Below are positions 1-64,000 of a stretch of DNA of 64,000 nt, one piece after another. A program made the position numbers and the translations under genes. How positions within the stretch are numbered: position 1 is the first letter of the stretch; each line of letters begins with the position of its first letter. Source of the stretch: a virus. Lineage: Duplodnaviria; Caudoviricetes. The notes below the pieces were generated by a model. That model did no database searches. It had not been told where the DNA came from and worked only from the letters and a program-made list of their open reading frames with translations. The DNA lies in IMG/VR virus record IMGVR_UViG_3300025640_001000; one strand, written 5' to 3'.

Positions 1-1884
1 ATGAAAAATAAAAAGAGGTTGTCAATTGTCAACTTGGTAGCAGGATATATTTTATCAATATTATTCGTAGTGCTTATTTTTACGAACCTTAAAAATGTAA
101 AAGCAACCACTCTTAACGAAATATCAGTTGTGGTAGATGAAACTGAAATAAAAGTTGAAGAACCTATTGTTGTTTCAAATGATTCTAAAGTTATTGTTGA
201 TACACCACACATTGTATACAAAGATCATCTCACCGGAATCATACTAAATGAGTCTGAACCAATTGTTGCAGTTGTGAACAACGATCCTTTGTACGTTGAT
301 AGAGATGTAATTAGAGGCAACAGAGACGTTGTTATTGATGATACACATCGTATCGGTGCAGTAGAAGGTGGTGTAGGTGGAAATGGTCATATACGAGCAG
401 ATAGAGTGCATCGCCGAGACCAACATCGCATTCGTATTAAAGAGAATGTATACGATAAAGATGTTGATCTTGGTTTGTTGGACAGACGAATTGCAGAACA
501 CGATTTATTTCGTGACGATACCACAGAAATTACGAAAACCAAAGAGAAAAAATTCGGACTTGATAAAAACGGAGTTAATCTTGCGAATTTAACAGTTGCT
601 AATAATCGTGGTGACGATGATGCTGAGCTCGGTGAAGTTGATTTGAATTTTGATGATAACAAAAACGGAACATTTGGTCTTAACAAAGGAGAATTGTTTG
701 CGTATAACTTTCCAAGTCAGGGTGTTGGTGCTGGTATCGGAAACGGATCAGTAGGTGCTGGATCAGGAGCAGGAGCAGGTCTTGGTGCAGGAATTGGTGA
801 AGGAGTTTACAACGGAGAAACAGTTCCAACATTAGGTGGTGTAGGAACATATAATTCAGTTCCTATAGTTGAACCTGGCACAGGTACTGACACAGATAAT
901 GACGGACTTGAAGTTGAAGCAGAACTTGCATTAGGAACAGACCCAAATAAATCAGATTCAGATGGAGATGGATATTCAGACGGAGAAGAAATTGCTTCTT
1001 ATACAAGTCCAAGTGATCCTTCAAGCAATCCAGGTGTACCTGGTTCATCTGCTCCGTCAATGGGTGGAGTCGGTGGATTAATAAGTGGAGCAGGTTCAGG
1101 AGTAGCTGCCGGACTCGTTGTTGGTGCAGTTAAACCACAACTCGGAGTGCCTGGTATTGCACCTGAAGTAGGAGTCGGAAATGGTAATTATGGTGGAAAA
1201 GCAGATTACGATTTGCCTCAAGATGGAGCATTGCATATTATGATGCACGTTGATGGAAGTGGAAGTATTTTGAATACACGCAAGCAACTTGAAATTATGA
1301 AAAACACTTTGCTTAAAAAAGAACTTCTTCCGTATTACAACAACGATGAGGATTTGTATAACAAACGAGTAACTATCGTAGATGGAAATGGAGAAAGAAC
1401 ATTGCAGTTTTTTTCAGAAGCAGCCAAGAAAGATAATGTATTGGCATTGGTATTTCAAGATGAAGCACAACCTGCGTATCATTTGCCTAACTTTAATAAG
1501 AAACCAGAAGATCATTATATAGATGATTTAAGCAAACTGAAAAACAAATTGAATGGATACGGAGGATTGTATCGTGGAATTATGTTTCAAGTTGATCGTG
1601 GAAAGACATTCGCAAAATCTTTCAAGGAATTTGTCGGAAACGCATTTCAAGGAACAGGATATCTTAAGTCGGACAACCTCAAGAAATATTACTGGCAAGA
1701 CAATCAAAGTAATATCAAAAACAAAAATGGAGTTATTTTTAGTGACGAGTATCACGCAAAAGATGAAGGTGATCCACAATATTATATGGATTTGATTTTG
1801 AACGCATCCAAAAAGATTGGAATTGATTTAAAAGCAACAGGTGCTGGATTAACTGATGGTAGGTACAATAAAAAAACGCAGTAA
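1..1884 (+). CDS. Membrane-anchored protein with Gly-rich region, bacterial TSP3-like Ca-binding repeats and C-terminal vWA-like domain
   Basis: N-terminal hydrophobic helix; DTDNDGL...DPNKSDSDGDGYSDGEE repeats; MIDAS-like HVDGSGS. Confidence 0.6.
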   Translation: MKNKKRLSIVNLVAGYILSILFVVLIFTNLKNVKATTLNEISVVVDETEIKVEEPIVVSNDSKVIVDTPHIVYKDHLTGIILNESEPIVAVVNNDPLYVDRDVIRGNRDVVIDDTHRIGAVEGGVGGNGHIRADRVHRRDQHRIRIKENVYDKDVDLGLLDRRIAEHDLFRDDTTEITKTKEKKFGLDKNGVNLANLTVANNRGDDDAELGEVDLNFDDNKNGTFGLNKGELFAYNFPSQGVGAGIGNGSVGAGSGAGAGLGAGIGEGVYNGETVPTLGGVGTYNSVPIVEPGTGTDTDNDGLEVEAELALGTDPNKSDSDGDGYSDGEEIASYTSPSDPSSNPGVPGSSAPSMGGVGGLISGAGSGVAAGLVVGAVKPQLGVPGIAPEVGVGNGNYGGKADYDLPQDGALHIMMHVDGSGSILNTRKQLEIMKNTLLKKELLPYYNNDEDLYNKRVTIVDGNGERTLQFFSEAAKKDNVLALVFQDEAQPAYHLPNFNKKPEDHYIDDLSKLKNKLNGYGGLYRGIMFQVDRGKTFAKSFKEFVGNAFQGTGYLKSDNLKKYYWQDNQSNIKNKNGVIFSDEYHAKDEGDPQYYMDLILNASKKIGIDLKATGAGLTDGRYNKKTQ

Positions 1885-1899
1885 ATTTATTTCTGAGTA

Positions 1900-1906
1900 T
1901 ATTTAT
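1900..1906 (+). promoter_or_regulatory. TATTTAT motif (putative phage late promoter); representative copy of about 20 in the window
   Basis: Also at 3047, 5569, 13414, 17466, 18370, 24652, 28104, 28630, 31939, 37343, 37887, 39018, 43006, 44080, 44634, 46387, 56176, 62624, 63199; usually 4-7 nt before a start codon. Confidence 0.7.
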
Positions 1907-1913
1907 ATACACC

Positions 1914-2189
1914 ATGAACAAAGCAGAACTTAAAGAACTTATTAAAGAAGTACTTTCCGAAGAAGAAGGTAGTGAACCTGAAATCATTTCAATTGCACGA
2001 AGAATTGTAAAAAATCAGCAGTTTGAAAAAGTAAAAGATCCTGTCAGTGGTAAACGCATGGCATTGGATATGTTTTCGGCAAGTGCTATCGTAAAAGTTT
2101 ACGAAAAGTTGTCTGACAAAAATAAAGCACATATGGTAAAACAACCTTTGCCAAAAATGGTTGATATTGTTTTTAAGTTGATTAAGTAA
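1914..2189 (+). CDS. Hypothetical phage protein with LKELIKEVLSEE leader
   Basis: ORF preceded by TATTTAT; DMFSASAIVKVY segment recalls small proteins of T4-like phages. Confidence 0.6.
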   Translation: MNKAELKELIKEVLSEEEGSEPEIISIARRIVKNQQFEKVKDPVSGKRMALDMFSASAIVKVYEKLSDKNKAHMVKQPLPKMVDIVFKLIK

Positions 2190-2235
2190 CTTAAACTATT
2201 TAAATTTTACACAATTCTTTTTTTATAAAAAATGC

Positions 2236-2264
2236 TTGACTTTTTATAATATTTTTAGTATAGT
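2236..2264 (+). promoter_or_regulatory. Sigma70-type promoter
   Basis: TTGACT-N17-TATAGT in intergenic region. Confidence 0.75.
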
Positions 2265-2302
2265 ATGGTATAGTCAAAATAATAACCATCTACACTAAAA
2301 AT

Positions 2303-2935
2303 ATGAAAATTGTAATATCGTTTTTAACTTTTGTTTTAACATCCACACTTGTGGCATTGGAACTACCAAGTTCAAATTTGGGAAAATCAACCCCAACTCA
2401 AAATAAACCATCTATCACGGGATCACCACCCAAACCACCTGCAAGTCTCGATGAAGAACTTGATAACAACAAGTTGATTGATTACAAAAAATTGTCAGAA
2501 CAGCTTGCAGTAGAAAACTCAACTTTAACTCAAACCAATAAAACCTTGGTTTCCAGCAATCAAGAGTTATCATCTGAAAACACGAAACTTAAATCCGATT
2601 CTTCTACGACAAACAATAAATTAGTATCAGTTACAGAAGAACGCAACCGATTGTTTTCAAAGTTACAAGATGTAAATAATCGTGTATCTGCGTTGTCAGA
2701 ATCTAATATTGAGTTAACTGCTATGGTTGATTCGTTGTCATCCAAAGCAGATAATGTAGGTTCTATTTTCAATGGTTGGGTTTATGATTCTGAGTTGGGG
2801 TGGATATTCATATCTCCAAATTCCATGCCTTATTTTTATATTTCAGATGTAGGTTGGGTTTATTATGAACTTGGCTCTTCACCGAGAAGATTTTATTTTT
2901 TTGACGAAGACCGTTGGCAAGTTATGAAAGACTGA
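2303..2935 (+). CDS. Exported coiled-coil protein with W-rich C-terminal module
   Basis: Signal peptide, heptad coiled coil, GWVYDSELGWIF...GWVYY C-terminus. Confidence 0.65.
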   Translation: MKIVISFLTFVLTSTLVALELPSSNLGKSTPTQNKPSITGSPPKPPASLDEELDNNKLIDYKKLSEQLAVENSTLTQTNKTLVSSNQELSSENTKLKSDSSTTNNKLVSVTEERNRLFSKLQDVNNRVSALSESNIELTAMVDSLSSKADNVGSIFNGWVYDSELGWIFISPNSMPYFYISDVGWVYYELGSSPRRFYFFDEDRWQVMKD

Positions 2936-2959
2936 TACTCGTTCTTGCTACAATTCATT

Positions 2960-2984
2960 AAATCCACCTTCGGGTGGATTTTTT
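2960..2984 (+). terminator. Rho-independent terminator
   Basis: AAATCCACC-TTCG-GGTGGATTT stem with cUUCGg tetraloop, followed by T-run. Confidence 0.85.
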
Positions 2985-3077
2985 ATTTGTGATCACACGA
3001 ATCAAGTTATTTCACCGATTTAAATGATTTATTTTTTTATACATCATATTTATATAAAAAATCCCTCAGTAGTAATT

Positions 3078-5096
3078 ATGGCAGAAAAAAAGAAAATAAG
3101 TGAGTTGTCCCCGTTGTCCCAATTATCAGACAGTGATGAGTTTGTAGTTGTTGATAAATCAAAGGTAAGTGGACCTGATGCGAGTAACTCTGGTCGCACG
3201 TCTAAAGTTTTATTTAAAGATTTGAAAACAATGATTTCAGATGATCCACGGGCTAAGGGTCCTTCGGGTCCTTCTGGTGAACAAGGAGTTGCAGGTCCTG
3301 ATGGTCCAGCAGGTCCCCGTGGAGTTGCAGGTCCTGCAGGAGAAAAAGGTGATTTGGGACCAGTTGGTCCACGTGGAGAACTTGGCCCTGTAGGTCCAAA
3401 AGGAGACACAGGTCCTAACGGTCCAATCGGACCAAAGGGTGATCAAGGAGAACGTGGTCCTGCCGGAACAGCTGCTCAACGAGGAGAACCAGGAACACCC
3501 GGAGCTAAAGGAGACACAGGAAATCAAGGTGTACAAGGTCCTCAGGGAATCCGAGGAGATACAGGAATCCAAGGAGCAACTGGGAAACAAGGACCACAAG
3601 GTCCCAAGGGAGATACAGGATCCCAAGGTCCTAGGGGTCAGTCTGGTATCAAAGGAGACAAAGGAGACAAAGGAGATCGTGGAATTCAAGGAATTCAAGG
3701 AATTGCGGGTACAACTGCGGCTAAAGGAGATAAAGGAGATAAAGGAGATAAAGGTGATAGAGGAATTCAGGGTTTACCTGGATCACAGGGTTCAGGTGGA
3801 ATTCAAGGAATTCAAGGTATCCAGGGACCAAAGGGAGATACCGGAGCAGTTCCATCGCATGGTTGGAGTGGAACAAAATTAAGATTTATGCAATCAAGTG
3901 GTCATTGGGGTGGTTGGTCTGAATTAAGAGGTGCTACTGGTCCTGCAGGAAAAGACGCAACCGTACAAACCAGCCCAACATTTTCAGGTTCAGTTTCGGC
4001 ACTGAATGGATACGGATTCACCGTAAAATCAAATCAAAACCACGCAGGATTTTCATGGGCAAATTCTAGTGGTGTTTCAACTTGCCAAGGATTTATTCTT
4101 TCAAATCCAGGTAAAGATTCACAATACATGAGAGTATGTGGTCAACCAATGGGAGGTGAGTGGAAATATGGTTCTCAAGCAATTCGCATATTTAAAGATA
4201 ATACCACCATGTTTGATAAAAACATTGTTGTTGGTCCTAGTAAAACTTCAAATCAATCAACTCATATTGGTTACAATGGAAATATTACGATTGGATCACC
4301 TAATTCTTCAATGGAAGGAGGTCAATTAAATTTAAGAAATCCAAGTCAAGGTGGCCAATCAAACGGATATTTTGTATTGGATAATTATAACGATACCAGT
4401 AAAGTTTATAAAAACTATCATGATAAAAATCATGCTTCAACTTATTTCAGAGTAAACTATAACAATGGTAAAGGTGTAGGTACAAATTATTTAGGCATAT
4501 CTAATGATGCGGTTCACCATCTTTATGGTCATCTTAATTTGTACGATGGCAATAATGCAGCTATTATTCACCAAGGAAATCCATCAAATCGAACTGCCCA
4601 CAATTTCATTATTCGTTGGTCACCAACTCTTGGAACATTTCAGGATAACTTGACTCTTCATTCTGCTAGTGGTAATTTATCAGTTCGTGGTACTGTGTGG
4701 GGAACCAGATGGGTAGGTGGATCAGATCGCAACAAGAAAAAAGACATTGAACAACTAAGTTCAGTTGAATCTTTGAAATCTATTATGCAATTGAACCCAG
4801 TTAAGTTTCATTGGAAAGACTCATCACAAACAACAGAGCATAAGCAAATGGGACTTATCGCACAGGAAGCAGAACTAATACTTCCGAGTGTTGTTGATGA
4901 AGTAGAGGACCCTTTTACAGAACACGATCAAACGTGTCCGTCTCAAAGTCCAATTAAGTGTGATCAGTCAGACTTACCAACTGCACCGAAAACAAAAACA
5001 ATAGCATACATAGAACTTGTACCACTCCTCATATCTGGATTACAAGAACAACAAAAACAGATTGACGAACTTAAAAAACAAATTGCATCCAAGTAA
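3078..5096 (+). CDS. Collagen-like tail fibre with peptidase S74 intramolecular chaperone domain
   Basis: KKISEL...EFVVVD fibre N-terminus; long Gly-X-Y run; SDRNKK...LNPVKFHWK...GLIAQE plus coiled-coil end; start moved to ATG 3078 downstream of TATTTAT. Confidence 0.85.
   Translation: MAEKKKISELSPLSQLSDSDEFVVVDKSKVSGPDASNSGRTSKVLFKDLKTMISDDPRAKGPSGPSGEQGVAGPDGPAGPRGVAGPAGEKGDLGPVGPRGELGPVGPKGDTGPNGPIGPKGDQGERGPAGTAAQRGEPGTPGAKGDTGNQGVQGPQGIRGDTGIQGATGKQGPQGPKGDTGSQGPRGQSGIKGDKGDKGDRGIQGIQGIAGTTAAKGDKGDKGDKGDRGIQGLPGSQGSGGIQGIQGIQGPKGDTGAVPSHGWSGTKLRFMQSSGHWGGWSELRGATGPAGKDATVQTSPTFSGSVSALNGYGFTVKSNQNHAGFSWANSSGVSTCQGFILSNPGKDSQYMRVCGQPMGGEWKYGSQAIRIFKDNTTMFDKNIVVGPSKTSNQSTHIGYNGNITIGSPNSSMEGGQLNLRNPSQGGQSNGYFVLDNYNDTSKVYKNYHDKNHASTYFRVNYNNGKGVGTNYLGISNDAVHHLYGHLNLYDGNNAAIIHQGNPSNRTAHNFIIRWSPTLGTFQDNLTLHSASGNLSVRGTVWGTRWVGGSDRNKKKDIEQLSSVESLKSIMQLNPVKFHWKDSSQTTEHKQMGLIAQEAELILPSVVDEVEDPFTEHDQTCPSQSPIKCDQSDLPTAPKTKTIAYIELVPLLISGLQEQQKQIDELKKQIASK
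3258..3849 (+). repeat. Collagen Gly-X-Y coding repeat including 9-nt AAAGGAGAY tandem units
   Basis: GDKGDKGDK and GIQGIQ runs seen directly. Confidence 0.9.
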
Positions 5097-5120
5097 TTTA
5101 TTTTAAAAAAAAATAATAAC

Positions 5121-5149
5121 TTGACATACCGAGTTATATATTATAGTAT
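5121..5149 (+). promoter_or_regulatory. Sigma70-type promoter, probably leaderless transcript
   Basis: TTGACA-N17-TAGTAT, ATG at 5156. Confidence 0.7.
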
Positions 5150-5155
5150 GTTAGT

Positions 5156-5494
5156 ATGTCGAAATCAAAAAAGATAGATTTAAAACAAATTGATTGGCAT
5201 GACAAAGCAAATGTAGTTCCTTTGTACATCAAATGTGAATGTTACTCCGAGGGAATTGAAATTCAATATTATCGTGAAGACGACAATGACAAAGGATTTT
5301 ACGTCAATTATTGGAAATATGGAATCGGTGGAAGATACTCTGGTGTAAGTTTGTGGGACAGAATTCGTTTTGCGTGGAAATTACTATTCAGAGGAACATT
5401 GCACGGTGACCAAATTATACTAAGTGTTAAAGACGCAAAATCAATGAAGCAATATTTAGATAAACATATAAAATACGATGAAGATAATAAGTAA
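5156..5494 (+). CDS. Hypothetical phage protein
   Basis: ORF behind promoter; CxC and LWDRIRFAWKLL motifs. Confidence 0.65.
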   Translation: MSKSKKIDLKQIDWHDKANVVPLYIKCECYSEGIEIQYYREDDNDKGFYVNYWKYGIGGRYSGVSLWDRIRFAWKLLFRGTLHGDQIILSVKDAKSMKQYLDKHIKYDEDNK

Positions 5495-5601
5495 TATACA
5501 AGATGCACTTATGAATTCGTTCAGAATTGCCAGTTAGCACAATTGAAATAATCAACTAGGTATATATATATTTATTGGAAAATTAAACAAAAGAATAAGT
5601 T

Positions 5602-5790
5602 ATGAACAAAATATTACAAATGCTCAAAAAAAGTGAACTTTACTTTATATTTGCACTAGTTTTACTAAACCTGTATTGTGCAGTTGCTTTACGAGGAGAA
5701 TCCTTCGTAGATGCAACACACTTAATGATGGCAGTTATTATGCTGATATTCGCCAACGATAAAATTCTTGAAAAACTTGAGAAAAAATGA
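5602..5790 (+). CDS. Small two-helix membrane protein
   Basis: Two hydrophobic stretches; TATTTAT at 5569. Confidence 0.55.
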   Translation: MNKILQMLKKSELYFIFALVLLNLYCAVALRGESFVDATHLMMAVIMLIFANDKILEKLEKK

Positions 5791-5799
5791 TTTTTGGGG

Positions 5800-5828
5800 T
5801 TGACTTTTTATAAAAACTATGGTTTAAT
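5800..5828 (+). promoter_or_regulatory. Sigma70-type promoter with TTTTTATAAAAA palindrome in the spacer
   Basis: TTGACT-N17-TTTAAT with extended TG. Confidence 0.55.
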
Positions 5829-5876
5829 GTATATATTAACTTAGATCAAGACCAACACAAAATAAAAAATAATGTT

Positions 5877-6308
5877 ATGAGAAAAACCACCGTTAATTTA
5901 ATCGTAGGTATTCTAATAGGAATGCTAATTTCAGGAGTTTCCGATTCAGTATCAACCGACACCGTATCTGCAACTAATGTTCCAGTTGCAACTACTATCA
6001 GTTCATCCATTTCTGCTAAAGTACCCAGTCCGTTTGATCAACAAGTTGCACCAGGACTTCAAATCGTGGAAGTTCCACCACCCCTTGATATGAATGGTAG
6101 AGTTCCATATCAGTGCTATTTTAATGGTCAAACTATAAATCTTCCAACAGAAGTTGTAAAGCAGATTGTTGCAAACCACGGAAATCCGTCTGATAACGAT
6201 CCAAATTTTAATGTTCATAACTTCACGGGAAACCTAAAAATGATTGATCTTCCTGTTGGTTCTAATGTTCCAACTTCTCCATTTCCTGTTGCGGGTCGTG
6301 TACGATAA
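5877..6308 (+). CDS. Exported hypothetical protein
   Basis: Signal-like N-terminus, Ser/Thr/Pro-rich. Confidence 0.65.
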   Translation: MRKTTVNLIVGILIGMLISGVSDSVSTDTVSATNVPVATTISSSISAKVPSPFDQQVAPGLQIVEVPPPLDMNGRVPYQCYFNGQTINLPTEVVKQIVANHGNPSDNDPNFNVHNFTGNLKMIDLPVGSNVPTSPFPVAGRVR

Positions 6309-6312
6309 TAAA

Positions 6313-6714
6313 ATGTCAGCAGAAGATTTACAAGAACAAGTTGCAACACTCAAAGCAGTTGTTGCAACTCAAGAAGAAAAAATTGATTCGTTGACGGAAG
6401 AACTTGAAAAAAATGAATCTAAAAACGACTACGAGTTAACACACAAATGTGCATTCACAGATAACGGAATGATTGACGATTGTGGAATTGAAGTACACTT
6501 CGGTTACGGAAGCAATCGCGATTTGCAATCATTTACATTCAAAAATGTAAGTGACGGAATGGGAGAAAAAGTTTTGAAATTTTTGAACGATTCGTTTGTA
6601 AACGGAAAAACTATTCGTGATTATGGTCACGATAGTTTAGGTGGAAATTCAGAGGACATACCACTTCCCACAAACGAAACGGTCTATAACGCAGAAAATC
6701 ATATACAAACATAA
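6313..6714 (+). CDS. Hypothetical protein with N-terminal coiled coil
   Basis: Start at MSAEDL directly after upstream stop. Confidence 0.6.
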   Translation: MSAEDLQEQVATLKAVVATQEEKIDSLTEELEKNESKNDYELTHKCAFTDNGMIDDCGIEVHFGYGSNRDLQSFTFKNVSDGMGEKVLKFLNDSFVNGKTIRDYGHDSLGGNSEDIPLPTNETVYNAENHIQT

Positions 6715-6735
6715 ACCAATAATATAAACTAAATT

Positions 6736-7197
6736 ATGAGATTAAACGAAGAAGATATTGAACACGTATTAACGCAAAAGGGAGTAGATCAACCCCGAGT
6801 AAAAGACATTATGTCTGAGATTAAACGTTTAGAAGATGAAGAAGCAGAACGAGCAAAATTACAATCTGCTTCTCGCAAGAAAAAGAAAATGGTGTTGGTT
6901 GCAAGTGATCCAGATGATCGTTATGCTCAAGTCGTTGATTGTCCTGTGTGGGTTGTTCAAATGAACGAAGAAGATAATCACACGGATGTCGTGGAAAAGA
7001 TAAATAAAGCAACGTATGCTTACAATAATGATGTGCTTAATGGTCAAAAGAAATCATCACGTAAAAATCCTGTTTACAAGGTAAGTGAAAGTCTTGAGCA
7101 AGTTACTGCAAAGTACTTCAAAGAAGAAGAAATTTCAGTTAAAACAAAAGAACCAACTGTTATTGTTAGAACTGATAATCAAATTCCACAGAGTTAA
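6736..7197 (+). CDS. Hypothetical protein
   Basis: 153-aa ORF in tight operon. Confidence 0.65.
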   Translation: MRLNEEDIEHVLTQKGVDQPRVKDIMSEIKRLEDEEAERAKLQSASRKKKKMVLVASDPDDRYAQVVDCPVWVVQMNEEDNHTDVVEKINKATYAYNNDVLNGQKKSSRKNPVYKVSESLEQVTAKYFKEEEISVKTKEPTVIVRTDNQIPQS

Positions 7198-7200
7198 AAA

Positions 7201-7428
7201 ATGACAACTCCAAAGAAATCAACTGGTCCTAAGATGATACGAGATAATAAAAGTATTTATCATCCTTCGTGGAAAAGCGTTGCCGGAAAAGGAGATCAAC
7301 CCAGACAAGTTACAAAAAAATACGAAAAAAATTACTTGGATGTATTTCCTAATTCGTTCAAACCAAGTTGGCAAACAGAATTGGAAACGGAAACAGATGT
7401 GGAAAATGAAAACTTACCAAAAACTTAG
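7201..7428 (+). CDS. Small phage protein (GKGDxPR motif)
   Basis: AGKGDQPRQV...YEKNYLDVF motif recalled from small phage ORFs. Confidence 0.55.
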   Translation: MTTPKKSTGPKMIRDNKSIYHPSWKSVAGKGDQPRQVTKKYEKNYLDVFPNSFKPSWQTELETETDVENENLPKT

Positions 7429-7669
7429 AAACTCAATAGATACTTTCAATCAGCACTGGCGTGATGGGTTGTTGACGAAACTTAACACGAAATTACCTCA
7501 GTTGGTTGAAGGTAGATGCAAGTATAAAATCTCAGAAGTACAAGAAAAAGATGATGGAATTTACATTAGATTTTTCAACGGACTTTATACCCGATGGAAA
7601 AAACTTGCACCCACAGACGAAGTAGTGTTTAATGATAGAAACTATAAATTAATGTGGGCGCAACAATAG
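7406..7669 (+). CDS. Hypothetical protein
   Basis: Start at MKTYQK, short overlap with upstream ORF. Confidence 0.5.
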   Translation: MKTYQKLRNSIDTFNQHWRDGLLTKLNTKLPQLVEGRCKYKISEVQEKDDGIYIRFFNGLYTRWKKLAPTDEVVFNDRNYKLMWAQQ

Positions 7670-7821
7670 AAATACGAAATATATCAAAGGCACTTGAAAC
7701 TGCCGAAGATCATGGATTATTGACAGAAGTTGTTTGGAGTGCAATGCACTATATGAAACAAAATCCTAAATCAACTTTGTGTGATGCAGTGTCATATGGA
7801 TTGCTTGAATGGGTTAAATAA
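7654..7821 (+). CDS. Small phage protein, 55 aa (not in ORF track)
   Basis: GTG start; ...GLLTEVVWSAMHYMKQNPKSTLCDAVSYGLLEWVK; fills the gap before the methyltransferase. Confidence 0.6.
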   Translation: MGATIEIRNISKALETAEDHGLLTEVVWSAMHYMKQNPKSTLCDAVSYGLLEWVK

Positions 7822-7824
7822 ATC

Positions 7825-8646
7825 ATGTTACGAGTAATAGACTTTTTTAGTGGATGTGGAGGATCTTCGTTGGGAATTGAACAAGCAGGCCTTGAAATGG
7901 TTCTTGCAGTTGATTTGTGGGAAGATGCGTGTAAAACACACGAACTAAATATTGATTGTCCTGTTTGGTGCAAAGACATCAACTTGATCGAAGCATCTGA
8001 GTTACCTGAGTGTGATATAATTATAGGTTCTCCTCCGTGTCAAAAGTTTTCTCAAGCAAATTACTATAATCGTGATTACGATGATTCGTTAGTAAAACGG
8101 TTCATGGAGATTGTTGAGCAGGTGAATCCTAAGTATTGGGTTTGGGAAAATGTAGTAGGAGCAAAACGAGCAATGCCGGGTGTTTGTTTAGACGCACAAA
8201 ACTTTGGTTTGCCACAAAGACGCAAACGACATTTTGTATCAAACTTTAAGTTGCCAATGGAAAATGCCGAACCGAACAGAGTTATATCAGATGTGCTGAA
8301 ACCCGAAGGAGAGGGTCTTTTAGATGGATACAACTCAAAGGTATATCCTTTAAACAAAGTAAGTCCTACCGTGCGTAGAATTCCATTAAAGTGGTATGAC
8401 GGCCGTGAAATGCCTAAACGATTTAGATTCACCGGATTCACTCATTTAAGCATCGAAGATCATTTGACTTTGATGGGATTTCCTATAGACTATAAATTAT
8501 ACGGAACAAAAACAAGCAAAATGCTTCAAATAGGAAATGCAGTATGCCCACCTGTGATGAAGTCAATAGCAGAAAGAATATTAGAATATGAAGGACTTGG
8601 ACGACAAGATCAAACCGAATCTTCCTTTTTTGCGGAAGTGGGCTAA
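7825..8646 (+). CDS. dcm: DNA (cytosine-5)-methyltransferase
   Basis: Motifs I FFSGCGG, IV GSPPCQ, VI ENV, VIII QRRKR, X IGNAV. Confidence 0.93.
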   Translation: MLRVIDFFSGCGGSSLGIEQAGLEMVLAVDLWEDACKTHELNIDCPVWCKDINLIEASELPECDIIIGSPPCQKFSQANYYNRDYDDSLVKRFMEIVEQVNPKYWVWENVVGAKRAMPGVCLDAQNFGLPQRRKRHFVSNFKLPMENAEPNRVISDVLKPEGEGLLDGYNSKVYPLNKVSPTVRRIPLKWYDGREMPKRFRFTGFTHLSIEDHLTLMGFPIDYKLYGTKTSKMLQIGNAVCPPVMKSIAERILEYEGLGRQDQTESSFFAEVG

Positions 8647-8800
8647 ACTGTACACAGACGAATATGGTATAAAAAACGAAGTAGCAAACGAACTTCAACA
8701 GTGTCTGTTGTATGTTAGTTTTTTACAAGACAGGGTAAAACAACTTGAATTATATAACGAGTGTTTTCAAAAAATAATAGAAGAAGATTTAGATAAATGA
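8588..8800 (+). CDS. Hypothetical protein
   Basis: 70-aa ORF with ATGA overlap to next gene. Confidence 0.5.
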   Translation: MKDLDDKIKPNLPFLRKWAKLYTDEYGIKNEVANELQQCLLYVSFLQDRVKQLELYNECFQKIIEEDLDK

Positions 8801-10065
8801 CAACCGAACAACAATTAATTGTATCCTTTGATGATTTTGTAGATTCGTTGGAACTTGAACCAAAAATTGATTTTGCTACATACTCAGAACAACTTGGGGT
8901 TTTATATACCAATTATGCAAGAATGGATATGGATAGTATCACCAAACCTGCCTCACGATATAATGTAAAAAACTTTATTTTAAAGTATGGCAAAGCAGAT
9001 TTTCGTTATTATGTAACAAATCAGTTCATTGAAAGTTGCTATGATATGTTTGTAAAAAATCGTGAAGATACATTATACGACTGGTACTCACACTACATAG
9101 AAATTGACAATATTAAAAGTGGGTTGAACTTCTCGGTTGTTCCGTGTAAGGCCGGTAATTATTATGATGGAACACTCAATTTAGACACAAGTAAAATCCT
9201 TCGTAATATTAATTACAAAACGATGTATTCCACCAAACGACTGCATAAAAATGATTTTCAAGATTGTCAGAGTATTTTGAAGTGTTTATTCAAGTGGCAC
9301 TTGCTTCGTAATAGTTTTGTTGGTCCTGCGAGTTTTAATTTCTTTTTAGATAAAAATATGACTTCCGTGTGGAGTTCTGTTATGTCCACCATTTCAAAAC
9401 CAAGTGTTTTCAATCCGAATACATATGCGAGTATTTTGAACACAATTTTTAAAGGTACAAACTTGTTCGCACCAACGATGGGTTGGAATAGTTATCAACT
9501 TGCATATTATCAAACCAACTTTGAACAATTTGTTGCAACGGATGTTATATCAGATGTGGTTGATAATGGAGTAGAACTTCATAATTATTACGAATCAATG
9601 AAAAATCCGTTTTTAGATTATGGAAAGAAATCAGTTACATTATATGATTGTCCAAGTGAGAAACTACAAACCAATTTTAACTTTTGTGATGAATACAAAA
9701 ACAATTTTGATGCGGTTTTGTTTGGTCCTCCGTGCTTCAAGTTTGAAATTTACGAAGGAGCTCAACAAAGTGTTGCGAACTATGAAACATACACAGATTG
9801 GTTGAAATATTATTGGAAACCAACATTGGAAGTGTGTGCCGATGTAATGAAACCTGGTGCAAAATTAGGATTTGTAGTAAGAGATTATTCAGATTACTTT
9901 GGTTATAGTTATATGCTTTCTCAAGATTTAACCAAGTTTGCTGAAGAAATTTTCGGAAAATCCAAATCTTATAAAATAAAATTAAGTCAAATGAAAACCA
10001 AACGAAGTCCAAAGAAACTTGCTCTTGGTAATTACGAAACACTTTGTGTATATGAGAAAGGATAA
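8797..10065 (+). CDS. Phage amino-type (N4C/N6A) DNA methyltransferase-like protein with variant catalytic motif
   Basis: FAPTMGWNS (SAM-binding-like), VATDV, FDAVLFGPPCF at the SPPY position, MKPGAK. Confidence 0.65.
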   Translation: MTTEQQLIVSFDDFVDSLELEPKIDFATYSEQLGVLYTNYARMDMDSITKPASRYNVKNFILKYGKADFRYYVTNQFIESCYDMFVKNREDTLYDWYSHYIEIDNIKSGLNFSVVPCKAGNYYDGTLNLDTSKILRNINYKTMYSTKRLHKNDFQDCQSILKCLFKWHLLRNSFVGPASFNFFLDKNMTSVWSSVMSTISKPSVFNPNTYASILNTIFKGTNLFAPTMGWNSYQLAYYQTNFEQFVATDVISDVVDNGVELHNYYESMKNPFLDYGKKSVTLYDCPSEKLQTNFNFCDEYKNNFDAVLFGPPCFKFEIYEGAQQSVANYETYTDWLKYYWKPTLEVCADVMKPGAKLGFVVRDYSDYFGYSYMLSQDLTKFAEEIFGKSKSYKIKLSQMKTKRSPKKLALGNYETLCVYEKG

Positions 10066-10360
10066 TGCAAATATGGTTTCACTTAATCCAGAATACGGAA
10101 TAGAAGTAACTGCACTTGCCCAACTAGCAGATAGTGTCAAAGACGATAATCCAGAGCTTTATGCGATATTAACAGTTTTGATTGCATCTTTGCTCGGCAA
10201 AGACGAAAAAACACTACTTGATCATTGTAATCGTTATTTAGAAGAACAAGTATATTCTGACAATATCAAGCAACAAATAAACAAAATGTTAAAAGAATAT
10301 AAAGGTTATCAACTACCCGATGATAACGATAATCCACAAACTGGATTATGGGAATTTTAA
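10052..10360 (+). CDS. Hypothetical protein
   Basis: ORF in operon; start uncertain (10052 or 10073). Confidence 0.5.
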   Translation: MRKDNANMVSLNPEYGIEVTALAQLADSVKDDNPELYAILTVLIASLLGKDEKTLLDHCNRYLEEQVYSDNIKQQINKMLKEYKGYQLPDDNDNPQTGLWEF

Positions 10361-10363
10361 TGC

Positions 10364-10392
10364 TTGACTTTTTATAATAATTTAAGTAATAT
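10364..10392 (+). promoter_or_regulatory. Sigma70-type promoter
   Basis: TTGACT-N17-TAATAT; shares 21 identical nt (AATGCTTGACTTTTTATAATA) with the 2236 promoter. Confidence 0.75.
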
Positions 10393-10399
10393 ATAAACA

Positions 10400-10990
10400 A
10401 TGTATAACTATATTAAGTGTAAATATTCTCTTAACTTAACAGAGAATGAAATTTCTTCAATTGACCGTGACTGGACCACTATAACTTTTTTGTGTGATCC
10501 AATATTAGATAAGGTTGGTGAATTTTTAATCAGAGGCAACGGAGAGTTGTGTCATAATGTTACAGATTTTGAAAAAGTCGGTGACGATTGTATAGGCGAA
10601 CCGGGTGTCATATGGAACGGATCAGAATATGCCAGAGTAAAAAGTACCGAGTGGGTTCGTGTAAATTTTTCAGGTAAATTTACAATAGAGTCGCAGATAA
10701 TTTCAAAGTCAACTGATGCTGATATTAAAATTGAGTTTGAGTTTGAAAACGGTTATGTAGTTGATCATATTCCTAATATTGTTTTAATAGATAACTCAGA
10801 ACGACTTGAACATGACAAACGAATAAAACAACTTGCAATAAAACGAGCACATAAATTTAATTCAACTTCGTATAAAATGTACGAATGCATTGTCAAAAAA
10901 CCTTTAATTAAAATACTGCATGGAATTGGATATACTGGAAGTTATATGCAAGATGTGGCATGGAAACTAGAACGCAAACTAAACAAATAA
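10400..10990 (+). CDS. Hypothetical phage protein
   Basis: 196-aa ORF behind promoter. Confidence 0.65.
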   Translation: MYNYIKCKYSLNLTENEISSIDRDWTTITFLCDPILDKVGEFLIRGNGELCHNVTDFEKVGDDCIGEPGVIWNGSEYARVKSTEWVRVNFSGKFTIESQIISKSTDADIKIEFEFENGYVVDHIPNIVLIDNSERLEHDKRIKQLAIKRAHKFNSTSYKMYECIVKKPLIKILHGIGYTGSYMQDVAWKLERKLNK

Positions 10991-11254
10991 ATGAACAATA
11001 CAAATTCAACCGAAGCAACTGAAGAAAGCACGACAATGTCCACGTTTTCTGCATTCTTGGAATACGCACTCAACAAATATATGCCAATCGCACTTGTTTG
11101 TTTTATTTGCGTTTATACTCTTGGGTTTTCTACATGGGAACCGTATATTATAGTTGGTCTTATGTTATTTTCCAATGGTTACAACTTTAAGTGTGGTTAT
11201 ATTCATTCTGCTCTTGTCGGTACACTTGAAGACACTGAGGATGATACTTTATGA
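10991..11254 (+). CDS. Small membrane protein
   Basis: Two hydrophobic segments. Confidence 0.55.
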   Translation: MNNTNSTEATEESTTMSTFSAFLEYALNKYMPIALVCFICVYTLGFSTWEPYIIVGLMLFSNGYNFKCGYIHSALVGTLEDTEDDTL

Positions 11255-11463
11255 TAAATGTAATTGAAAATAGTAATGCACCTGTATGCAAATATAATTT
11301 AATTTCTTCTACAGGTGAGGTGCTTGAAAAAGCAAATCTCACCAAGTATGAAGCACACATAAAAAATTATGCGTTTAGGTTGAATCGTGTTGATAAATGT
11401 TACGAGTTGATATTCTGTGAAGATGATGCAACTGAAGAATCGGTGAAGTTGATACTTCCTTGA
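11251..11463 (+). CDS. Hypothetical protein
   Basis: ATGA-coupled ORF. Confidence 0.5.
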   Translation: MINVIENSNAPVCKYNLISSTGEVLEKANLTKYEAHIKNYAFRLNRVDKCYELIFCEDDATEESVKLILP

Positions 11464-11476
11464 TTTAGCAATACTG

Positions 11477-13393
11477 GTGGAAAACCATAAAGTAATATGT
11501 GCAGGCTGGGTCGGTCGGTTTGGCAATAAATGTCATTCTTATTTATATGGTAAGCATATAGAAAGTAAGTTCGGATCAAAGTTTTATATTCCAAGTAGAT
11601 GGGAAGGTTGTGCAATTTTTAAGAATCCTGCTCCTGTCGCAGATACAAACTTCAGAAAGTATTCATTTGTTTACGGAGGTGGATCAAAGAACACAAATGA
11701 GTTCACACGAAATCAAAAAAAACTTGAATTATACAACACAAAGTTCAACGACAATATTGAGTTGATAGATGCGTGTGATCAAACTTCCTATGGAAATACA
11801 AATTGTGCTTATATAAGTTTAGTATCCGATGCCGATTGGTTTTTTCGTGAAGTATCTTTGGGTGATATCAAGAAGTATCTTGCGTTTAGTGATGAACTCA
11901 AACGCACGGATATGTTCAAGTATTTTGAAGATGCACAAGGAACATATGATGTAGCACATTTCAGACGAACTGATATATCAAAAAAACACTATGTCGGTGG
12001 TCATAGTATGGTCAGCAAAAAAAGTTATTATGATGCGTTCAAGAAGTTTGATGTTGATCCCAATGAAATTGTATGGGTTTCAGATGAACCATCGTATGGA
12101 TATCGTTATGAAAAAGATATTCCTATCATAAATGGTCAACGGATATCTTGGTTACCAGATTTTCTTAAACTAGTATTCTCACGAAACCACTTTCGTTCTA
12201 ACAGTTCATTTAGTGTTTGGGCTGCTTGGATCGGCAACTCTAAGGTGTATTCACCTTGGTTGCATGAATACTCACCAGGAAAAGAGATTGACTTTGACTT
12301 CGTTTTAGGTAATCATCCTCATTGGATGGCCGTAAAAGGAGTTCATACTTGTTATCAATTTAATATTAAAAACGATTTGAAAGAAACCAAAATGGATAAT
12401 GTACAAATAAAAGAAAGAGTCGCAAAACCAATTGCAGAAAAACGAAAACGAATAATGATGGTTCATTGGAATGGTCGTTTCGGAAATCGTGTATTCAGTT
12501 ATATGTTCGGAAAAAGTTATGCTGATAAATTTGATATGGATTTTTATATACCAAGTGAGTGGGAAGGAAGTCGTTTGTTTGTAGACAAAGAATACAAGAT
12601 TATTGATGATGATGAACTTAGAATGTGTGTGAATCAAACTGATCCTAATTTTGATAACATCAATTTTAGAACCAAGTCTGTTTATGCGTATAACAACAGA
12701 ACCAACTCAAACATTCAGTTTATGAATCCTGACAGAGATTCTGACTTTGGAAAAACAGATGTATTTTTTGATAGTTTGTGTATCCACAACAAACAAGTAT
12801 TTGAATCGTATTCTAAAAAGAAGATTTTAAAGTGGTTGGAATTTACTGACGAAGTTAAAAATTTGGATATCTATAAAAGACTTGAAGATAAACAAGGAAC
12901 TTACGATATTGCTCATTTAAGAAGAGATGACATCAGCAATGCAAATTACAACAAAAAAAATCCACAGGCATATAGTGTAGTTAGTAAAGAAAGTTACATT
13001 GAAGCATTCAAAAAGTTTGACTTTGATGAATCAAAGATCGAGTGGACTACCGATGATTGGACTGGTAAATGGGGTGTAGGAAAACCACAACACGGAAGTG
13101 GTGGTTGGAAATATCCAGAAGGATCAAAAGATGTACCTAATATTATATTTGATTGGTTACCTGATTTTCTGAGATTGTATTTCGCACGAAACATTTTCAG
13201 AGGTAATAGTAGTTTCAGTTGGGTTGCAGGATTTTTAAGTCCATGTGCAACTGTATATTCTCCGATATTGCATCAAAGAAAAATATACCGCAATTCATCA
13301 GACGAAACAAAATTTGAGTTTGTAGAAGGAAATTGGCCACATTGGATGAATTTAAAAGGTTCATCTTGTGACGAAATACGTATAGAAAATTAG
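11477..13393 (+). CDS. Tandem two-domain GT11 (alpha-1,2-fucosyltransferase-like) glycosyltransferase
   Basis: Two copies of GRFGN ... H(F/L)RRxD ... NSSFSxW. Confidence 0.8.
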   Translation: MENHKVICAGWVGRFGNKCHSYLYGKHIESKFGSKFYIPSRWEGCAIFKNPAPVADTNFRKYSFVYGGGSKNTNEFTRNQKKLELYNTKFNDNIELIDACDQTSYGNTNCAYISLVSDADWFFREVSLGDIKKYLAFSDELKRTDMFKYFEDAQGTYDVAHFRRTDISKKHYVGGHSMVSKKSYYDAFKKFDVDPNEIVWVSDEPSYGYRYEKDIPIINGQRISWLPDFLKLVFSRNHFRSNSSFSVWAAWIGNSKVYSPWLHEYSPGKEIDFDFVLGNHPHWMAVKGVHTCYQFNIKNDLKETKMDNVQIKERVAKPIAEKRKRIMMVHWNGRFGNRVFSYMFGKSYADKFDMDFYIPSEWEGSRLFVDKEYKIIDDDELRMCVNQTDPNFDNINFRTKSVYAYNNRTNSNIQFMNPDRDSDFGKTDVFFDSLCIHNKQVFESYSKKKILKWLEFTDEVKNLDIYKRLEDKQGTYDIAHLRRDDISNANYNKKNPQAYSVVSKESYIEAFKKFDFDESKIEWTTDDWTGKWGVGKPQHGSGGWKYPEGSKDVPNIIFDWLPDFLRLYFARNIFRGNSSFSWVAGFLSPCATVYSPILHQRKIYRNSSDETKFEFVEGNWPHWMNLKGSSCDEIRIEN

Positions 13394-13427
13394 TATAAAT
13401 ACATACAAATCAATATTTATTGATTGT

Positions 13428-14204
13428 ATGAAGATATATTTTGCATCGTATGCAACCCATGATGCTATGGGTTTCTATAAAAACCAAGATTCGTTATCGG
13501 ATCAAGCATTAATACACGGAGGTGTTAATGAAGTTATTAAGTGTCGTGGAAATGATATCAAAGACTTTCTTGATATTGCAAACGATTTTATCAAAGCAGT
13601 TGAACCTGCTAAATATCCACGAATGCACAATGCTAAGTATTACGTGTGGAAATCATATTTCATAAAGGATTGTTTAAAAAAACTCAATCATGGAGATGTA
13701 TTGATATATCACGATGCTGGTAGAAATTGTTATCCTTACAAAATTGAATGTGAACTTCGTACTTTTTGTGAGTATGTTGTAAAAAAACACAAAGGCATTT
13801 ATGTAAACTTTGGACCATTTTGCAATCGTAGATTTACAAAACGAGAATGTTTTAAAGTTATGAATTGTGATGAAAACTATTATTGGGATAGCAGACAAGC
13901 AAATGGTTCTTGGGGAATTTACGAAAAAAATGATTTATCAATTAAGTTTGTTAATGAGTGGTATGATTATTGTATGCATCCAAGTATGATAGTTACTGAT
14001 GTTGAGAATGATACCGATACATTACCAAATTACGAAGCACATCGTCACGATCAATCTATTTTGACAAATATGTTGTTGAAATATGCAAAAGAACACAACT
14101 TGCCATTAGACCCAAAACTTCAAGGTAAATTACAAAAACCACACGGATGGGAAAAGGATATGTGTCTTGCAATTTCCAACTTCAAGAAGTCGGGATTAAT
14201 ATGA
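13428..14204 (+). CDS. Nucleotide-diphospho-sugar transferase-like protein
   Basis: YYVWKSYFI, GDVLIYHDAG, HRHDQSIL motifs. Confidence 0.7.
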   Translation: MKIYFASYATHDAMGFYKNQDSLSDQALIHGGVNEVIKCRGNDIKDFLDIANDFIKAVEPAKYPRMHNAKYYVWKSYFIKDCLKKLNHGDVLIYHDAGRNCYPYKIECELRTFCEYVVKKHKGIYVNFGPFCNRRFTKRECFKVMNCDENYYWDSRQANGSWGIYEKNDLSIKFVNEWYDYCMHPSMIVTDVENDTDTLPNYEAHRHDQSILTNMLLKYAKEHNLPLDPKLQGKLQKPHGWEKDMCLAISNFKKSGLI

Positions 14205-14863
14205 GGCAACCAGAATATAATTACATTTTTATTCATGTTCCAAAGTGTGCGGGTACGAGCATTGAAAATGCACTCAAAACAAATCAAATGCAGTGGTTTG
14301 GGTACGATAGAAAAATACAAGGATTTCTTCAGCATTTAACTTGTGCAGAAATTCTAGAACATAATTTTTTAACAAAACAAGAGTTTGATAAACACTACAA
14401 GTTTGCGTTTGTAAGAAATCCATTCAGTAGGTGTGTGTCTGAATACATTTGGCGAATCAAGCAGTTTGGAAATTTCATTAACACACCAATAAATGTAACT
14501 GAACTTGGTAACAACAAGATGATAACTGCAAATGATGTTCGTCAGATTTCGTTCAAAGACTTTGTGAAAAGAAATTTTCCTTGGCAAGAAATAAGTTTTG
14601 AACAACACATGAAACCACAAATAGAATTTACACACGATAGTAATATGAATTTAATGGTGGATTATGTTGGTAAGTTTGAGAATCTAAAACAAGACTTTGA
14701 TTACGTGTGTGATTGTATTGGAATTGAAAAACGAAATCTTCCACACAACTACAAAACCAATCACACGCATTACACCGATTACTATGACGATGAAACAATA
14801 AAAATAGTATCAGAAATGTACAGAGCAGATTTAGAAATATTTAATTACACATTTGGAGACTAA
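14201..14863 (+). CDS. Sulfotransferase (Sulfotransfer_2 family)
   Basis: HVPKCAGTS 5'-PSB; FVRNPFSRCVS 3'-PB; VGKFENL. Confidence 0.88.
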   Translation: MRQPEYNYIFIHVPKCAGTSIENALKTNQMQWFGYDRKIQGFLQHLTCAEILEHNFLTKQEFDKHYKFAFVRNPFSRCVSEYIWRIKQFGNFINTPINVTELGNNKMITANDVRQISFKDFVKRNFPWQEISFEQHMKPQIEFTHDSNMNLMVDYVGKFENLKQDFDYVCDCIGIEKRNLPHNYKTNHTHYTDYYDDETIKIVSEMYRADLEIFNYTFGD

Positions 14864-14866
14864 TTT

Positions 14867-15643
14867 ATGATAAGTGAAAATCACAAATTTATTTATGTTC
14901 ACATCATTAAAACTGGTGGAACAAGTTTAGAAAAGATTTTAAAACAACGTCATCCTGTGATGATAAAACATCCTCAAAAAATACGAGGTAACGTTTTTAA
15001 TGGAATACCAAGAGCTATTCCTCATTCAAAACCTCCTGTTTACGATTTTTCGTTGGTGGGTAGACGATCTGTTGATGTTAGTGTGATTGGTGCGAAAGCA
15101 ATGTGGGAATATGAACGAGAAAAAAAGTCACACATTTCTGCAAAACAATATAAAGATTTTTTGACCAAAGAAAACCGACTTGATATTTGGAATGATTATT
15201 TTAAATTCTCTGTTGTCAGAAATCCATTTTCATATATAGTGTCGGTATTTAAAATGCTAAATGGACCATACTTTGGTCGTGGAAAAAAACAACATTATGA
15301 AAATCAAATACCATCTGAATTTCCGGAATTTGTAAAACATCTCACGGATGAACGAAATCCGTTGTTTAGAAAAGAAGATCAGCATATGTGGACGCAAACC
15401 GATTGGTTGTGTGATGTAGATGGTAATGTTTTGGTTGATAAGGTGGGAAAAATGGAAACTTTACAAAAAGACTTTGGTGAAATATGCAAGAAGTTGAATT
15501 GGGATAACATAAAAGTACCTAGAATCAACGCATCAAAAATAAAAATTCCATATACAGATTATTATACAGATGAATTAATTGAATTGGTTGGTAATTATTA
15601 TTGTAATGATCTTATAAATTTTAATTACAAATTCGGAGAATAA
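14867..15643 (+). CDS. Sulfotransferase (Sulfotransfer_2 family)
   Basis: HIIKTGGTS; VVRNPF. Confidence 0.88.
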   Translation: MISENHKFIYVHIIKTGGTSLEKILKQRHPVMIKHPQKIRGNVFNGIPRAIPHSKPPVYDFSLVGRRSVDVSVIGAKAMWEYEREKKSHISAKQYKDFLTKENRLDIWNDYFKFSVVRNPFSYIVSVFKMLNGPYFGRGKKQHYENQIPSEFPEFVKHLTDERNPLFRKEDQHMWTQTDWLCDVDGNVLVDKVGKMETLQKDFGEICKKLNWDNIKVPRINASKIKIPYTDYYTDELIELVGNYYCNDLINFNYKFGE

Positions 15644-15646
15644 GTT

Positions 15647-16591
15647 ATGAAAACAATGAATGAAATAAATGAATTTTTGTTGCACGAAAATTATTACAAA
15701 CCAGGAGTTATGTTAAACGATCCACAACCTTTACCTGGACAATCTCAAGCAGTTTGTGTTTATCGTGAATTGCACAACAATACACTACCTGAGTTTACTA
15801 TGGTGTTACCGATTCATAATCAAGATGACATTATTGTCCGAAATATGAAAACCTATTTTCAGCACACAACTAGTTCTTATGAGTTGATTGTAATTCTTGA
15901 TAATTGCGTGGACAATACAGAACAAGAAGTAGTGAATTTATTAAAATCATTGGAAAGTAATCCTCCGTATGTCGGTGCAATGGTAATACGACAAGATACT
16001 CCAATTTATGAAACGAGTTGTGATAACATTGGATTTAGATTAGCAAGGGGTAAATATGCTTTGCAACTTCAACCTGATATGCAGATGGTTGAAACAGGAT
16101 ACAACGAAGCAATCGCACGACCTTTCAAAAAGTTTGATGATGTATTGGGTGTATCTGGAAGAGGATGTCACAAGTTTCGTCCTTGGCATGGCCCTGGAAA
16201 ACTTGGAATGAAAATGGAAAACCCACTAGAACCTCAATGGGATGCAAAACGAAATACTTTTTTTATCGGAGAAACTTGTATGAGAGGACCATTGTTGTTG
16301 CACATGGAAAAATTAAAAGTGATGAAGTATTGGGATGAGCATCATTTCTTTTTAGGCAAAGACGAACGTGATTTGTTTGCTCGTTCTTGGCATCAATTTA
16401 AATGGGTATGTGGATATGTACCGATGGAGTTTAAGAGTCCTGCGAGAGACGGTTCAACTCGCAAGAAAAAGAGTCCTCAAGACGCACATTTCAGAAAGAT
16501 TCGTCAGCAAAGATTTGGTCCTGGATTTTGGGGTGAATATATGCGTGACTATGAAACAAAAAAACGAGAAATAGAGGAACGTTCTCTGTAA
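15647..16591 (+). CDS. Glycosyltransferase family 2
   Basis: MVLPIHNQ, IVILDNCVDNT, GT-A fold. Confidence 0.8.
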   Translation: MKTMNEINEFLLHENYYKPGVMLNDPQPLPGQSQAVCVYRELHNNTLPEFTMVLPIHNQDDIIVRNMKTYFQHTTSSYELIVILDNCVDNTEQEVVNLLKSLESNPPYVGAMVIRQDTPIYETSCDNIGFRLARGKYALQLQPDMQMVETGYNEAIARPFKKFDDVLGVSGRGCHKFRPWHGPGKLGMKMENPLEPQWDAKRNTFFIGETCMRGPLLLHMEKLKVMKYWDEHHFFLGKDERDLFARSWHQFKWVCGYVPMEFKSPARDGSTRKKKSPQDAHFRKIRQQRFGPGFWGEYMRDYETKKREIEERSL

Positions 16592-17449
16592 ATGAACTTG
16601 AACATCAACAAAAGACAAGATAGAGTATTTGTTCTTGCGTGTGGTAAATCATGCGATGTCGTAGACTTTTTACCTTTTCTTAAAAACGAATATGTTATTG
16701 CAGTATCTCGTTGGTTGTTTTACGATAAATTTAATTTTGACTTTTATTTTGTAAACGATGCGGAAAAACTAATTCCAATAGCACACCGACACGGAGGAAT
16801 GGATGAACTCAAGCAATTCTTTTCGTCAGATTTAATAAAATGGACACGAGATGCCGACACGGATATTAAACAATTTGAGAAATATAATATCACATGGGGC
16901 AAGCATACATATGGAACATTTCCGTGGAATAAAATAAAATGGAATCTGAATCACGAACATTTATTGCAACCCAACGGAGAAATGTCGGTAGATAAACCAT
17001 CTGATCATTTTATGGATGCCAACTTCTCACGATATGAAATACCTGGAACTGGACACGGAACAGCGGCAAGATGTGCGATTGATCTTGCTTACTTTTTAAA
17101 ATTCAAAACTTGTTATTTAATGGGAATAGATACGTTTCCGATGGCAGGTGGAGGATATAGTGATCATATTTTAGATAAAGCAGTTGTACCTGCACGAAAG
17201 AAAACTCCTTACAAACGAAATATATTTTGGATTCAAACTATGTGGAAAAAAAGATATTCTCAGTACAAAGGAATGAAGGTACGAAGAGTTGTTCCGAAAG
17301 AAGTCTTTGCGTTGGAAAAACAAGAATCAAAAAATAATCCATCTGTTTTGACTCGTCTTGGAATGTTTAAAAATGTATTCTATGAAGATTTAATAGAAGA
17401 TTGCCCTCATGTTGTTGATGACATAAATTATCATTCATATGTTCCTTAA
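16592..17449 (+). CDS. Maf/DUF115-like putative nonulosonic acid transferase
   Basis: VFVLACGKS, IAVS, DFYFVND, AIDLAYFLKFKTCYLMGID. Confidence 0.6.
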   Translation: MNLNINKRQDRVFVLACGKSCDVVDFLPFLKNEYVIAVSRWLFYDKFNFDFYFVNDAEKLIPIAHRHGGMDELKQFFSSDLIKWTRDADTDIKQFEKYNITWGKHTYGTFPWNKIKWNLNHEHLLQPNGEMSVDKPSDHFMDANFSRYEIPGTGHGTAARCAIDLAYFLKFKTCYLMGIDTFPMAGGGYSDHILDKAVVPARKKTPYKRNIFWIQTMWKKRYSQYKGMKVRRVVPKEVFALEKQESKNNPSVLTRLGMFKNVFYEDLIEDCPHVVDDINYHSYVP

Positions 17450-17476
17450 TATGTAATATATATTATATTTATATGA

Positions 17477-18352
17477 GTGGAGATTGTTGATAAAAAGAAA
17501 GATAGAGTATTTGTTTTAGCCTGTGGAAAGTCGTGTGATTTAGTAAACTATTTAGACTTTTTACGTGGCGAATATGTAATCGCAGTATCACGTTGGTTAT
17601 TTTTCGATGGATATAAATTTGACTTTTATTTTGTAAACGATTCTGGTTTATTAATTAAATCTGCTAATCTTCACGGAGGTTTGTCGCAACTTAAAACATT
17701 TTGTAGTGGCAATAGTGCAAAATGGTTCAGAGATTCAGTAAAGGATAAAAATATAGAGTCGGCATTCGGACTCCAGATGGGCAATTATACATATAGAACT
17801 AATGGAATTGTAAAGTGTAGAACGAAACCAAATACAGAACCTTGGCAACTAAATGATGAAGAATTTCTAAATTCAAACGGAACGATGTCAGTTGAAAATC
17901 CATATGATCATTTTTCTCATGCAAATTTTTCTCAATATAAAATCAAAGGAACTGGATGTGGAACGGCAACTAGATGTGCAGTTGATTTGGCATATTTTCT
18001 TAAATTTAAAACTTGTTATTTAATGAACGTAGATACATTTCCGATTGAAGGAGCAGGGTACAGTAAACATATCTTAAAATATGCAGTTCCAGAAGCAAGA
18101 AGAACCACTCCATATATTAGAAATGGTTTTTTTGATGTAAGAACCTGGGGACATCGTTATACTCAATATAAAGGTATGAATTTACGAAGAGTTGTACCTG
18201 AGAATATGCTATCTCAAGAACTTGAAATCGCAAAGACTTCAAAAAAAGTGGCAAAAAATGTGGGAATGTTTAAAACTGTGTTGTATGAGAATTTGATAAA
18301 TGAAAATGAAACGGTTGAAGATTGTGTAACATATAACCACTATGTGGTCTAA
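17477..18352 (+). CDS. Maf/DUF115-like putative nonulosonic acid transferase (paralog of the previous gene)
   Basis: Co-linear similarity to 16592..17449 over the full length. Confidence 0.6.
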   Translation: MEIVDKKKDRVFVLACGKSCDLVNYLDFLRGEYVIAVSRWLFFDGYKFDFYFVNDSGLLIKSANLHGGLSQLKTFCSGNSAKWFRDSVKDKNIESAFGLQMGNYTYRTNGIVKCRTKPNTEPWQLNDEEFLNSNGTMSVENPYDHFSHANFSQYKIKGTGCGTATRCAVDLAYFLKFKTCYLMNVDTFPIEGAGYSKHILKYAVPEARRTTPYIRNGFFDVRTWGHRYTQYKGMNLRRVVPENMLSQELEIAKTSKKVAKNVGMFKTVLYENLINENETVEDCVTYNHYVV

Positions 18353-18383
18353 GAACATAATATATATTATATTTATAAAAACT

Positions 18384-19205
18384 ATGGGAGATGTAAAAAT
18401 TATTGCCGAGATCGGTATCAATCATAATGGTGATATAAACATTGCTAAAAAATTGATAGACGTTGCATCCGTTGCAGGATGCAACTATGTAAAATTTCAG
18501 AAAAGGACACCTGAGTTGTGTGTACCAGAAGAGCAGAAAAACAAAATGCGTGAAACTCCCTGGGGTAAAATTACCTATCTTGAATACAAAGAAAAAACTG
18601 AGTTTGGTAAAAAGGAATACGATGAAATAGCAAAATACTGCGAAGACCGTGATATAAAGTGGTTTGCGAGTGTGTGGGATACTGAATCAGTTGATTTCAT
18701 GAAAAACTACGTAGACATTACAAAAGTTCCGTCTGCGTTAATTACAAACGAAGAGTTGCTTAAATCAGCAAGGAACTCGGTTGGTTATTTTATGTTTTCA
18801 ACCGGTATGAGTACAGAAGAAGAAATTGACAAAGCAATAGAAATAGGAAATCCTGATTTGATTTTTCATACCAACGCAACTTATCCTTGTCCTGTTGATG
18901 AACTGAATATGAACTATATTGATTGGTTGAAAAGAAAGCACCCAACGAAAGAAATCGGATACAGTGGACATGAATTTGGATTAGTTCCTACTTTCGTAGC
19001 AGTTTCTATGGGAGTAACGTGGGTGGAACGACACATCACTTTAGACAGAACGATGTGGGGTTCTGACCACATGGCATCAATTGAACCAGGGGGTGTTATT
19101 AAAATGACTAAAGCAATTCGTGATATTGAAAAAACATTCGGAGAAAGTGGTCCTAGAAAAGTTCTTGGTGGTGAGTTAGAAAAACGAAAAAGTTTAAGGG
19201 GGTAA
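18384..19205 (+). CDS. neuB: N-acylneuraminate (nonulosonate) synthase family protein, short form lacking SAF domain
   Basis: AEIGINHNG, VKFQKR, IGYSGHE, ERHITLDR..GSDH. Confidence 0.92.
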   Translation: MGDVKIIAEIGINHNGDINIAKKLIDVASVAGCNYVKFQKRTPELCVPEEQKNKMRETPWGKITYLEYKEKTEFGKKEYDEIAKYCEDRDIKWFASVWDTESVDFMKNYVDITKVPSALITNEELLKSARNSVGYFMFSTGMSTEEEIDKAIEIGNPDLIFHTNATYPCPVDELNMNYIDWLKRKHPTKEIGYSGHEFGLVPTFVAVSMGVTWVERHITLDRTMWGSDHMASIEPGGVIKMTKAIRDIEKTFGESGPRKVLGGELEKRKSLRG

Positions 19206-19210
19206 CTGAT

Positions 19211-19858
19211 ATGGAAACTGAAAGATTTATAGAGATTAGAGGAAATAAGTTTATTTTAGACGATGAATACTTAGAATGGCATCGTAAAAACCTATATGAG
19301 TATACTCCAAAATCAAATACATTTTGCTTTCGGTGGATAAATAGACCACATAAATTTGAGATAGAAGAGCATACTCTTGTTGAAAAACATTTGCGTAGAG
19401 ACTCAAACGTGATTGATCTTGGGGGTTTTATTGGTACACTTTCATGTGCGATAAATAAGAGTTTAAAAAATCCTAATAATCATGTAGTCACGGAAATTCA
19501 TCCATTTTACACAAGATATCTACAGAAAAACAGAGATATAAATAACTGTAAATTTGAAATATTAAACAGAGTGGATAAACTAGAAGAATTAAATGTAGAT
19601 TATTTTTTTGATACAATAATTGCAGACATAGAAGGAGATGAGTTTAGATTTATACTAGATAATTTTGACTATATATCAACCCATGTTGAGTTGATAATAG
19701 TTGAGGTGCATAAACGGTATTGTGCATTACCAAGTCAACCTGAAAAAAGTAATAAAACTGTACCGATAAACTTAAGAAGACAATGTCTGGCTACACTCGA
19801 TACAAAATTTAAAAAAGTAGACTTTTTTAAGAATACATTAGTATACAGGAGAAAATAA
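19211..19858 (+). CDS. FkbM-like SAM methyltransferase
   Basis: VIDLGGFIG, IADIEGDE, IIVEVH. Confidence 0.75.
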   Translation: METERFIEIRGNKFILDDEYLEWHRKNLYEYTPKSNTFCFRWINRPHKFEIEEHTLVEKHLRRDSNVIDLGGFIGTLSCAINKSLKNPNNHVVTEIHPFYTRYLQKNRDINNCKFEILNRVDKLEELNVDYFFDTIIADIEGDEFRFILDNFDYISTHVELIIVEVHKRYCALPSQPEKSNKTVPINLRRQCLATLDTKFKKVDFFKNTLVYRRK

Positions 19859-20443
19859 ATGAAATATAAAAAATTATATGACGAATTATATGAAAATGGG
19901 TATCATTCTAATTTTAAAACAAACCACACAAAACATTTGTATGCCTATGTTGATAAATTTATCGGTCCGGCCGGCAAAGTTTTGGATGTAGGATGTTCAC
20001 ATGGAACGGCAGTTTACCATCTTAATAAACGTGGATACGACTCGCATGGAATAGACATTTCATCCGTTGCCATAGAATTGTGCAATAAACGCAAAATTAA
20101 AAATTGTAAAGTAAGTTCTGTTGCAAATATAGATTATGATGATCAGTACTTTGACGGTCTAGTATCGTCTGATACATTTGAACATCTAGACCCATCTGAA
20201 ATTGAATCGGCATTACTAGAATGCAACCGAGTTCTAAAAAAGGGAGGAGTTGGAATTATGCTAATTGCCACACGAAAGGAGGTGAACCGACATTATGATT
20301 TCGTTGCAAAAAAATATGGATTAACTAATTTGCATACATCTATCTTTAATGCAGAAGATTGGACAAATAAAATAAAATCAGTATTTCCTTTTCTTGAGGT
20401 AATAGTCAAAAAACGAGGAGCTATTTTCATTTTTAAAAAATGA
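19859..20443 (+). CDS. Class I SAM-dependent methyltransferase
   Basis: VLDVGCSHG, GIDIS, FEHL, RVLKKGG. Confidence 0.88.
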   Translation: MKYKKLYDELYENGYHSNFKTNHTKHLYAYVDKFIGPAGKVLDVGCSHGTAVYHLNKRGYDSHGIDISSVAIELCNKRKIKNCKVSSVANIDYDDQYFDGLVSSDTFEHLDPSEIESALLECNRVLKKGGVGIMLIATRKEVNRHYDFVAKKYGLTNLHTSIFNAEDWTNKIKSVFPFLEVIVKKRGAIFIFKK

Positions 20444-21075
20444 AAACAATATCTCTGATTCTTGCCCGTGGTGGTAGTAAAGGTATTCCAAATAAAAACA
20501 TAATTGATTTAAATGGAAATCCGTTACTTTATTACACGACAAATGCTTCATTAAATTCTAATGTTAATGAGACATGGGTAAGCACAGATTGTGATAAAAT
20601 AAAAAAAATTGCACAGAATATCGGTTGTAAAGTTATTGATCGTCCAAAAGAAATTTCTGGTGACAATAGCAAAAGTGATGAAGCACTTGTTCATTTTGCT
20701 GAAAATGTAGATTTTGATATTTTGGTATTTATACAACCAACATCTCCTTTACTTAAATCGTCTGACATAAACAAGGGACTAAAGAAGATGCAAAACTATG
20801 ATTCAGTCTTTAGTGTAACAAAAGAGCATTGGATTCCAAGGTGGAATGAAAATGGTGAACCTGTCAACTGGAATATCAACGATAGGCCTATGCGACAAGA
20901 TGTAAAAGAAACTTATATTGAAAATGGTGCATTTTACATTACAACTAAAAAGCAATTGTTGAATTCAAAATTAAGATACGGTGGAAACATCGGAATGGTT
21001 GAAATGCCATTACACAGAAGTTTTCAAATTGATACGATGGATGATTTAAAATTAATTGGAAAATTATTAAAGTGA
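20440..21075 (+). CDS. neuA: Acylneuraminate cytidylyltransferase
   Basis: LARGGSKGIPNKN, VSTD, QPTSP, ENGAFY, QIDT. Confidence 0.93.
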   Translation: MKTISLILARGGSKGIPNKNIIDLNGNPLLYYTTNASLNSNVNETWVSTDCDKIKKIAQNIGCKVIDRPKEISGDNSKSDEALVHFAENVDFDILVFIQPTSPLLKSSDINKGLKKMQNYDSVFSVTKEHWIPRWNENGEPVNWNINDRPMRQDVKETYIENGAFYITTKKQLLNSKLRYGGNIGMVEMPLHRSFQIDTMDDLKLIGKLLK

Positions 21076-21695
21076 TAGACTTGATGAATAAAAAGGTATT
21101 ATTGCTTGGACCAAGTAAACTTGCTGAGTCTGACACCGTATCCGTAAACTTTAATGAATTCGATTATGTTGTGAGATTCAATTTAATTCTGAAATGCTAT
21201 GAATTACACAATCTACCCAAAACCGATATTGTTTTTATTAACGAATCTAGTCGTAATAAATTAATTACCGAATACAATAAAAACTATCAAAATAAAATTA
21301 TATTGTGCAAAGTTTCTTTAAAAAACTTAGCAAATATTTACGGTTCAATGTGCTTTAAAGCAACTTGGAATTGGAAGCAATTCAAAAAACAATTTAAATT
21401 AAAAAGTCCATATGTAGGTACATTCGCAATAGGTTATTTTTTAGGAAAAGGATGTGATGTTACATACGGAGGAACAGATTTTTACTGGACAGGATATGCA
21501 GATGCTTTAAATTATCCTGATAACTACGAATTCAGTGCGATGCCGTCCGGCAAGGAAAATAAGGTACATTCTATGGCAGGCGATCTTCGTTTTATTAAAA
21601 ATTATTTAATGAAGGAATATCAAGGCAAATTGCAGTTGTTACCTAAAACTCAATACTATTTTGAAAAATCATTAGAAAAATATGGAATAGTTTGA
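21072..21695 (+). CDS. GT29-like sialyltransferase-fold protein
   Basis: VLLLGPS...FDYVVRFN...KTDI, GTDFY, terminal H motif. Confidence 0.55.
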   Translation: MIDLMNKKVLLLGPSKLAESDTVSVNFNEFDYVVRFNLILKCYELHNLPKTDIVFINESSRNKLITEYNKNYQNKIILCKVSLKNLANIYGSMCFKATWNWKQFKKQFKLKSPYVGTFAIGYFLGKGCDVTYGGTDFYWTGYADALNYPDNYEFSAMPSGKENKVHSMAGDLRFIKNYLMKEYQGKLQLLPKTQYYFEKSLEKYGIV

Positions 21696-21697
21696 TT

Positions 21698-22000
21698 ATG
21701 ATAATTTATGTGGACATAGACGAAACGATTTGTGAAACTGCATCTGATAGAAATTATGTCAATGCCAAACCTTTGAAAGAACGAATCGCAAAAATAAATA
21801 AATTATACGATGAAGGAAATACAATAATTTATTGGACTGCAAGAGGAACAGGTACTGGTATAAACTGGCAAGATGTAACTGAAAAGCAATTCAAAAAATG
21901 GAATGTTAAATACCACGAATTAAAATTTGGAAAACCAATTTATGATTTGTTTATTGATGATAAACACATCAACAGTGAAACCTATTTTAATGAAAAGTGA
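21698..22000 (+). CDS. Small HAD phosphatase (capsule-biosynthesis type)
   Basis: YVDIDETIC, WTARG, GKP, FIDDK. Confidence 0.85.
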   Translation: MIIYVDIDETICETASDRNYVNAKPLKERIAKINKLYDEGNTIIYWTARGTGTGINWQDVTEKQFKKWNVKYHELKFGKPIYDLFIDDKHINSETYFNEK

Positions 22001-22625
22001 TGTTTGTATAGTTGCAAGCGGTTCGTGTTTAAAAAACTCTGACCTTGGTGAGCAAATTGACGATTTTGAAAATGTAATTAGATTCGGGGGTTCTGAGGTT
22101 TATCTAGAAACTTACAAAGAAGATGTAGGCACGAAAACCACAGAGTTGATACATAATTCAAATTATCGTGCTTTGTTAAATTTTAAACAAAGATTGATAG
22201 ATTATGCAGAATTATATTCTGAAATTCCAAATTTATGTATTACGTACAAAGGATTGAACTCAAAACGAAGACTTCTTGTAGAAGATATAATCACAGAATA
22301 CAAAAAAATAAACAATGGAACAATAAGATATCTCAAAACAACGCACAAATATCTTAATATATTGAAACGAAACAATTGCACTTTGTTACAAAAAAAGGCA
22401 TCTTATACATCTGGTTTATGTTTGATTCTAGATTCGTTGCGAACATATAAAAATGTTTACATTTGTGGTTTTGATGCGTTGCAAGTGGAAATGAAAAACA
22501 ATTACTTTACACATTTCTATGGAGGAAATGCAAACTTCCATAGATATGGTCACGATGTTAATTCAGAGGCAAATACAATAAAAGAACTAATTGAAAAAAC
22601 AGAAAGATTATTTGAACTTAAATAA
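21990..22625 (+). CDS. GT29-like sialyltransferase
   Basis: Sialylmotif-L-like CIVASGS...IDDFENVIRF...DVGTKT; TSG; GFD; HFY; HDVNSE. Confidence 0.75.
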   Translation: MKSDVCIVASGSCLKNSDLGEQIDDFENVIRFGGSEVYLETYKEDVGTKTTELIHNSNYRALLNFKQRLIDYAELYSEIPNLCITYKGLNSKRRLLVEDIITEYKKINNGTIRYLKTTHKYLNILKRNNCTLLQKKASYTSGLCLILDSLRTYKNVYICGFDALQVEMKNNYFTHFYGGNANFHRYGHDVNSEANTIKELIEKTERLFELK

Positions 22626-24272
22626 TTATTTTCTTTCAAACAACTTCTCGTTGTCTAAACTCAACACACCATCGTTTATCAAATCAAGGTTGTGAAGTTT
22701 TTCCTTCACCTTTTCACACACTTCTTCTTCAACGGTCTTGGCAACAAACACAATTCTTTGAAGTGCTTTTGTTTTTGCACCATCACGATGAACTCTTCCA
22801 AGACATTGCTTTAAAATGATTGCACTATAACTTGGGGAAATTAGTGCCATGCGTGGATACTTTCCGTTTAGGTCATGCAAACTGATACCAGCACCTCCTG
22901 CTTGGGTATTCACTATGATAACTCGTTTTTTATCATTTTGAAAATCATCAATGTTTGTTTGACGTTCTTTCTTTTTGTTTCGTCCGTCAATAATACACTT
23001 GGTTTTTAATCGTTCGGACAGTGCATCAATGCTATCTTTGAAATTCATAAACAATACGATGCTCATTCCGTTTTCAATTGCATCTTCTGCAAGTTCCACG
23101 AACAATGGAACTTTAATAAGTTCACACTTTTGTCTTGCTCTTAATTGAACGACCAATTGGTTTGCTTGCTTTTCTTTTGCAGTTTTAGCAATTTTATTAA
23201 GTTTTTCAAGTTCTGCTTTCATTTCAAAAAAGACTTGAGTAATCTGCTTGGTATCTGAGGTATCCATATCGTATGCAATACTATGAACATCACATTCAGG
23301 AAATCCAGGAATAGAATCTCTGCGAAGACGAATGCCACGATCAAGAAAAACATCTTTATGCAAACTTTTAAGAACATCTTTGTCTCCGTTGAAAGTGTAT
23401 CCGAATCTACCTTGATAACATCCATTTCGTTTTACCCAACTCCAAAAACTAGTATTGTTATGCAAACCAAGAATATAACCCATTGCTCTCATATCCATTG
23501 GATTGATTGCTGACGTAGCACTTGCCATTAAAATTTTGTATTTTTGTTCTTTTGCAAATATTCCAAGTTTACTATTCAATGAGGTTTGTCCTTTGAGTTT
23601 GTGACTTTCATCAAACACAATTAAAGTGTTTTTTGGAATACACCATTCAAATACCTTCTTGCGTCTTCCACCTTTTTTTCCACTTGAAAGCATTTTCCAT
23701 GTTCCAATTGCCTTGCGATTACCTGTGCGAAGACTTTCGTAATTCACCACAAATTCAGGTACCATATTAAAATGATTTTCACACACCCGTTTCCAACTTT
23801 CTTGAACTGCCTTCGGACATACAATTCCTATTTTCATTCCAAGTTCCCGTGCAACACCAATTGCAGAATAAGTTTTACCTACACCTGTATCACTTCCGTC
23901 CATAGCAGAACCATGTGCTTCTATACTCGCAACTAGTTTAGCAACTGCATCAACCTGCCAAGGATGTAATCCTTTTTTCTTTTTGATCGTTCGATCCGGC
24001 AAATCACTTTCAAGCACAATTTCTGCGTCAGCAACTTCACCGATTAAATCTACACGACTTGTTGCCCAGTGAGTAATAAACCATTCACGGGTGTCTTTGT
24101 TTTTAGATACGGAATATCCCTGCTTCTTCATGTAATCAGAATTGGTTTTCCAAAATGCCCAAAAACCAGAAGCAAAGTCTGGTTCAAGCAAACATTGCTT
24201 TTTCCAACGATTTCCGTATTTTGTCAAAACTTTTTTAGGTTTTGACCATGTTAATTGATCTGCTAAATCCAT
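22626..24272 (-). CDS. SNF2/HARP-like superfamily 2 helicase
   Basis: DTGVGKT, DESH, SAT, GAGISL, QCLGRVHR. Confidence 0.88.
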   Translation of the reverse strand: MDLADQLTWSKPKKVLTKYGNRWKKQCLLEPDFASGFWAFWKTNSDYMKKQGYSVSKNKDTREWFITHWATSRVDLIGEVADAEIVLESDLPDRTIKKKKGLHPWQVDAVAKLVASIEAHGSAMDGSDTGVGKTYSAIGVARELGMKIGIVCPKAVQESWKRVCENHFNMVPEFVVNYESLRTGNRKAIGTWKMLSSGKKGGRRKKVFEWCIPKNTLIVFDESHKLKGQTSLNSKLGIFAKEQKYKILMASATSAINPMDMRAMGYILGLHNNTSFWSWVKRNGCYQGRFGYTFNGDKDVLKSLHKDVFLDRGIRLRRDSIPGFPECDVHSIAYDMDTSDTKQITQVFFEMKAELEKLNKIAKTAKEKQANQLVVQLRARQKCELIKVPLFVELAEDAIENGMSIVLFMNFKDSIDALSERLKTKCIIDGRNKKKERQTNIDDFQNDKKRVIIVNTQAGGAGISLHDLNGKYPRMALISPSYSAIILKQCLGRVHRDGAKTKALQRIVFVAKTVEEEVCEKVKEKLHNLDLINDGVLSLDNEKLFERK

Positions 24273-24305
24273 TTTTATAGAAAGTACATATATATAAGTG
24301 TTCTA

Positions 24306-24335
24306 ATTATACTAAATTATGTGGGAAGAAGTCAA
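24306..24335 (-). promoter_or_regulatory. Sigma70-type promoter for the helicase
   Basis: Minus strand TTGACT-N18-TATAAT. Confidence 0.5.
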
Positions 24336-24609
24336 ACCAATTACATTGCTTTTGGAGCAAGACAACGAAGATGGAAGTCGTTTTCTGATGCATTTTTATT
24401 CTCATGATTACGAATTAGTTAAGTTAAAAGAAGCATCTCATTTTAATAAAAGTGGTGCAATGATAGGAAATTATTCAAGGTTATATGAATTGCATTGTGA
24501 GTGTACATACGATTTGAATTTTTTTGTGGAACGACTTTCAAAAAACACAACTCAGAAAATAATTGAATATTTTGAAAATCCAAACATTTATATAGAATAC
24601 TATCTCTAA
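24319..24609 (+). CDS. Hypothetical protein
   Basis: 96-aa ORF filling the gap. Confidence 0.55.
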   Translation: MWEEVKPITLLLEQDNEDGSRFLMHFYSHDYELVKLKEASHFNKSGAMIGNYSRLYELHCECTYDLNFFVERLSKNTTQKIIEYFENPNIYIEYYL

Positions 24610-24662
24610 TTGAAAATCAAATGTGATTGTTTTAATACGAAGGTATTCGCATATTTATAGTT

Positions 24663-27053
24663 ATGGCACCAGAAACTAACATCTCTGCAAAAAACATTTT
24701 TGTTTGGCACGATTCATATTCGTGGTGTAGTCCTCAGGTAATAACGAGTGTAATTTCCAAAATTGCAATTTCGTCTAATTCACCTTATTTATCAGGTTCA
24801 CCTGAAATTTCATGTGGAGGTGCATATAGTTTAACAACAGACGGAACATTCAGTGAATTTATGTTCGTTGTATCTGCACTTGATATTGACTCTGGTCGTT
24901 GGGACGCAACCACATCAAAGTATCCTTTGGAATTTGAAATAGATAATCAAGGTGCATTTAAAATAACCACTTCATTTGAAAACGGATCACCGACATACAA
25001 ACGAGTTCGTGGGAACATAACTGATTATATAAAACACATATCAACTTATACATGGGAACTTATTGAAGAAACTAATGATGTATTTGGTGATCCAGTTCAA
25101 GTTAGTCGCAAGATAAAATACGGAGATACGAGTCCTGCACCAACGGCAAAATCATCAGATGACGTTTGGGATGTCACCACCTCGTTTGCTTACATTGATT
25201 ATGAAGATTCAACTGCTTTGGCAGCTGCTTATCGCAAATATGAACATCCAATGAATATTTGTATAAGTGGTGGTACAAACCAAATATTGTTGTCTGCGGA
25301 TTTTTTCAAAAAGCACCAAGCAAACACAGAACTTGAAAATGCACGACCCACTTATATAGGTCAATATCAATCATCAATGGAAATAACATCATCTATATAT
25401 TTTGAAAACGATGAATGGAAAGTAAAGTTTTCAAAATTTAGTGAAGGTGAGTTGATTGAAACGGGTGTATTATACACTTCATCACAACCATTAATGAATC
25501 CGTGTTCAATAACACACTGGAAACCAAGTAGTGAGTATACTTCAGTTGAATCGTTATCAATTTTACCTACATCGTGTGATAATATAATTCCTGATTTATT
25601 GTGTGTACAGCACGAATCAAAAAATACGACAACATTACAAGGTTTTTATTCACTTGTTAAACGAGACGAAGAAACACCACGAAAATATAACAATAAAATT
25701 ATGTATTGGTCTATTTTTGACGAACCCAAAACACTTGCAGATTTAGGAATATCAAACTTTGATAATAACACTTTCACTCAATCTCAGATTTGGTGGCAAG
25801 GAAGTTACTGGGTATTGAATTATCGCAAAAACACAGGAAGTAGTTCTAGTCCTGTGTGGGGTCCTATGAAACTTGCATATTTTTCGTTTGATGATGTTGA
25901 ACTACCATCAGACATTAGAAATTGGAAAGTATTTGACAAAGATACATTTGGAAAAATGAAATCGGTTCATGTGGATACCTGTCCTACTCCAACTCCAAGT
26001 CCGTCTCATACCCCCAGTCCCACATTTACACCATCTCCAACGGTTACTGCGTCTCCAACTGCAACGTTGACTCCATGTGAACCAATTGATGTAGGTTGTG
26101 GGGATGTAAAACTTCACTTACAGGCAAACGATCATTACGGTGTTACTATACGTGATCGTAGTTTGTTTCAAAATGAACTTCAATTGATAGACAATGTTAC
26201 ATTTTCAAGAGATACAATGGGTCCATTCGACTTAAATCAACAATCATTTTATTTTGATGGTCAAGATGATCTTATTCGTGTCGAAGTAGAAAAAACGAAC
26301 ATTGGAACAGATATAATGGAATTTAGAGCAGATGCGTTCACAATTGAATTGTTTGTTAAATTTAATACATTGAATCAAAATCAACCTTTAATTTCATACG
26401 GAGATGCTGAAAATTGTTGGTGGAGATTAGTTTATGTAAAATCTGCCGACCGACTTGAATTTTTATATGTAACTAAGGGAAATGGTTTAGTCAAACGAGT
26501 AAATATTTCTGCAAATCTGTTGGAAATTGATACCTGGTATCACATAGTAGTAACACGAAATACTGATATAAATCAATTCCTCATTTATATAGACGGAGTA
26601 GAACGTGGGTCATCAATTGAAACCGAAGAATTAGATTATTCAGAAGAGGATAATATTGTGTATATAGGAAGCAATTTTAGAACTCAGCAAACCGAGGAAG
26701 AAGAATATTTTACTGGATATATGCAAGAAATTAGAGTATCATCTGAATGTGTATACGAATGTGCATTTAATCCAATAACAGAGTTAAATGATGTGTGTTA
26801 CGAAGGAACACCTACTCCAAGTCCGAGTCCAAGTGCTACCGTCACACCAAGTCCTACATTTACTCATTCACCAACTCACACACCATCACCTTCACCGAGT
26901 CCATCGGAAACTCCTTCACCGAGTCACACACCTTCACCGAGTCCATCGGAAACTCCTTCACCGAGTCACACACCTTCACCGAGTCCATCGGAAACTCCTT
27001 CACCGAGTCACACACCTTCACCGAGTCCATCGGAAACTCCTACTAACGAATAA
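24663..27053 (+). CDS. LamG/concanavalin-A domain protein with Pro/Ser/Thr linkers (putative virion surface protein)
   Basis: [38 protein letters not shown]; PTPSP tracts. Confidence 0.8.
26889..27041 (+). repeat. Perfect 42-nt tandem repeat, about 3.6 copies ([14 protein letters not shown])
   Basis: CCTTCACCGAGTCCATCGGAAACTCCTTCACCGAGTCACACA starting at 26889, 26931, 26973, 27015 (last partial). Confidence 0.95.
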
Positions 27054-27059
27054 TAATGT

Positions 27060-27088
27060 TTGACTTATTTGTTTGTTTTGCATAGTAT
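27060..27088 (+). promoter_or_regulatory. Sigma70-type promoter for guaC
   Basis: TTGACT-N17-TAGTAT, ATG at 27096. Confidence 0.7.
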
Positions 27089-27095
27089 TAAACAA

Positions 27096-28118
27096 ATGAA
27101 TAAAAATAATAGGTTGCTCAAGTATTCTGATATAATACTAGTTCCTAAATTAAGCAATATAGAAACTCGCAATGCAGTTGATGTAAGTTGTAAATTCGGA
27201 AATCAATCATTTAATTTACCGGTTGTTCCTGCGAACATGAAAACCGTAATCAATGAAGAACTTGCAAAGATGTTGTCGGATGCAAATTTCTTTTATATTA
27301 TGCATCGGTTTGGTATAAGCAATTACGAGTTTGTAAACACGACAAATAAACAAAATCTCAAATGCATTTCAATTAGTGTGGGTGTAAAGCAAAGTGACAT
27401 TGAGTGTTTGCAGAAAATTGCAGAAGATAATCTTCGTGTTGATTATATTACCATTGATATTGCACACGGTCATAGTGTTTTAATGAAAAACACGATCAAT
27501 GAAATCAAAAAGATTTTCGGTGATAAAACATTTATCATTGCAGGAAATGTAGCAACATCTGATGCAGTAAGTGAAATTACTCAATGGGGAGCAGACGCAA
27601 TTAAGGTTGGTATAGGGCAGGGAAGTCCATGTACAACCAAAGACAAAACAGGATTCACGATGCCAATGTTCAGTTGTATGTTAGAATGTGCCAAAAATGC
27701 TGATATACCATTGATCGCAGATGGTGGTGTTAAATGCAACGGAGACGTTGCAAAAGCAATATGTGCAGGTGCAGACATGGTCATGGTCGGTGGAATGTTT
27801 GCTGAATGCGTTGATTCTCCGGCAGAAAACATCACCAAAACTTTACACACAGGATTTTTCACAAGTGAACCATTTCGACCAACCAACTATAAACCTGAAT
27901 ATAAAGATGTTTGCTATAAACGATATTACGGAAGTGCAAGTCAGTTTAACAAAGGTCATACAAAAAACATAGAAGGAGTTATGCGTGAAGTACCTTGCAA
28001 CGAACTAAGTTATCTTGAAAAGATGGACGAAATGACGATGGACTTACAAAGTAGTGTAAGTTATGCCGGAGGAACAAATTTGAATTGTTTGTCAACTACG
28101 GAATATTTATTGGTATGA
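27096..28118 (+). CDS. guaC: GMP reductase
   Basis: PVVPANM, DIAHGHS, AGNV, KVGIGQGSPCTTKDKTG, IADGG, YYGSAS, SSVSYAG; no CBS domain. Confidence 0.9.
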   Translation: MNKNNRLLKYSDIILVPKLSNIETRNAVDVSCKFGNQSFNLPVVPANMKTVINEELAKMLSDANFFYIMHRFGISNYEFVNTTNKQNLKCISISVGVKQSDIECLQKIAEDNLRVDYITIDIAHGHSVLMKNTINEIKKIFGDKTFIIAGNVATSDAVSEITQWGADAIKVGIGQGSPCTTKDKTGFTMPMFSCMLECAKNADIPLIADGGVKCNGDVAKAICAGADMVMVGGMFAECVDSPAENITKTLHTGFFTSEPFRPTNYKPEYKDVCYKRYYGSASQFNKGHTKNIEGVMREVPCNELSYLEKMDEMTMDLQSSVSYAGGTNLNCLSTTEYLLV

Positions 28119-28333
28119 CATCTGAGCAAAGATATAATTTAGACAAAAAAATGTCAGAGTTTGAATCTTTTGTGGAATTTCATGCATATGCATATGCAAA
28201 TAATATTATATTTGACAATGAAGAGTGGGAAGAGTATAGTAATAAAATGAAAAAATTGTTGCGTGAAAAGAAAAATGCACCAATATATATTGATACCACA
28301 GGATTAATTTTACCAAATATACATAAGGAATAA
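28115..28333 (+). CDS. Hypothetical protein
   Basis: ATGA overlap; TATTTAT at 28104. Confidence 0.5.
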   Translation: MTSEQRYNLDKKMSEFESFVEFHAYAYANNIIFDNEEWEEYSNKMKKLLREKKNAPIYIDTTGLILPNIHKE

Positions 28334-28335
28334 AA

Positions 28336-28605
28336 ATGAGCGAAGAAAATGATTTTACTGTAACCGTTGACGGAGCAGAATATAAGTTTAATGACTTGAG
28401 TGATGAAAACAAGTCGTTGGTTGGCCACATTCGTGACCTCGACTCCCAAGTTGAACAACTTAATTTCCGTTACGAGCAACTTAGTGCATCAAAGAGTTTT
28501 TTCTCGGACAAACTTGTTCAGTCGTTGAAGGCACCTGCCGAAGACGCACCACAAGAAGCAGAAGCAGTTCCACAAGAAGCACCTGCTCAAACCGAGTCTG
28601 CATAA
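28336..28605 (+). CDS. Small coiled-coil phage protein
   Basis: VTVDGAEYKFNDLSDE plus coiled coil and acidic tail. Confidence 0.65.
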   Translation: MSEENDFTVTVDGAEYKFNDLSDENKSLVGHIRDLDSQVEQLNFRYEQLSASKSFFSDKLVQSLKAPAEDAPQEAEAVPQEAPAQTESA

Positions 28606-28641
28606 ACGTAGATATTTAGATTTCACCGATATTTATTATTG

Positions 28642-29289
28642 GTGGAAAATCTAGTTTGTATTTATACCTGCGAATCACACGCAGAGCAATTGAATTTGCT
28701 CAAGAACTCGCCGTTGTACGATGATCTAACAAATTCCAATCATCGTATAATAGAAGTTCGTTCCGGTGGAACACACACCGAGTTTTTGGGTGGAAACCTC
28801 ATATGCAAAGGAACAGAGTCGTATGATGCTCTTTCAATTAAAACATACGAAATGATTGATTATTGTTTTAAAAACTTTGAGTATGATCATTTAATTAAAA
28901 TAGATTGCACTCTTGCGTTTGATGAAGAAAACGAACCAGAGAAGTGGAAACGACAATTCACGACAACCGAGGTAAGCAACTTCGTAAACAAATCTTCTTA
29001 TTTGGATTATGACGGAATTCAATCTCAGTGTGCAACTATGTTATCATTCAGACGTTGGGCAATACGCAAAAACATAAAAACCGAGTCAGTTGCCAATTTG
29101 ATTGGTAACAACACCGCAAATAGATTTTACACAGGCAAGTGTTATTCCATTTCAAGAAACTTTTCCAAGTTTGTTTCTATTAACTGCAAAAACGTGGCAT
29201 ATTCATTTGCCAAGAGGTATGGAGGGATAGAAGATTTATTTATTGGAAAAAGTTATTATAATTTTAGAGTTTTGGACGAGGTACGATGA
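28642..29289 (+). CDS. GT31/galactosyltransferase-like protein
   Basis: ESYDALSIKT, HLIKID, GKCYSIS, EDLFIG. Confidence 0.65.
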   Translation: MENLVCIYTCESHAEQLNLLKNSPLYDDLTNSNHRIIEVRSGGTHTEFLGGNLICKGTESYDALSIKTYEMIDYCFKNFEYDHLIKIDCTLAFDEENEPEKWKRQFTTTEVSNFVNKSSYLDYDGIQSQCATMLSFRRWAIRKNIKTESVANLIGNNTANRFYTGKCYSISRNFSKFVSINCKNVAYSFAKRYGGIEDLFIGKSYYNFRVLDEVR

Positions 29290-30122
29290 GTTTGATATAT
29301 TTGATAAACCTTGATTGCGTGGCAGACAGAGTGCCAGAATTTTCTTCGCAGTTGGATATACACAGAATATCTGCAATAGATACGAGAAGTAGAACAAACG
29401 AGCATACGAAATTTGGATTATCTTTAAATCCACCTGATAAAATATCAAAGTTATACTTTTCATTGTACGCAGGTGCACTTGGTTGTTATTTAAGTCACTA
29501 TATATTTTGGAAGAAAGTGATTGAGGGTAAAAATAATTATGCTCTTGTTCTTGAAGATGATGCTGATCCGAATGATGTGGAACGATTGATTGCATCTGAT
29601 ACTCTTGAAAAACATTTAAACAACAACAAACCGACATTATTGCAGTTAAACAAACGAACCACTTACGACAAACTACCATTTTGGTTTGACGGAACAGAAA
29701 GTTATGCGGTTAACAAAGCAGGAGCAAAATCATTACTTGATTTAACATATGACTTTTCTTGCTTTGAAAATACTTTTATTGAATATGCGTGGGACTGGCC
29801 AGAACTCAAAGGAGGAAAGCAACAATTATTTACAGAGTGGGCAGACCACGATGCAAATATAAATTATACACAAAAAAATACGATTCGTTATGCAGTTGAT
29901 AAATTTATCGGATATTGTGGCATGGATAATGTTCCTACGGAAAAACGATTGAATATAATAATAGAAAATAAAGTAGGAATCAACGAAAAATACAAAAATC
30001 AATCAGATATACTAAATCAACGAAAATTAACATGGCAAATGTCACTACAAGAATTAAAAAAATGCGAGACTGACGATAATTATATGTGGTGGAGTAAGCA
30101 TGAAAACAATTTCAATCAATAA
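29286..30122 (+). CDS. Glycosyltransferase family 25
   Basis: YLINLD, GCYLSH, LVLEDDA, GTESYAV. Confidence 0.85.
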   Translation: MSLIYLINLDCVADRVPEFSSQLDIHRISAIDTRSRTNEHTKFGLSLNPPDKISKLYFSLYAGALGCYLSHYIFWKKVIEGKNNYALVLEDDADPNDVERLIASDTLEKHLNNNKPTLLQLNKRTTYDKLPFWFDGTESYAVNKAGAKSLLDLTYDFSCFENTFIEYAWDWPELKGGKQQLFTEWADHDANINYTQKNTIRYAVDKFIGYCGMDNVPTEKRLNIIIENKVGINEKYKNQSDILNQRKLTWQMSLQELKKCETDDNYMWWSKHENNFNQ

Positions 30123-30936
30123 AACATTTGTAGTTAATTTAGATGATAAAATTCATCGTTACGATTTATTTCGTAATTTACCGAATGTAGAAAGACAACG
30201 TGCGGTGGATTCACGAATTAATTGGTTTGTTTACGAAGATTACAAACTTTCATTGAATCCATGTGGACGAAACACTATTCAATATTTTACGCAATCAAAA
30301 GGAGCAGTTGGGTGTTATCTTAGTCATTATGAAATATGGAGCAAGGTATTAGCAAATAATTACGAGTGGACGTTAATTCTTGAAGATGATGCGAGCATTC
30401 ACGATGCCGAAAGATATGTTTGTAATTATATTGAAATTGAAGATGATGTTGATTTAATTCAATTTAACGATAGAACTCAGCATGGTGATTTGCAAAATTA
30501 TTTTAATGGCACAACTGCATATTTACTGAACCAACGAGCAGCTAAAATTTTATTTGATTCAACACATGAGTTTTCACATTTTAACGAAAATCCAAGTGAA
30601 CTTCTTGAATGGAGAATAAACAAGCACAATTTATATACTTGCTCTTACATTTATGATAATGAAACGAGAACCGAGTGTCTGAAAATACCAAATTCAATAC
30701 GAGTCGCAGTTGATAAACACATTGGATACAATTCGTTTTACTCACTTCCGTCTGACAAAAAAATAAAAATAAAGTTTGATCCAAGAATTAAAATATATGA
30801 AACTAACATCAAGTCGGATGTAACTGGAAACGAAAAACCATTTTATGAAATGAATTGCGAAGAACTTGCTCAGTTAGAAAACAGAAAAGATTTTAAGTGG
30901 TGGGAAAAACCAAATGAATTTAAAAAGAGCATTTAA
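30100..30936 (+). CDS. Glycosyltransferase family 25 (paralog)
   Basis: VVNLD, GCYLSH, LILEDDA, GTTAYLL. Confidence 0.85.
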   Translation: MKTISINKTFVVNLDDKIHRYDLFRNLPNVERQRAVDSRINWFVYEDYKLSLNPCGRNTIQYFTQSKGAVGCYLSHYEIWSKVLANNYEWTLILEDDASIHDAERYVCNYIEIEDDVDLIQFNDRTQHGDLQNYFNGTTAYLLNQRAAKILFDSTHEFSHFNENPSELLEWRINKHNLYTCSYIYDNETRTECLKIPNSIRVAVDKHIGYNSFYSLPSDKKIKIKFDPRIKIYETNIKSDVTGNEKPFYEMNCEELAQLENRKDFKWWEKPNEFKKSI

Positions 30937-31921
30937 AAACGAACCATCCGATAATTCTATTGTATTGATATGTGTTCTGAGGGACGAAATATTATTACTT
31001 CCTTATTTCATTGAGTATTATACGAAAATGGGAGTTTCACATTTTATATTCGTAGATAACGATTCAATAGACGATTCACAAAAGTATTTGTGCGAACATC
31101 CGTTTGAAAATATAAAAGTTTATCACACCGATGAAGAGTATTCAAAAAATTTATATGGTGTATCTTGGGTAAACGAAATTTTAAATGTTCAACTCAAAAA
31201 CAAATGGTGTATAGTAGTTGACGTAGATGAATTGATTCAACCCAAAGATAAAATCAACCTCTCACACCTCAGAGCAAATATGCAAAATTCAAATGCAAAT
31301 ATTTTAGTTACCTGCTTATTGGACTTTTATCCATCTAAATTAAATGAGAAAATATACGAATCAGGAACTCCGTTTCAAGAGCATTCAGATATGTTTGATA
31401 AAATGAATGATGACAATGTTTTTTATGCAATTCAAAATGATGGAGTTGTAACTATAAAAGGAGGACTGCGTCATAGATTGCTTAATTCACACAATAAACC
31501 AAGCAATAATTCGGTGTGTTTAACGAAAAAAACTTTTTTTAAATACGATTTTTATGAAACTCATCATTTATCCGAAGGATGTCATTGGTTGATGCCAAAC
31601 AATTTTATAGATTGGTTACATCCTGATAACAACAAACTTTGGAAATCAACAAACAAATTTTTAAGGTTTTATGAAAATTTGCAAATTCTTGGTCATTTTA
31701 AATACCTCAAACCAAACGTGTTTGAATATTTTGAAGAAAGAGTGAACCGCAATCAAGATTGGGACGGTGGAATCAGAGTCACATCTGGATCAATTGAGTA
31801 CCAGACATATATTGAAAATAAGTCGGAAAAAATGGAAGACGTCACCACCAGTGAAATGTATAACCACAACCATGATGATTTATACGAAAAAACTTTGAAT
31901 AACGTTCTGAAAAAATTATAA
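30914..31921 (+). CDS. Glycosyltransferase family 2 (Glyco_tranf_2_4-like)
   Basis: LRDE..LPYFIEYY..GV..FIFVDNDSID; WCIVVDVDE; HFKY. Confidence 0.85.
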   Translation: MNLKRAFKNEPSDNSIVLICVLRDEILLLPYFIEYYTKMGVSHFIFVDNDSIDDSQKYLCEHPFENIKVYHTDEEYSKNLYGVSWVNEILNVQLKNKWCIVVDVDELIQPKDKINLSHLRANMQNSNANILVTCLLDFYPSKLNEKIYESGTPFQEHSDMFDKMNDDNVFYAIQNDGVVTIKGGLRHRLLNSHNKPSNNSVCLTKKTFFKYDFYETHHLSEGCHWLMPNNFIDWLHPDNNKLWKSTNKFLRFYENLQILGHFKYLKPNVFEYFEERVNRNQDWDGGIRVTSGSIEYQTYIENKSEKMEDVTTSEMYNHNHDDLYEKTLNNVLKKL

Positions 31922-31978
31922 AAACAAAACAAACAACATATTTATAGTAAAACCTTTATTAACAACGGGAGAAAAAAA

Positions 31979-33787
31979 ATGAGTAGCATTCAAGAAAAAG
32001 GAGATTTAAGTGGCGATAATAAATTGTCAGGTAAAGATATAGACATCAATTGGGCATACCTTCAAACAAAATTACTTGCAGAATCCGAGTGGTCGGAAAA
32101 TATAGCAAAATCAAACGAAACTGATAAATGCAATGACAATCCTGCAAAATGCTCACCAGTTGATGCTCAAGGCAATGTTACTCAGGCAGTAAATAAATGT
32201 GGAGATCCTGCAAACTGGAGGTTAAATGACACATATACAGGTAATGGTTCGAACGAATGCCCACCGTGTTGTCAATATCTTCCTACAAATTTCATTGAAA
32301 AAATGCTCGATTTGTATGAAGCAAATCAGGGTGCGGGTATTGCAGAAACCAACACTGAATTTGGTCCTACTGTTGAAGACAATGTTGCCGATCTCCCTGG
32401 TACACTTGAACTTGGTTCTCCACTTGGAAAACCTCAAGTAAATCTTTTAAAAAGGTGGACATTAGACGATCAACCAAACTCTTCATCTGACAACGGTGCT
32501 ACCAGCAAAGCAGTGGAATCATTTTCAGGTGACTTGAGTGCAACTTTGAATGACGCGTGGTGGAGGGCAAAAACTACTGCAACGGATATGTTGCAACTCG
32601 GGTCAACAGCTAGTGTAGAATTTGACACAGGTGGTGCTTTAAGCAACGAAGGAAACTGGACTATACATTTTAAAGCTATTCCAAACTGGGGATCGAGTGG
32701 GAGCAATCAAATCCTTTCCATTGGAAACATGACCCTCTCAACTGGAAAAAAACTTTTGACTCTAAGAGAAGCAAATAACCGACCATATTATTTTGTATTT
32801 CCTAATGAAGTAGAAAAATCTACATATAATAATCAGCTTATTGATTTTTATTTTCAAAGAGTTACACAGGGTGTTAAAATGTTTATAGATACTGGTACGG
32901 GACCTAAATTATGTCCACAATCTGTTGTAGGTGTGATTCCTGTGATAATAGAAGACAACGATTCTCCTTTAATTATATACGGTACTGGTGTTAAGCACTT
33001 GAAAGATCTTTGGATTGCTGATGGTTCATTGAGTTCAACACAAATCACTAAAATGACTCAAGATAGGTTTGATGTATATAGAGCAAAAAATGATTTAAAT
33101 GTTAGTGAAGCATTTATCGGATTTTTGGATCAAACTAACGATATATACGGAAACTGGTTAAGAATTTTCCGAACCAATGACTCGGCTTTATGGAAAGGTC
33201 AACGACCAGACTTGTGGCAAACACCACCAGCTGGTTCGGCAAATGGATTTTCAACAAACAATAGAAATCATTGCTTGAAGTTAGGAGCCGATACTCGTAA
33301 CATGAAATTGGAAAATATAAATTTTAAAGGTAATTTTACCGTAGGGGCATGGATTAGAACTGGTAAGGTAGATGAACCTTTTATTAAATTTCAGGATATG
33401 TCAGACACGAAATCATTTGGTATCCAGGTGAATGGTGCTAAAACAAAACTGCAAACTAAAGCAACGGGATTATCTATGGCTTGGCCAGGACCTATAAATC
33501 ATGATTTTTCCACAATGGAAACTGACTGGTTTCATATTGTTATTGTCAAAAATCGTAATACAATTGGATTTTGGATAAACGGAGCAACGGGTGACGATAT
33601 GCACGTTACACTTTCTGATGCTGATATAAATGCACTTGGAAATACTAGATTTTGTTTTTTCGGAAGTACATCAAATCCGGTTTATATAGCAGATGTTCGT
33701 GCTTATCATTATGCATTAAGTCATGTTCCTGCAAATGGATTTGGACCAAGAAGTTCGTGGCCATTCATAGATGATATAAAAGCATAA
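31979..33787 (+). CDS. Putative virion protein: dockerin-like loop, Cys-rich segment, LamG-like domains
   Basis: GDLSGDNKLSGKD; six Cys; FTVGAWIR, WFHIVIV, FWING, IADVRAY. Confidence 0.65.
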   Translation: MSSIQEKGDLSGDNKLSGKDIDINWAYLQTKLLAESEWSENIAKSNETDKCNDNPAKCSPVDAQGNVTQAVNKCGDPANWRLNDTYTGNGSNECPPCCQYLPTNFIEKMLDLYEANQGAGIAETNTEFGPTVEDNVADLPGTLELGSPLGKPQVNLLKRWTLDDQPNSSSDNGATSKAVESFSGDLSATLNDAWWRAKTTATDMLQLGSTASVEFDTGGALSNEGNWTIHFKAIPNWGSSGSNQILSIGNMTLSTGKKLLTLREANNRPYYFVFPNEVEKSTYNNQLIDFYFQRVTQGVKMFIDTGTGPKLCPQSVVGVIPVIIEDNDSPLIIYGTGVKHLKDLWIADGSLSSTQITKMTQDRFDVYRAKNDLNVSEAFIGFLDQTNDIYGNWLRIFRTNDSALWKGQRPDLWQTPPAGSANGFSTNNRNHCLKLGADTRNMKLENINFKGNFTVGAWIRTGKVDEPFIKFQDMSDTKSFGIQVNGAKTKLQTKATGLSMAWPGPINHDFSTMETDWFHIVIVKNRNTIGFWINGATGDDMHVTLSDADINALGNTRFCFFGSTSNPVYIADVRAYHYALSHVPANGFGPRSSWPFIDDIKA

Positions 33788-33794
33788 TTTTACA

Positions 33795-34394
33795 ATGATA
33801 AACGATAAGCATAAGTTTATCTTTGTAAGAGTTACTAAAACTGCATCAACTTCTATAACTGATTGTTTAGAAAAAAGTGTAAAATTGGACTCATATAAAT
33901 GGTCAGTTGTCCAACTAGAAATAAAAGAAAAATGGCAGGATGACGAGAATCATATTCCGATGTGGTTCATAGAAGAAAATATTTCTGATAAAAAGTTTAA
34001 ATCTTACTTTAAATTTTCGTTTGTAAGAAATCCATTTGACAAGTTAGTATCAGCATATGGGTATGATATAAATTGGCATTGCAAGAATAAAATAAAAAAT
34101 GATAATTTAGATACCTTTGCTAGATATATTAAAAGTGGTTTTGGGACACGATTGAAAAACTCATCACAGTATGATTTTACATATGGATGTGATTTCATCG
34201 GAAGATTTGAAAACCTTCAAGAAGACATCAATGTTGTCTGCGACAAAATTAAAATTCCACAACAACAACTTCCACATAAAAACAAATCAAAACACAAATC
34301 TTACAGTGAATACTACGATGACGAAACAAAGCAAATTGTTGCGGAAAAATTCGCAAAAGACATTGAGTATTTCGGTTATGAATTTGGAGAATAG
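33795..34394 (+). CDS. Sulfotransferase (Sulfotransfer_2 family)
   Basis: RVTKTASTS; FVRNPFDKLVS; IGRFENL; FGYEFGE end. Confidence 0.88.
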   Translation: MINDKHKFIFVRVTKTASTSITDCLEKSVKLDSYKWSVVQLEIKEKWQDDENHIPMWFIEENISDKKFKSYFKFSFVRNPFDKLVSAYGYDINWHCKNKIKNDNLDTFARYIKSGFGTRLKNSSQYDFTYGCDFIGRFENLQEDINVVCDKIKIPQQQLPHKNKSKHKSYSEYYDDETKQIVAEKFAKDIEYFGYEFGE

Positions 34395-34396
34395 GA

Positions 34397-34999
34397 ATGA
34401 AAAAATATACAATTACAAAATCGAAAGAAAGCAAGTATGTTTGGTTTCAAATAGCAAAAAATGCGTCGCGTACGACTGTCAATTATTTAAATGAAAACAC
34501 AAAGGTAGACTTTGGATTTCCACTCTACCTTAACAAAGATGCTGGATATCAAAAACCATATGAAAGTGAATATGATGACTATTTTAAATTTACAATAGTT
34601 AGAAATCCGTGGGATAGAATTTTAAGTTTTTATTTAAATAAAATACATGGCAAAGATGTGTACACAGAAAATTATTCCAGTTTTTCTGAATGTAAAACAC
34701 TTAGAGATACTATTTCAATATTAATGACAAAAAATCTTAAAGATTGTGATGTTCATTATCAACTACAAATCGAATGCTTTCCATCTGATAATATTGACTT
34801 TATAGGTCGTTTCGAAAACCTCCAACACGACTTCAATATAATCTGCGACAAAATCGGAATTCCACGACAACAACTTCCACACAAAAACAAAACAAAACAC
34901 AAACACTACACAGAATATTACGATGATGAAACTCGTCAAATTGTTGCAGAAAGATATGCACAGGACATTGAGTATTTCGGATATAAATTTGGAGAGTGA
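34397..34999 (+). CDS. Sulfotransferase (Sulfotransfer_2 family)
   Basis: IAKNASRT; IVRNPWDRILS; FGYKFGE end. Confidence 0.88.
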   Translation: MKKYTITKSKESKYVWFQIAKNASRTTVNYLNENTKVDFGFPLYLNKDAGYQKPYESEYDDYFKFTIVRNPWDRILSFYLNKIHGKDVYTENYSSFSECKTLRDTISILMTKNLKDCDVHYQLQIECFPSDNIDFIGRFENLQHDFNIICDKIGIPRQQLPHKNKTKHKHYTEYYDDETRQIVAERYAQDIEYFGYKFGE

Positions 35000-35002
35000 G
35001 GG

Positions 35003-35596
35003 ATGATTATATCTAAAAAACATAATTTTATTTATATTGCAGTTTCTAAAACAGGATCGACGTCGATACATAAAGCATTTTCAAATTTAGATGATGAAAC
35101 ACTTTTTATTGAAAAAGAAAATGAAGATAATAAAGATAGAGTTAATAAATTTATATATAAACATATTAAAGCAACTGACTTAAAAAAACAAATTGAAAAC
35201 TATGATGAACATTTTAAGTTTTCTTTCGTTAGAAATCCATATGATAGAGCTGTGTCTTGGGTTTACTATTATTATAGAAACAGAAAGATTAATTTAGATG
35301 AACACTCCTTTAAAGAATTAATTTTTAAATTCCCAGACTGGATATGGACCGGCCAACATGAGTTTCTATTTGAAGATAATAAAAATTCAATGAATTTTGT
35401 AGGTAAAGTTGAAAACTTCCAACAAGACTTCAACATAATCTGCGACAAAATTGGAATTCCAAAACAAGAACTTCCACACAAAAACAAAACAAAACATAAA
35501 CACTACACCGAATACTACGATAAAGAAACAAAACAAATTGTTGCAGAAAAATACAGGAAAGACATTGAGTATTTCGGATATGAATTTGGAGAATAA
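35003..35596 (+). CDS. Sulfotransferase (Sulfotransfer_2 family)
   Basis: AVSKTGSTS; FVRNPYDRAVS; FGYEFGE end. Confidence 0.88.
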   Translation: MIISKKHNFIYIAVSKTGSTSIHKAFSNLDDETLFIEKENEDNKDRVNKFIYKHIKATDLKKQIENYDEHFKFSFVRNPYDRAVSWVYYYYRNRKINLDEHSFKELIFKFPDWIWTGQHEFLFEDNKNSMNFVGKVENFQQDFNIICDKIGIPKQELPHKNKTKHKHYTEYYDKETKQIVAEKYRKDIEYFGYEFGE

Positions 35597-35599
35597 ACC

Positions 35600-36259
35600 G
35601 TGAATATATTTGAAGAAATGATTAATAAAACTGGAAAATCTAAAGATTTTTTTTTCATTCAGATAGGATCAAATGATGGAGTTCGAAACGATCCGTTATA
35701 CAAGTTTATCTGTAAATTTAATTGGTCTGGTATCTGTGTAGAACCTGTTCCTTATTTATATAATAAATTGCAAAAACTTCATGTGATGCGTAAAAATATT
35801 AGTTGCAGGAATGTTGCAGTTTCCTCCACTGGTGGTAATATGACTTTTTATTATATTAAAGAAAACCAACACGACCAAACAGACTGGGCGAGTGGTAACG
35901 GCCTGGGTTCTTTTAATAAAGAAATAGTAATGAAACATCAAAACGGAGTGTATGACTTTGATGATAATTTTTCTAAGATGGAGGTTAAGACGATTACATT
36001 TAGTGACTTAACTAGTGGTGTACCTAAAATTGATTTACTTCATATTGATGCAGAGGGGTATGATTTTGAAATAATTAAAACAATAGATTTTACTAAAACA
36101 ATACCTTCATTTATTTTGTTTGAACATAAGTGGTTAGATGATAAAAATGAAGTTTATGAATTTTTAAAAGAACATAAATATAAATGCTTAGACTTAAACA
36201 ATAAGTCGGATACACTTGCAATACACGAAGATTGCAAGCTTGCAGAGTACAATCGATGA
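35600..36259 (+). CDS. FkbM family methyltransferase
   Basis: QIGSNDG, VEP, IDLLHIDAEGYD, FEH. Confidence 0.88.
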   Translation: MNIFEEMINKTGKSKDFFFIQIGSNDGVRNDPLYKFICKFNWSGICVEPVPYLYNKLQKLHVMRKNISCRNVAVSSTGGNMTFYYIKENQHDQTDWASGNGLGSFNKEIVMKHQNGVYDFDDNFSKMEVKTITFSDLTSGVPKIDLLHIDAEGYDFEIIKTIDFTKTIPSFILFEHKWLDDKNEVYEFLKEHKYKCLDLNNKSDTLAIHEDCKLAEYNR

Positions 36260-36969
36260 AAAAGGCAATTTACCAACTTACTATAAAACCATTAGAGTTT
36301 ACTGACATACGAAATAAAAAACAGGAATTCGAAGTAACCCGATGTATACCTACTGTGGTCGAGTATGCAAAAAATGTAAATGCAGATTATATAATGTTAA
36401 ACGAGGATAATCTACCGAGTTGGGTTCTAAATGAAATTATAAAAAAAGATGGTAGTTATGTAAGAGCATTGATTGCCAAATGTTTGTTATTTAAGGTATG
36501 GGCATCAACTGAATATGATCAAATTTTGTTTTTAGATAATGATATCCAAGTAATTGGAGAACGTGACATATTTAATGAAAATTTTGACATAGCAACTCGT
36601 CACTATGAAAAAATTAGACAAGACCGTGCGACTAAATACTTTGGTCGTCCAATGACCCCGTGTAATACCGCGGTCATGGTAATGAATAAAGAATATATTA
36701 AAAAGTTATCAAAAATAAAATTTAATTGGGAAGAGATGTTGAAAAAATGCCATGAATATAAAGGTAAAGTTGGCGAACGATACTTTAGTGGATATTTAGG
36801 TGAGTTTTTTTATATGCATTGTCTAGATGAATTAAAAACTAAACCAGTGGATTTATCTGTTGATAAATGGACTAAAGATTATATAGGATATAAATACAAT
36901 CCGAATTTCTTCAAAGATATTTCAGAATATAATTTTATTCACTGGGTTGGCACAGAATATTTAAAATAA
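36256..36969 (+). CDS. GT-A glycosyltransferase (GT8/GT34-like)
   Basis: YAKNVNADY, YDQILFLDNDI, NTAVMV, FIHWVG. Confidence 0.7.
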   Translation: MKKAIYQLTIKPLEFTDIRNKKQEFEVTRCIPTVVEYAKNVNADYIMLNEDNLPSWVLNEIIKKDGSYVRALIAKCLLFKVWASTEYDQILFLDNDIQVIGERDIFNENFDIATRHYEKIRQDRATKYFGRPMTPCNTAVMVMNKEYIKKLSKIKFNWEEMLKKCHEYKGKVGERYFSGYLGEFFYMHCLDELKTKPVDLSVDKWTKDYIGYKYNPNFFKDISEYNFIHWVGTEYLK

Positions 36970-36979
36970 TATATGGTAA

Positions 36980-37003
36980 TTCGGATATGAGTTCGGAAAG
37001 TAA
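36980..37003 (+). pseudogene. Orphan remnant of a sulfotransferase 3' end (FGYEFGK*)
   Basis: TTCGGATATGAGTTCGGAAAGTAA matches the paralog ends but has an in-frame stop immediately upstream. Confidence 0.7.
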
Positions 37004-37019
37004 GTTTTTATAAAAACTC
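37001..37019 (+). repeat. 19-nt direct repeat, copy 1, containing perfect palindrome AGTTTTTATAAAAACT
   Basis: TAAGTTTTTATAAAAACTC identical to 38988..39006. Confidence 0.85.
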
Positions 37020-37043
37020 GTATATACCATACTTATTATAATC

Positions 37044-37169
37044 ATGGAAACGATATTATTCATATTATTGGGAATGTTTATTGGTTGGAATTTCCCACAA
37101 CCTGCATATGCGAAATTTATTCAGAACAAGGTTCTTGATTTCGTAAGAAAACTTGTAAGCAAAAAGTAA
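37044..37169 (+). CDS. Small membrane protein, 41 aa (not in ORF track)
   Basis: METILFILLGMFIGWNFPQPAYAK...; TACTTAT 7 nt upstream. Confidence 0.7.
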   Translation: METILFILLGMFIGWNFPQPAYAKFIQNKVLDFVRKLVSKK

Positions 37170-37199
37170 TCTAATTTAAAAATTTTAGGAGAGATTGAT

Positions 37200-37310
37200 A
37201 TGGATATTATATTATTGTATATCGTTGTGGGTATGTTTGCGGAACACTTTCTTGGTATCGCAGGTAAAATTACAGAAGTAACTTACAACTACATCAAAAG
37301 AAAATTATAA
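37200..37310 (+). CDS. Small membrane protein, 36 aa (not in ORF track)
   Basis: MDIILLYIVVGMFAEHFLG...; AGGAGA SD upstream. Confidence 0.65.
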   Translation: MDIILLYIVVGMFAEHFLGIAGKITEVTYNYIKRKL

Positions 37311-37317
37311 AAACCAC

Positions 37318-37349
37318 TTGACATTTTCAGAACAATATACTATATTTAT
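37318..37349 (+). promoter_or_regulatory. Overlapping sigma70-type promoter and TATTTAT motif upstream of tmRNA
   Basis: TTGACA-N17-TATATT overlapped by TATTTAT. Confidence 0.65.
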
Positions 37350-37384
37350 ATTCTTACTTGTTCATTGATAGTCAAATTTCTGTT

Positions 37385-37793
37385 GGGGGTATTCTGGATT
37401 CGATTTGTATTTAGATATCCAAACTGCACGTGAAGGATAATACACGGCCTTCTCAAAATGTATTAAATTGTTTAAATGGCGAAGATACATTCGTTGCAGA
37501 CCTTCTCGCAGACGCAGAAGCAGAATTCTCTGCTTTAGAAGAAGCGGAAGCTGTGTTGGTGGCATAAATAAGCCCACCCCGTCACCCAAATGATCACACG
37601 ACTAGTTTGGTGTTGGCGTCAACAATCGTGGAACCAGAGATTGTTTTTTCGTTGGAAACTCTGTATAACAATAAAACGAATAGAAAAGGTAGACTTGTTT
37701 GTTGGGTAACTTTTTGAAATTTACGACAAAATAAACGTGTAGACGTTTGGAAAGAAGAATAGAAAGACGCGGGTTCGACTCCCGCTACCTCCA
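37385..37793 (+). ncRNA. ssrA: tmRNA, tag (A)GEDTFVADLLADAEAEFSALEEAEAVLVA
   Basis: 5' GGGGGTA pairs with 3' TACCTCC (G3:U wobble, A discriminator, CCA not encoded); GGATTCGA; T-arm GCGGG-TTCGACT-CCCGC; PK1 GAAGG/CCTTC and TAATACA/TGTATTA; TAAAT-GGC resume context at 37478. Confidence 0.95.
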
Positions 37794-37898
37794 GAAGTCT
37801 TTTAATTTAATATTGGAAGATTACTGAAGGTAGTTGAAAAACTACTTCCAACAGAGATTTGATTTGACAAATTATAAAAACTATCATATTTATATTGT

Positions 37899-38990
37899 AT
37901 GAGAATTGGTGTACCGAAAGAAATTAAAAAACACGAATATCGTGTGGGTCTTACACCCAGTGCAGTTAGCAAGTATGTTGCAGAAGGGCATCAACTTTTT
38001 GTGGAATCAAGTGCCGGACTAGGAACAGGATTCACAGACGATGATTATATTCAAGCAGGTGCTAGTATTTGTAATGTTAAAGATACATTCGGCAACGCAG
38101 ATATGATTATCAAAGTAAAAGAACCACAAATTTCAGAGTTACCAAATTTCCGCCGAGACCAAATACTTTTTACTTATCTGCATTTAGCTGCTGACAAAAA
38201 ATTAACCGAAGAACTGATAAACATTGGATTAACTTCAATTGCATACGAAACAATTCAGTTGCCAAATCATAGTCATCCTTGTCTTACTCCAATGAGTGAG
38301 ATTGCAGGTCGTTTAAGTGTCCAAGAAGGTGCTAAATACTTGGAAACACCCTTCGGAGGAGCAGGTATCCTTCTTGGTGGTATACCCGGTGTTAAACGAG
38401 GCAAGGTGGTCATTTTAGGAGGAGGTGTTGTTGGATTCAATGCAGCTAAAATTGCACAAGGAATTGGAGCATACACAAGTATACTTGATATATCACAAGA
38501 ACGACTTGCATATCTCGATGATGTATTTGGTTCGTCAGTTCAAACGTTGTTCAGTAACGATGCAAACATTGAATCGGAAATAGCAGATGCAGACGTTGTA
38601 ATCGGAAGTGTTTATGTTCACGGAGCATCTGCACCAAAACTAATTCGCAAGCATCATTTAAAAAGCATGAAGAAAGGTGCGGTGTTGGTTGACGTGGCAA
38701 TTGATCAAGGTGGATGCTTTGAAACAAGCAAAGCAACAACACACGATAAACCCATTTATGATGTTGATGGAATTGTTCATTACTGCGTAGCAAATATGCC
38801 AGGTGTAGTTCCACAAACAAGCACGGTTGCATTAAACAACCAAACACTTCGTTATGGTCTTGAAATTGCAAGTGGGATTTCACCCGACAAATACAATGAT
38901 GCTTTGAAATTGGGTGTTAATACACACGATGGTAAATTAATTTGCGAAGCAGTTGCGAATACGCACAATCTTCCTTTTTCTGCAATTTAA
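37899..38990 (+). CDS. ald: Alanine dehydrogenase
   Basis: IGVPKEIK..EYRV, KVKEP, FTYLHLA, PMSEIAGR, GGGVVG, DVAIDQGGC, YCVANMPG. Confidence 0.96.
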   Translation: MRIGVPKEIKKHEYRVGLTPSAVSKYVAEGHQLFVESSAGLGTGFTDDDYIQAGASICNVKDTFGNADMIIKVKEPQISELPNFRRDQILFTYLHLAADKKLTEELINIGLTSIAYETIQLPNHSHPCLTPMSEIAGRLSVQEGAKYLETPFGGAGILLGGIPGVKRGKVVILGGGVVGFNAAKIAQGIGAYTSILDISQERLAYLDDVFGSSVQTLFSNDANIESEIADADVVIGSVYVHGASAPKLIRKHHLKSMKKGAVLVDVAIDQGGCFETSKATTHDKPIYDVDGIVHYCVANMPGVVPQTSTVALNNQTLRYGLEIASGISPDKYNDALKLGVNTHDGKLICEAVANTHNLPFSAI

Positions 38991-39006
38991 GTTTTTATAA
39001 AAACTC
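38988..39006 (+). repeat. 19-nt direct repeat, copy 2
   Basis: TAAGTTTTTATAAAAACTC, begins at the ald stop codon. Confidence 0.85.
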
Positions 39007-39061
39007 TCCCTTCTCCATATTTATAGTTGGAGATTTTGTGATTTATTGTAAGGGAGAGTTG

Positions 39062-39295
39062 ATGATGGAATATGAAGTAATTGATACTTTTGGTAATCGA
39101 GTTATTGGTGTATACGAAACGAGGGATGCCGCGATATATGCAATTAGATTGTATTGTGTACAAAAGATGATGAACAAGGTGAGTTTGTTTGACCAAGACT
39201 TTGTGAATCTTGTTGAAAACGGAACTGAGATAACATATGAAAACCCACTTGGTTATTTCCCCACAAAACCAAAGTTTTTATTAAACGAAGTATGA
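39062..39295 (+). CDS. Hypothetical protein
   Basis: GGGAG SD, ATGA overlap with next gene. Confidence 0.55.
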   Translation: MMEYEVIDTFGNRVIGVYETRDAAIYAIRLYCVQKMMNKVSLFDQDFVNLVENGTEITYENPLGYFPTKPKFLLNEV

Positions 39296-39855
39296 TAAGT
39301 CATACCCACAATTTTATTTTTATTCACATTCCCAAAACAGGAGGATCTTCAGTTGATGATGTATTGAAGAAGTATGTAAGGCGATGGGTTCTGCATGAAT
39401 ATGTATATCCAGATGCAGTACATAAAGCAGAAAAACGCAACGGATTCAAAAACTATTTTTCGTTTTGCTTTGTTAGAAATCCGTGGGATAAAATAGTTTC
39501 TCAGTATCATTTTAATCGGGATAAGTTCGGCATGACGGATTATACGTTTGACGAATATGTTCATGCGTTCAATGAAGGCAAAAGAATTTCTTGGTTTAAT
39601 CCGGACTTTTTGTCATGGATGACTGACGATGACGGTAATATGCTTATGGACTTTGTAGGAAGGTTTGAAAAATTGCAGGAAGATTTTGATTATGTATGTG
39701 ACCAAATTAAAATTCCAAAACAAGAACTTCCACATCACGTTAAAACTGAAAACAGAACACATTATACAGAATACTATAACGAAGAAACAAAGCAAATAAT
39801 TGCGGAAAAATACATGAACGACATCGAGTATTTCGGGTATGAATTTGGAATCTGA
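39292..39855 (+). CDS. Sulfotransferase (Sulfotransfer_2 family)
   Basis: HIPKTGGSS; FVRNPWDKIVS; FGYEFGI end. Confidence 0.9.
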   Translation: MISHTHNFIFIHIPKTGGSSVDDVLKKYVRRWVLHEYVYPDAVHKAEKRNGFKNYFSFCFVRNPWDKIVSQYHFNRDKFGMTDYTFDEYVHAFNEGKRISWFNPDFLSWMTDDDGNMLMDFVGRFEKLQEDFDYVCDQIKIPKQELPHHVKTENRTHYTEYYNEETKQIIAEKYMNDIEYFGYEFGI

Positions 39856-39856
39856 T

Positions 39857-40744
39857 ATGATCACTCATAGTATGGCATATACATTGCACACATTTGGGTC
39901 ATTTCATAAGATATATTTCTCGGTTTGGTTTGCAGATGATGATACCGATTTACCAATGCATATCAAAACTATATTAAAATGGAATGCCAAGTGCTTGATA
40001 AAATTTAACATTCCTCTTGTAGTTTTATATACAGGAACAAAAGTTGGAAATACATTAAACAAACTACATAAAAATGTTTTGAGTATCAATGCTACATCTT
40101 ATATGAAAAATGAGTTGTCGGTTGCATTAACAAACACTTACACAAACGAACGAACTACTCCAGACGAATTTGAGATAATGTGCTATCAACGATTTATAGT
40201 TGCATCTCACATATTTAAAAAAACAAACACTCAATTAACTCATCTTGATTGTGACTTTATGATCACACGTGATTTGTTGCATGAGGTAGAATCAACATCA
40301 ATGAGTTGTGATATTAAATCATTCGGCACAGGATGTACTCCGTGTGTTTGGTTCAATGGAGTTCAGCAACTTGAAAACTTTTGCAATTACTTTTCAGAAA
40401 GTCCACAAAAATGTGACATGATTGCTTTGCAAAAATACATTGAAGAAATTCCTGTGCATTTTGAAAAAATTTTGTTGCATGAGCAGTTTCGTAAGTATTT
40501 AAAAAATAACGCATTTCCATCTTATTCAATTCGTGCTAAAATCGGAAAAATATGTAAATTATACAACATTGACATTCCTTCGGATAAAACAGACAAACAT
40601 TTTTTAAAACAGATATCAAATTTTTTTGAGTTTGATAAGTTTTCTATTCGGATGAATGAAGAGAGTGTTCCATTTATTCACTTTCAGGGTTGGTCACGTG
40701 GACTTGCAAAATATATTTTTAAACATTCTCCGTTGACATTGTAA
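39857..40744 (+). CDS. Putative glycosyltransferase
   Basis: CYQRF, HLDCD (DxD), CDM, IHFQG. Confidence 0.55.
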   Translation: MITHSMAYTLHTFGSFHKIYFSVWFADDDTDLPMHIKTILKWNAKCLIKFNIPLVVLYTGTKVGNTLNKLHKNVLSINATSYMKNELSVALTNTYTNERTTPDEFEIMCYQRFIVASHIFKKTNTQLTHLDCDFMITRDLLHEVESTSMSCDIKSFGTGCTPCVWFNGVQQLENFCNYFSESPQKCDMIALQKYIEEIPVHFEKILLHEQFRKYLKNNAFPSYSIRAKIGKICKLYNIDIPSDKTDKHFLKQISNFFEFDKFSIRMNEESVPFIHFQGWSRGLAKYIFKHSPLTL

Positions 40745-40761
40745 GTTTTGTTGGGTAATAT
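40733..40761 (+). promoter_or_regulatory. Sigma70-type promoter
   Basis: TTGACA-N17-TAATAT. Confidence 0.65.
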
Positions 40762-40773
40762 AATGTTTGTTAT

Positions 40774-41274
40774 ATGCCTAAAACCAAAAAAACTAAACCA
40801 AAGAAAAAACCTTCAAACAATTTAGGTCCTAAGAAAAAGACTTTGTTTGATCACATCAATCACATTCGTGAGAAAAAGAATGAAAGATATTTTGACACAC
40901 TCACCGATGAAGATAAAAAGACATTTGTAAATTACATGGTAAATCGTTTTTTGTCAATGGATATGAATCTCGTTGAAGTAATTGATGAGTTACAAAAACA
41001 CGCAGTTGGATTGAAACCCAAAGATTATTATCGTGTTCTTCGTGAAGTTGTTCCGAACGGCCGTGCTTTTCACAAGTATATTAAATCTGCAAAAGAAGAA
41101 AAAAACAATTCGGATTTGGTTTCATTGATTTCAGAGCATTATGAAGTTAGTAAAGCTAATGCCGATGAGTATATTGATTTGTTCAAGTCATCTGAAGACG
41201 GAACAAATGAACTTGAAGAGTTGCTCATTAAGTATGGCAAAGAACCCAAAGAAATTAAAAAGTTATGTTCGTAG
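40774..41274 (+). CDS. DNA polymerase clamp loader small subunit (T4 gp62-like)
   Basis: LFDHINHI...FVNYMVNRFLS...HYEVS pattern. Confidence 0.75.
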   Translation: MPKTKKTKPKKKPSNNLGPKKKTLFDHINHIREKKNERYFDTLTDEDKKTFVNYMVNRFLSMDMNLVEVIDELQKHAVGLKPKDYYRVLREVVPNGRAFHKYIKSAKEEKNNSDLVSLISEHYEVSKANADEYIDLFKSSEDGTNELEELLIKYGKEPKEIKKLCS

Positions 41275-41891
41275 TAGGAGTAAGTGGAGTTGCCCGTAGT
41301 GGCAAGAATTTGTTTTGTGATTTGATCATTGAAGAATTAGCAAAACAAGGTTATACAGCAAAGCAGTTTGCGTTGGCAAATGCTCTTAAACGAGATTGTG
41401 AAAACTTTCTGAAAACACAATGCAATCTTGATGTTTATACAGACAACACACAACAAAAAACATTGTTTCGTGAGTTTCTTGTGTGGTACGGAGATTTGCG
41501 AAGAAAGCAAACCAACGGCCGTCATTGGATTGAAACAATGGACGATACAATATCACGATATACAGGAGATGTTGCGTTGGTTAGTGATGTACGATATGCA
41601 CATTATACTAACGATGAACTTACTTGGGTTACACACGAACATGAAGGATTGCTTGTGCATCTTCGTAGATATGAACGTTCTTCAACTGCGGTTATTGATG
41701 CCAATGGCAATGTACAAATGAATTACGTTAAACCACCAAACGAACACGAACGAATCAATGATCCTAAATTAAGAGAAGGATCACACTTTCAACTCAATTG
41801 GCCAACCGTAGAAGACCCACGAAAAAGTTTGGAAATTATGAATATGGTCAATGAAGTAACAACAGAAATAATAGAATTGGTAAACAAGTAA
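41265..41891 (+). CDS. Deoxynucleoside monophosphate kinase (T4 gp1-like)
   Basis: SGVARSGK P-loop, FALANALK, SDVRY. Confidence 0.8.
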   Translation: MFVVGVSGVARSGKNLFCDLIIEELAKQGYTAKQFALANALKRDCENFLKTQCNLDVYTDNTQQKTLFREFLVWYGDLRRKQTNGRHWIETMDDTISRYTGDVALVSDVRYAHYTNDELTWVTHEHEGLLVHLRRYERSSTAVIDANGNVQMNYVKPPNEHERINDPKLREGSHFQLNWPTVEDPRKSLEIMNMVNEVTTEIIELVNK

Positions 41892-42434
41892 ATGGGAACA
41901 ACTAAAAGTAAACGAAGAGTTAAAATTGTAGAAAGCATTGCATCTGCAATTTCAAGTAAAAAGATTTTTGATACAATTGATTATCGTAATCGCAACGAAG
42001 ATTACATCAAGCAGTATATGCACCAACCACTCATAAGTGAGCTAGAAGAGTTGTATGAAAATTTAGAATTAAGCAAGTCTATGGACAAAGACCTTGTTAA
42101 GCAAAAAGCAAAAAATTGTTTGTTGTGGGAAGGTGATGTTAATACCACAGTAAACAACTTTACATTCTTTGGAACTCAGCATCGTCCTGATTTTGTTGTT
42201 AAGATTGATAAGTTGAGTGTCGCAGTTGAAGTCAAGAAGGGTGAAACTGGAAGTTCATTACGTGAAGGTATTGGACAAAGTTTAGTTTATTCAAGTTCGT
42301 TTGATTTTGTGGTTTATTTGTATGTGGATATTTCCAAAGATAAAAAGATTCGTGATAGTATGAATGGTGTAAAAGAACAAGAACTTATCAACGACCTTTG
42401 GGATAGTCACAACGCACTATTTCAAGTAGTGTAA
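41892..42434 (+). CDS. PD-(D/E)XK nuclease-like protein
   Basis: RPDF...AVEVK...GIGQSLVY. Confidence 0.7.
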   Translation: MGTTKSKRRVKIVESIASAISSKKIFDTIDYRNRNEDYIKQYMHQPLISELEELYENLELSKSMDKDLVKQKAKNCLLWEGDVNTTVNNFTFFGTQHRPDFVVKIDKLSVAVEVKKGETGSSLREGIGQSLVYSSSFDFVVYLYVDISKDKKIRDSMNGVKEQELINDLWDSHNALFQVV

Positions 42435-42967
42435 TGAATTTACTCGCAGAAACACGGTGTACTGTCATCGGTCATATGCAGTATGCGAATGGTCGTGATA
42501 TTCGTGAAAACATCAATCAGCAACTTAAAAAGATGAACATCAAGTTGTTTGATCATTACAAGCAACCTTTTTTGATGGACGTTAATGAAGATGAAGAAAC
42601 ACATGATGAACTTAGACTGGCATTAAAAAATAGTGACTATGAAAAAGTTGAAGCATACAAAGAAATTCGTAGTTACGATCTCAGTTTAATTGATAGAAGT
42701 GACTTTGTGATATTCGTTTACGATCCAGAAGTGGTAACTTGTGGAAGTTGGGAAGAATTTTTTACTGCAAACCGTATGAAGAAACCCGTCTTCTTTGTTA
42801 ATGTTAGAGGAAAGAATAAAACACCAATGTGGGTGTTTTGGACAATGCCACACAAATACATTTACAATTCAGTTGACGAAGTTGTAGAAAAACTGCAAAA
42901 CATTGATCAAGGTAAAATCCCTATTGATAGTGAACGGTGGAAATTGTTGCGTAATTGTTTTCGTTAA
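42434..42967 (+). CDS. Nucleoside 2-deoxyribosyltransferase-like protein
   Basis: IGHMQY, DLSLIDRSD, GSWEE, KPV. Confidence 0.7.
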   Translation: MNLLAETRCTVIGHMQYANGRDIRENINQQLKKMNIKLFDHYKQPFLMDVNEDEETHDELRLALKNSDYEKVEAYKEIRSYDLSLIDRSDFVIFVYDPEVVTCGSWEEFFTANRMKKPVFFVNVRGKNKTPMWVFWTMPHKYIYNSVDEVVEKLQNIDQGKIPIDSERWKLLRNCFR

Positions 42968-42974
42968 AAAACAC

Positions 42975-43012
42975 TTGACAAACTATAATAAATGTTATAA
43001 TATAATATTTAT
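42975..43012 (+). promoter_or_regulatory. Sigma70-type promoter plus TATTTAT motif
   Basis: TTGACA-N17-TAATAT; TATTTAT 43006. Confidence 0.65.
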
Positions 43013-43018
43013 ATAAAG

Positions 43019-43567
43019 ATGAAGAAAAGTAAAAACAATCTATGGCGCACCAAAACATATTTGGTTGGGCATATGCAGTATAAAAGTGGTCGTGATTGGA
43101 GAGGGTATGTAACCGAGGAATTGAATCCTATGGGTGTTACCGTTTTTGATCCATACCACAAACCATTCGTAGAAGACGTAGACGAAGATGAACCAGCAAG
43201 AGTAGAAATGCTTCAAATGATGGAAGATGGAAAATATGATGAACTTACTCGTAGAATGAAGAAAGTTCGTAATTATGATCTGAACCTCGTTGACAGAAGT
43301 GATTTCATTATTGCGAATCTTCAACCTGAAATTGCAAGTTGGGGTTCTGCTGAAGAAATCGTAACTGCGGTTCGTGAGCAAAAACCTGTGTTCGTTGCAA
43401 TTGAAGGTGGCAAAGTCAAAACTCCATTGTGGATGCTTGCGATGTTTCCACACAAATACATTTACAATAGTATTGAAGAAGTTGTAGACATTATCAAGGA
43501 CATTGACTCGGGTAAAAAACGTTTAGATAGTGGTAGATGGAAACTGCTGAAAAAAGAGTACCGGTAA
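43019..43567 (+). CDS. Nucleoside 2-deoxyribosyltransferase-like protein (paralog)
   Basis: TYLVGHMQY, WR, FDP, DLNLVDRSD, GSAEE, KPV. Confidence 0.75.
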   Translation: MKKSKNNLWRTKTYLVGHMQYKSGRDWRGYVTEELNPMGVTVFDPYHKPFVEDVDEDEPARVEMLQMMEDGKYDELTRRMKKVRNYDLNLVDRSDFIIANLQPEIASWGSAEEIVTAVREQKPVFVAIEGGKVKTPLWMLAMFPHKYIYNSIEEVVDIIKDIDSGKKRLDSGRWKLLKKEYR

Positions 43568-44052
43568 AGCAATTTTGCTTTGTATGTACAGGTAATCTGT
43601 ACCGAAGCAAGTATGCGGAGGCGTGCTTTAATTATTTGTGCATTAAAAACAATGTAACAAATCTCAGAGCATTTAGTCGTGGTCTTCGTGTACAACCAAC
43701 GGAACATTATGAACACGGAGAATCATTTACATTTCCAATTAGATTAGCAATTCCGACATACAAACGCATGGTTAAACGCAAAATACCATTTTGTTTGATT
43801 GGAGCAACTAATCAGATGCTTGATAATTACGATTGTGCAAGTAGTGATAAAATTATTTTAATGAATAAGAATGAGCATATGCCGTGGATGCAACAAAAGC
43901 ACTCTGAGTATCTTGATCGTGTTGAATGTCTTGAGATTGGTGATAAAAATTATCTTCCTGAAAATGGATACGATGGTCCTGCGTGGGAAATTGATGATGC
44001 TCTGAGTGCGATTGAAGTGTTCGTAGAAAATTTTTTTAAAGAACACATATAA
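43537..44052 (+). CDS. Low-molecular-weight protein phosphatase family
   Basis: CTGNLYRS (CX5R) loop, FSRG; start uncertain. Confidence 0.8.
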   Translation: METAEKRVPVKQFCFVCTGNLYRSKYAEACFNYLCIKNNVTNLRAFSRGLRVQPTEHYEHGESFTFPIRLAIPTYKRMVKRKIPFCLIGATNQMLDNYDCASSDKIILMNKNEHMPWMQQKHSEYLDRVECLEIGDKNYLPENGYDGPAWEIDDALSAIEVFVENFFKEHI

Positions 44053-44104
44053 AGTTATACAAATTCTTCTTGGATTTCATATTTATCTATGAAAGGAAGA
44101 CTGA

Positions 44105-44629
44105 ATGGACTATAAAAAAATACCAGTAGGCAAAGATTCTCCCCATACAGTAAATTGTGTAATTGAAATACCAAGAGATACCAATCAGAAGTATGAGTTT
44201 GATGACGAGATACAAGCATTTCGCTTAGATAGAATATTAAAGTCTGCTATGCGGTATCCTGCCAATTATGGTTTTATTCCATCAACATTAGGTGAAGACG
44301 GAGATCCAATTGATATGCTCACCTACAACTGGACACCAATGGCAATGGGTTGTGTGGTGCGATGTCATGTAGTTGGTGTTTTGGAAATGGAAGATGACGG
44401 TGAAATGGACTGGAAGGTTATTGGTCGTCCTGTGACATCTTACAAAAAAAGTATCGTTGATATACACAACATCAATGAATCATTTCTTGAAATGGCAACA
44501 AATTTCTTTCAACATTACAAAGACCTTGAAGGCAAACAAGTAAAAATTGGCAGTTGGTTACCAAAAGACAAAGCAGTAGAAATAATTCAACAAAGTATAC
44601 AAAGATATAACGACAATAAAAATATTTAA
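44105..44629 (+). CDS. ppa: Inorganic pyrophosphatase, family I
   Basis: EIP, KYE, LDR, YPANYGFIP, DGDPID, DWK, FFQHYKDLE. Confidence 0.95.
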   Translation: MDYKKIPVGKDSPHTVNCVIEIPRDTNQKYEFDDEIQAFRLDRILKSAMRYPANYGFIPSTLGEDGDPIDMLTYNWTPMAMGCVVRCHVVGVLEMEDDGEMDWKVIGRPVTSYKKSIVDIHNINESFLEMATNFFQHYKDLEGKQVKIGSWLPKDKAVEIIQQSIQRYNDNKNI

Positions 44630-44644
44630 TATATATTTATTGTT

Positions 44645-44950
44645 ATGAACATATCACCCGCATCTGGAAAACGAAGAGGTAGTAGTGGATTTATTCGTCC
44701 CGAGTTTTATGCTAAAGATAAAGCATACAAAGCAGATACCTGTGAAAAAACAACCGGATACACATTGGCAGAATATGAAGACAATGTAGAAAAAATGCTA
44801 ACAAGTGGAGATTATCGTTTATTTTACAAGCATTTTTATTATGCTGATGCAGACAAACAATTAAAATTTAGAACCGAGGGTGGTGATGATGATTACATCA
44901 TTGATAAACAAGATTTCCACAAAGATGAGGATTTAACAAAGGAATTGTAA
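44645..44950 (+). CDS. Hypothetical protein
   Basis: TATTTAT 4 nt upstream. Confidence 0.6.
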   Translation: MNISPASGKRRGSSGFIRPEFYAKDKAYKADTCEKTTGYTLAEYEDNVEKMLTSGDYRLFYKHFYYADADKQLKFRTEGGDDDYIIDKQDFHKDEDLTKEL

Positions 44951-44951
44951 T

Positions 44952-45380
44952 ATGAATGTATATGATGACGGCCGTGCCGAAGATAAAAATCCTGCATTCG
45001 GTGGTGTAATGATCAAGTGCAAAAACAAAGTTCTTTTGTGCAAACGAAGAGAAGATATTCCAGATACTGCATTACCAGATTATTGGAGTGTTCCGTGTGG
45101 ATATGTAGAAGAAGACGAAGAAATCAAAGCAGCTGCAATCCGAGAAACATTAGAAGAAACACAAATTGAATTGGATGTTGCATCGGTGAGATTTTTATCA
45201 GCATATCCTGCTCATGGTGGTCGTGGAGTATTTTACGATTACGTTTGCGAAATAGAAGAAGAAGCAGAACCTATTATAGATGAAGAGCATTCTGAGTGGG
45301 GATATTTTTCAAAAGATGAAATTCCAACTCCAATCACAGACGAAATGCGAAACGATGTATTGATTGCACTTGGAGAGTGA
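44952..45380 (+). CDS. NUDIX hydrolase
   Basis: GYVEEDEEIKAAAIRETLEETQI Nudix box. Confidence 0.9.
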   Translation: MNVYDDGRAEDKNPAFGGVMIKCKNKVLLCKRREDIPDTALPDYWSVPCGYVEEDEEIKAAAIRETLEETQIELDVASVRFLSAYPAHGGRGVFYDYVCEIEEEAEPIIDEEHSEWGYFSKDEIPTPITDEMRNDVLIALGE

Positions 45381-45381
45381 T

Positions 45382-45942
45382 GTGATTAGTTTGACGGATA
45401 TAGTTGCGGAAATAACCGACAAACAAACTTGGCAAATTTTATCCAATGTATTTCATACTATGCCCAAATATGTGTTTGATGATTTCATTATGTCTAAAGA
45501 CGGATTTTTTCAAAAAGAATTAAAACGAATATTGAAAGATGATCCAGATGCAGACGAAGATGATATCGCATTTGAATTTGAAGATTGGATTGATGTAAAG
45601 TGGAAACTAAAAGTGATTGAAGTAAGTCCATCAAACTTCACCAAGAAAAATTTACAGAATATGATTCAAAGAAAATTCGGAAATGCAAATCCAAGTAAAA
45701 TACCTGATGACGAAAAACGAACTGAGTATCAAAGAGACCTCGCAAAGAAATTAAAACCAGGAACAAACGAACCCGTGATTATATTATCCAATGGCAACGA
45801 GTTAAAGTTGCTTGAAGGGTGGCATCGTACTATGGCCATTTTAAGTTTAGGAAACAACGGAGAAAACAATCCAACCAAGTGGAACAAAATTAAAATAAAA
45901 GCATGGATTGGAACAGGTTCTACAGTCAAGAATGTGTGGTAG
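45382..45942 (+). CDS. ParB/Srx-like domain protein
   Basis: EPVII...LLEGWHR; GTG start after GGAG. Confidence 0.6.
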   Translation: MISLTDIVAEITDKQTWQILSNVFHTMPKYVFDDFIMSKDGFFQKELKRILKDDPDADEDDIAFEFEDWIDVKWKLKVIEVSPSNFTKKNLQNMIQRKFGNANPSKIPDDEKRTEYQRDLAKKLKPGTNEPVIILSNGNELKLLEGWHRTMAILSLGNNGENNPTKWNKIKIKAWIGTGSTVKNVW

Positions 45943-45948
45943 TGATCA

Positions 45949-46344
45949 ATGAAACTCAACGGCAAGAAATATCTTAAACAAGATTCTGTTACCAACACAC
46001 TTGAGGATATGATAATTTTACTGGAAATGGGAAGTTATTATGAAATTTCTGATGCAATCAGAAATATAAAACCAGATCACGCAGATAATGTAGCAAAAAA
46101 ACTTGCTCAATTTCAAGATATGTTTTTGGTTTATTTTGAAACAGAAACACATTGTAAACTTGATACTTTATTGGAGATGACAGACGAAAACAAGTACGAT
46201 CCACATAAAGAAAAAGTTAGTTTATTTTCGCAGGGTGCATATGGTGTGACTGTTCACGCAGATGCTGATTCGTGTGAAAGATATATTTTTAATGTTTGTC
46301 TGCAAGTATTTGCAAGCAAATTAAAAAAAATAAATAAAGACTGA
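45949..46344 (+). CDS. Hypothetical protein
   Basis: 131-aa ORF in operon. Confidence 0.55.
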   Translation: MKLNGKKYLKQDSVTNTLEDMIILLEMGSYYEISDAIRNIKPDHADNVAKKLAQFQDMFLVYFETETHCKLDTLLEMTDENKYDPHKEKVSLFSQGAYGVTVHADADSCERYIFNVCLQVFASKLKKINKD

Positions 46345-46398
46345 GATATACAAACATCTTAACTAAATACTAATGTTGGGTATATTTATTTATAAAAA

Positions 46399-48234
46399 AT
46401 GGCCAGTTTATCAAAAAAATCATTTATATGGATTTCATCCACATTACCTAATCCAGTTTTAACTGAGTTGAGAAACTTGTCTGACTTGATAAGTTCAATT
46501 TCGATATATCAATCTGAGAAATCTTCAAACTATCTCAAAAAGGGTAGCAAGGCAAGTTATAGTGCTACGAAGCAATTTCAAAACGGAGTAGCTTACAACC
46601 AAACTTCAACTGGTTCAATGGGAGTAAATCATGTTATTCAAACTGCGATGGACTTTGACGCAGGTAGAATTATACCCACATTTAGTGAGGGATTTGAAAT
46701 AACTGGATTAACAGGACATTATTCCAACGGAAATGGACCATATAAAATGTCTACTAATTTTAAAAACGACAATGTCGTTTATTTTAACGAAAATAAGTGG
46801 GCAATATGGTATGATTCAGATAAAAATGAATGGGTTCTTACAAATGAACTAATAAAGCACAAGTCACGAACTGAGTATGAATTTATATTAAGAAACGGCA
46901 ACACAGAACCTGATGCCGGCACTTACACCTCGGCCGATGGTACACAAAATGGATACACACCAAGTTCAGTTGGTTCACAAGTTAAAGTGATCATGCCATC
47001 ATTTAGTGAGTCAAGTTCTGTAATTAAAGTTGCAGCCGGTGGAACACACACGCTATTTCTTGATAAATCAAATAATGTGTGGGCTGTGGGGTTGTCTAAC
47101 TATGGCCAAGCAGTCCCAACTGAAATATCTTCACTTCCAAAACGAATTTCAAAACATGATGCGATTGACATAGCAGTTGGTCCTGGTGTATCATTTATTA
47201 CAAAACAAGATGGTTCTGTGTGGACTGTGGGTCAAAACACGAAGGGTACTGGTTTACTAGATAAAAATACACTTCGTAGGCATTCGACTCGGACCATAGG
47301 AACTCTTTTATACAAAGAAAACTTCGGAACTATTCCAAGTTTAACCAAAGCATCAAACGGGGGGCAAGATGATATAATACTTCAGATTAAAGCAAGTGAG
47401 GCAAATTCGTATGTTTTGAAATATGAAAAAATCGATGGTGTATCACGAAAAAACTTATATTCATACGGAAGTAATGAATTCGGACAACTGGGTACTGGAG
47501 ATGCATATTTTGGACTGAACAAAACTCCTGTGTTCGCACAAAACCAATTGGTAACATCAGATTCGGCACGAAATGAAATTCAATTTGACACAGGACGAAA
47601 TTTTTTAATGTGGATTCGTCAAGGTAGATTGTATGGCATTGGCAATTCAAGTTATGGCAATCTTGGGAGACTTCGGACCTCCAATTATGGAAATTCGGTA
47701 GCACAACCAAATCCGTGGGGAAATCTCAAAGCAGTTAAGGTATGTTGTGGCCAGGATTTTTCTGTTGTACTACTAGACGATGGATCTGTTTGGGCAAGTG
47801 GTAATCGTGAAATGAATCGTTTTCCTTCGGCAATAGGTGGAAGCAAAGATACACGTGCTGGAAGTTATTACGTACATGAACAATTTTATAGAATTCTCGC
47901 GGGTGGAGCTCAAGATATAGAGACTGGTCAATTTCATACAATTGTGTTGATGGAAGATGGACGATTGATGAGTTCAGGAGACAACCGATTTGGCCAACTT
48001 GGCCATCCTGGAGCAGTGCAAAATAAACGATCAGTTACTGCTAAATTTCAAAGTATATTGGTTGATGGTAAACCGGTGGTATCTGGTGTGACATATATAC
48101 ACGCAGGTGACTTAAGTACATTTTTCATTATGGACGATTCGTTGTATGCAGTTGGACTCAATAATTACGGACAACTTGGTGATGGTTCCCGAAACAATCT
48201 GACTTCTGCATCAAAAATTTATCCAACTGGATAA
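46399..48234 (+). CDS. RCC1-repeat beta-propeller protein (putative virion protein)
   Basis: VAAGGTHTLFL, GxNxxGQLG repeats. Confidence 0.85.
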   Translation: MASLSKKSFIWISSTLPNPVLTELRNLSDLISSISIYQSEKSSNYLKKGSKASYSATKQFQNGVAYNQTSTGSMGVNHVIQTAMDFDAGRIIPTFSEGFEITGLTGHYSNGNGPYKMSTNFKNDNVVYFNENKWAIWYDSDKNEWVLTNELIKHKSRTEYEFILRNGNTEPDAGTYTSADGTQNGYTPSSVGSQVKVIMPSFSESSSVIKVAAGGTHTLFLDKSNNVWAVGLSNYGQAVPTEISSLPKRISKHDAIDIAVGPGVSFITKQDGSVWTVGQNTKGTGLLDKNTLRRHSTRTIGTLLYKENFGTIPSLTKASNGGQDDIILQIKASEANSYVLKYEKIDGVSRKNLYSYGSNEFGQLGTGDAYFGLNKTPVFAQNQLVTSDSARNEIQFDTGRNFLMWIRQGRLYGIGNSSYGNLGRLRTSNYGNSVAQPNPWGNLKAVKVCCGQDFSVVLLDDGSVWASGNREMNRFPSAIGGSKDTRAGSYYVHEQFYRILAGGAQDIETGQFHTIVLMEDGRLMSSGDNRFGQLGHPGAVQNKRSVTAKFQSILVDGKPVVSGVTYIHAGDLSTFFIMDDSLYAVGLNNYGQLGDGSRNNLTSASKIYPTG

Positions 48235-48238
48235 AATT

Positions 48239-51200
48239 ATGGCCATTGTTAAAAAACGAACCTCTCATGTATGGATCACCTCAGTAGATGGATGTGAAAA
48301 TAAACCTATTGATGATTATTCTGAATATGTTAATTCACTTCTTGCGGTAAATGGTGATAAACAAGAATATATCAGTAAATCACCACACAACATTACCGAA
48401 TTTAATTGTGGTTCTACATATACTTTATTTTCCGACAAAGTAAATTATTATGTTCCCAACTTGGTTGAATCAAATATTGATAAAGATGAAGGTAGAATAA
48501 GTCCTCATATTTTTGAACGATTTGTAATGTATGGTTTAGATGAATATTACCTTGATGCCAACGGAATTTATATTTTAACATCCACATTCAAAAACAGAAA
48601 ACCCACATACACTAATCGTGAGGGAACATGGAAAATATTTTGGGAAACCGACACAAAGTGGAATTTAGTGCCAACTGCATTCAATTCAGTTGAACCTCCA
48701 TTTCTTGATAAACCTTTATTGAATGATCACAATGAACCAACAAGTGGTTTTTATACAGGTCAAAATCAAAAAGGATATACTTCTCATTCTATTAAATCAT
48801 TTGAAATAACTGATTTGATTGATTACTATGTTACTGCAAATGGAAACTACAATGTTACGTTTTTCTTTAAAAATGATCGTCAAACATATCGTCACGAAAC
48901 TAATCGTTGGTGGATTTGGTGGGATTCAAATAAAAACAGATGGGAACTCACTTACTCAGAAAACGATTCATACGAACGACCATATACAGATAGATTGTTC
49001 AATTTAGATGATGATGTAATTGGAGGTTTGTGGGAAAGTTTAGATGGAGTGCAAAAAGGATTGGGTCCCAATTCTCCTGCGTTACCTCCCACACCAACAC
49101 CAACTGCCACTCCGACACCAACTGCTACACCAACTCCGACACCAACTCCGACACCAACTCCGACTGAAGTTATAAATGAAATTGTGGATGTAGCTTCAGG
49201 TGATGATTTTACTTTGATTTTAAAAACCACCGGAAAAGTGGAAGTAACTGGTAACAACGAACATGGTTCGTTGGCAACCGGAGATAGACTTACAAAAGAT
49301 TACAAACGAGAATCAAAAATTTCTGATGTAAAAGCAATTGCGGCGGGAAAACGACATTCTTTATTTTTGAAAAATGATGGTTCTTTGTATGTGTGTGGTG
49401 ACAATTCATATGGTCAATTGGGAAATACTGATGTAACAAGTTCGGTGTCAGACCCAATGTTGGTGGAATCTGCTGACGTGATAAGTATCTCATGTACTGC
49501 GTTTGGTTCTTTGTTCGTTAAAAATAATGGAAAAGTTTATGCGTTCGGATACAATAAAAACGGAACACTTGGAACAGGATCGTTTGATAATATAACAACT
49601 CCTATTGAAATCAACAACAAACATACTTTGACAAATGTCACGATGGGATATGATCCAAAAACCGTGACAAATACAAACGGAAATCAAATGATTCGGGATG
49701 AAGTTTCTAGAAGCTTCAAATCAGTAAACAATAATTGTATAAATTATACAGAAGAACGAGGTTTGGTTTTCGATTTCAATGAAAGAAACGATTTCTTTGA
49801 TATGGGAAATGTTCACAATGAAATATTCAAAACAGGAACATTTTCATTTTCATTTTGGTGCAATCTACGTTCTCATCAATCAACCGAACACAATACACGT
49901 GGTGGAATGTTAATTTCAAAGTGGTATTCAAGTGATGCGTTGTGGTTGAGAAATTCATTTATAATTTATGCTTCAGGAACATTTGTATCTGCACATGAAA
50001 ACTCAGTAACACATATACTTGATGAATCTGGAAACTCTGCTAGTTTACCTCTTAATACTTGGTTGCATATGGCATATGTACTTGAAGACGGAAAACTTAA
50101 CATTTATATAAACGGAGAACAACAACACATTTCCAACAAAAATCACATACATAGATTTTCTGATCAAGCAACCTCCCGATTAGCTTTGGGTATTTTGCAC
50201 CACAACAAAAGCTATGCACTCAATGGAATGATGGATGATTTCAGAATGTTTGATAAAACTTTATCTGATGGTGACATTATGTCGTTGTACAAAAACGATG
50301 CTTATTTTGGTGACGATGTAGAATTAACTGAGTTTCCTGAAATGAAAGAAGTAACATCAGGTTACTCTCATTCATTTTTAATATCAAAGCACAACGAACT
50401 TTATGGTTTTGGTCAAAACGACCACGGACAACTTGGTGATTCAACTCTTGAAAACTCATTTGCTCCAAAAAAAGTGTATGAAGGTAGAATTAAAAAAGTT
50501 TCTGCTGGATCTGCTCATAGTATCGCATTAACTGAAGATGACCGATTATTAATGGCAGGTAGAAACGATGTAGGGCAAATTGGAGCAGGAGCTGCACCTG
50601 GATACAGAAAGTTCACATACATTCAAAAACCAGAGATTGTCAACTTTGCAGCCGGTGCTGGTCATAGTTTGATTTTAAACTATAAAGGCAATCTGATGGT
50701 CACCGGTAAAAATACTGATGGTCAACTTGGAACAGGAAACTTTAGAAATCAAAATACATTTTTAGCAAACAATATTCAAAAGGTTATCAATGTATTTGCT
50801 GGTGCGAAAAATAGTTACTTGTTGTTGTCTAATGGTAAGTTACTTGGAATGGGTGACAATGATTTATATCAGTTAGCAGATGGAACAACATCTGACAGAA
50901 CAGATCCAGTTGAAGTTGGAAACGAAGCAATTCCTCCGGAGACTCCTACTCCTACTCCTACTCCTACTCCAACCTACAATGAGTTTGATACAGATATGGA
51001 GTGTGATGTAACCTTTGATTATTGGTTGCAAAATGCACCAACAAAACAAGGAATGTCAGATTTTGCAAAATATCAAAAAACATTCACATTGAATCCATTC
51101 TCTGTTCAAAGAGTAATGCAATTCGAATTTGCATCTACTCACATAAACGAAGGTAGGCATCTTGAAATAAAAGACTTGGAGTTATCGTCAGAAAAAACTG

Positions 51201-54200
51201 CTCCATTTTTAGTTGAAATTTTGAATCAAGAAATAATTCCACCACCCGAATTACCAGATTATCAATCATATGTTATTACTGATAAATCATACGACTTGGT
51301 TGCATTGAAAAACGAAAATATCGATTTGCAATCATCAATTGCAAATGATTACAAACCAGTCGGACTAACTTCAACCATTTTAACAATAGAAGATTTAATT
51401 GAAAATCCCAATCTAATAACCGAACTTGGAGGTCCTCAGGCACTTGACAACATCGGTATTGGGGTAAGAGAACCATTGAAACTTTTCGGAGGAAGTACAA
51501 GCACCAATTTATATTATGAAAGTTCTATAATTCGTCCATTTTATTTGCAGTTGGGAAGAAAGGGATTGTTGCACACTTACAACAATGCTCATGTATTTGC
51601 TCCACACGGATTGTTTATTAAATCGTGGAGAGGTTCACGTAAGTATGCGATTAGAACAAATAGTTTAAATGATAACATAGATACCAGTTACAAATTAAAT
51701 GTAACAATAAACGTTCCACCATTAACTAGTGCGTGTGTGCTACTAGCAGAAAATTCGGAGGGTACACCCAAAATTTCTCAAAAACTATTTTCATTGGACA
51801 CCAATGCAATAAATGATAAATTCGGTGAATCAGTTGCAATGACAAAAACTGATGCGATTGTTGGTTCTCATTATGATAGTGACACAACTTCACAGGCCGG
51901 TTCGGTTTACTTTATGCAACTTAAAACCCAAAATGAAATTGATAGTTGGGTGTTGCAACAAAAAATACCCAATCCAGATAGACACACAGGAGATCATTTT
52001 GGAATTAGTGTGGCAATTTCTGATTATGTTGCAGTCGTGGGTGCAAATAATGCAAATGGTGTAAACCGAAACACAGGTGCAGTTTATGTATTCTATAAAA
52101 GTGTTGAAAACTATTGGCAGTTTGCTCAGAAACTTGAAGCACCTGATGGTGAAACGGGTGATAACTTTGGTATGTCAGTTACAATAGATGCAACAGATGA
52201 TGTTCAGAGAATTGTAGTGGGTGCATATACCCACGGAGAAACTGATTCGGGTGGAGCATATGTGTTTGAAACAAATCCAATTAGAAACACCGAAGCAATA
52301 AATTTAAAACCTGTGTACACATTCACACAGAAACTAGTTCCCAATTCACCTGATACAAACAATAACTACTTTGGTCGGTCACTTTCGTTGTTTAAGCATC
52401 AACTTGTAGTTGGAGCATGGGGAGATTCTAATGAAGCACACAAATCAGGTTGTGTTTACTTTTACAATTTGATGCCGAAAAATGCTCCTGCCCCGAGATT
52501 ATCAGAAGATATTGAATTGGTAGATGGTCCGTCTGCATTAAGTAGCAACTCACCATTTGGATTTAAACTTATTGGTAAGTCATTTCATCCAACTGATATG
52601 GCAGATGCGTATTTCGGATTTTCTGTTGCAATTCATTCAACGATTGCTCTGGTGGGTTGTCACGGAGATTCCACCAAAGGTGAAAAGGCAGGTTCGGTAT
52701 TTGTATTTAGAAAATCAGAAGGAACTTGGAAGCATTACACAACATTGTACCCTGATAACAAAGTAAATTCAAACCACGAATATGGATATCAAGTTGCGGT
52801 TCATTACAATCGTTTTATAGTATCTGCATTCAGAGATGATGTAGAAAAGCAAGATGCAGGAAGTTGTTATCTTTATGCATTTGATGGAGAAGACTGTAGA
52901 AAACTAAAAAGAATTGTTTCATTGGATTCAAGTGCAGGTGATATGCTTGGAAGTGGTGTAACAATTCACAAAGATTATGCGATGGTCGGTGCAAGTGGTG
53001 AAGATTTCAAAAATGCGAAAGATTCGGGATGTGTGTATACCATTGACATTCCAGATAACATTACATTTGTGGATCACGAACCCACCCCAACTCCCACACC
53101 AACCCCAACACCAACCCCAACACCAAGTCCATCAATTGCATCTGACGAATGTGAAGTAACTTTGTATTACGATGTGCATTTAAAAGACGGAGAAGAATCT
53201 TCAATTTTAAATAAAGAATATCATCTCAAAAAGGTGTTTAAAAAATCGGATAAATCACAAACAATAACTGAGAAACTTATTGTGTTGACTGATCCAATGT
53301 TGATAAATGGTGATCCTAAACTCAATTTTATTAAAACATTCAAAGCATTGCCAGGTGAGCATACTAAACTCGATGTAATGCGTGATGGAGTTGATATTCA
53401 TTTTTACAATAAAGTAATTGATGACGGAGATTGCCAAAAGAAACTTGAGGATTGCCACATAATTTACAGTTATGTACTTCCACCAATTCATTATGAATGT
53501 AGTTTTGGTGAAATTCCACCTACTCCCACTCCCACACCAACTCCCACACCTGAACCTATATTAGATTATGAGGTTACTGAATATGGATTAACTGCAAACA
53601 ATTATGATCTGCTTGCAATCGGTCAAAAATTATTTAGACACACAATTGCTCAAGATTACGAAGAATTTAATATGATTCCGACTTTAATTTATATCGAAGA
53701 TTTAATTGAAAATCCAAGATTGATTACAGAAATCGGAGTAACGAATTTAAACAACGCAGGTATAGTGTGTAGAGTACCGGGTAAGTTATCTGCAACGTTG
53801 GGTGGTTCAACAAACGAATACTATTACGACTCGGGTACAAAATATAGACCTTACTATTTACAAATTGGTAAAGCTGGATATTTACACACATACGGTGGAA
53901 CTCATGTATTTGCTCGTCATGACATTTATATAAAGTCATGGCCACACAACTATAGATACTTGGTAAAAACCGTAGGAAAATCAATTGAAGAGGTTAAACC
54001 TTTAAGTGTTCAGTATACATCTACTTCTAGAGAAATGTATGAACCATCTGGATTTAGAAATCACAAACCATTTTGGACAGGTAGTGTTACGATTCCGAGT
54101 AGTTTGGGTGGAAGTGGTCGTCCAGTTGATTCATATATTTGGTATGAAAATAATCATTGGAACTGGAACACACAATTTTCAGGAAACGAAAAACTGCATT

Positions 54201-55600
54201 GTCGTGGCAACTCTGAAGGTGGTGATGGACCATGGGAAGTTTCTCCGTTCGTTCATGCTCCTGAACCAAAGGGTTGGAAAAATGACGGAATCAGTGTAAT
54301 TGTAGAAACAGACGCACCCAAAGGAGTAAATTTAATTGACGAGTCACTTCGTGCATCTTGGCACGTATCATCAGGAACATTACCAAATACCGCGGAGGTA
54401 AACGGAAGTCCTGTTGGATTCGTTGAATATACAGGTGACATTAATTTTGATAAACCAACTCATGTTAAAAATATAAAAGTATCTGCTTCTTCGCAACAAG
54501 ATACTTGGATACGTGGAATTGAACTTCAGCAAAATAAAACTCCATCCGAAAATGTTGCACCTTATTACTACATAGATAGTAAAATCTCATCTGAACATCT
54601 TCCTGCGTTTACTTTATCGTTTTTCTATAATGTTCAAGATTACAACGAAGTTGATATTGCAGATATGACAAGTCCAATGTCAGGTGCACAAGGAGTATTT
54701 TGTTTTAACTATAAACCATCTGAGTTTGTTAGAATGTTTACATTAAAAAACAAACAATTTTCACCAAGTGTTCCAACTAAATATTTTGATAATATAGTTC
54801 CTACCACGGGTACTAGTTTATACATTGATGGAGGACCTTTTAAAACTCCTCAACTATTGGCCGCAGATTTACAACGAAATAAAACATATAGTGTAACAAT
54901 TCGGTATGCTGAACCAGATGAACAAGCAACTCAAGAAGATAATCCATCAAGATACATTAGAACTGAAACTGGTTATGATTTTGGAACTGATCCAGGATCA
55001 GTAGAAACTCAGGTAGTAAATGAACACACAGATTCCGAGGAATCTGCCGAAGTTATGACATTAGAGTATTTGTTGGAAAACATACATTTGATAGATGAAT
55101 ACGGAGTAGATTTCTTTGACAATGTTTTTATCAAAGTAACAAATACAGGAAAACTATCAGGTTACAATTCATCTTATACAAAATATGCAACTGGCAACCG
55201 CACATGGTATCTTCAAAAAGGAACGAACGGAGCTCGTTGGGCATACGATAATAGACATCCATTTAAACGATTTAATTTGTATTTAAAATCATGGCCAGGA
55301 TCAAGAAGATGTATAGTGATCAAAAAACAAATCAAAACAAGAGATTTAAGTAAAGGTCAGTTTGATGTGACACTAGTTGACACAAGTACAACTTCTAAAA
55401 CAAAAATCGTAAAGTCGGTGGAAAATCACAATTTCATATTTGATTGGACTAAAATTAATAAACTTAGTTTCGGTGGTGGAGCAAATTCTGCATTTGGAGG
55501 ATTTAGAATGTATGATAGAATATTATCAGACCAAGAAGCAGAAAAAATTTATGATTTGAGTAATCCAAGATTCAATCAACTTGGTAATACATATCCCTAG
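48239..55600 (+). CDS. Giant multidomain surface protein (RCC1, LamG, FG-GAP propeller, PT linkers, novel repeats), 2453 aa
   Basis: RCC1 repeats; LamG (FSFSFW, WLHMAYV, GMMDDFRMF); FG-GAP (DxFGxSVAI...GAVYVF); four PT tracts. Confidence 0.85.
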   Translation: MAIVKKRTSHVWITSVDGCENKPIDDYSEYVNSLLAVNGDKQEYISKSPHNITEFNCGSTYTLFSDKVNYYVPNLVESNIDKDEGRISPHIFERFVMYGLDEYYLDANGIYILTSTFKNRKPTYTNREGTWKIFWETDTKWNLVPTAFNSVEPPFLDKPLLNDHNEPTSGFYTGQNQKGYTSHSIKSFEITDLIDYYVTANGNYNVTFFFKNDRQTYRHETNRWWIWWDSNKNRWELTYSENDSYERPYTDRLFNLDDDVIGGLWESLDGVQKGLGPNSPALPPTPTPTATPTPTATPTPTPTPTPTPTEVINEIVDVASGDDFTLILKTTGKVEVTGNNEHGSLATGDRLTKDYKRESKISDVKAIAAGKRHSLFLKNDGSLYVCGDNSYGQLGNTDVTSSVSDPMLVESADVISISCTAFGSLFVKNNGKVYAFGYNKNGTLGTGSFDNITTPIEINNKHTLTNVTMGYDPKTVTNTNGNQMIRDEVSRSFKSVNNNCINYTEERGLVFDFNERNDFFDMGNVHNEIFKTGTFSFSFWCNLRSHQSTEHNTRGGMLISKWYSSDALWLRNSFIIYASGTFVSAHENSVTHILDESGNSASLPLNTWLHMAYVLEDGKLNIYINGEQQHISNKNHIHRFSDQATSRLALGILHHNKSYALNGMMDDFRMFDKTLSDGDIMSLYKNDAYFGDDVELTEFPEMKEVTSGYSHSFLISKHNELYGFGQNDHGQLGDSTLENSFAPKKVYEGRIKKVSAGSAHSIALTEDDRLLMAGRNDVGQIGAGAAPGYRKFTYIQKPEIVNFAAGAGHSLILNYKGNLMVTGKNTDGQLGTGNFRNQNTFLANNIQKVINVFAGAKNSYLLLSNGKLLGMGDNDLYQLADGTTSDRTDPVEVGNEAIPPETPTPTPTPTPTYNEFDTDMECDVTFDYWLQNAPTKQGMSDFAKYQKTFTLNPFSVQRVMQFEFASTHINEGRHLEIKDLELSSEKTAPFLVEILNQEIIPPPELPDYQSYVITDKSYDLVALKNENIDLQSSIANDYKPVGLTSTILTIEDLIENPNLITELGGPQALDNIGIGVREPLKLFGGSTSTNLYYESSIIRPFYLQLGRKGLLHTYNNAHVFAPHGLFIKSWRGSRKYAIRTNSLNDNIDTSYKLNVTINVPPLTSACVLLAENSEGTPKISQKLFSLDTNAINDKFGESVAMTKTDAIVGSHYDSDTTSQAGSVYFMQLKTQNEIDSWVLQQKIPNPDRHTGDHFGISVAISDYVAVVGANNANGVNRNTGAVYVFYKSVENYWQFAQKLEAPDGETGDNFGMSVTIDATDDVQRIVVGAYTHGETDSGGAYVFETNPIRNTEAINLKPVYTFTQKLVPNSPDTNNNYFGRSLSLFKHQLVVGAWGDSNEAHKSGCVYFYNLMPKNAPAPRLSEDIELVDGPSALSSNSPFGFKLIGKSFHPTDMADAYFGFSVAIHSTIALVGCHGDSTKGEKAGSVFVFRKSEGTWKHYTTLYPDNKVNSNHEYGYQVAVHYNRFIVSAFRDDVEKQDAGSCYLYAFDGEDCRKLKRIVSLDSSAGDMLGSGVTIHKDYAMVGASGEDFKNAKDSGCVYTIDIPDNITFVDHEPTPTPTPTPTPTPTPSPSIASDECEVTLYYDVHLKDGEESSILNKEYHLKKVFKKSDKSQTITEKLIVLTDPMLINGDPKLNFIKTFKALPGEHTKLDVMRDGVDIHFYNKVIDDGDCQKKLEDCHIIYSYVLPPIHYECSFGEIPPTPTPTPTPTPEPILDYEVTEYGLTANNYDLLAIGQKLFRHTIAQDYEEFNMIPTLIYIEDLIENPRLITEIGVTNLNNAGIVCRVPGKLSATLGGSTNEYYYDSGTKYRPYYLQIGKAGYLHTYGGTHVFARHDIYIKSWPHNYRYLVKTVGKSIEEVKPLSVQYTSTSREMYEPSGFRNHKPFWTGSVTIPSSLGGSGRPVDSYIWYENNHWNWNTQFSGNEKLHCRGNSEGGDGPWEVSPFVHAPEPKGWKNDGISVIVETDAPKGVNLIDESLRASWHVSSGTLPNTAEVNGSPVGFVEYTGDINFDKPTHVKNIKVSASSQQDTWIRGIELQQNKTPSENVAPYYYIDSKISSEHLPAFTLSFFYNVQDYNEVDIADMTSPMSGAQGVFCFNYKPSEFVRMFTLKNKQFSPSVPTKYFDNIVPTTGTSLYIDGGPFKTPQLLAADLQRNKTYSVTIRYAEPDEQATQEDNPSRYIRTETGYDFGTDPGSVETQVVNEHTDSEESAEVMTLEYLLENIHLIDEYGVDFFDNVFIKVTNTGKLSGYNSSYTKYATGNRTWYLQKGTNGARWAYDNRHPFKRFNLYLKSWPGSRRCIVIKKQIKTRDLSKGQFDVTLVDTSTTSKTKIVKSVENHNFIFDWTKINKLSFGGGANSAFGGFRMYDRILSDQEAEKIYDLSNPRFNQLGNTYP

Positions 55601-55672
55601 AATTTTTTATCGTTTTTTCTTATTTTCATAGTTTTTGTTGTTTTTACTCAGTATATACATATATATAATAAT

Positions 55673-56140
55673 ATGAAGATACATCGTCCACTTTTAGAAA
55701 GTGAGATAAAAGTTGCCCAAGATGCCAGTCACTCAGCAGCGGAAGCAGCCAGAAAACTCAATGTAAGTTACAACACATATAAAAAATATGCTAAACTTTA
55801 TGGCATCATGGAAAGATGTAAATGTTTAGATGCTTCAGGTTTACCAAAAGTTCATAATCCATATCGTGGAAAATATCCATTAGAACAAATTTTAATGGGA
55901 ATGCATCCAGATTATCCACCACACCGTTTGCGAAAAAAATTATTCGCATCTAATCTTAAACAGCAAGTGTGTGAAGTGTGTGGGTATAACGAACCAAGAG
56001 TAACTGACGGAAAACTTCCATTGGTGCTTGCATTCAAAGATGGAGATCGAAGCAACCATCTATTAGAAAACCTAGAAATTATTTGTTACAATTGTTATCA
56101 TAACACTCACGGAAATTTGTTTGGAATAACCATCAAATAA
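55673..56140 (+). CDS. HTH plus degenerate HNH/zinc-finger protein
   Basis: AAEAARKLNVSYNTYKKY; CEVC...FKDGDRSNHLLENL..ICYNC. Confidence 0.65.
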   Translation: MKIHRPLLESEIKVAQDASHSAAEAARKLNVSYNTYKKYAKLYGIMERCKCLDASGLPKVHNPYRGKYPLEQILMGMHPDYPPHRLRKKLFASNLKQQVCEVCGYNEPRVTDGKLPLVLAFKDGDRSNHLLENLEIICYNCYHNTHGNLFGITIK

Positions 56141-56187
56141 CACAATTGTTTTATTATATTAAGTAGATTGGGTTCTATTTATATAAT

Positions 56188-58533
56188 ATGAGATATATTG
56201 CGAGATTCGTAGATGGTGATTCTGTGCAAACATTCAAGGATCAGTTTGATGGTGACATCCTTGTAGAGTTTGCATTACTTAAAATGTTAGTGCTTGAGTT
56301 GACTGATGATAATTCAGCTTATTCAAAAGACGATCTTGAAGATTTTCCTGGTGTACTTTACATCAAAGAAGATTTGATAGTTGCATTGGATGATAAAACT
56401 CCTATCAATGAAAAGCAAGTTAACAAACAAAAAGTAGATGCGTATGGTTCTACTTTGCTTGGTACTGTTAATGGTACTACTGAATATATCACTCATTTAG
56501 AGATACTCAATTCGCAAAATTATGAGTATGCAACTGATGCACATGATTATACAACAACTGCGAGTGGTAAAAATGTTGATTGCTTTATCCTCGATACAGG
56601 CATTTTATCTAATAATTATTTTTTATCAAACCGAGTTTTCAAAACAGATTTTTCTACTACGATAAATGTTGAAGGAACTAATCAAGAAGACAACGATGGC
56701 CACGGAACAGTATGTGCAATGTTGATAGCAGGAGATGAATATGGAGTTGCGATTGATACCAATCTATATTCATTGAAAGTATTAAATTCATCTGGCACAG
56801 GAAGTTTTTCAACGATCATCGCAGCCATTGATAATGTTTTGAAATTTCATTCAAATAAAATCAACAACAATCCAAGTATAATAAACATGAGTTTAGGTTA
56901 TGTACCAAGTCCTGAGTCTCCTGTGATTCACAGTGATTTTACAAGTAATGACGATAATCCATTTAAGGATGCGATAAAAGAAGCAATAACAAGTGGAATT
57001 CATGTGGTACTTGCAGCGGGAAATGGATTTAACTCAGATTCAGTTCATTATGGTCCAATGTTATCTGTGTATAGCAATGGAAGTTTAAATTTATCACCGG
57101 AAGAATCTGGTAACAATGATCCTGGTCAAGGAATACCAATTGTGGTGGGAAGTCTTGATAGTGCATCTGCTCATTTAAATAGTAGTCCAAATATTATGTC
57201 TTCGTTTAGCAACTATGGCAAAGGAAACACAATCAATAGTACAGGAGGTCAATTATTGATGCCCAGATGGAATACAACTCAATCAATGGTTGATTCAAAC
57301 GATGGAAATTATTTTGTTGACGAAGAAAGTGGAACTAGTTTTTCTGCTCCGATTGTAACCGGATTATTGTGTATGCACTTAGAAAAAAATCCAAATGCAA
57401 CACCTTTGGAAGCACGTAATTGGTTGTTGCAAACTGCATCTTCAAATCAAATAGATAATTTATTCGAATATACTTCAGTTGAAAGTACATTTGATGTGTC
57501 ATGGAACAAAGAATCAGAAATTCTGATTTACGAAACAAACACACCAGGTGTGAACTTAACGGAAACTGCGTCTGCAAACTCGGTTGTTCAGATTTTAAGA
57601 ACTTCGGTAAATGATATTAGTGATGTAGAAGATAATATTGCCCAACTGAATTTAGTAAACGAAGATTGGTGGAATGTTGTATCGGTATCTGAGCAGAAAC
57701 TTAAATTAACACCATTTACAACAGGTCAAGATATAAGTTATGATGTAGATGATTTTAATCTTAGTTATGAAGGCCAACTAAAAATAGCAAATTTAGTAGG
57801 TACACACGAATCATCGGATGGAGTAAAATTTTGGCAAAGAATGTCTACCGAGAACCGATTGTATGATGAAAATACATCAATATCAGTTTATCTTGGTGCA
57901 TTAGAACAAACTAATAATATACGAGCATTTAATCCGTATCAAATATATAATCCCGTGTGGGGTGCAAACGAAGAATTGGATTTAAATTCTATGTTTTCAG
58001 ATTCTCCTTTGCTGAATGTAAAACTTGAAACTTCACGTGGAGAGCAACCTATGCCTATAACTTTTAAATTAGTTGCAGGTAATTTTCCGACTGGAGTTGC
58101 TTTAAATGAAGATGGAACTTTTTCAAAATCTATTGACTATGAACGATCTGTTTATGAGCATGGTTCGGTTATCATTGAAATAAGTTCCGAATACTCGTCA
58201 CCATTCGCAAAGGTGTATAAGGTGATTGATAACGGAGTACCTACAAAAATGACAACAACTGAAATCACAAAAGATGGATTCGTATGGATGGGAAGTGAGT
58301 GTGGCCAAACAACGAATATTATGTTAAACACTCAAACATCTTTAATAAAAGAAGTTATCAGAGTCAGAGATAACAAATGCGAAGTTTGGAGAAACGATAT
58401 GCCGACCACATTAACCCCATTTGAATCAATAGAAGTAGGTAACATTTACTATATAAAATTGGTTGATGAAAAAACCGGAACTTTGTCTGATGTATTTCGT
58501 GACAACCAAAATATGTTGATTATTAGTTGTTAA
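56188..58533 (+). CDS. Subtilisin-like serine protease (S8) with I9-like prodomain and C-terminal extension
   Basis: Catalytic LDTG, GHGT, SGTSFSAP; oxyanion AAGN; INMSLG. Confidence 0.92.
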   Translation: MRYIARFVDGDSVQTFKDQFDGDILVEFALLKMLVLELTDDNSAYSKDDLEDFPGVLYIKEDLIVALDDKTPINEKQVNKQKVDAYGSTLLGTVNGTTEYITHLEILNSQNYEYATDAHDYTTTASGKNVDCFILDTGILSNNYFLSNRVFKTDFSTTINVEGTNQEDNDGHGTVCAMLIAGDEYGVAIDTNLYSLKVLNSSGTGSFSTIIAAIDNVLKFHSNKINNNPSIINMSLGYVPSPESPVIHSDFTSNDDNPFKDAIKEAITSGIHVVLAAGNGFNSDSVHYGPMLSVYSNGSLNLSPEESGNNDPGQGIPIVVGSLDSASAHLNSSPNIMSSFSNYGKGNTINSTGGQLLMPRWNTTQSMVDSNDGNYFVDEESGTSFSAPIVTGLLCMHLEKNPNATPLEARNWLLQTASSNQIDNLFEYTSVESTFDVSWNKESEILIYETNTPGVNLTETASANSVVQILRTSVNDISDVEDNIAQLNLVNEDWWNVVSVSEQKLKLTPFTTGQDISYDVDDFNLSYEGQLKIANLVGTHESSDGVKFWQRMSTENRLYDENTSISVYLGALEQTNNIRAFNPYQIYNPVWGANEELDLNSMFSDSPLLNVKLETSRGEQPMPITFKLVAGNFPTGVALNEDGTFSKSIDYERSVYEHGSVIIEISSEYSSPFAKVYKVIDNGVPTKMTTTEITKDGFVWMGSECGQTTNIMLNTQTSLIKEVIRVRDNKCEVWRNDMPTTLTPFESIEVGNIYYIKLVDEKTGTLSDVFRDNQNMLIISC

Positions 58534-58550
58534 TCTATATATTTAGATAT

Positions 58551-58967
58551 GTGAAAATAAAAAATAGTAAGTTTACTAGTTCTGTTAAGATAATTTATCT
58601 TACCGAGTCAGATGAAGAGTATGAACGAGTAAGCAAAATGTTTAAAATTCATGGTTATGCATTCATCGCAAACTCGGTAATATTCGTGGATGTTCCTTCT
58701 TTGAAAAAAGACGGATGGTTTAAAAAGCAATATCTTGAATTCATAGAGTCACACGAAATTGCTCATAAAGTATTAAAGCATCGTGATGGAGCAAGAAGTC
58801 GTGTACAAGAAGCAGAAGCAGATTATTTAGGTGTTAAGTTGTGCCAAGATAAAGGATTCAATGCAGCTGCCAACGTTGGTATAAAACATTTTGCAAATAG
58901 AAATTCACTTTCATTCACAGAGTATGATGAAAAGTACGGAGAAAAAATACTAAATTCAATAAAATAA
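58551..58967 (+). CDS. Small HExxH metallopeptidase-like protein
   Basis: HEIAH...EAEAD. Confidence 0.7.
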   Translation: MKIKNSKFTSSVKIIYLTESDEEYERVSKMFKIHGYAFIANSVIFVDVPSLKKDGWFKKQYLEFIESHEIAHKVLKHRDGARSRVQEAEADYLGVKLCQDKGFNAAANVGIKHFANRNSLSFTEYDEKYGEKILNSIK

Positions 58968-58991
58968 TTGTTTGATTCAATAGTTAAATAT

Positions 58992-59282
58992 ATGGATGAT
59001 AACAATAAAAAAAATGATGAATTGAAACCTGACGATTTAGGAACCGTTGCAGGAAATTTTGTAAATGCCATGAAATCATGGCAATCAGCAGGTCGTCCCG
59101 TTGTTTCAAAGACAATTTGGAATGAACGACTTGCAATTTGCCGAGGATGTGAATGGTGGCAAGAAATAGCAAAAACTAAAATAGCACGATGCAAAAAGTG
59201 TGGATGTAGTAGTGCTAAATTGTTGCTTGGTACAAGTAAATGTCCACTGAACCCACCAAAGTGGAACTCACTAAGTTCATAA
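58992..59282 (+). CDS. Cys-rich zinc-binding phage protein
   Basis: RLAICRGC...RCKKCGC...KCPL..KW. Confidence 0.7.
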   Translation: MDDNNKKNDELKPDDLGTVAGNFVNAMKSWQSAGRPVVSKTIWNERLAICRGCEWWQEIAKTKIARCKKCGCSSAKLLLGTSKCPLNPPKWNSLSS

Positions 59283-59287
59283 TAATC

Positions 59288-59316
59288 TTGATATTTTGTG
59301 GCTAATATACTATAAT
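59288..59316 (+). promoter_or_regulatory. Sigma70-type promoter
   Basis: TTGATA-N17-TATAAT, ATG at 59325. Confidence 0.7.
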
Positions 59317-59324
59317 GTTGGTAT

Positions 59325-59846
59325 ATGTTTGAATTAGCTTACAACAAAACAAAAGAATGGGGACCTGGTTCATGCTTCGTCACATTTTACTTGATGTCAA
59401 TAAGTTTAATATTTACTTTATTTTTCTACAGAGTTTATACAGAATCTTTTACTAAGATTTTAGAAAATTTCACAATTCAAGAAAATCTTCCGTTATTTAT
59501 AGATTCATTGTTTTTTGCTCCTCCGTTTGAAACACTATTATATAATGTATTTTTGACATTTGTATTTTCTTGGTTTAAATGTAGACCACGTACAATTATA
59601 TTTGCAGTTGCACTTATATTTTCAGTATCTCATTATGCCAACGGAATTTTTGCTCCGTTGTTGGTTTTTATACCAGGATTGGCATTTTCTTGGAATTACT
59701 TTTTGTATCATATAAACAAACAATACATTTGGGGATTTTTAAGTACCACGATTTTGCACTTTGCTTACAACTTCACTTTGTGTGTTGTAATTCCGATGAT
59801 TTATGTCGTGATTGATATTTATTATGGTATAAACTTGATAAAATGA
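59325..59846 (+). CDS. CPBP (CAAX/Abi) family intramembrane protease-like protein
   Basis: Multi-TM; APPFETLL, FSVSH, LHFAYN. Confidence 0.75.
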   Translation: MFELAYNKTKEWGPGSCFVTFYLMSISLIFTLFFYRVYTESFTKILENFTIQENLPLFIDSLFFAPPFETLLYNVFLTFVFSWFKCRPRTIIFAVALIFSVSHYANGIFAPLLVFIPGLAFSWNYFLYHINKQYIWGFLSTTILHFAYNFTLCVVIPMIYVVIDIYYGINLIK

Positions 59847-60079
59847 ATATCGTAGAACAAGAGTATTTGAATAGTATAAATAAAATAAAAACTTCTGGAG
59901 TAAAAGTTGTTGACAAATCTACATGGAACTATAGACTTAGTAATTGTAAAAAATGCGAACATTATCAAACATTCTCTCAAAATCAAAATATGTTCAGATG
60001 CACAAAATGTGGTTGCGCTGGATTCAAGTTTATGGTAGAGTCTGTTAAATGTCCTTTATTAAAACCAAAATGGAAATGA
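59843..60079 (+). CDS. Cys-rich zinc-binding phage protein (paralog of 58992..59282)
   Basis: RLSNCKKC...RCTKCGC...KCPL..KW. Confidence 0.7.
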   Translation: MNIVEQEYLNSINKIKTSGVKVVDKSTWNYRLSNCKKCEHYQTFSQNQNMFRCTKCGCAGFKFMVESVKCPLLKPKWK

Positions 60080-60089
60080 ATAAAATATT

Positions 60090-62615
60090 ATGATGGGAGA
60101 CCTTACACCAAGAGCACAACAAGCACTTGCTTTAAGCAAGCGAGTAGCAGTAGAAATGGAATCAACCTATGTAGGAACAGAACACCTACTTGTCGGTATT
60201 ATCACACTCGGTCAGGGTGTCGCAGTTAATGCCCTTCTTAGAATGGGAGTGGATTTTGTGTCAGTTCGTGCAGAAGTTGAAAAAGAATCAGCAAAAAACA
60301 AAAAGCAAAACAAAAAAAGTGATATTACTCATACACCTCGTTTGAAAAAAGTAATTGCACTTGCTGGAAAAGAAGCAAAGGAATTGAGTCATAGTTATGT
60401 TGGAACAGAGCATTTATTGCTCGGGTTACTTCGTGACAATGAAGGTATTGCATATAAAATTCTTAAAAACCTCGATATTGATTTAGAAACTTGCAGAAAA
60501 GAAATTCTTGCAGAAATTGATCCCAATTTTGAAGCAGACAACATGGAATCTGCGGTTGCAGGTGGTTCTGAAAAGTCATCTACTTCAAATTCTAAAACTC
60601 CTGCGTTAAAATCGTTTGGACGAGAATTGGTTGAACTTGCCAATGAAGGAAAAATTGATCCGGTTATTGGTAGAAAAGATGAAATCGCAAGAATGATTCA
60701 GATATTGTGCAGACGAACCAAAAATAATCCAATTCTTATTGGAGAAGCAGGTGTAGGAAAAACTGCAATCGTTGAAGGCCTTGCCCAAGAAATTGCGTTG
60801 GGTACCGTACCTGAAATGTTGTTAGACAAAAAAGTTTATATGCTTGATTTGGCAGCTATGGTTGCAGGAACAAAATATCGTGGTCAATTTGAAGAACGTA
60901 TCAAGTCGGTAATGAAAGAAGTTCAAGTTGCCGGAAACATTATTTTGTTTATTGATGAAATGCATACTATCGTAGGAGCAGGTGCAGCCGAAGGTTCTAT
61001 GGATGCATCTAATATCATTAAACCTGCGTTGAGCAGAGGAGAAATGCAATGTATTGGTGCTACCACAATGGAAGAGTATCGCAAGTATATTGAAAAGGAT
61101 AATGCTCTTGAAAGACGATTTCAACAAGTTCAAGTTGCTCCACCATCTGTTGATGATTCAATTTTAATTCTTCGTGGCATTCGTCACAAATATGAAGAAC
61201 ATCACAAAGTTGAATACTCCGATGAAGCACTTGTGTCTACGGTTAAATTAGCAGATAGATACATTACAGGTAGATTTCTTCCTGATAAAGCAATTGACAT
61301 TTTAGATGAAACTGGTTCACGTGTACGCATCGAATCTTTAAAGAAACCAAAAGAACTTGATCATCTTGAAACCAAGATTAAAGAATCTTGTATTGGTAAA
61401 GAAGAAGCAGTTTCAAAACAAGACTTTGAAAATGCGGCTGCTTGGAGAGACAAAGAAAGAAAACAAAAAGACAGACGAGACAAACTTCTTGATCGTTGGA
61501 AAAATACTCGCAAGGATGCTATTATTCCTGTGCAAGAAGACGATATATTGAAAGTTATATCTGCATGGACGGGAGTTCCTCTTAGTCGTATGGAAAAAAC
61601 CGAAGCACAACGATTGCTTGGATTGGAAAAACGATTACAAACAAAAGTTATTGGTCAAGATTATGCCGGAAACATTATTTCCAAGGCATTGCGTAGAAGT
61701 AGGGTTGATTTGAAAGACCCAAAACGACCCATTGGTTCATTTATGTTTCTAGGACCGACAGGTGTAGGTAAAACTTATTTGGCAAAGTGTTTAGCAGAAG
61801 ATATTTTCGGAAATCAAGATACCATTCTTCAGATTGATATGAGTGAGTATATGGAAAAACACTCGGTGTCTCGTTTGATTGGATCTCCTCCTGGATATGT
61901 TGGATATGAAGATGCGGGTCAATTAACCGAGGCAGTTAGACGAAATCCTTATTCGGTGGTGTTGTTTGACGAAATTGAAAAAGCACATCCTGATATTTGT
62001 CAGTTGTTGTTGCAAGTATTAGAAGAAGGACATCTTACCGACAACGTCGGAAGACGAATTGATTTCCGTAATACAATTGTTATTATGACTTCTAATGTAG
62101 GTGCAGAAATATTGCAAAGAAGTGTTTCGTTGGGATTTGGTGCAGGTCAAGATGTTGAAAATGATTACGAAAATACCAAAGCAAAAATCTTGGAAGAAGC
62201 AAAGAAAACATTTCGTCCTGAGTTTTTAAATCGTCTTGATGATCTCGTTATTTTCAGAAAATTGACAAAAGATCACATCACTCATATTGTTGATTTAGAA
62301 ATTGAAAAACTGCGTGAACGAGTTAAAGAAAAAGGATACGCAATCAGAATTTCCAAAGCAGTTAAAGAATTTCTTGTGGAAGAAGGATACGATGACAAAA
62401 TGGGTGCAAGGCCTTTACGTCGTGCAGTTGAACGATATTTAGAAGACACCTTGGCAGAATCAATTTTGCAAGAGGAAATAACAAGTGAAGGAAACAATCT
62501 ACTTGTTGCTAAAATCAAAGATAAAAAAGAAATCTATTTTGAAGCATCCTCAACTCCAACTCCAACTCCAATCAAAAAAGAAAACAAGGACACAAAAACC
62601 AACCAAAAGAAGTAG
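60090..62615 (+). CDS. clpC: ATP-dependent Clp protease ATP-binding subunit ClpC
   Basis: Two Clp-N repeats (TPR, GTEHLL), two AAA+ modules ([16 protein letters not shown]), UVR middle domain, LGF ClpP-docking loop. Confidence 0.95.
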
Positions 62616-62635
62616 TTCATATATATTTATGCTAT

Positions 62636-63184
62636 ATGAAACTTAAAAGCTTACTGTCAGAAGCAAAGCAGTATAAAATATATTGCGACATGGATGGAGT
62701 TCTCACAGATTTTAGTGGGGATTTTATGAAACTTGCAAAGCAACTTGGTGAGATTGATATTTCAGAACGAGATGATGTACCCAACAACGCAGCTGCTCGT
62801 TACGAAAAAATTCACGGAGCAGAAGCATTTTGGAAAGTAGTTGAAGATGGTGGTTTAAAGTTTTGGTCTGATATGAGTTGGATGCCCGGCGGTAAGAAAT
62901 TGTGGAGTTACATTTCTAAACTTGATACTGAAATATTAAGTGCTCCTAGCAAACGAGTTTTACAAACTTGTATGAAAGGAAAAAAAATGTGGTGTTCTAA
63001 ACTCGGTTCACCGAAAATTCACTTTCGTTCAGCAAGTAAAAAAAGAGAGTTCGCAAACAAAAATTCTATACTAATTGATGACCTCAAATCAAACATTTCT
63101 GCGTGGAACGCATCAGGTGGTGTAGGCATTCATCACAAAACTACCAATTCTACAATAGCACAACTCAAAGAATTGGGTATGTAA
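62636..63184 (+). CDS. HAD 5'(3')-deoxyribonucleotidase-like protein
   Basis: YCDMDGVLTDF, ILSAP, GKKMW, ILIDD, W..SGG.GI. Confidence 0.85.
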   Translation: MKLKSLLSEAKQYKIYCDMDGVLTDFSGDFMKLAKQLGEIDISERDDVPNNAAARYEKIHGAEAFWKVVEDGGLKFWSDMSWMPGGKKLWSYISKLDTEILSAPSKRVLQTCMKGKKMWCSKLGSPKIHFRSASKKREFANKNSILIDDLKSNISAWNASGGVGIHHKTTNSTIAQLKELGM

Positions 63185-63212
63185 TTGATTATTAAGTCTA
63201 TTTATAATAGAC

Positions 63213-64000
63213 ATGGCAGACAATAATTCAGTTAGACCAGGAGATGTATCTGATACAGGTGATGGAATAAATGTAAAAGATTTATTGCATTTAAGTGATG
63301 TTATTGATAATCGTTCAAGTGCAACGGCAAATTCAAATCTTTATGATATCAACGAAGATTCTACCATTTCTCAACAAGATGCAGATGATTTGTATGATAT
63401 ATTAAGAGGAGACAAACCTGCACCTGATGCAATCCAGAGAGTTGAATTCAGATGGGTATATAACGAAGAACAAGATGACCGATTTCTTCAAATCAAAAAT
63501 TGGAATGGTTATCAAAATTTTGTGGCCATGGGTAATGTATCTGAGTATGCGAATGTATATTGGTTTTATGAAAATACTTTTAATGCACTTGATGAAGATG
63601 AATCCAGGTTGGTTTTACGACCATCCGTTGCTGATAACTATCCGTTTGAAAAAAACTTTGATGTAGATGAAGATACACACATAGAGTTTATACTTAAAGA
63701 AGGAGTTTATAGATTATACATAAATGGGTTTCCTGCTATAATGTATTGGGTCGGAGCTGGTGGACAAGTTAAACTAGACGATGCGAATCCACCGGTTTAT
63801 ACAGACGGAGAATCTGAAAGTGGTTATTATCCACTTTCTAAAAAGTCGATGTCTTGTTTTATTTCCACGTGGGAAATTGGTGCAGACTCACTTGAAATTG
63901 AACTTCCGTTGGGTGAACACAGTCACTGGCCAATAAATCAGTTTAGTGTTGATTATGGTGATGGCACACCTGTATTTTATACAGGCGACACCGAAACACC
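63213..64000 (+). CDS. Partial CDS: dockerin-like N-terminus, then PKD/BspA-type segment (runs off the window; not in ORF track)
   Basis: Open frame to window end; GDVSDTGDGINVKD...YDINEDSTISQQD; FISTW...IELPL...FSVDYGDGT; TATTTAT 7 nt upstream. Confidence 0.75.
   Translation, partial: MADNNSVRPGDVSDTGDGINVKDLLHLSDVIDNRSSATANSNLYDINEDSTISQQDADDLYDILRGDKPAPDAIQRVEFRWVYNEEQDDRFLQIKNWNGYQNFVAMGNVSEYANVYWFYENTFNALDEDESRLVLRPSVADNYPFEKNFDVDEDTHIEFILKEGVYRLYINGFPAIMYWVGAGGQVKLDDANPPVYTDGESESGYYPLSKKSMSCFISTWEIGADSLEIELPLGEHSHWPINQFSVDYGDGTPVFYTGDTET

Follow-up and report, generated by a model that had tools for sequence, protein, structure and literature searches.

Candidate enzymes for a sulfated, nonulosonate-capped glycan in a large marine phage

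Introduction

The locus described here lies in a stretch of viral DNA of 64,000 nucleotides (hereafter the window) and raises the question of what a phage would build, and on which acceptor, with about 30 soluble enzymes that, by family membership, could together make sulfate-rich sugar chains capped with sialic-acid-like sugars. Sulfated, sialylated glycan chemistry has not yet been shown for any phage, and no account of such phage modules was found in the literature. The original prediction placed the genes in two blocks (11477-22625 and 28642-40744); these coordinates are right, and HMM annotation shows the gene content, comprising sulfotransferases, NeuB/NeuA/HAD, glycosyltransferases and methyltransferases, to be real (Table 1).

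Table 1. Glycan-related and neighbouring features of the window, with the evidence for each assignment
Feature	Coordinates	Strand	Evidence
Two-module glycosyltransferase-like protein, 638 aa	11477..13393	+	phrog_2644 'glycosyltransferase' 2.9e-8, residues 10-256
Candidate GT-A-like glycosyltransferase, 258 aa	13428..14204	+	Atlas feature leads only; ATATTTAT upstream
Sulfotransferase 1	14147..14863	+	PF03567 3.4e-25; phrog_3347 6.2e-29; donor-binding motifs kept
Sulfotransferase 2	14867..15643	+	PF03567 1.4e-20; Lys, RNP..S kept
GT2-like glycosyltransferase (probable)	15647..16591	+	PF00535 5.5e-4, 20.3 bits, below 23.3 cut-off
Sialyltransferase/Maf-fold transferase, 285 aa	16592..17449	+	Predicted fold
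Paralogue of 16592	17477..18352	+	53-54% identity; phmmer 5e-99; ATATTTAT upstream
NeuB-family nonulosonate(-9-phosphate) synthase, short form, 287 aa	18342..19205	+	PF03102 7.5e-60
Possible SAM methyltransferase (weak)	19211..19858	+	TRM5/TYW2 1.4e-3, FkbM-family 1.6e-4, both below cut-offs
SAM methyltransferase	19859..20443	+	Methyltransf_11 1.1e-17
CMP-nonulosonate synthetase	20440..21075	+	PF02348 (CTP_transf_3) 4.8e-27
Divergent GT29-like transferase, 207 aa	21072..21695	+	hhalign against GT29-like alignment
Small HAD phosphatase, 102 aa	21692..22000	+	phrog_1238 2.7e-29
GT29 sialyltransferase-family enzyme, soluble	21927..22625	+	PF00777 1.7e-16
LamG adhesin-like protein, candidate acceptor	24663..27053	+	Laminin_G_3 2.8e-20
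Candidate GT-A glycosyltransferase	28639..29289	+	Galactosyl_T (GT31) E 0.023, below cut-off; ATATTTAT upstream
GT25 glycosyltransferase	29286..30122	+	PF01755 4.5e-15; phrog_2835 6.9e-10
GT25 glycosyltransferase	30100..30936	+	PF01755 1.5e-15
GT2_4 / GT92-like glycosyltransferase	30914..31921	+	PF13704 1.9e-19; PF01697 2.3e-6
LamG-domain protein, 602 aa	31979..33787	+	Laminin_G_3 2e-9
Sulfotransferase 3	33795..34394	+	PF03567 2.7e-19; motifs kept
Sulfotransferase 4	34397..34999	+	PF03567 8.5e-20; motifs kept
Sulfotransferase 5	35003..35596	+	PF03567 2.3e-20; motifs kept
FkbM-family methyltransferase	35600..36259	+	PF05050 4.3e-17; TIGR01444 5.5e-14
Orphan protein, originally predicted glycosyltransferase	36232..36969	+	No Pfam/PHROG match
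Sulfotransferase 6	39292..39855	+	PF03567 1.5e-14; motifs kept
GT-A nucleotide-sugar transferase-like protein (probable)	39839..40744	+	Atlas model
Inorganic pyrophosphatase (outside the island)	44105..44629	+	PF00719 6e-52

Genomic Setting

The contig is supported as phage DNA. The original prediction had named a cellular chimera as the case that would undo it, and the eukaryote-like look of the Sulfotransfer_2, GT29 and CMAS-like synthetase genes might suggest that an assembler joined bacterial or eukaryotic glycan genes to phage DNA. However, such a mis-assembly is scarcely credible. Both blocks are flanked and separated by phage genes (tail fibre 3024, clamp loader 40774, dNMP kinase 41265, HNH 55673), the window holds a T4-type clamp loader and a tmRNA along with the tail fibre, GC is uniform (0.30-0.39 per 2-kb segment), every chosen gene lies on one strand with a helicase as the sole exception, and the window's own proteins occur on a contig whose length is 492,783 bp or more. 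Of 24 sequencing-run rows, 20 contain this stretch in whole or in part; they come from 15 studies of marine metagenomes (all sampled words in nine of the 20, which may include the source). The same combination of genes occurs in independent phages.

TATTTAT, predicted to precede several of the genes, is linked to gene starts: there are 43 copies against 30.0 +/- 4.9 in shuffles, and 15 of the 32 plus-strand copies end no more than 30 nt upstream of a start, where 3.2% of positions would qualify. It is not specific to glycan genes; five of these 15 lie inside the island, three of them before glycan-type genes. Nucleotide-metabolism genes share ATATTTAT, so the motif is no sign that the island is expressed late or with the structural genes.

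Nonulosonate Synthesis and Transfer

All three members of the predicted NeuB/NeuA/HAD set were recovered, while "sialylated" proved too specific a term, because the NeuB-like protein falls below the NCBIfam cut-offs both for Neu5Ac synthase (NeuB, 201.7 bits against 399.65) and for pseudaminic acid synthase (PseI, 133.9 against 340.25). Its best PDB match is 6ncs (290 aa, 2.4e-31). The CMP-synthetase is closest in the PDB to mouse CMP-Neu5Ac synthetase (1qwj, 1.1e-33) and scores 112.9 bits with PseF, below the cut-off of 205.7; the HAD protein matches the capsule-biosynthesis phosphatase family TIGR01689 (2.7e-6) and PDB 9iqw, 'capsule biosynthesis protein' (2.3e-14). Many marine viral contigs carry this trio. 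Of 38 viral loci, 28 have a CMP-synthetase and 25 a HAD homologue no further than 10 kb from NeuB; sulfotransferases were found at two and GT29-like genes at three of the same 38.

A sialyltransferase fold or GT29 profile was recognized in four enzymes (16592, 17477, 21072 and 21927). For the predicted model of 16592 (pLDDT 75, pTM 0.81), Maf is the top structural neighbour in VIA-align, tied with sialyltransferases (Maf 5mu5, Z 9.4, rmsd 3.5, 175 aligned; MptE kinase, 8.6; ST8SiaIII, 8.5; CstII, 8.0; then about 4). CstII was the top Foldseek match (E 2.6e-4), and Pfam returned only MptE-like, at 17.9 bits, below cut-off. The hhalign match of 21072 (probability 95.3%, E 2.1e-8, 136 columns) points to a divergent member of the GT29-like group; it has no BLAST similarity to 21927, and its only homologues in a set of 5.8 billion are two full-length matches and one partial match. 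The 21927 enzyme, without a membrane segment, covers profile positions 59-270 of 272 in PF00777 (60.8 bits, cut-off 23), aligns with ST6Gal1 in the sialyl-motif-L region (E 1.8e-6) and likely starts at ATG 21990, overlapping the HAD stop.

Chain Assembly and Decoration

The original prediction counted about 13 glycosyltransferase-like genes, and 13 candidates do exist, with some support for ten and none for three. Six are supported by HMMs (11477, 15647, 21927, 29286, 30100 and 30914, with 15647 below cut-off and its NCBIfam glycosyltransferase matches weak), three by fold or profile (16592, 17477 and 21072) and one, 39839, by an Atlas structure lead; 13428, 28639 and 36232 are unverified. The 11477 protein is a tandem duplication (halves 42% identical; no Pfam match at E<=5; fold model pLDDT 31.7), each half carrying an H-x-R-R-x-D-I-S motif that may be fucosyltransferase-like. 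The Atlas model of 39839 (pTM 0.81) aligns with viral PF03407 Nucleotid_trans clusters at TM 0.57-0.67, one row meeting the naming bar, and the sequence itself gives no Pfam match. The Atlas feature search with 13428, which has no match in Pfam or PHROG, led to viral 'putative glycosyltransferase' clusters as the nearest, with conflicting named families (GT34, DUF1647, TOD1_MUCI70); 28639 has no PHROG match, and 36232 has four matches at E<=0.001, itself included, among 1.84 billion representatives.

The six sulfotransferases of the original prediction all match Sulfotransfer_2 (PF03567; 1.5e-14 to 3.4e-25) and retain both the Lys of the 5'-phosphosulfate loop and the RNP..S motif for the 3'-phosphate; in sulfotransferase 2, Tyr replaces the motif Arg. 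Sulfotransferase 1 likely starts at ATG 14201, overlapping the upstream stop. Sulfotransferase 5 has 2156 matches at E<=1e-5 among 2216 candidate proteins; most are unnamed proteins from metagenomes, and a few are listed from Tara. Of three predicted SAM methyltransferases, 19859 and 35600 are firm and 19211 is weak.

Together these enzymes could produce the complex anionic glycan of the original prediction, with nonulosonate, sulfate and methyl groups on it. No membrane segments were found among the cluster enzymes, and since the enzymes are soluble, their work must be cytoplasmic. The island may encode a line of enzymes that assembles and decorates a glycan in the infected-cell cytoplasm, with six steps suggested by family membership. 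PEP and a host hexose(amine) 6-phosphate would be condensed by the NeuB-family synthase (step 1), the 9-phosphate taken off by the HAD phosphatase (step 2), and the nine-carbon acid sugar activated by the CMP-sialate-synthetase-like enzyme (step 3). The nonulosonate would then be added by the four sialyltransferase-fold enzymes, two Maf/CstII-like and two GT29-like (step 4), to acceptor chains from the GT25, GT2-type and other GT-A enzymes and the two-module fucosyltransferase-like protein (step 5), and the chain would be decorated by the six sulfotransferases, with PAPS as donor, and by the two or three SAM methyltransferases (step 6). The window yielded no PAPS source; PAPS and common nucleotide sugars would have to be supplied by the host or by genes outside the window in the roughly 0.5-Mb genome. 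The pyrophosphatase at 44105 is a possible helper that might pull the CMP-sugar reaction forward.

It is improbable, though worth weighing, that the genes form no single pathway and that a hypervariable island has collected independently acquired genes with unrelated targets (proteins, host glycans, small molecules), in which case "one complex glycan" would be an overstatement. Block 2 is broken by the LamG gene 31979-33787, a tmRNA (37385-37796) and an alanine dehydrogenase (37899-38990), and the span also contains an opposite-strand helicase and a GMP reductase. Whole genes come and go between strains (21072 is missing from some related strains, with contigs skipping 21071-21698 in two runs), the nonulosonate trio mostly occurs without sulfotransferases or GT29-like genes, and several members have no homologues or almost none. 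However, the genes are tightly packed, with stops overlapping the next starts, and the combination recurs in LR756508.1, a published, unannotated 484-kb phage that is only distantly related (NeuB 48% identical). Its island shares GT29 (five genes), GT25, sulfotransferases (three), NeuB, HAD, CMP-synthetase and methyltransferases with the one described here, and also has GDP-fucose genes.

Acceptor and Biological Role

The explanation tentatively favoured as best is that the phage O-glycosylates its own adhesins in the cytoplasm. The weakest step concerns the acceptors, which would be phage adhesins or fibre proteins whose linkers are rich in Pro/Thr/Ser (for example 24663 and 48239); their glycosylation would precede or accompany virion assembly. 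The LamG proteins had been predicted to carry Ser/Thr/Pro linkers. This holds for 24663, with two such runs (residues 437-471 and 713-796) and an N-terminus (7-138) resembling that of 48239 (E 6e-5), a 2453-aa RCC1/FG-GAP/LamG protein with two PT runs; in 31979, followed after 7 nt by three sulfotransferase genes, no such run was found. The structural role of both LamG proteins is putative.

Maf O-glycosylates proteins with nonulosonates in the cytoplasm, and its place as top neighbour of the 16592 model, tied with the sialyltransferases, argues for a protein acceptor. So do the best PDB sequence matches of the GT25 enzyme 30100, over a short stretch only, to procollagen galactosyltransferase 1 (9.1e-5), by name a protein glycosyltransferase, and Mimivirus glycosyltransferase R655 (3.2e-3), and the setting of the island among fibre and adhesin-like genes, including the collagen/S74 tail fibre 3024. 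In LR756508.1, with its similar island, the whole record holds no APS kinase, ATP sulfurylase, Bac_transf priming enzyme or Wzx. No flippase, polymerase, priming transferase, oligosaccharyltransferase or PAPS synthase family was found among the 69 ORFs of the 64-kb window by profile scan. The original prediction took such absences to favour protein glycosylation over a capsule; the absence holds, but the argument is weaker than stated, because LOS-type outer cores leave by the host's housekeeping MsbA/Lpt and need no dedicated flippase or polymerase. The sialylated LOS of Campylobacter or Neisseria is an example, with soluble GT25, GT42 and NeuB-pathway enzymes building on lipid A-core.

Host-envelope remodelling is equally compatible with soluble enzymes and the absence of a flippase. 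This less likely but substantial alternative holds that host lipid-linked glycans (LOS/LPS core, capsule or O-antigen intermediates) are extended at the inner membrane face and exported by host housekeeping transporters, altering the infected-cell surface. In Campylobacter, Neisseria and Haemophilus, the loci for sialylated LOS need no dedicated flippase and combine GT25, a CstII-like transferase, NeuB and CMP-synthetase, all four of which the island also has. GT25, present in two copies, is named for LPS biosynthesis, and the nearest named relatives of the HAD protein are capsule-biosynthesis phosphatases. Three negative results weigh against the favoured reading: 31979 has no PTS run, no PTS-rich protein turned up in the 40 kb of the LR756508.1 island that were scanned (maximum 11/20 residues), and no PAPS source was seen in the window. 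However, profile scans of the window show no lipid-A, Kdo, heptose or undecaprenyl-linked step, the island's neighbours are genes for adhesins and fibres and not early genes, and a surface change would be of doubtful benefit in a lytic cycle. Sulfotransfer_2 was absent from all 14 control genomes, so the product need not resemble a host glycan in its chemistry. To our knowledge, none of the phages cited here has been shown to remodel its host's surface in this way. In the available portions of both accounts, such remodelling is the long-standing reading for the 24 'LPS genes' that cyanomyovirus P-SSM2 carries in two clusters (PMC1079782), and it is also the reading for S-SCSM2R, with 22 cell-wall genes of which 13 encode glycosyltransferases (PMC12801897). 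If it applied here, superinfection exclusion, avoidance of progeny re-adsorption to debris or altered grazer recognition could follow.

DNA is the classical target of phage glycosyltransferases, and nucleotide-metabolism genes lie nearby (C5-cytosine methylase-like 7825, dNMP kinase 41265, two deoxyribosyltransferase-like genes and NUDIX). Glycosylation of modified phage bases against restriction is nonetheless very unlikely: profile scans found no hydroxymethylase or other base-modifying enzyme in the window that would create a sugar acceptor, and about 30 enzymes far exceed known DNA glycosylation systems. We know of no DNA substrate for sialyltransferase-fold enzymes or carbohydrate sulfotransferases. 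Diverse DNA glycans have been reported (Pyle et al., 2024, as cited in the available part of PMC12619734). The suggestion of food mimicry towards a polysaccharide-degrading host finds no support; the single host probe, alanine dehydrogenase, gave mixed phyla.

Virus-made glycans on virions are described for mycobacteriophages in the available part of PMC12619734, and the fibril gene clusters of Megavirinae include a sulfotransferase according to the accessible text of PMC10117803. If glycosylation of the phage's own adhesins is correct, the virion would carry a negatively charged, protease-resistant coat, possibly analogous to Mimivirus fibrils and to the glycosylated virions of mycobacteriophages.

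Phage Setting of the Glycan Island

Both glycan blocks of the island (11477-22625 and 28642-40744; genes are named by their start coordinates) are flanked and separated by phage markers, which are listed in the table below with the auxiliary genes. The Pfam scan covered 34 ORFs in the span and 35 in its flanks (69 in all). Nearly all long ORFs of the window lie on the plus strand, and GC content stays between 0.30 and 0.39 per 2-kb segment. The window's own proteins are carried by a 492,783-bp contig, and an 8.6-kb stretch (14000-22600) is present wholly or partly in 20 of 24 sequencing-run rows; these runs are marine metagenomes, except for one labelled just "metagenome," and come from 15 studies (2014-2024). 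Every sampled word of the stretch was present in nine runs, among which the source of the window may be found. Megablast of 21.5 kb against 50,697 GenBank phage records gave no near match, and exact 40-mers scanned against IMG/VR gave 0 matches. The phage markers round both blocks, the even GC content and strand use, the 492,783-bp contig, and the recurrence in many runs lead us to read the window as DNA of a huge, recurrent, uncultured marine phage, and rule against a cellular chimera, which the original prediction had itself named as what would overturn it and to which scarcely any credence is given.

Phage markers and auxiliary genes in and around the glycan island
Feature	Coordinates	Evidence
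Tail fibre, collagen repeats and endosialidase-chaperone (S74) domain	3024-5096	PF01391 3.3e-28, PF13884 1.5e-14; tail-fibre PHROGs down to 1.9e-45
GMP reductase	27060-28118	NF003966, 337.8 bits against a cut-off of 344
tmRNA, full-length, inside second glycan block	37385-37796	RF00023, 122.8 bits
Alanine dehydrogenase	37899-38990	TIGR00518, 475 bits
T4-type clamp-loader A subunit	40774	PF16790 4.8e-7, phrog_225 6.6e-18
dNMP kinase	41265	Profile search
Inorganic pyrophosphatase	44105-44629	Profile search
HNH endonuclease	55673	Profile search
ClpB-type disaggregase, full	60090-62615	Profile search

Cellular-type auxiliary genes, for GMP reductase, alanine dehydrogenase, inorganic pyrophosphatase, and a ClpB-type disaggregase, occur in and around the island, and the tmRNA has an unusual tag, read by ARAGORN as AEAEFSALEEAEAVLVA. 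Alanine dehydrogenase was tried as a guide to the host and gave no call, with the best 80 of its 598 confirmed relatives spanning mixed phyla. The closest of these (64% identical) lies on a 6,415-bp contig of a MAG labelled Verrucomicrobiota (L039), a short contig that may in fact have come from a related phage and been binned among bacterial DNA; the next matches among the best 80 of 598 (49-62%) come from Firmicutes, Bacteroidota, Campylobacterota, Planctomycetota, and others. Contigs from two metatranscriptome libraries of one study cover 30 of 30 and 29 of 30 bins of 11400-31399; these were rejected as proof of transcription, as they derive from related strains and DNA carry-over is possible.

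A Probable Three-Gene Route to a Sialic-Acid-Type Sugar

The NeuB, NeuA, and HAD genes of the original prediction were all matched by profiles. NeuB (18342) is a member of the Pfam NeuB family (7.5e-60, 202.8 bits against 22.1) and lies under the NCBIfam equivalog cut-offs for both Neu5Ac synthase (TIGR03569, 201.7 against 399.65 bits) and pseudaminic acid synthase (PseI, 133.9 against 340.25). It is a short form of 287 aa, with the NeuB domain at residues 38-268, and among solved structures it comes closest to another short form, of 290 aa (6ncs, 2.4e-31). NeuB sensu stricto has a C-terminal SAF/antifreeze-like domain; Pfam detected no second domain in 18342. The CMP-synthetase (20440) matches CTP_transf_3 (PF02348; 4.8e-27, 95.6 bits against 22.6) and is nearest to mouse CMP-Neu5Ac synthetase, CMAS (1qwj; 1.1e-33, residues 5-201), and the HAD phosphatase (21692), of 102 aa, matches phrog_1238 at 2.7e-29. 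No PHROGs v4 family was matched at E<=0.05 by NeuB, the CMP-synthetase, or the four sialyltransferase-like enzymes described below (21927, 21072, and 16592/17477).

The window holds no NeuC-type or Pse/Leg-type upstream enzyme, and the HAD phosphatase is closely linked instead. A synthase, a phosphatase, and a synthetase are the needs of the sugar 6-phosphate route, which leads from ManNAc-6-P to Neu5Ac or from mannose-6-P to Kdn and is known from animal and Bacteroides/haptophyte pathways. Because the trio suits this route, with HAD in place of NeuC or Pse/Leg enzymes, the product is, in our reading, more probably of the sialic acid type (Neu5Ac or Kdn) than Pse or Leg.

The surroundings of this NeuB type were scanned with local HMMs, up to 10 kb on each side, at 38 viral loci, comprising 37 from IMG/VR and one in LR756508.1, an uncultured huge phage with a similar island. 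The neighbours included a CMP-synthetase at at least 28 loci, HAD at at least 25, a GT29-like gene at at least three, a sulfotransferase at at least two, and GT25 at at least one, all of which are lower bounds because many loci end at contig ends. At one IMG/VR locus (L002; NeuB 76% identical) the module adjoins a T4 gp15-like tail-sheath stabiliser. That the island holds a mixture of unrelated activities is considered improbable.

Sialyltransferase-Like Enzymes

16592 and 17477 are paralogues (53-54% identical) in a very narrow family, with just 8 proteins at E<=0.001 among 5.8 billion, and neither reaches the MptE-like/Maf_flag10 profile (PF01973; 17.9 and 12 bits, respectively, against a cut-off of 34.6). 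The AlphaFold model of 16592, made from a nine-sequence alignment (pLDDT 75.3, pTM 0.81), had Campylobacter CstII and Cst-I as its first Foldseek ranks (E 2.6e-4). VIA-align placed the Maf glycosyltransferase 5mu5 at the top (Z 9.4, rmsd 3.5, 175 residues aligned), with MptE kinase (8.6), human ST8SiaIII (8.5), CstII (8.0), and ST6GalNAc2 (7.5) behind it, whereas generic or unrelated Rossmann proteins gave Z of about 4. The modelled fold clearly falls in the Maf/sialyltransferase class, within which it does not divide Maf-type from sialyltransferase-type because the VIA-align scores are tied.

21927 belongs to GT29 by Pfam (60.8 bits against 23, profile positions 59-270 of 272), and over the motif-L region it can be aligned with human ST6Gal1 (E 1.8e-6). 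21072 has two full-length homologues only, no Pfam match, and no BLAST similarity to 21927; when aligned with these homologues and compared by hhalign with an alignment of 21927 and six GT29-like phage proteins, it matched with 95.3% probability (E 2.1e-8, 136 columns). Animal GT29 enzymes have a type II membrane anchor and reside in the Golgi lumen. No hydrophobic segment was found in 21927 or 21072, which appear to resemble a soluble, minimal GT29 form. A tblastn search with the GT29 gene found no match among GenBank phages at E<=0.01, a method too weak for this family, because HMM detects five GT29 genes in LR756508.1 where tblastn detects none. Contigs from two marine RNA-library runs, of related strains about 90-95% identical, join 21071 straight to 21698 and thus lack exactly 21072, a whole-gene presence/absence difference between strains within the island.

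Other Glycosyltransferases and Methyltransferases

The original prediction counted about 13 glycosyltransferase-like genes, and 13 candidates were found in the span, ten of which could be backed. Six of these are backed by HMM, namely 11477, 15647 (sub-threshold), 21927 (GT29), 29286 and 30100 (both GT25), and 30914 (GT2_4/GT92), and four by fold or profile (16592, 17477, 21072, and 39839); 13428, 28639, and 36232 are candidates only. HMM annotation, which had been proposed as a check, was carried out with Pfam over the 69 ORFs and with PHROGs, and backed the sulfotransferases, the trio, and six of the glycosyltransferase candidates. The GT25 genes 29286 and 30100 score 56.5 and 58.1 bits with PF01755 (cut-off 24). 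For 39839, the model supplied by the ESM Atlas itself could be aligned with viral clusters of Nucleotid_trans (PF03407), and one row reaches the naming bar. Comparison by hhalign of nine unassigned or reference proteins with nine local glycosyltransferase alignments gave, beyond the self-control, only the match of 21072 to GT29 above 50%; there was no match for 13428, 28639, 36232, 39839, or either half of 11477, all run as single-sequence queries, which have low power. An exhaustive HMMER search with 36232 found four matches including itself.

The gene at 11477-13393 contains an internal tandem duplication of two modules of about 310 aa, 42% identical, each bearing GRFGN, H-x-R-R-x-D-I-S, and NSSFS motifs. 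It matches a PHROG "glycosyltransferase" family; there was no Pfam match at E<=5, the PDB-sequence profile search gave just a chance match (E 0.74), and no relatives were found in IMG/VR or, by tblastn, in GenBank phages. Its fold, predicted from a two-sequence alignment, was unusable (pLDDT 31.7). The H-x-R-R-x-D motif may be like that of GT11/GT23-type fucosyltransferases. Among the three SAM methyltransferases predicted, 19859 and 35600 are firm and 19211 is a weak match only.

The collagen-like tail fibre (3024) contains about a dozen Gly-X-Lys-Gly sites, and the GT25 protein 30100 has its best solved sequence relatives in chains of procollagen galactosyltransferase 1 (E about 1e-4, over a short stretch). 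Given these sites and this likeness, the GT25 pair could glycosylate the fibre. No lysyl hydroxylase was found in the window.

Sulfotransferases and PAPS

The prediction of six sulfotransferases held throughout, with all six genes at 55-90 bits for Sulfotransfer_2 (PF03567; cut-off 22, E 1.5e-14 to 3.4e-25) and with donor-binding motifs intact. The hallmarks of the family, as given in a 2024 review, are a conserved Lys and P-x-x-R-x-x-S (PMC11625862). Across the six-gene alignment the 5′-phosphosulfate-loop Lys is invariant and the Arg-Asn-Pro...Ser stretch is kept; the Pro and Ser of the 3′-phosphate motif P-x-x-R-x-x-S are likewise invariant, and its Arg position is Arg in three genes, Lys in two, and Tyr in one. 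The other sulfotransferases are 29-39% identical to the first. Four of the six (33795-35596, 39292-39855) have nearly identical C-terminal stretches of about 60 residues, GRFENLQ.DF..(I/V)CDKI.IP.Q.LPH...TEYY..ET.QI.AE.(Y/F)..DIEYFGY.FG, and divergent N-terminal halves, a pattern that could mean either that the donor side is conserved and the acceptor sides vary, or that cassettes have recombined.

Metagenomes contain very many proteins of the short sulfotransferase family (2156 of 2216 candidates at E<=1e-5), nearly all of these matches being unnamed; among the 120 matches listed, five bear the JGI automatic name "chondroitin 4-sulfotransferase 11," and a few come from Tara. PHROGs v4 includes a sulfotransferase family (phrog_3347), and Sulfotransfer_2 was found in none of 14 control genomes. 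As anticipated for PAPS synthase, no match to the APS_kinase or ATP-sulfurylase families was found among the 69 window ORFs. The exact Walker-A pattern occurs in the window only in ClpB and at a chance site in the 2453-aa protein, giving no additional kinase candidate; the dNMP-kinase-like protein (41265) has a P-loop variant in its sequence.

Gene Starts, Packing, and Adhesins

TATTTAT is modestly enriched in the window, with 43 copies compared to 30.0 ± 4.9 in shuffles (43 was reached by 2 of 100). Its tie to gene starts is strong, as 15 of its 32 plus-strand copies stop no more than 30 nt short of a listed start, for which 3.2% of positions would qualify. Its usual form is ATATTTAT(A), 3-10 nt ahead of ATG, as at starts 1914, 13428, 17477, 24663, 28639, 37899, 43019, 44645, 46399, 56188, 62636, and 63213; many of these genes come after an intergenic gap. 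The motif does precede glycan genes, as had been noticed (13428, 17477, and 28639), but it is not specific to them. Because the LamG gene 24663 and genes for alanine dehydrogenase, a deoxyribosyltransferase-like protein, pyrophosphatase, and adhesins carry it too, TATTTAT signals gene starts in this phage generally and does not mark glycan genes. Lying almost at the start codon, ATATTTAT(A) leaves no space for a Shine-Dalgarno sequence, so that it could serve either as the promoter of mRNAs that have no leader or a very short one, or as a signal to start translation. Sigma-70-type promoters were not enriched (87 against 93.6 ± 8.9; 68 against 63.6 ± 7.9), and terminator-like hairpins were mildly so (17 against 8.3; 12 against 6.3), most of them being located within genes or on the non-coding strand.

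Packing is tight, and the stop of one gene can overlap the start of the next; ATG 21990 of the GT29 gene lies within the HAD stop region, and ATG 14201 over the stop of 13428. Only 7 nt separate the end of the LamG gene 31979 from a row of three sulfotransferase genes. Ser/Thr/Pro linkers, attributed to the LamG proteins in general, were borne out for 24663, with Pro/Thr/Ser-rich (PTS) runs at residues 437-471 and 713-796, but not for 31979, which has none; outside the span, the 2453-aa RCC1/FG-GAP/LamG protein (48239) has PTS runs as well. The N-terminal 130 or so residues of 24663 resemble those of this protein (48239-55600; 27% identity, E 6e-5), the N-terminus of which is also common to 46399. 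These three adhesin-like proteins thus appear to share a head module.

Proposed Mechanism and Acceptor

No capsule or O-antigen hallmark (priming phosphoglycosyl transferase, flippase or ABC exporter, polymerase) was found among the 69 window ORFs, as expected from the original prediction that no flippase or polymerase was visible; the island contains no multi-pass membrane protein, and all of its enzymes are soluble. A further argument, that a missing flippase favours protein glycosylation over a capsule, proved weaker than first put. In the sialylated LOS loci of Campylobacter jejuni, Neisseria, and Haemophilus, the encoded galactosyltransferases of GT25 type, CstII-type sialyltransferase, NeuB, and CMP-synthetase are soluble enzymes that act at the cytoplasmic side of the membrane and need no flippase of their own. 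The absence of a flippase therefore does not separate a virion target from LOS-type remodelling of the host envelope. The latter is the main rival, for which the same soluble enzyme types would serve, and it is on the whole unlikely, if still to be reckoned with. The LOS loci share the GT25, CstII-type, NeuB, and CMP-synthetase types with the window; they differ from it in being cellular, and in having NeuC and heptosyl/Kdo core enzymes, and they are not known to have sulfotransferases or GT29, whereas the HAD phosphatase of the window suggests a phosphorylated-sugar route instead of NeuC.

The trio would make a CMP-activated sialic-acid-type sugar, which the four sialyltransferase-like enzymes would attach to chains made by the other glycosyltransferases. 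The six sulfotransferases would sulfate different positions or acceptors, the methyltransferases would cap hydroxyls, and PAPS would be supplied by the host. The acceptor that we tentatively favour, at a little less than an even chance, is the phage's own PTS-linker adhesins. Several observations argue for these: fibre and adhesin genes surround the island, the N-terminal module of 24663 is common to a large adhesin family, virions assemble in the cytoplasm, where soluble enzymes are located, Maf, a protein O-glycosyltransferase, is the top structural neighbour of 16592, and virus-made virion glycans have precedents. DNA glycosylation by the same transferases is very improbable. In the fuller picture, the megaphage would work within the cytoplasm of the bacterium and give its fibres and adhesins a coat of sulfated, methylated O-glycans capped by a sialic-acid-type sugar, an animal-mucin-like chemistry that would be achieved by minimal soluble GT29 sialyltransferases, a CMAS-like synthetase, and CHST-like sulfotransferases; taken in all its parts, coating of the phage's own fibres and adhesins in this way remains doubtful. 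If it were true, no sulfated and no sialylated glycoprotein would have been known from any phage particle before, and the coat would be a shield, or a ligand for the host's glycan-uptake machinery.

Relation to Other Viral and Bacterial Systems

LR756508.1 (484,177 bp, with no annotation) has its island at about 305-327 kb on one strand and, like the window, combines NeuB (48% identical), HAD, a CMP-synthetase (cytidylyltransferase), GT29, GT25, Sulfotransfer_2, and methyltransferases. By Pfam and BLAST its GT25 genes number two, and it differs in having five GT29 genes, three sulfotransferases, a GT4, a GT10 fucosyltransferase, and GDP-fucose genes (GDP-mannose 4,6-dehydratase and epimerase/reductase); no Maf/CstII-like pair and no PTS-rich protein were found in the 40 kb examined. 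Nowhere in the record was there a match to profiles for APS kinase, ATP sulfurylase, the priming transferase Bac_transf, or a flippase of Wzx type (Polysacc_synt); the same profiles were positive in 5 to 13 of 14 control genomes. Behind the glycan island (L001 28836-35128) lie eight consecutive ORFs of 217-285 aa without a Pfam match, which may be a paralogous family. The record presumably stems from the huge-phage paper. The main text of that paper contains no mention of glycosyl, sialic, sulfotransferase, polysaccharide, or capsule (PMC7162821), and that of a marine megaphage paper no mention of glycosyl, sialic, or sulfo(transferase) (PMC9723777).

Glycan-gene islands are also found in T4-like cyanophages. 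In P-SSM2, two clusters together contain 24 putative "LPS genes," whose proposed role is to change the host surface (PMC1079782), and S-SCSM2R has 22 cell-wall genes including 13 glycosyltransferases (PMC12801897). They resemble the window as large marine phages with many soluble glycosyltransferases (GT25, GT2, fucosyltransferase) of predicted function, clustered beside structural and auxiliary genes. They carry NDP-sugar epimerases/dehydratases and Kdo genes, with no mention of a sulfotransferase or a sialic acid pathway in the text available (each term occurs 0 times in that of PMC12801897), whereas the window has six sulfotransferases, the trio, four sialyltransferase-fold enzymes, and no NDP-sugar enzyme.

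Among eukaryotic viruses, the fibril clusters of Megavirinae (Moumouvirus australiensis, Cotonvirus, and Tupanvirus) contain a predicted sulfotransferase and a sulfate adenylyltransferase/APS kinase, the sulfation being, by that source's account, unvalidated (PMC10117803). Like the window, these clusters are described as virus-encoded, host-independent sets of glycosyltransferase, sugar-synthesis, methyltransferase, and predicted sulfotransferase genes (PMC10117803; PMC11625862), and decoration of virion fibrils is their proposed role. As far as these descriptions go, they have one sulfotransferase, their own bifunctional sulfate adenylyltransferase/APS kinase, bacterial-type amino sugars, and no sialylation module; the window, in contrast, belongs to a tailed phage with six sulfotransferases and contains no PAPS-synthesis gene. 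In mycobacteriophages, phage-encoded glycosyltransferases glycosylate the phages' own capsid and tail-tube subunits in the cytoplasm (Freeman et al., 2023, as summarised in PMC12619734). That summary describes few glycosyltransferases per phage, no acid sugars or sulfate, and an actinobacterial host, unlike the window (PMC12619734), and there the glycans sit on virion proteins, whereas for the window's enzymes a virion target is a proposal. GT29 genes are known in bacteria (Petit et al., 2018; PMC5811610). These are, like 21927, prokaryote-side members of an otherwise eukaryotic family, but come from bacteria rather than phages, and the word "virus" is absent from the main text of that paper. 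A full-text search of a limited literature collection returned no description of a phage-encoded sialylation or glycan-sulfation system.

The window's island thus appears to belong with the glycan-gene islands of large marine viruses, with a predicted product and target, and is set apart from them by its six sulfotransferases, complete sialic-acid-type donor route, and four sialyltransferase-fold enzymes. Large marine phages have been known to carry such islands since 2005, none with a demonstrated product, and the present one offers a concrete testable case, with a three-gene CMP-sugar route, four candidate transferases, and six sulfotransferases in a recurrent marine phage population. The small soluble GT29-like, CstII/Maf-like, and sulfotransferase enzymes are possible tools for glyco-engineering. 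If the product is carried on the virion, virus-made glycan coats would extend from giant viruses and mycobacteriophages to marine megaphages, and sulfate and sialic-acid-like sugars would join phage surface chemistry, with a bearing on the adsorption, particle stickiness, grazing, and decay of marine viruses.

Follow-up and report, generated by a model that had tools for sequence, protein, structure and literature searches.

An undescribed two-part N-terminal domain of megaphage adhesin-like proteins as a candidate virion-attachment end

Analysis of a 64,000-nucleotide stretch of viral DNA (hereafter the window) showed that three large proteins encoded on it start with homologous versions of an undescribed unit of about 145 residues, composed of two sub-domains. 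The three proteins, designated here by the first position of their genes (24663, 46399 and 48239), appear to be adhesin-like and to belong to a marine phage of very large size that has not been cultured. By analogy with other phage fibre anchors, the module most likely fastens its carriers to the virus particle. Considered as a whole, the best explanation of the data is that of a two-part N-terminal domain serving as a candidate virion-attachment end, a reading to which we give about an even chance of being correct.

The strings quoted for the three N-termini, and those from the C-terminus of a subtilisin-like protease, were all present where the original prediction had located them, and the alignment of the three N-termini was borne out. 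Over the first 150 residues, BLASTP returned E-values of 3e-12 for 46399 against 48239, 1e-8 for 24663 against 48239 and 2e-6 for 24663 against 46399. Smith-Waterman comparisons of the first 90-95 residues alone gave z-scores of 5.3-8.2, and none of 1000 shuffles attained the real score; on these sequence grounds the three N-termini are homologous. The expected size of about 85 residues was too small, as the shared unit extends in two parts to about residue 145. The carriers had also been described as four unrelated proteins, which applies to 24663, sharing nothing beyond the module with the other two at the BLAST level, but not to 46399 and 48239, which are adjacent paralogues both carrying RCC1. 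Since these two genes are tandem duplicates, part of what they share is plain paralogy. The predicted cargo domains were found, with LamG on 24663, RCC1 on 46399 and Peptidase_S8 in the subtilase encoded at 56188 (Table 1). The giant protein 48239 is the most composite: behind its module come a second sub-domain 2, a PT linker (aa 282-311), RCC1, Laminin_G_3 (aa 525-680), again RCC1, seven FG-GAP repeats and more PT linkers, and its C-terminal third has no assigned domain. The same holds for the C-terminal 350 residues of the subtilase. When read by eye, none of the four proteins displayed a hydrophobic N-terminal stretch.

Table 1. Module carriers, module copies and associated features in the window (iE-values of the sub-domains from split profiles)
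Feature	Position	Strand	Description
796-aa protein (24663)	24663..27053	+	Module aa 1-138, middle part without assigned domain, PT linker aa 439-454, Laminin_G_3 aa 554-695
Tail of the 24663 protein			PS/PT-rich C-terminus from aa 715
Module copy 1	24663..25076	+	Sub-domain 1 ~aa 6-81, both Cys, iE 5.9e-12; sub-domain 2 ~aa 87-136, iE 4.1e-12
611-aa protein (46399)	46399..48234	+	Module aa 1-151, then RCC1 beta-propeller ~aa 200 to 611
Module copy 2	46399..46851	+	Sub-domain 1 aa 1-93, iE 1.8e-21; sub-domain 2 aa 95-151, iE 1.3e-24; Cys-less variant, P and N in place of the conserved Cys
2453-aa giant protein (48239)	48239..55600	+	Starts 5 nt past the 46399 stop
Module copy 3	48239..48676	+	Sub-domain 1 aa 1-89, Cys19 and Cys57, iE 2.6e-24; sub-domain 2 aa 92-146, iE 2.1e-19
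Additional sub-domain 2 alone	48797..48952	+	Giant protein aa 187-238; HMM iE 7.3e-14
781-aa subtilase (56188)	56188..58533	+	Peptidase_S8 aa 134-424; DTG, HGT and GTSFSAP motifs
Candidate divergent sub-domain 1	58267..58461	+	Subtilase aa 694-758, possibly to the end
TATTTAT promoter-like motif	24652..24658	+	11 nt ahead of the 24663 start codon; also at 46387 (and 46383) and 56176

Sub-domain 1 comprises about 90 residues and is characterized by a tryptophan, a co-varying cysteine pair and the motifs CGxxY and DxDxGR. These follow a constant order, with an aromatic-W motif around residue 12, a cysteine about seven residues further on, CGxxY around residue 57 and DxDxGR around residue 83, and all are present in the three N-termini except for the cysteines in 46399. 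Among 40 sequences, one glycine was invariant (G58, 40 sequences) and the tryptophan nearly so (39), followed by the two cysteines (35 and 34), G85 (32) and R86 (30). Both cysteines were found in 34 of these sequences, neither in five (46399 and four relatives) and a mixed state in one; retained or lost jointly, the pair probably forms a disulfide staple. Sub-domain 2 covers about 55 residues with the pattern GxY..T.FKN.KPTY...W.W...W.L; it can be repeated and also occurs alone in other proteins. Split profiles matched each half in the three N-termini with values between 1e-12 and 1e-24. At the position where many metagenomic relatives have GWxG, the window copies display VW(I/H)(T/S/D)S. An AF2 model of the 48239 copy (pLDDT 82.4) showed two compact beta-rich units with three short helices only, in which sub-domain 1 is predicted as a small beta-rich unit and sub-domain 2 as a four-stranded beta unit.

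The domain had not been recognised from the sequence, and comparisons with Pfam, PHROGs, PDB sequences, Foldseek and VIA-align likewise assigned it to no known family. No family covered the module in Pfam at E<=10 or in PHROGs at E<=1, no Pfam family was recurrent among 26 members of the module family, and nothing usable was obtained from a profile search of PDB sequences or from both Atlas look-ups. With the module model as query, Foldseek found nothing in the PDB at E<=1e-3 and nothing significant in BFVD, and the best of 48,161 chains compared by VIA-align, RCK_C domains with a Z of 4.3, remained at noise level. Weak structural look-alikes of sub-domain 1 included two subtilase propeptides (Z 3.5-3.7, far below significance). 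Owing to this lack of counterparts in Pfam, PHROGs and the PDB, solving its structure would probably reveal a small fold not seen before.

A search for relatives was more productive in metagenomes. The profile of the three window copies retrieved 54 cluster representatives among 1.84 billion at E<=1e-3. Many relatives carry the signature GWxG...C...CGxGY...GR, and E-values reached 4e-16 for GWxG...C...CGxGY proteins. Two of the 54 matches, P0029 (cystatin repeats) and P0049, resemble repeat-boosted false positives. Among 40 full copies, 39 have the module beginning no later than residue 24 of the protein, 31 of them at residue 1. The distal domains differ from one carrier or relative to another and include RCC1, LamG, FG-GAP, Big_13 Ig-like, fn3 and F5/8C. 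Two further proteins (P0033 and P0042) have tandem repeats of sub-domain 2 and signal-peptide-like N-termini, without sub-domain 1. The cluster of one relative comprised marine contigs of up to 398 kb, including some from Tara Oceans. Searches with single queries yielded little: no relative was found among 185,579 prokaryote species genomes of GTDB (query A5), no match in GenBank phages by tblastn at E<=1 (the module and relative P0013), and no confirmed relative in IMG/VR (A2, P0009, P0032 and A5). A metagenome scan with A2 returned a single 1.3-kb contig (L001), and two word-indexed protein searches (query A3) brought no more than one and eight matches.

The genes of the window include a collagen plus S74-chaperone tail-fibre-like gene, a DNA methyltransferase, a deoxyribonucleotidase, a helicase, HNH and a tmRNA, consistent with a phage setting. 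Neighbours of the module genes are metabolic and glycan-building genes, with no recognisable structural gene block; paralogue families are abundant, and the giant gene is followed after 0.6 kb by the subtilase gene. The lineage of the phage was not placed by tblastn with ClpC and the helicase. GenBank phages gave no match to 8 kb of the window in a megablast, and Mar_Mega_1, a published marine megaphage, is not a close relative of the window, provided that its record is present in the collection searched. The carriers had all been ascribed to TATTTAT-led units. This was verified for 24663, 46399 and 56188, where the motif lies 11-12 nt upstream, but 48239 has none. In the 60 nt ahead of + strand starts, TATTTAT occurs 18 times, in 10 cases at a distance of 9-14 nt, and as it also precedes unrelated genes it is not specific to module genes.

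Whether the module has a fourth copy depends on the C-terminus of the subtilase, where the original prediction had noted two of the motifs. Pairwise comparisons with the three modules did not support it (BLASTP E 0.18 or worse; shuffle z from -0.1 to 2.6), whereas a 40-sequence profile built without the subtilase sequence did match at the place claimed, over the first half of the module only (profile positions 6-72). In the whole-window search this segment was the top non-member among 601 ORFs, with a domain iE of 0.16, and its score was attained by none of 3000 shuffles. With a profile of sub-domain 1 it reached 12.1 bits and seven orthologues 5.0-17.1 bits, six of them at 14.3 or more, compared with a maximum of 4.9 bits over 643 natural background chunks and values below zero for all reversed controls; hhalign gave a P of 4.7e-4 and a probability of 32%. 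The segment has the FVWxGSxC motif, its second cysteine is replaced and sub-domain 2 is absent. As for a fold common to the N-terminal modules and the protease, the AF2 model of the subtilase C-terminus (seven sequences) reached a pLDDT of only 38.7. The sequence profiles suggest that this C-terminus is probably a very divergent copy of sub-domain 1 only. A chance resemblance, which would leave the module on only three window proteins, is favoured by the pairwise, window-search and hhalign values, by the single orthologue at 5 bits and by the unusable model; it is nevertheless rather unlikely in view of the rank of the segment, its predicted place, the shuffles and the 14-17 bits of six orthologues against the background and reversed controls.

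Several other explanations can be proposed for the N-terminal module itself. The shared N-terminus may merely be inherited, the genes having been duplicated and their distal parts later exchanged, in which case the head would be structural or ligand-binding (for instance to a glycan) with no role in docking. The adjacency of 46399 and 48239, with module and RCC1 in common, and the many paralogue families in the window agree with this, as do the repeats of sub-domain 2 lacking sub-domain 1 behind signal-peptide-like N-termini, which recall binding or spacer repeats; on account of the latter, a generic extracellular spacer or binding repeat fits sub-domain 2 equally well as a docking piece. However, the module keeps its strict N-terminal place in nearly all full copies across very different architectures and at about 25% identity, which argues for selection on position, rare in binding domains, and 24663 has only the module in common with its two counterparts. 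We consider simple inheritance unlikely. Still less probable is a homotypic or heterotypic assembly domain bundling different heads (and the protease) into one fibre, with no socket on capsid or baseplate, where modules of different proteins would bind each other or nucleate oligomer folding. Phage fibres commonly have N-terminal oligomerisation domains, several proteins of this genome carry the module, the protease possibly at its other end, and a socket-like partner is not evident in the window; yet the module displays no coiled coil or trimerisation signature, and its AF2 monomer folds with good confidence as two compact globular units. The least probable of these possibilities, to which we attach very little weight, is a targeting or maturation tag that would guide proteins into particle assembly or towards export and that the subtilase would recognise, or remove, by means of its own sub-domain 1. 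The proximity of this protease, apparently active and equipped with a probable sub-domain 1, would suit such a tag, as would the subtilase propeptides among the insignificant look-alikes. On the other hand, 145 folded residues with a probable disulfide set the module apart from the short capsid-targeting peptides known so far, no conserved cleavage motif was seen behind it, and the structural hints are at noise level.

The preferred reading, that of an attachment end, can be compared with well-studied systems. Phage receptor-binding proteins are held on the tail, or joined to one another, by structural domains at their N-terminus, and a conserved N-terminal anchor followed by variable distal domains is the standard design of these proteins (PMC6872550), as exemplified by the Klebsiella phage KP32, Menlow and PhiK64-1 groups, G7C gp63.1/gp66 and the Ackermannviridae tailspike complexes (PMC6872550; PMC11414711). 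Like such anchors, the module is a conserved unit that heads several modular surface proteins encoded by one genome, which otherwise differ from each other and carry their variable binding or enzymatic parts distal to it. It differs from them in that no sequence or fold similarity was found and in its build, two domains in 145 residues with a probable disulfide; its cargo consists of RCC1, LamG and FG-GAP rather than the depolymerase beta-helices of those phages. A counterpart of their T4gp10-like socket was not identified here, and attachment is what we infer. The domain itself is undescribed, but its general plan, in which an N-terminal anchor is conserved and the distal part varies, is familiar from phages. 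In the proposed arrangement, fibres on the virion surface would have the module as their structural end nearest the particle, bound to a site shared by all carriers, either on the particle itself or on a further fibre protein. The RCC1 propellers, LamG lectin folds and FG-GAP repeats, set off distally by PT linkers, would contact the host or the environment. Against this reading stand the metabolic and glycan-building neighbours of the module genes, the paralogy of 46399 and 48239, the separate repeats of sub-domain 2, and the protease copy with its C-terminal place, its lack of sub-domain 2 and its weak scores, notably the hhalign probability.

The notion of a plug-in anchor is retained with regard to an undescribed, N-terminal domain with interchangeable adhesion-type cargo, but not with regard to four unrelated carriers or to the likeness with cellulosome dockerins. 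The lack of a hydrophobic N-terminal stretch in the three adhesin-like proteins and the large-phage setting are also compatible with it. Type I dockerins (PF00404) consist of two tandem calcium-binding loop-helix (F-hand) repeats of about 22 residues, which are absent from the module: it had no Pfam match at E<=10, and its model is beta-rich with no paired calcium-binding helical loops, so that it cannot be considered dockerin-like. No cohesin-like partner was found in the window. The similarity is one of idea only, a small module loading varied cargo onto a scaffold, possibly at either end of the carrier. A stronger version can be formulated, in which sub-domain 1 would be a new fold and the universal docking tag of marine megaphages, acting at either carrier end, so that interchangeable adhesins, and with them an active subtilisin-type protease, would be loaded onto a single virion site. 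We consider this version quite improbable. If true, phages would have their own equivalent of the cohesin-dockerin system, in which an enzyme is among the cargo shown on the particle.

Megaphages are uncultured, and a domain marking their surface proteins would allow a whole adhesin repertoire to be retrieved from metagenomes and the attachment site on the particle to be searched by co-folding, and it may offer a handle for the display of cargo on such particles. The protease copy, if real, would point to an enzyme on the virion surface.

The N-terminal regions of three adhesin-like proteins of the window (ORF starts 24663, 46399 and 48239; 796, 611 and 2453 aa, the last being the giant protein) were found to be homologous. 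BLASTP comparison of their first 150 residues gave E values of 3e-12 (46399 vs 48239), 1e-8 (24663 vs 48239) and 2e-6 (24663 vs 46399). Local alignments of the first 90-95 residues, which represent the module as originally delimited and were scored apart from the rest, lay 5.3-8.2 sd over shuffles, and none of 1000 shuffles matched the real score. The four ORFs and the residue strings on which the original prediction was built were all present at their positions, and the homology it proposed for the three N-termini was borne out, but the size of ~85 aa proved too small. Similarity extended across a second unit (GxY..T.FKN.KPTY...W.W...W.L) as far as about residue 145; the giant protein displays a further copy of this unit at aa 187-238 (iE 7e-14). 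The module is thus made of two parts, sub-domain 1 (~90 aa) and sub-domain 2 (~55 aa). No Pfam or PHROGs family was assigned to the N-terminal 150 residues of these proteins, and a by-eye reading showed no hydrophobic stretch at any of the three N-termini.

A fourth copy had been proposed at the C-terminus of the subtilase (ORF start 56188, 781 aa), whose last 350 residues matched no Pfam or PHROGs family. Pairwise comparisons gave no signal above noise (BLASTP E values of at least 0.18; shuffle z between -0.1 and 2.6), but profile comparisons favored the proposal. With a profile of 40 full-length modules, built without the subtilase sequence, the subtilase outscored all other non-members among the window's 601 ORFs; aa 694-758 matched profile positions 6-72, the same place as first proposed, and 0 of 3000 shuffles of its last 140 residues attained the real score. 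Seven orthologues (46-94% identity) showed a match to the module profile at the same place. With a profile of sub-domain 1 alone, the window subtilase scored 12.1 bits, six orthologues 14.3-17.1 and the seventh 5.0, against a maximum of 4.9 over 643 natural background chunks (66,000 residues) and negative scores for all reversed controls. Alignment-to-alignment comparison by hhalign gave a P value of 4.7e-4, yet a probability of only 32%, and the AF2 model of this part (pLDDT 38.7) was too poor for fold comparison. On these sequence comparisons, the subtilase C-terminus is probably a fourth copy, limited to sub-domain 1 and lying at the opposite carrier end from the other three.

A search of 1.84 billion metagenomic cluster representatives with the profile of the three window copies retrieved 54 proteins at E<=1e-3, 18 of them at E<=1e-10, including relatives with a canonical GWxG (E down to 4e-16). 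At least two of these hits, P0029 (with cystatin repeats) and P0049, seem to owe their scores to repeats and to be false positives. Of 40 full-length copies of the module, 39 began no later than residue 24 of the protein (31 at residue 1); W12 was conserved in 39 and G58 in all 40. Many relatives displayed the motif as GWxG...C...CGxGY...GR(I/V). Both cysteines (residues 19 and 57 of the giant protein) were present in 34 sequences, neither in five, including the 46399 copy, a member of a Cys-less clade, and one was mixed; this joint retention or loss suggests a disulfide or a comparable staple. The domains behind the module differed among relatives (RCC1/LamG/FG-GAP, Big_13 Ig-like repeats, fn3, F5/8C or LamG), indicating that cargo is truly exchanged, as had been predicted. 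No relatives were found in GenBank phages, in IMG/VR or in 185,579 prokaryote species (one genome each). A cluster represented by P0009, a close relative of the N-terminal 1070 residues of the giant protein, occurred on contigs from marine samples, Tara Oceans included, with lengths up to 398 kb.

Sub-domain 2 was also found alone: P0033 and P0042 carry 3-4 copies in tandem, preceded by signal-peptide-like N-termini. It therefore forms an independent repeat of wider distribution. P0033, P0042, P0046 and P0056-P0058 each contained 2-4 matched stretches of it, and Pfam assigned no family; sub-domain 2 may represent an extracellular repeat not described before and more widespread than the phage module. 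A short family form of ~300 aa (P0016, P0019, P0021-P0023, P0038), absent from the window, has a small second domain besides the module and closes at the C-terminus with a conserved acidic tail resembling L.TED....L.VED....IT.E.

AF2 modeling of the module from 26 aligned sequences (mean pLDDT 82.4, pTM 0.54) showed two compact, mainly beta units (residues 1-88 and 94-145). Foldseek searches of this model against PDB and BFVD returned nothing at E<=1e-3, and the best VIA-align hit among 48,161 chains (RCK_C domains, Z 4.3) was below usual noise by the tool's own rating; a PDB sequence profile search and Atlas look-ups gave no match. The likeness to dockerins suggested earlier was discarded: the module is not a dockerin, and in these searches it matched no described anchor domain.

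Features of the window and their positions
Feature	Position	Strand	Remarks
TSP3 Ca-binding repeat protein, bacterial type	1-1884	+	open 5' end; without module
Collagen-repeat protein, tail-fibre-like	3024-5096	+	ends in Peptidase_S74 intramolecular chaperone; without module
Glycosyltransferases	11477, 15647, 29286, 30100, 30914		
Six paralogous Sulfotransfer_2 genes	14147-15643, 33795-35596, 39292-39855	+	mutual identity 26-50%
NeuB sialic-acid-synthase homologue	18342		
Module ORF	24663	+	Laminin_G_3 (Pfam)
Perfect 42-bp tandem repeat	26887-27041	+	3.7 copies, 100% matches; encodes C-terminal tail of the 24663 LamG protein
tmRNA gene	37385-37793	+	ARAGORN; tag peptide AEAEFSALEEAEAVLVA
Module ORF	46399	+	RCC1 propeller (Pfam)
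Module ORF (2453 aa)	48239	+	RCC1, Laminin_G_3, seven FG-GAP repeats (Pfam)
HNH endonuclease gene	55673-56140	+	between giant adhesin and subtilase genes
Subtilase ORF	56188	+	Peptidase_S8 (Pfam)
ClpC-type ATPase	60090-62615		
TATTTAT 9-14 nt before start codons	1900, 13414, 17466, 24652, 28630, 37887, 43006, 44634, 46387, 56176, 62624	+	

The window looks like a section of a very large phage genome. Nearly all its genes lie on one strand, GC content is 32-38%, and a DNA methyltransferase, a deoxyribonucleotidase, a helicase and an HNH endonuclease are encoded, along with the tail-fibre-like collagen/S74 protein, the ClpC-type ATPase and the tmRNA listed in the table. The marine megaphage Mar_Mega_1 also has a tmRNA (PMC9723777); the window is not close to it. 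The module genes neighbor nucleotide-metabolism and glycan-building genes, with no visible structural block around them. The phage glycan-building and sulfation gene set adjoins genes of proteins whose long PT/PS linkers could be O-glycosylated; in the LamG protein (24663), the low-complexity linker is the very end, with no domain beyond. The TATTTAT lead was found for 24663, 46399 and 56188, at a distance of 11-12 nt before the start, but does not mark module genes: of 32 plus-strand copies, 18 were within 60 nt upstream of plus-strand starts (10 at 9-14 nt), and genes of mixed function, including alanine dehydrogenase and deoxyribonucleotidase, followed it. The motif is a general, promoter-like one, and almost leaderless mRNAs would result.

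The module would be the virion-proximal part of surface fibres and bind one shared site, located either on the particle or on a different fibre, with the adhesion domains held outward on PT linkers. Phage receptor-binding proteins as a rule follow such a layout: their exchangeable distal parts are attached to the tail, or to a branching protein, through N-terminal anchor domains or short conserved peptides (PMC6872550). We give an anchoring role an even chance. A homotypic assembly domain is one rival reading. Another is plain paralogy of the carriers, the module having a binding or spacer role. The 46399 and 48239 genes are 5 nt apart, their products have the linker and RCC1 repeats in common besides the module (several BLAST HSPs, E down to 2e-16), and they are tandem paralogues; the original description of the carriers as unrelated failed for this pair, but held for 24663, which in BLAST comparisons has nothing but the module in common with them. 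A third reading makes the module a subtilase-linked tag for targeting or maturation.

The plug-in anchor of the original prediction thus stays plausible once stripped of its dockerin likeness, and its principle, a conserved N-terminal anchor with interchangeable distal parts, is already known from phage receptor-binding proteins. The module itself represents a previously undescribed family of domains in marine megaphages.

Follow-up and report, generated by a model that had tools for sequence, protein, structure and literature searches.

Phage genomes are mosaic in general, tail-fibre genes among them. In T4-type phages, general recombination at PeSL repeats scattered over the hyperplastic region adds, removes or exchanges adjoining non-essential genes among close relatives; these repeats are intergenic promoter-terminator (stem-loop) cassettes, and mini-circles have been shown (Arbiol et al., 2010, PMC2839356; Comeau et al., 2014, PMC4122927). 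The sulfotransferase array described here resembles PeSL shuffling in its short conserved repeats, in probable general recombination between close relatives and in doing without a dedicated recombinase. Unlike PeSL, it repeats coding sequence, namely the 3' third of an enzyme gene, and not an intergenic regulatory cassette; each exchange must therefore keep a working protein and can yield head-tail chimeras. Modular evolution has also been described for the gp38 adhesins and tail-fibre genes of the T4 superfamily (PMC3157838). There, as in the array, segments that determine specificity vary between conserved ones and adjoining gene parts have discordant histories, but these adhesins are receptor-binding proteins of the virion whose tips vary, whereas we deal with a tandem enzyme array whose constant segment belongs to the catalytic core. 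Repeated constant segments also border variable ones in programmed cassette systems such as pilE/pilS, vlsE, shufflons and integrons. The array shares with these the constant repeated segments beside variable ones, but it lacks silent donors, a recombinase among the island ORFs scanned, inverted repeats, attC-like sites and evident high-frequency switching.

The array lies in a window of 64,000 nucleotides, the whole stretch of DNA analysed, from an uncultured marine phage with a genome of about 0.49 Mb. It is part of a hypervariable glycan-tailoring island that also carries GT25/GT92-type transferases, methyltransferases, NeuB and a cytidylyltransferase. We call tail the 67-codon 3' part of a sulfotransferase gene and head its variable N-terminal two-thirds (Table 1). 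Two of the genes listed, S5 and S6, are in the same glycan island as S1–S4, outside the range covered by a preliminary description of this DNA. A nucleotide search of GenBank phages with the region gave no match, and the cultured relatives found in protein searches were all distant.

Table 1. Features of the sulfotransferase array and its surroundings (positions in the window)
Feature	Position	Strand	Evidence
S5, more divergent family member	14147-14863	+	hmmsearch E 2.6e-45
S6, more divergent family member	14867-15643	+	hmmsearch E 4.3e-33
S1, predicted PF03567 sulfotransferase (199 aa)	33795..34394; tail 34191-34394	+	Pfam 70.7 bits; nhmmer tail profile E 3e-59
S2, predicted PF03567 sulfotransferase (200 aa), recombinant	34397..34999; tail 34796-34999	+	Pfam 72.4 bits
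A/C-rich LPHKNKTK-coding tract, apparent junction hot spot	34872..34899	+	longest exact tail-tail match; three junctions
S3, predicted PF03567 sulfotransferase (197 aa)	35003..35596; tail 35393-35596	+	Pfam
FkbM-type methyltransferase	35600..36259	+	Pfam PF05050, 63 bits
245-aa ORF, family unknown, same variable segment as methyltransferase	36232..36969	+	no Pfam family
Orphan sulfotransferase tail end, reads FGYEFGK-stop	36978..37003	+	degenerate FGYEFG pattern
Conserved backbone block (small ORFs, tmRNA, alanine dehydrogenase)	37004..38990	+	synteny; Rfam
tmRNA	37385-37796	+	Rfam 122.8 bits
Alanine dehydrogenase	37899-38990	+	within conserved backbone block
S4, predicted PF03567 sulfotransferase (187 aa)	39292..39855; tail 39649-39855	+	Pfam; nhmmer tail profile

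Array content varied among relatives, even between near-identical strains, so array order is not fixed. S3 has orthologs in the related contigs L078, L080, L081 and L086 and is missing from the L088 and L091 arrangements. According to the synteny comparison, L088 and L091 also lack the ~2-kb segment of the window that includes the FkbM-type methyltransferase and the 245-aa ORF. S4 occupies a second variable slot, which is filled by other genes in L081. The preliminary description had taken the genes lying between tails for exchangeable cassettes. This does not apply to the block with tmRNA and alanine dehydrogenase that lies between S3 and S4; it is conserved backbone, syntenic and 83–92.5% identical in L081 and L088, and forms the right-hand border of the variable array.

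S1–S4 scored 55–74 bits against Pfam Sulfotransfer_2 (gathering cutoff, 22 bits), with nearly the full profile covered, and all four contain K16, R77, N78, P79 and S85, which are invariant in 45 homologs. These residues belong to the loop that binds the 5'-phosphosulfate (K-T-G-x-T/S) and to the R...S motif that binds the 3'-phosphate. The phosphosulfate-binding loop of S2 is a variant, K-N-A-S-R-T. The AlphaFold2 model of S3 has a pLDDT of 88; almost all the Foldseek matches listed for it, every top-ranking one included (3rnl, SULTs, NDST), were sulfotransferases, at weak E-values (1e-3 and above). By profile, motifs and predicted fold, S1–S4 are predicted to be paralogous PAPS-type carbohydrate sulfotransferases. 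They resemble animal CHST/HNK-1ST-type PF03567 enzymes in Pfam score, both phosphate-binding motifs and sulfotransferase fold; they differ in being short (187–200 aa), soluble-looking and arranged in tandem, and a sequence-profile search of solved structures gave no hit. The function of phage sulfotransferases has been called unclear (PMC10580990).

In the protein alignment, the heads of S1–S4 have in common only a K-T-G-S-T-S-like loop and an F-V-R-N-P-x-D-R-x-x-S block, as had been stated of the PAPS motifs, and the sequence is near-constant from DFIGRFENLQ to the C-terminus. Across the family (184 genes), no other part of the protein is as conserved as the tail, in which a strand and a helix are followed by a basic loop and three helices. 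The variable head loops may form the acceptor site, the two phosphate-binding motifs also being in the head, and the C-terminal 67 residues probably complete the donor-binding core.

At the DNA level, our results confirmed that the last ~200 nt are similar in S1–S3 and less so in S4: whole tails of S1–S3 are 80–84% identical to one another and 68–75% identical to that of S4. In 15-codon windows, DNA identity was 26–70% in heads, 73–93% in S1–S3 tails and 58–91% in S4 tails. The motifs quoted in the preliminary description do recur, with GACATTGAGTATTTCGG present in three exact copies and one in S4 with a single mismatch, and TCTGCGACAAAAT in three copies, while shuffles lead one to expect none of either. 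A repeat search found direct-repeat families of 3–4 copies spaced by 605 and 597 nt. Exact matches from tail to tail measured 17–28 nt, the longest (28 nt) being between S2 and S3; S3 and S4 have one of 24 nt. Arrays of such genes are diverse in huge marine phages: 184 genes on about 80 contigs fall into 128 head families, 49 of them with one and the same type of tail, and what adjoins any one head varies from contig to contig. Among 16,613 pairs of tails on different heads, none was at least 90% identical (maximum, 89%), and most tail re-assortment is therefore old.

The constant parts had been said to look richer in C-ending codons, and in S1–S3 64–70% of tail NNY codons indeed end in C, compared with 16–18% in the heads (p<0.001 each) and 29% in the window background; when the ORFs of the window are scanned in steps of 67 codons, only 2/608 such segments attain 60%. 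The claim did not hold for S4, where the difference (42% in the tail vs 26% in the head) is not significant. Codons for the same amino acid were identical in 124/155 cases in S1–S3 tails (0.80, with 0.56 expected) and in 47/79 cases in heads (0.59, with 0.50 expected), so that at synonymous sites, the comparison proposed in the preliminary description, the tails are less diverged than the heads. For four- and six-codon amino acids in 12 related genes, the values were 158/522 (0.30) in conserved head columns and 469/707 (0.66) in tails. The S4 tail reached 0.62 (0.56 expected) and the S5 tail 0.48 (0.54 expected). The likeness of the S4 tail to the others is older and essentially at the protein level. 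Over 17 independent ortholog pairs, synonymous identity was 0.825 in heads and 0.810 in tails; 4/17 pairs were individually discordant, in both directions (our own Fisher estimates from the counts). There is no nucleotide-level constraint on the tails, and among S1–S3 and related genes the tails are younger than the heads. Since ortholog tails do not evolve more slowly, heads and tails differ in history.

Comparison with close relatives showed where the array has been recombined. L091, a single 8.8-kb metagenomic contig, is the most direct evidence for a crossover inside a tail. Between 27622 and 34887 (7.3 kb), it differs from the window at a single base; it then departs from it inside the S2 tail, with 38 differences from 34888 onward (breakpoint ~34876–34888). 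Past this junction, its genes are not those of the window, and it has an orphan half-tail and another sulfotransferase. The S2 gene is itself recombinant. Compared with L088, it has a breakpoint near 34696 (maximum chi-square, permutation p<=0.0005), with 89.6% identity to the left and 68.4% to the right, and third-position differences at 15/99 and 39/102 sites, respectively (triplet test, p=3e-5). End points of insertions, deletions and replacements between close relatives lie at tails in L091 and at the orphan tail pieces; this one breakpoint lies in the S2 head, outside the tail.

Tail fragments were also found. The degenerate FGYEFG pattern matched four times where none was expected. The orphan tail end upstream of the tmRNA block matches the intact tail end of the S2 ortholog in L088 at 25/27 positions, with homology that continues into the block; it is the remnant of an ancestral tail that once adjoined the block. 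In L078, an orphan half-tail follows a complete Sulfotransfer_4 gene. Three independent junctions align at the A-rich tract that codes for PHKNK; among the junctions are several non-homologous ones. Tail ancestry is mixed as well: the gene L078_a shares 23–26 informative sites with its paralog L078_c and 8–11 with its head orthologs, and the tail of L080_a has a higher identity with the window S1 tail (90.4%) than with that of its ortholog S3 (83%). The AU test rejected monophyly for the tails of four orthologs (p=0.033). Against a clear signal of recombination, the tail tree is an unresolved star, and a PHI-type test was significant only with codon characters in 12 genes (p=0.0005–0.02), and not with third positions nor on 57 tails, where homoplasy is near saturation. 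The earlier proposal that recombination in the tails swaps genes is thus partly supported: the L091 crossover and the orphan tails bear it out, and the head breakpoint and the non-homologous junctions limit it.

If the C-terminal module were fixed for catalysis or cofactor binding, recombination need play no part. The protein conservation of the tail family-wide, the chance-level codon identity of the conserved S4 and S5 tails, and a synonymous identity of 0.55–0.58 among non-orthologous tails across the family all agree with this explanation. For S1–S3, however, it is already contradicted by synonymous sites, by the S2 breakpoint and by L091: synonymous identity in these and related tails is 0.73–0.80, against 0.55–0.59 at conserved head positions, ortholog tails are not slower at such sites, and direct breakpoints and orphan tails were found. 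We consider it improbable that functional constraint is the whole explanation. Concerted evolution, in which gene conversion between paralogs homogenises the tails of one genome, has in its favour the fact that the closest different-head pair (L078_a/L078_c, 89% DNA identity) comes from a single genome, with a synonymous identity of 0.86 in tails vs 0.39 in heads, as well as the exact match between S3 and S4. Yet tail synonymous identity is 0.72 for within-genome paralogs, 0.74 for non-orthologs of different genomes and 0.76 for orthologs, pairs with at least 80% DNA identity make up 6.1% within loci and 5.4% between loci, and same-strain contigs showed no conversion patches in the array. We therefore give homogenisation within genomes only a small chance of explaining the tails.

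The preliminary description went further and spoke of a cassette-shuffling system that diversifies the sulfation pattern. A programmed, high-frequency version, comparable to pilin or vls antigenic variation, shufflons or integrons and acting within the phage population, would fit the regular spacing of the direct repeats, the hot spot of junctions at one tract and the strain-level variant L091. Every copy is nevertheless a complete ORF with its own start, and no silent partial donor was seen. As had been claimed, no dedicated recombinase appeared: the 22 island ORFs scanned with Pfam, a set without several ORFs at 21.9–28.1 kb and the small ORFs, gave no recombinase or integrase family and no site-specific sites, and the scanned neighbours were transferases and methyltransferases. 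All 23 longest contigs, from many samples, had the window's arrangement at 99.9% identity, L091 being the one minority contig with a variant. Exact tail-to-tail matches are short, and inversion is impossible since the repeats are direct. Programmed shuffling is accordingly highly improbable. Nothing shows an evolved, programmed or high-frequency system; the tails are not homogenised within a genome and show no recent sharing above 89%.

Ordinary recombination at common tails, which exchanges neighbouring genes as an evolutionary process in the manner of modular phage evolution, is probably what shaped the array. We propose that the tail is kept constant by protein function and would therefore form ~200 bp direct repeats, 80–90% identical, every 600 bp, which recur in related phages. 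Crossovers made by general recombination, either among relatives that infect one cell together or from repeat to repeat, would fall in or beside the tails, preferentially at the longest identical A-rich, PHKNK-coding tract, and microhomology or illegitimate joining may have made some junctions. Whole genes 3' of a tail could in this way be inserted, deleted or replaced, and old heads would receive re-assorted tails, leaving orphan tail pieces. A conserved catalytic segment would then double as a recombination substrate and extend T4-type repeat-mediated shuffling to coding repeats. The model predicts that metagenomic reads will reveal circles and will span junctions at the PHKNK tract, and natural head-tail chimeras would offer a panel for mapping acceptor specificity. 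A bolder version, possible though rather unlikely, is that the tail is maintained partly as a portable homology arm with the PHKNK tract as hot spot, so that huge marine phages trade cassettes for sulfotransferases and other glycan tailoring in frame during co-infection, possibly via excised tail-to-tail mini-circles, and sulfation of virion or host-surface glycans is rapidly re-coded.

Other origins of the tail's nucleotide pattern were considered. Conserved RNA structure was rejected, as 0/23 predicted pairs in the tails had compensatory changes. Antisense ORFs overlapping the S2, S3 and S4 tails were rejected as a side effect of the codon set, since S1 lacks an unbroken frame and the product is of low complexity. 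Codon preferences are site-specific (GAC vs GAT at Asp sites; TAC vs TAT) and K/E/Q codons showed no shift, which makes selection of C-ending codons for translational optimality unlikely and leaves GC-biased conversion unsupported as their cause. Since some site-specific preferences were seen even among distant tails, selection could account for some of the codon similarity, for example at the terminal GGA-GAA, which forms the ribosome-binding site of the next gene.

Profile (Pfam), motifs and fold identify four intact genes of the window, S1 to S4, as putative PF03567 sulfotransferases. Their variable 5' parts (heads) have only two phosphate-binding motifs common to all, while the proteins are near-constant from DFIGRFENLQ to the stop, a tail of 67 codons. 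In 15-codon windows, DNA identity rises from 26–70% in the heads to 73–93% in the S1–S3 tails. Over the whole tail it is 80–84% among S1–S3 and 68–75% between S4 and these three, S4 being a weaker, older member of the tail-sharing set. In the S1–S3 tails, 64–70% of NNY codons end in C; the figure is 16–18% for the heads of these genes and 29% for the window as a whole, and values of at least 60% occur in only 2 of 608 comparable windows. These results confirm what the preliminary description had observed on tail similarity, shared PAPS motifs and C-ending codons; the motifs it quoted, like the repeat families in the array, are far above chance expectation.

An AlphaFold2 model (pLDDT 88) has a sulfotransferase fold, in which the tail comprises a core strand, the next helix, a basic loop and three helices and would complete the PAPS pocket. 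The S2 subfamily (S2, at 34397–34999, and its orthologs in contigs L088 and L089) has a variant phosphate-binding loop, K-N/C-A-S/T-R-T, and lacks a His that other members keep nearly invariantly; its chemistry may differ, or the enzyme may be inactive. The last tail codons, TTT GGA GAR, form a GGAG ribosome-binding site 8–10 nt ahead of the next start (34385–34399, 34990–35005 and 35587–35602), and the genes are probably translationally coupled.

Protein constraint on the tail is real, this being the most conserved segment among 184 family members (about 80 viral contigs), and codon identity is at chance level in the S4 and S5 tails and among non-orthologous tails family-wide. However, constraint alone does not explain S1–S3. 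Where amino acids are the same, the fraction of identical codons in the tails of these three is 0.80, whereas the codon usage of the window predicts 0.56; for the heads it is 0.59, with 0.50 expected. Such a comparison of synonymous sites had been proposed in the preliminary description. Among 12 genes of the S1–S3 lineage, four- and six-codon amino acids use identical codons in 469/707 tail cases but in 158/522 cases at conserved head columns, no more than chance would give. The tail is unlikely to have a function at the nucleotide level: over 17 independent ortholog pairs, synonymous identity is no higher in tails (0.810) than in heads (0.825) (4 of the 17 being individually discordant, in both directions, by our own Fisher estimates from counts), and no RNA covariation was found in the tails. 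The sole evident nucleotide constraint is the next gene's GGAG site within the last codons. The tails avoid TTA, CTA and TCA codons, which leaves minus-strand frames open over those of S2, S3 and S4 (34763–35080, 35387–35668 and 39613–39864); we judged these frames a codon by-product, as the frame is broken in S1. Tails of the S1–S3 type thus have a common ancestry more recent than that of their heads. This tail type is borne by 49 different head families.

Homogenisation of tails within a genome does not account for the pattern. One tail, that of L078_a, does side with its genome-mate L078_c (23–26 informative sites against 8–11), but synonymous identity of tails is 0.72 for within-genome paralogs, 0.74 for between-genome non-orthologs and 0.76 for orthologs, and a second pairwise comparison agrees. 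In a tree, the tails form a star. Another discordant tail is that of L080_a, 90.4% identical to the tail of S1 and 83% to that of its ortholog S3. Monophyly of four ortholog tails was marginally rejected (p=0.033), and a PHI-type test reached significance only for codon characters in a set of 12 genes.

Breakpoints were detected directly. Identity between S2 and its L088 ortholog falls from 89.6% on the left of 34696 to 68.4% on its right (permutation p<=0.0005), with 15/99 and 39/102 third-position differences, and informative sites change there from L088-like to L089-like (p=3e-5). In L088 this ortholog is the last of the array, and its tail end, FGYEFGK-stop, adjoins the conserved tmRNA-alanine dehydrogenase block. 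The window has an orphan copy of this tail end, with a non-homologous left edge, and thus, compared with L088, about 2 kb of additional genes lying between one tail end and another. Such orphans may be retained because the tail-end GGAG couples translation of the next gene. Contig L091 matches the window over 27622–34887 with a single difference, then shows 38 differences within 34888–35022, and homology stops at 35027; downstream, S3 and its followers are replaced by a 196-aa gene without clear family, an orphan half-tail and a different sulfotransferase. This single short contig thus probably records that two genomes, nearly identical elsewhere, recently crossed over within the tail of S2. 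An alignment placed three junctions at an A-rich PHKNK-coding tract, the longest exact match among the window's tails (28 nt); the L078 half-tail sits behind a complete Sulfotransfer_4 gene. This clustering, noticed post hoc, is no more than suggestive.

Array content differs in L088 and L091, and both support the earlier proposal that tail recombination swaps genes; that proposal is tempered by the block between S3 and S4, which is conserved backbone, and by one window-type arrangement in all 23 of the longest contigs with exact S1 or S3 (identity 99.92–99.98%). No different-head tail pair reaches 90% identity, so most re-assortment is old. All sulfotransferase copies are complete genes and, as had been anticipated, a Pfam scan of 22 island ORFs revealed no recombinase. 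We therefore reject a programmed shuffling system in favour of repeat-mediated modular evolution by general recombination with some illegitimate joins, and the earlier reading is partly supported. The closest known mechanism is PeSL-mediated shuffling of T4-type hyperplastic regions (PMC2839356, PMC4122927), although the repeat in the present case encodes part of an enzyme and is under functional constraint.

Features of the window and of related contigs
Feature	Position	Remarks
Collagen-like fibre gene	3024–5096	
Glycan-tailoring island	~11 kb to 40.7 kb	holds the sulfotransferase array; GT25, GT92-like and GT2-like transferases, LamG-domain proteins, methyltransferases, NeuB and CMP-sugar cytidylyltransferase, PF03567 sulfotransferases (n=6)
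NeuB-family synthase, methyltransferase, CMP-sugar cytidylyltransferase	18342–21075	
Orphan L088-type tail end	36978–37003	25/27 identical; after S3, FkbM methyltransferase and 245-aa ORF
tmRNA	37385–37796	genuine (Rfam, 122.8 bits); inside the phage island
Alanine dehydrogenase	37899–38990	tmRNA directly upstream
PHKNK-tract junctions		L091 crossover in S2 tail; starts of the L091 and L078 orphan half-tails

The window is AT-rich (GC about 34%), carries nearly all genes on the plus strand and encodes tail-fibre-like, helicase and Clp-type ATPase genes. Proteins identical to S1 and S3 are encoded on contigs from many marine samples, the longest of 492,783 bp, and nucleotide and protein comparison revealed no close cultured phage; the most fitting description of the source is therefore a huge, uncultured phage of marine origin. 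Genes in the sulfotransferase island apparently enable it to synthesise an activated nonulosonic acid. Sulfation of collagen-like or tail-collar proteins has been predicted in related operons (Iyer et al., PMC2938197). In L081, a 448-aa fusion (11282–12628) combines in frame a divergent sulfotransferase domain, whose last residues are DIEYFGYEF, with a second domain that has its homologue in the window in a 216-aa Galactosyl_T-like ORF (28639–29289).

The tmRNA-alanine dehydrogenase block is bracketed by two copies of a perfect palindrome, GTTTTTATAAAAAC, right after the stops of the orphan tail (37004–37017) and of alanine dehydrogenase (38991–39004); it has 4 matches at <=1 mismatch against 0.07 expected. 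The same-species contig L085 differs from the window by only nine changes, mostly three bases apart, within alanine dehydrogenase (38576–38612), which looks like a short recombination patch. Between the window (37842–39034) and L081 (13446–14633), alanine dehydrogenase is 92.5% identical and flanking genes about 80%, which suggests stronger constraint or more recent exchange than in the flanks.
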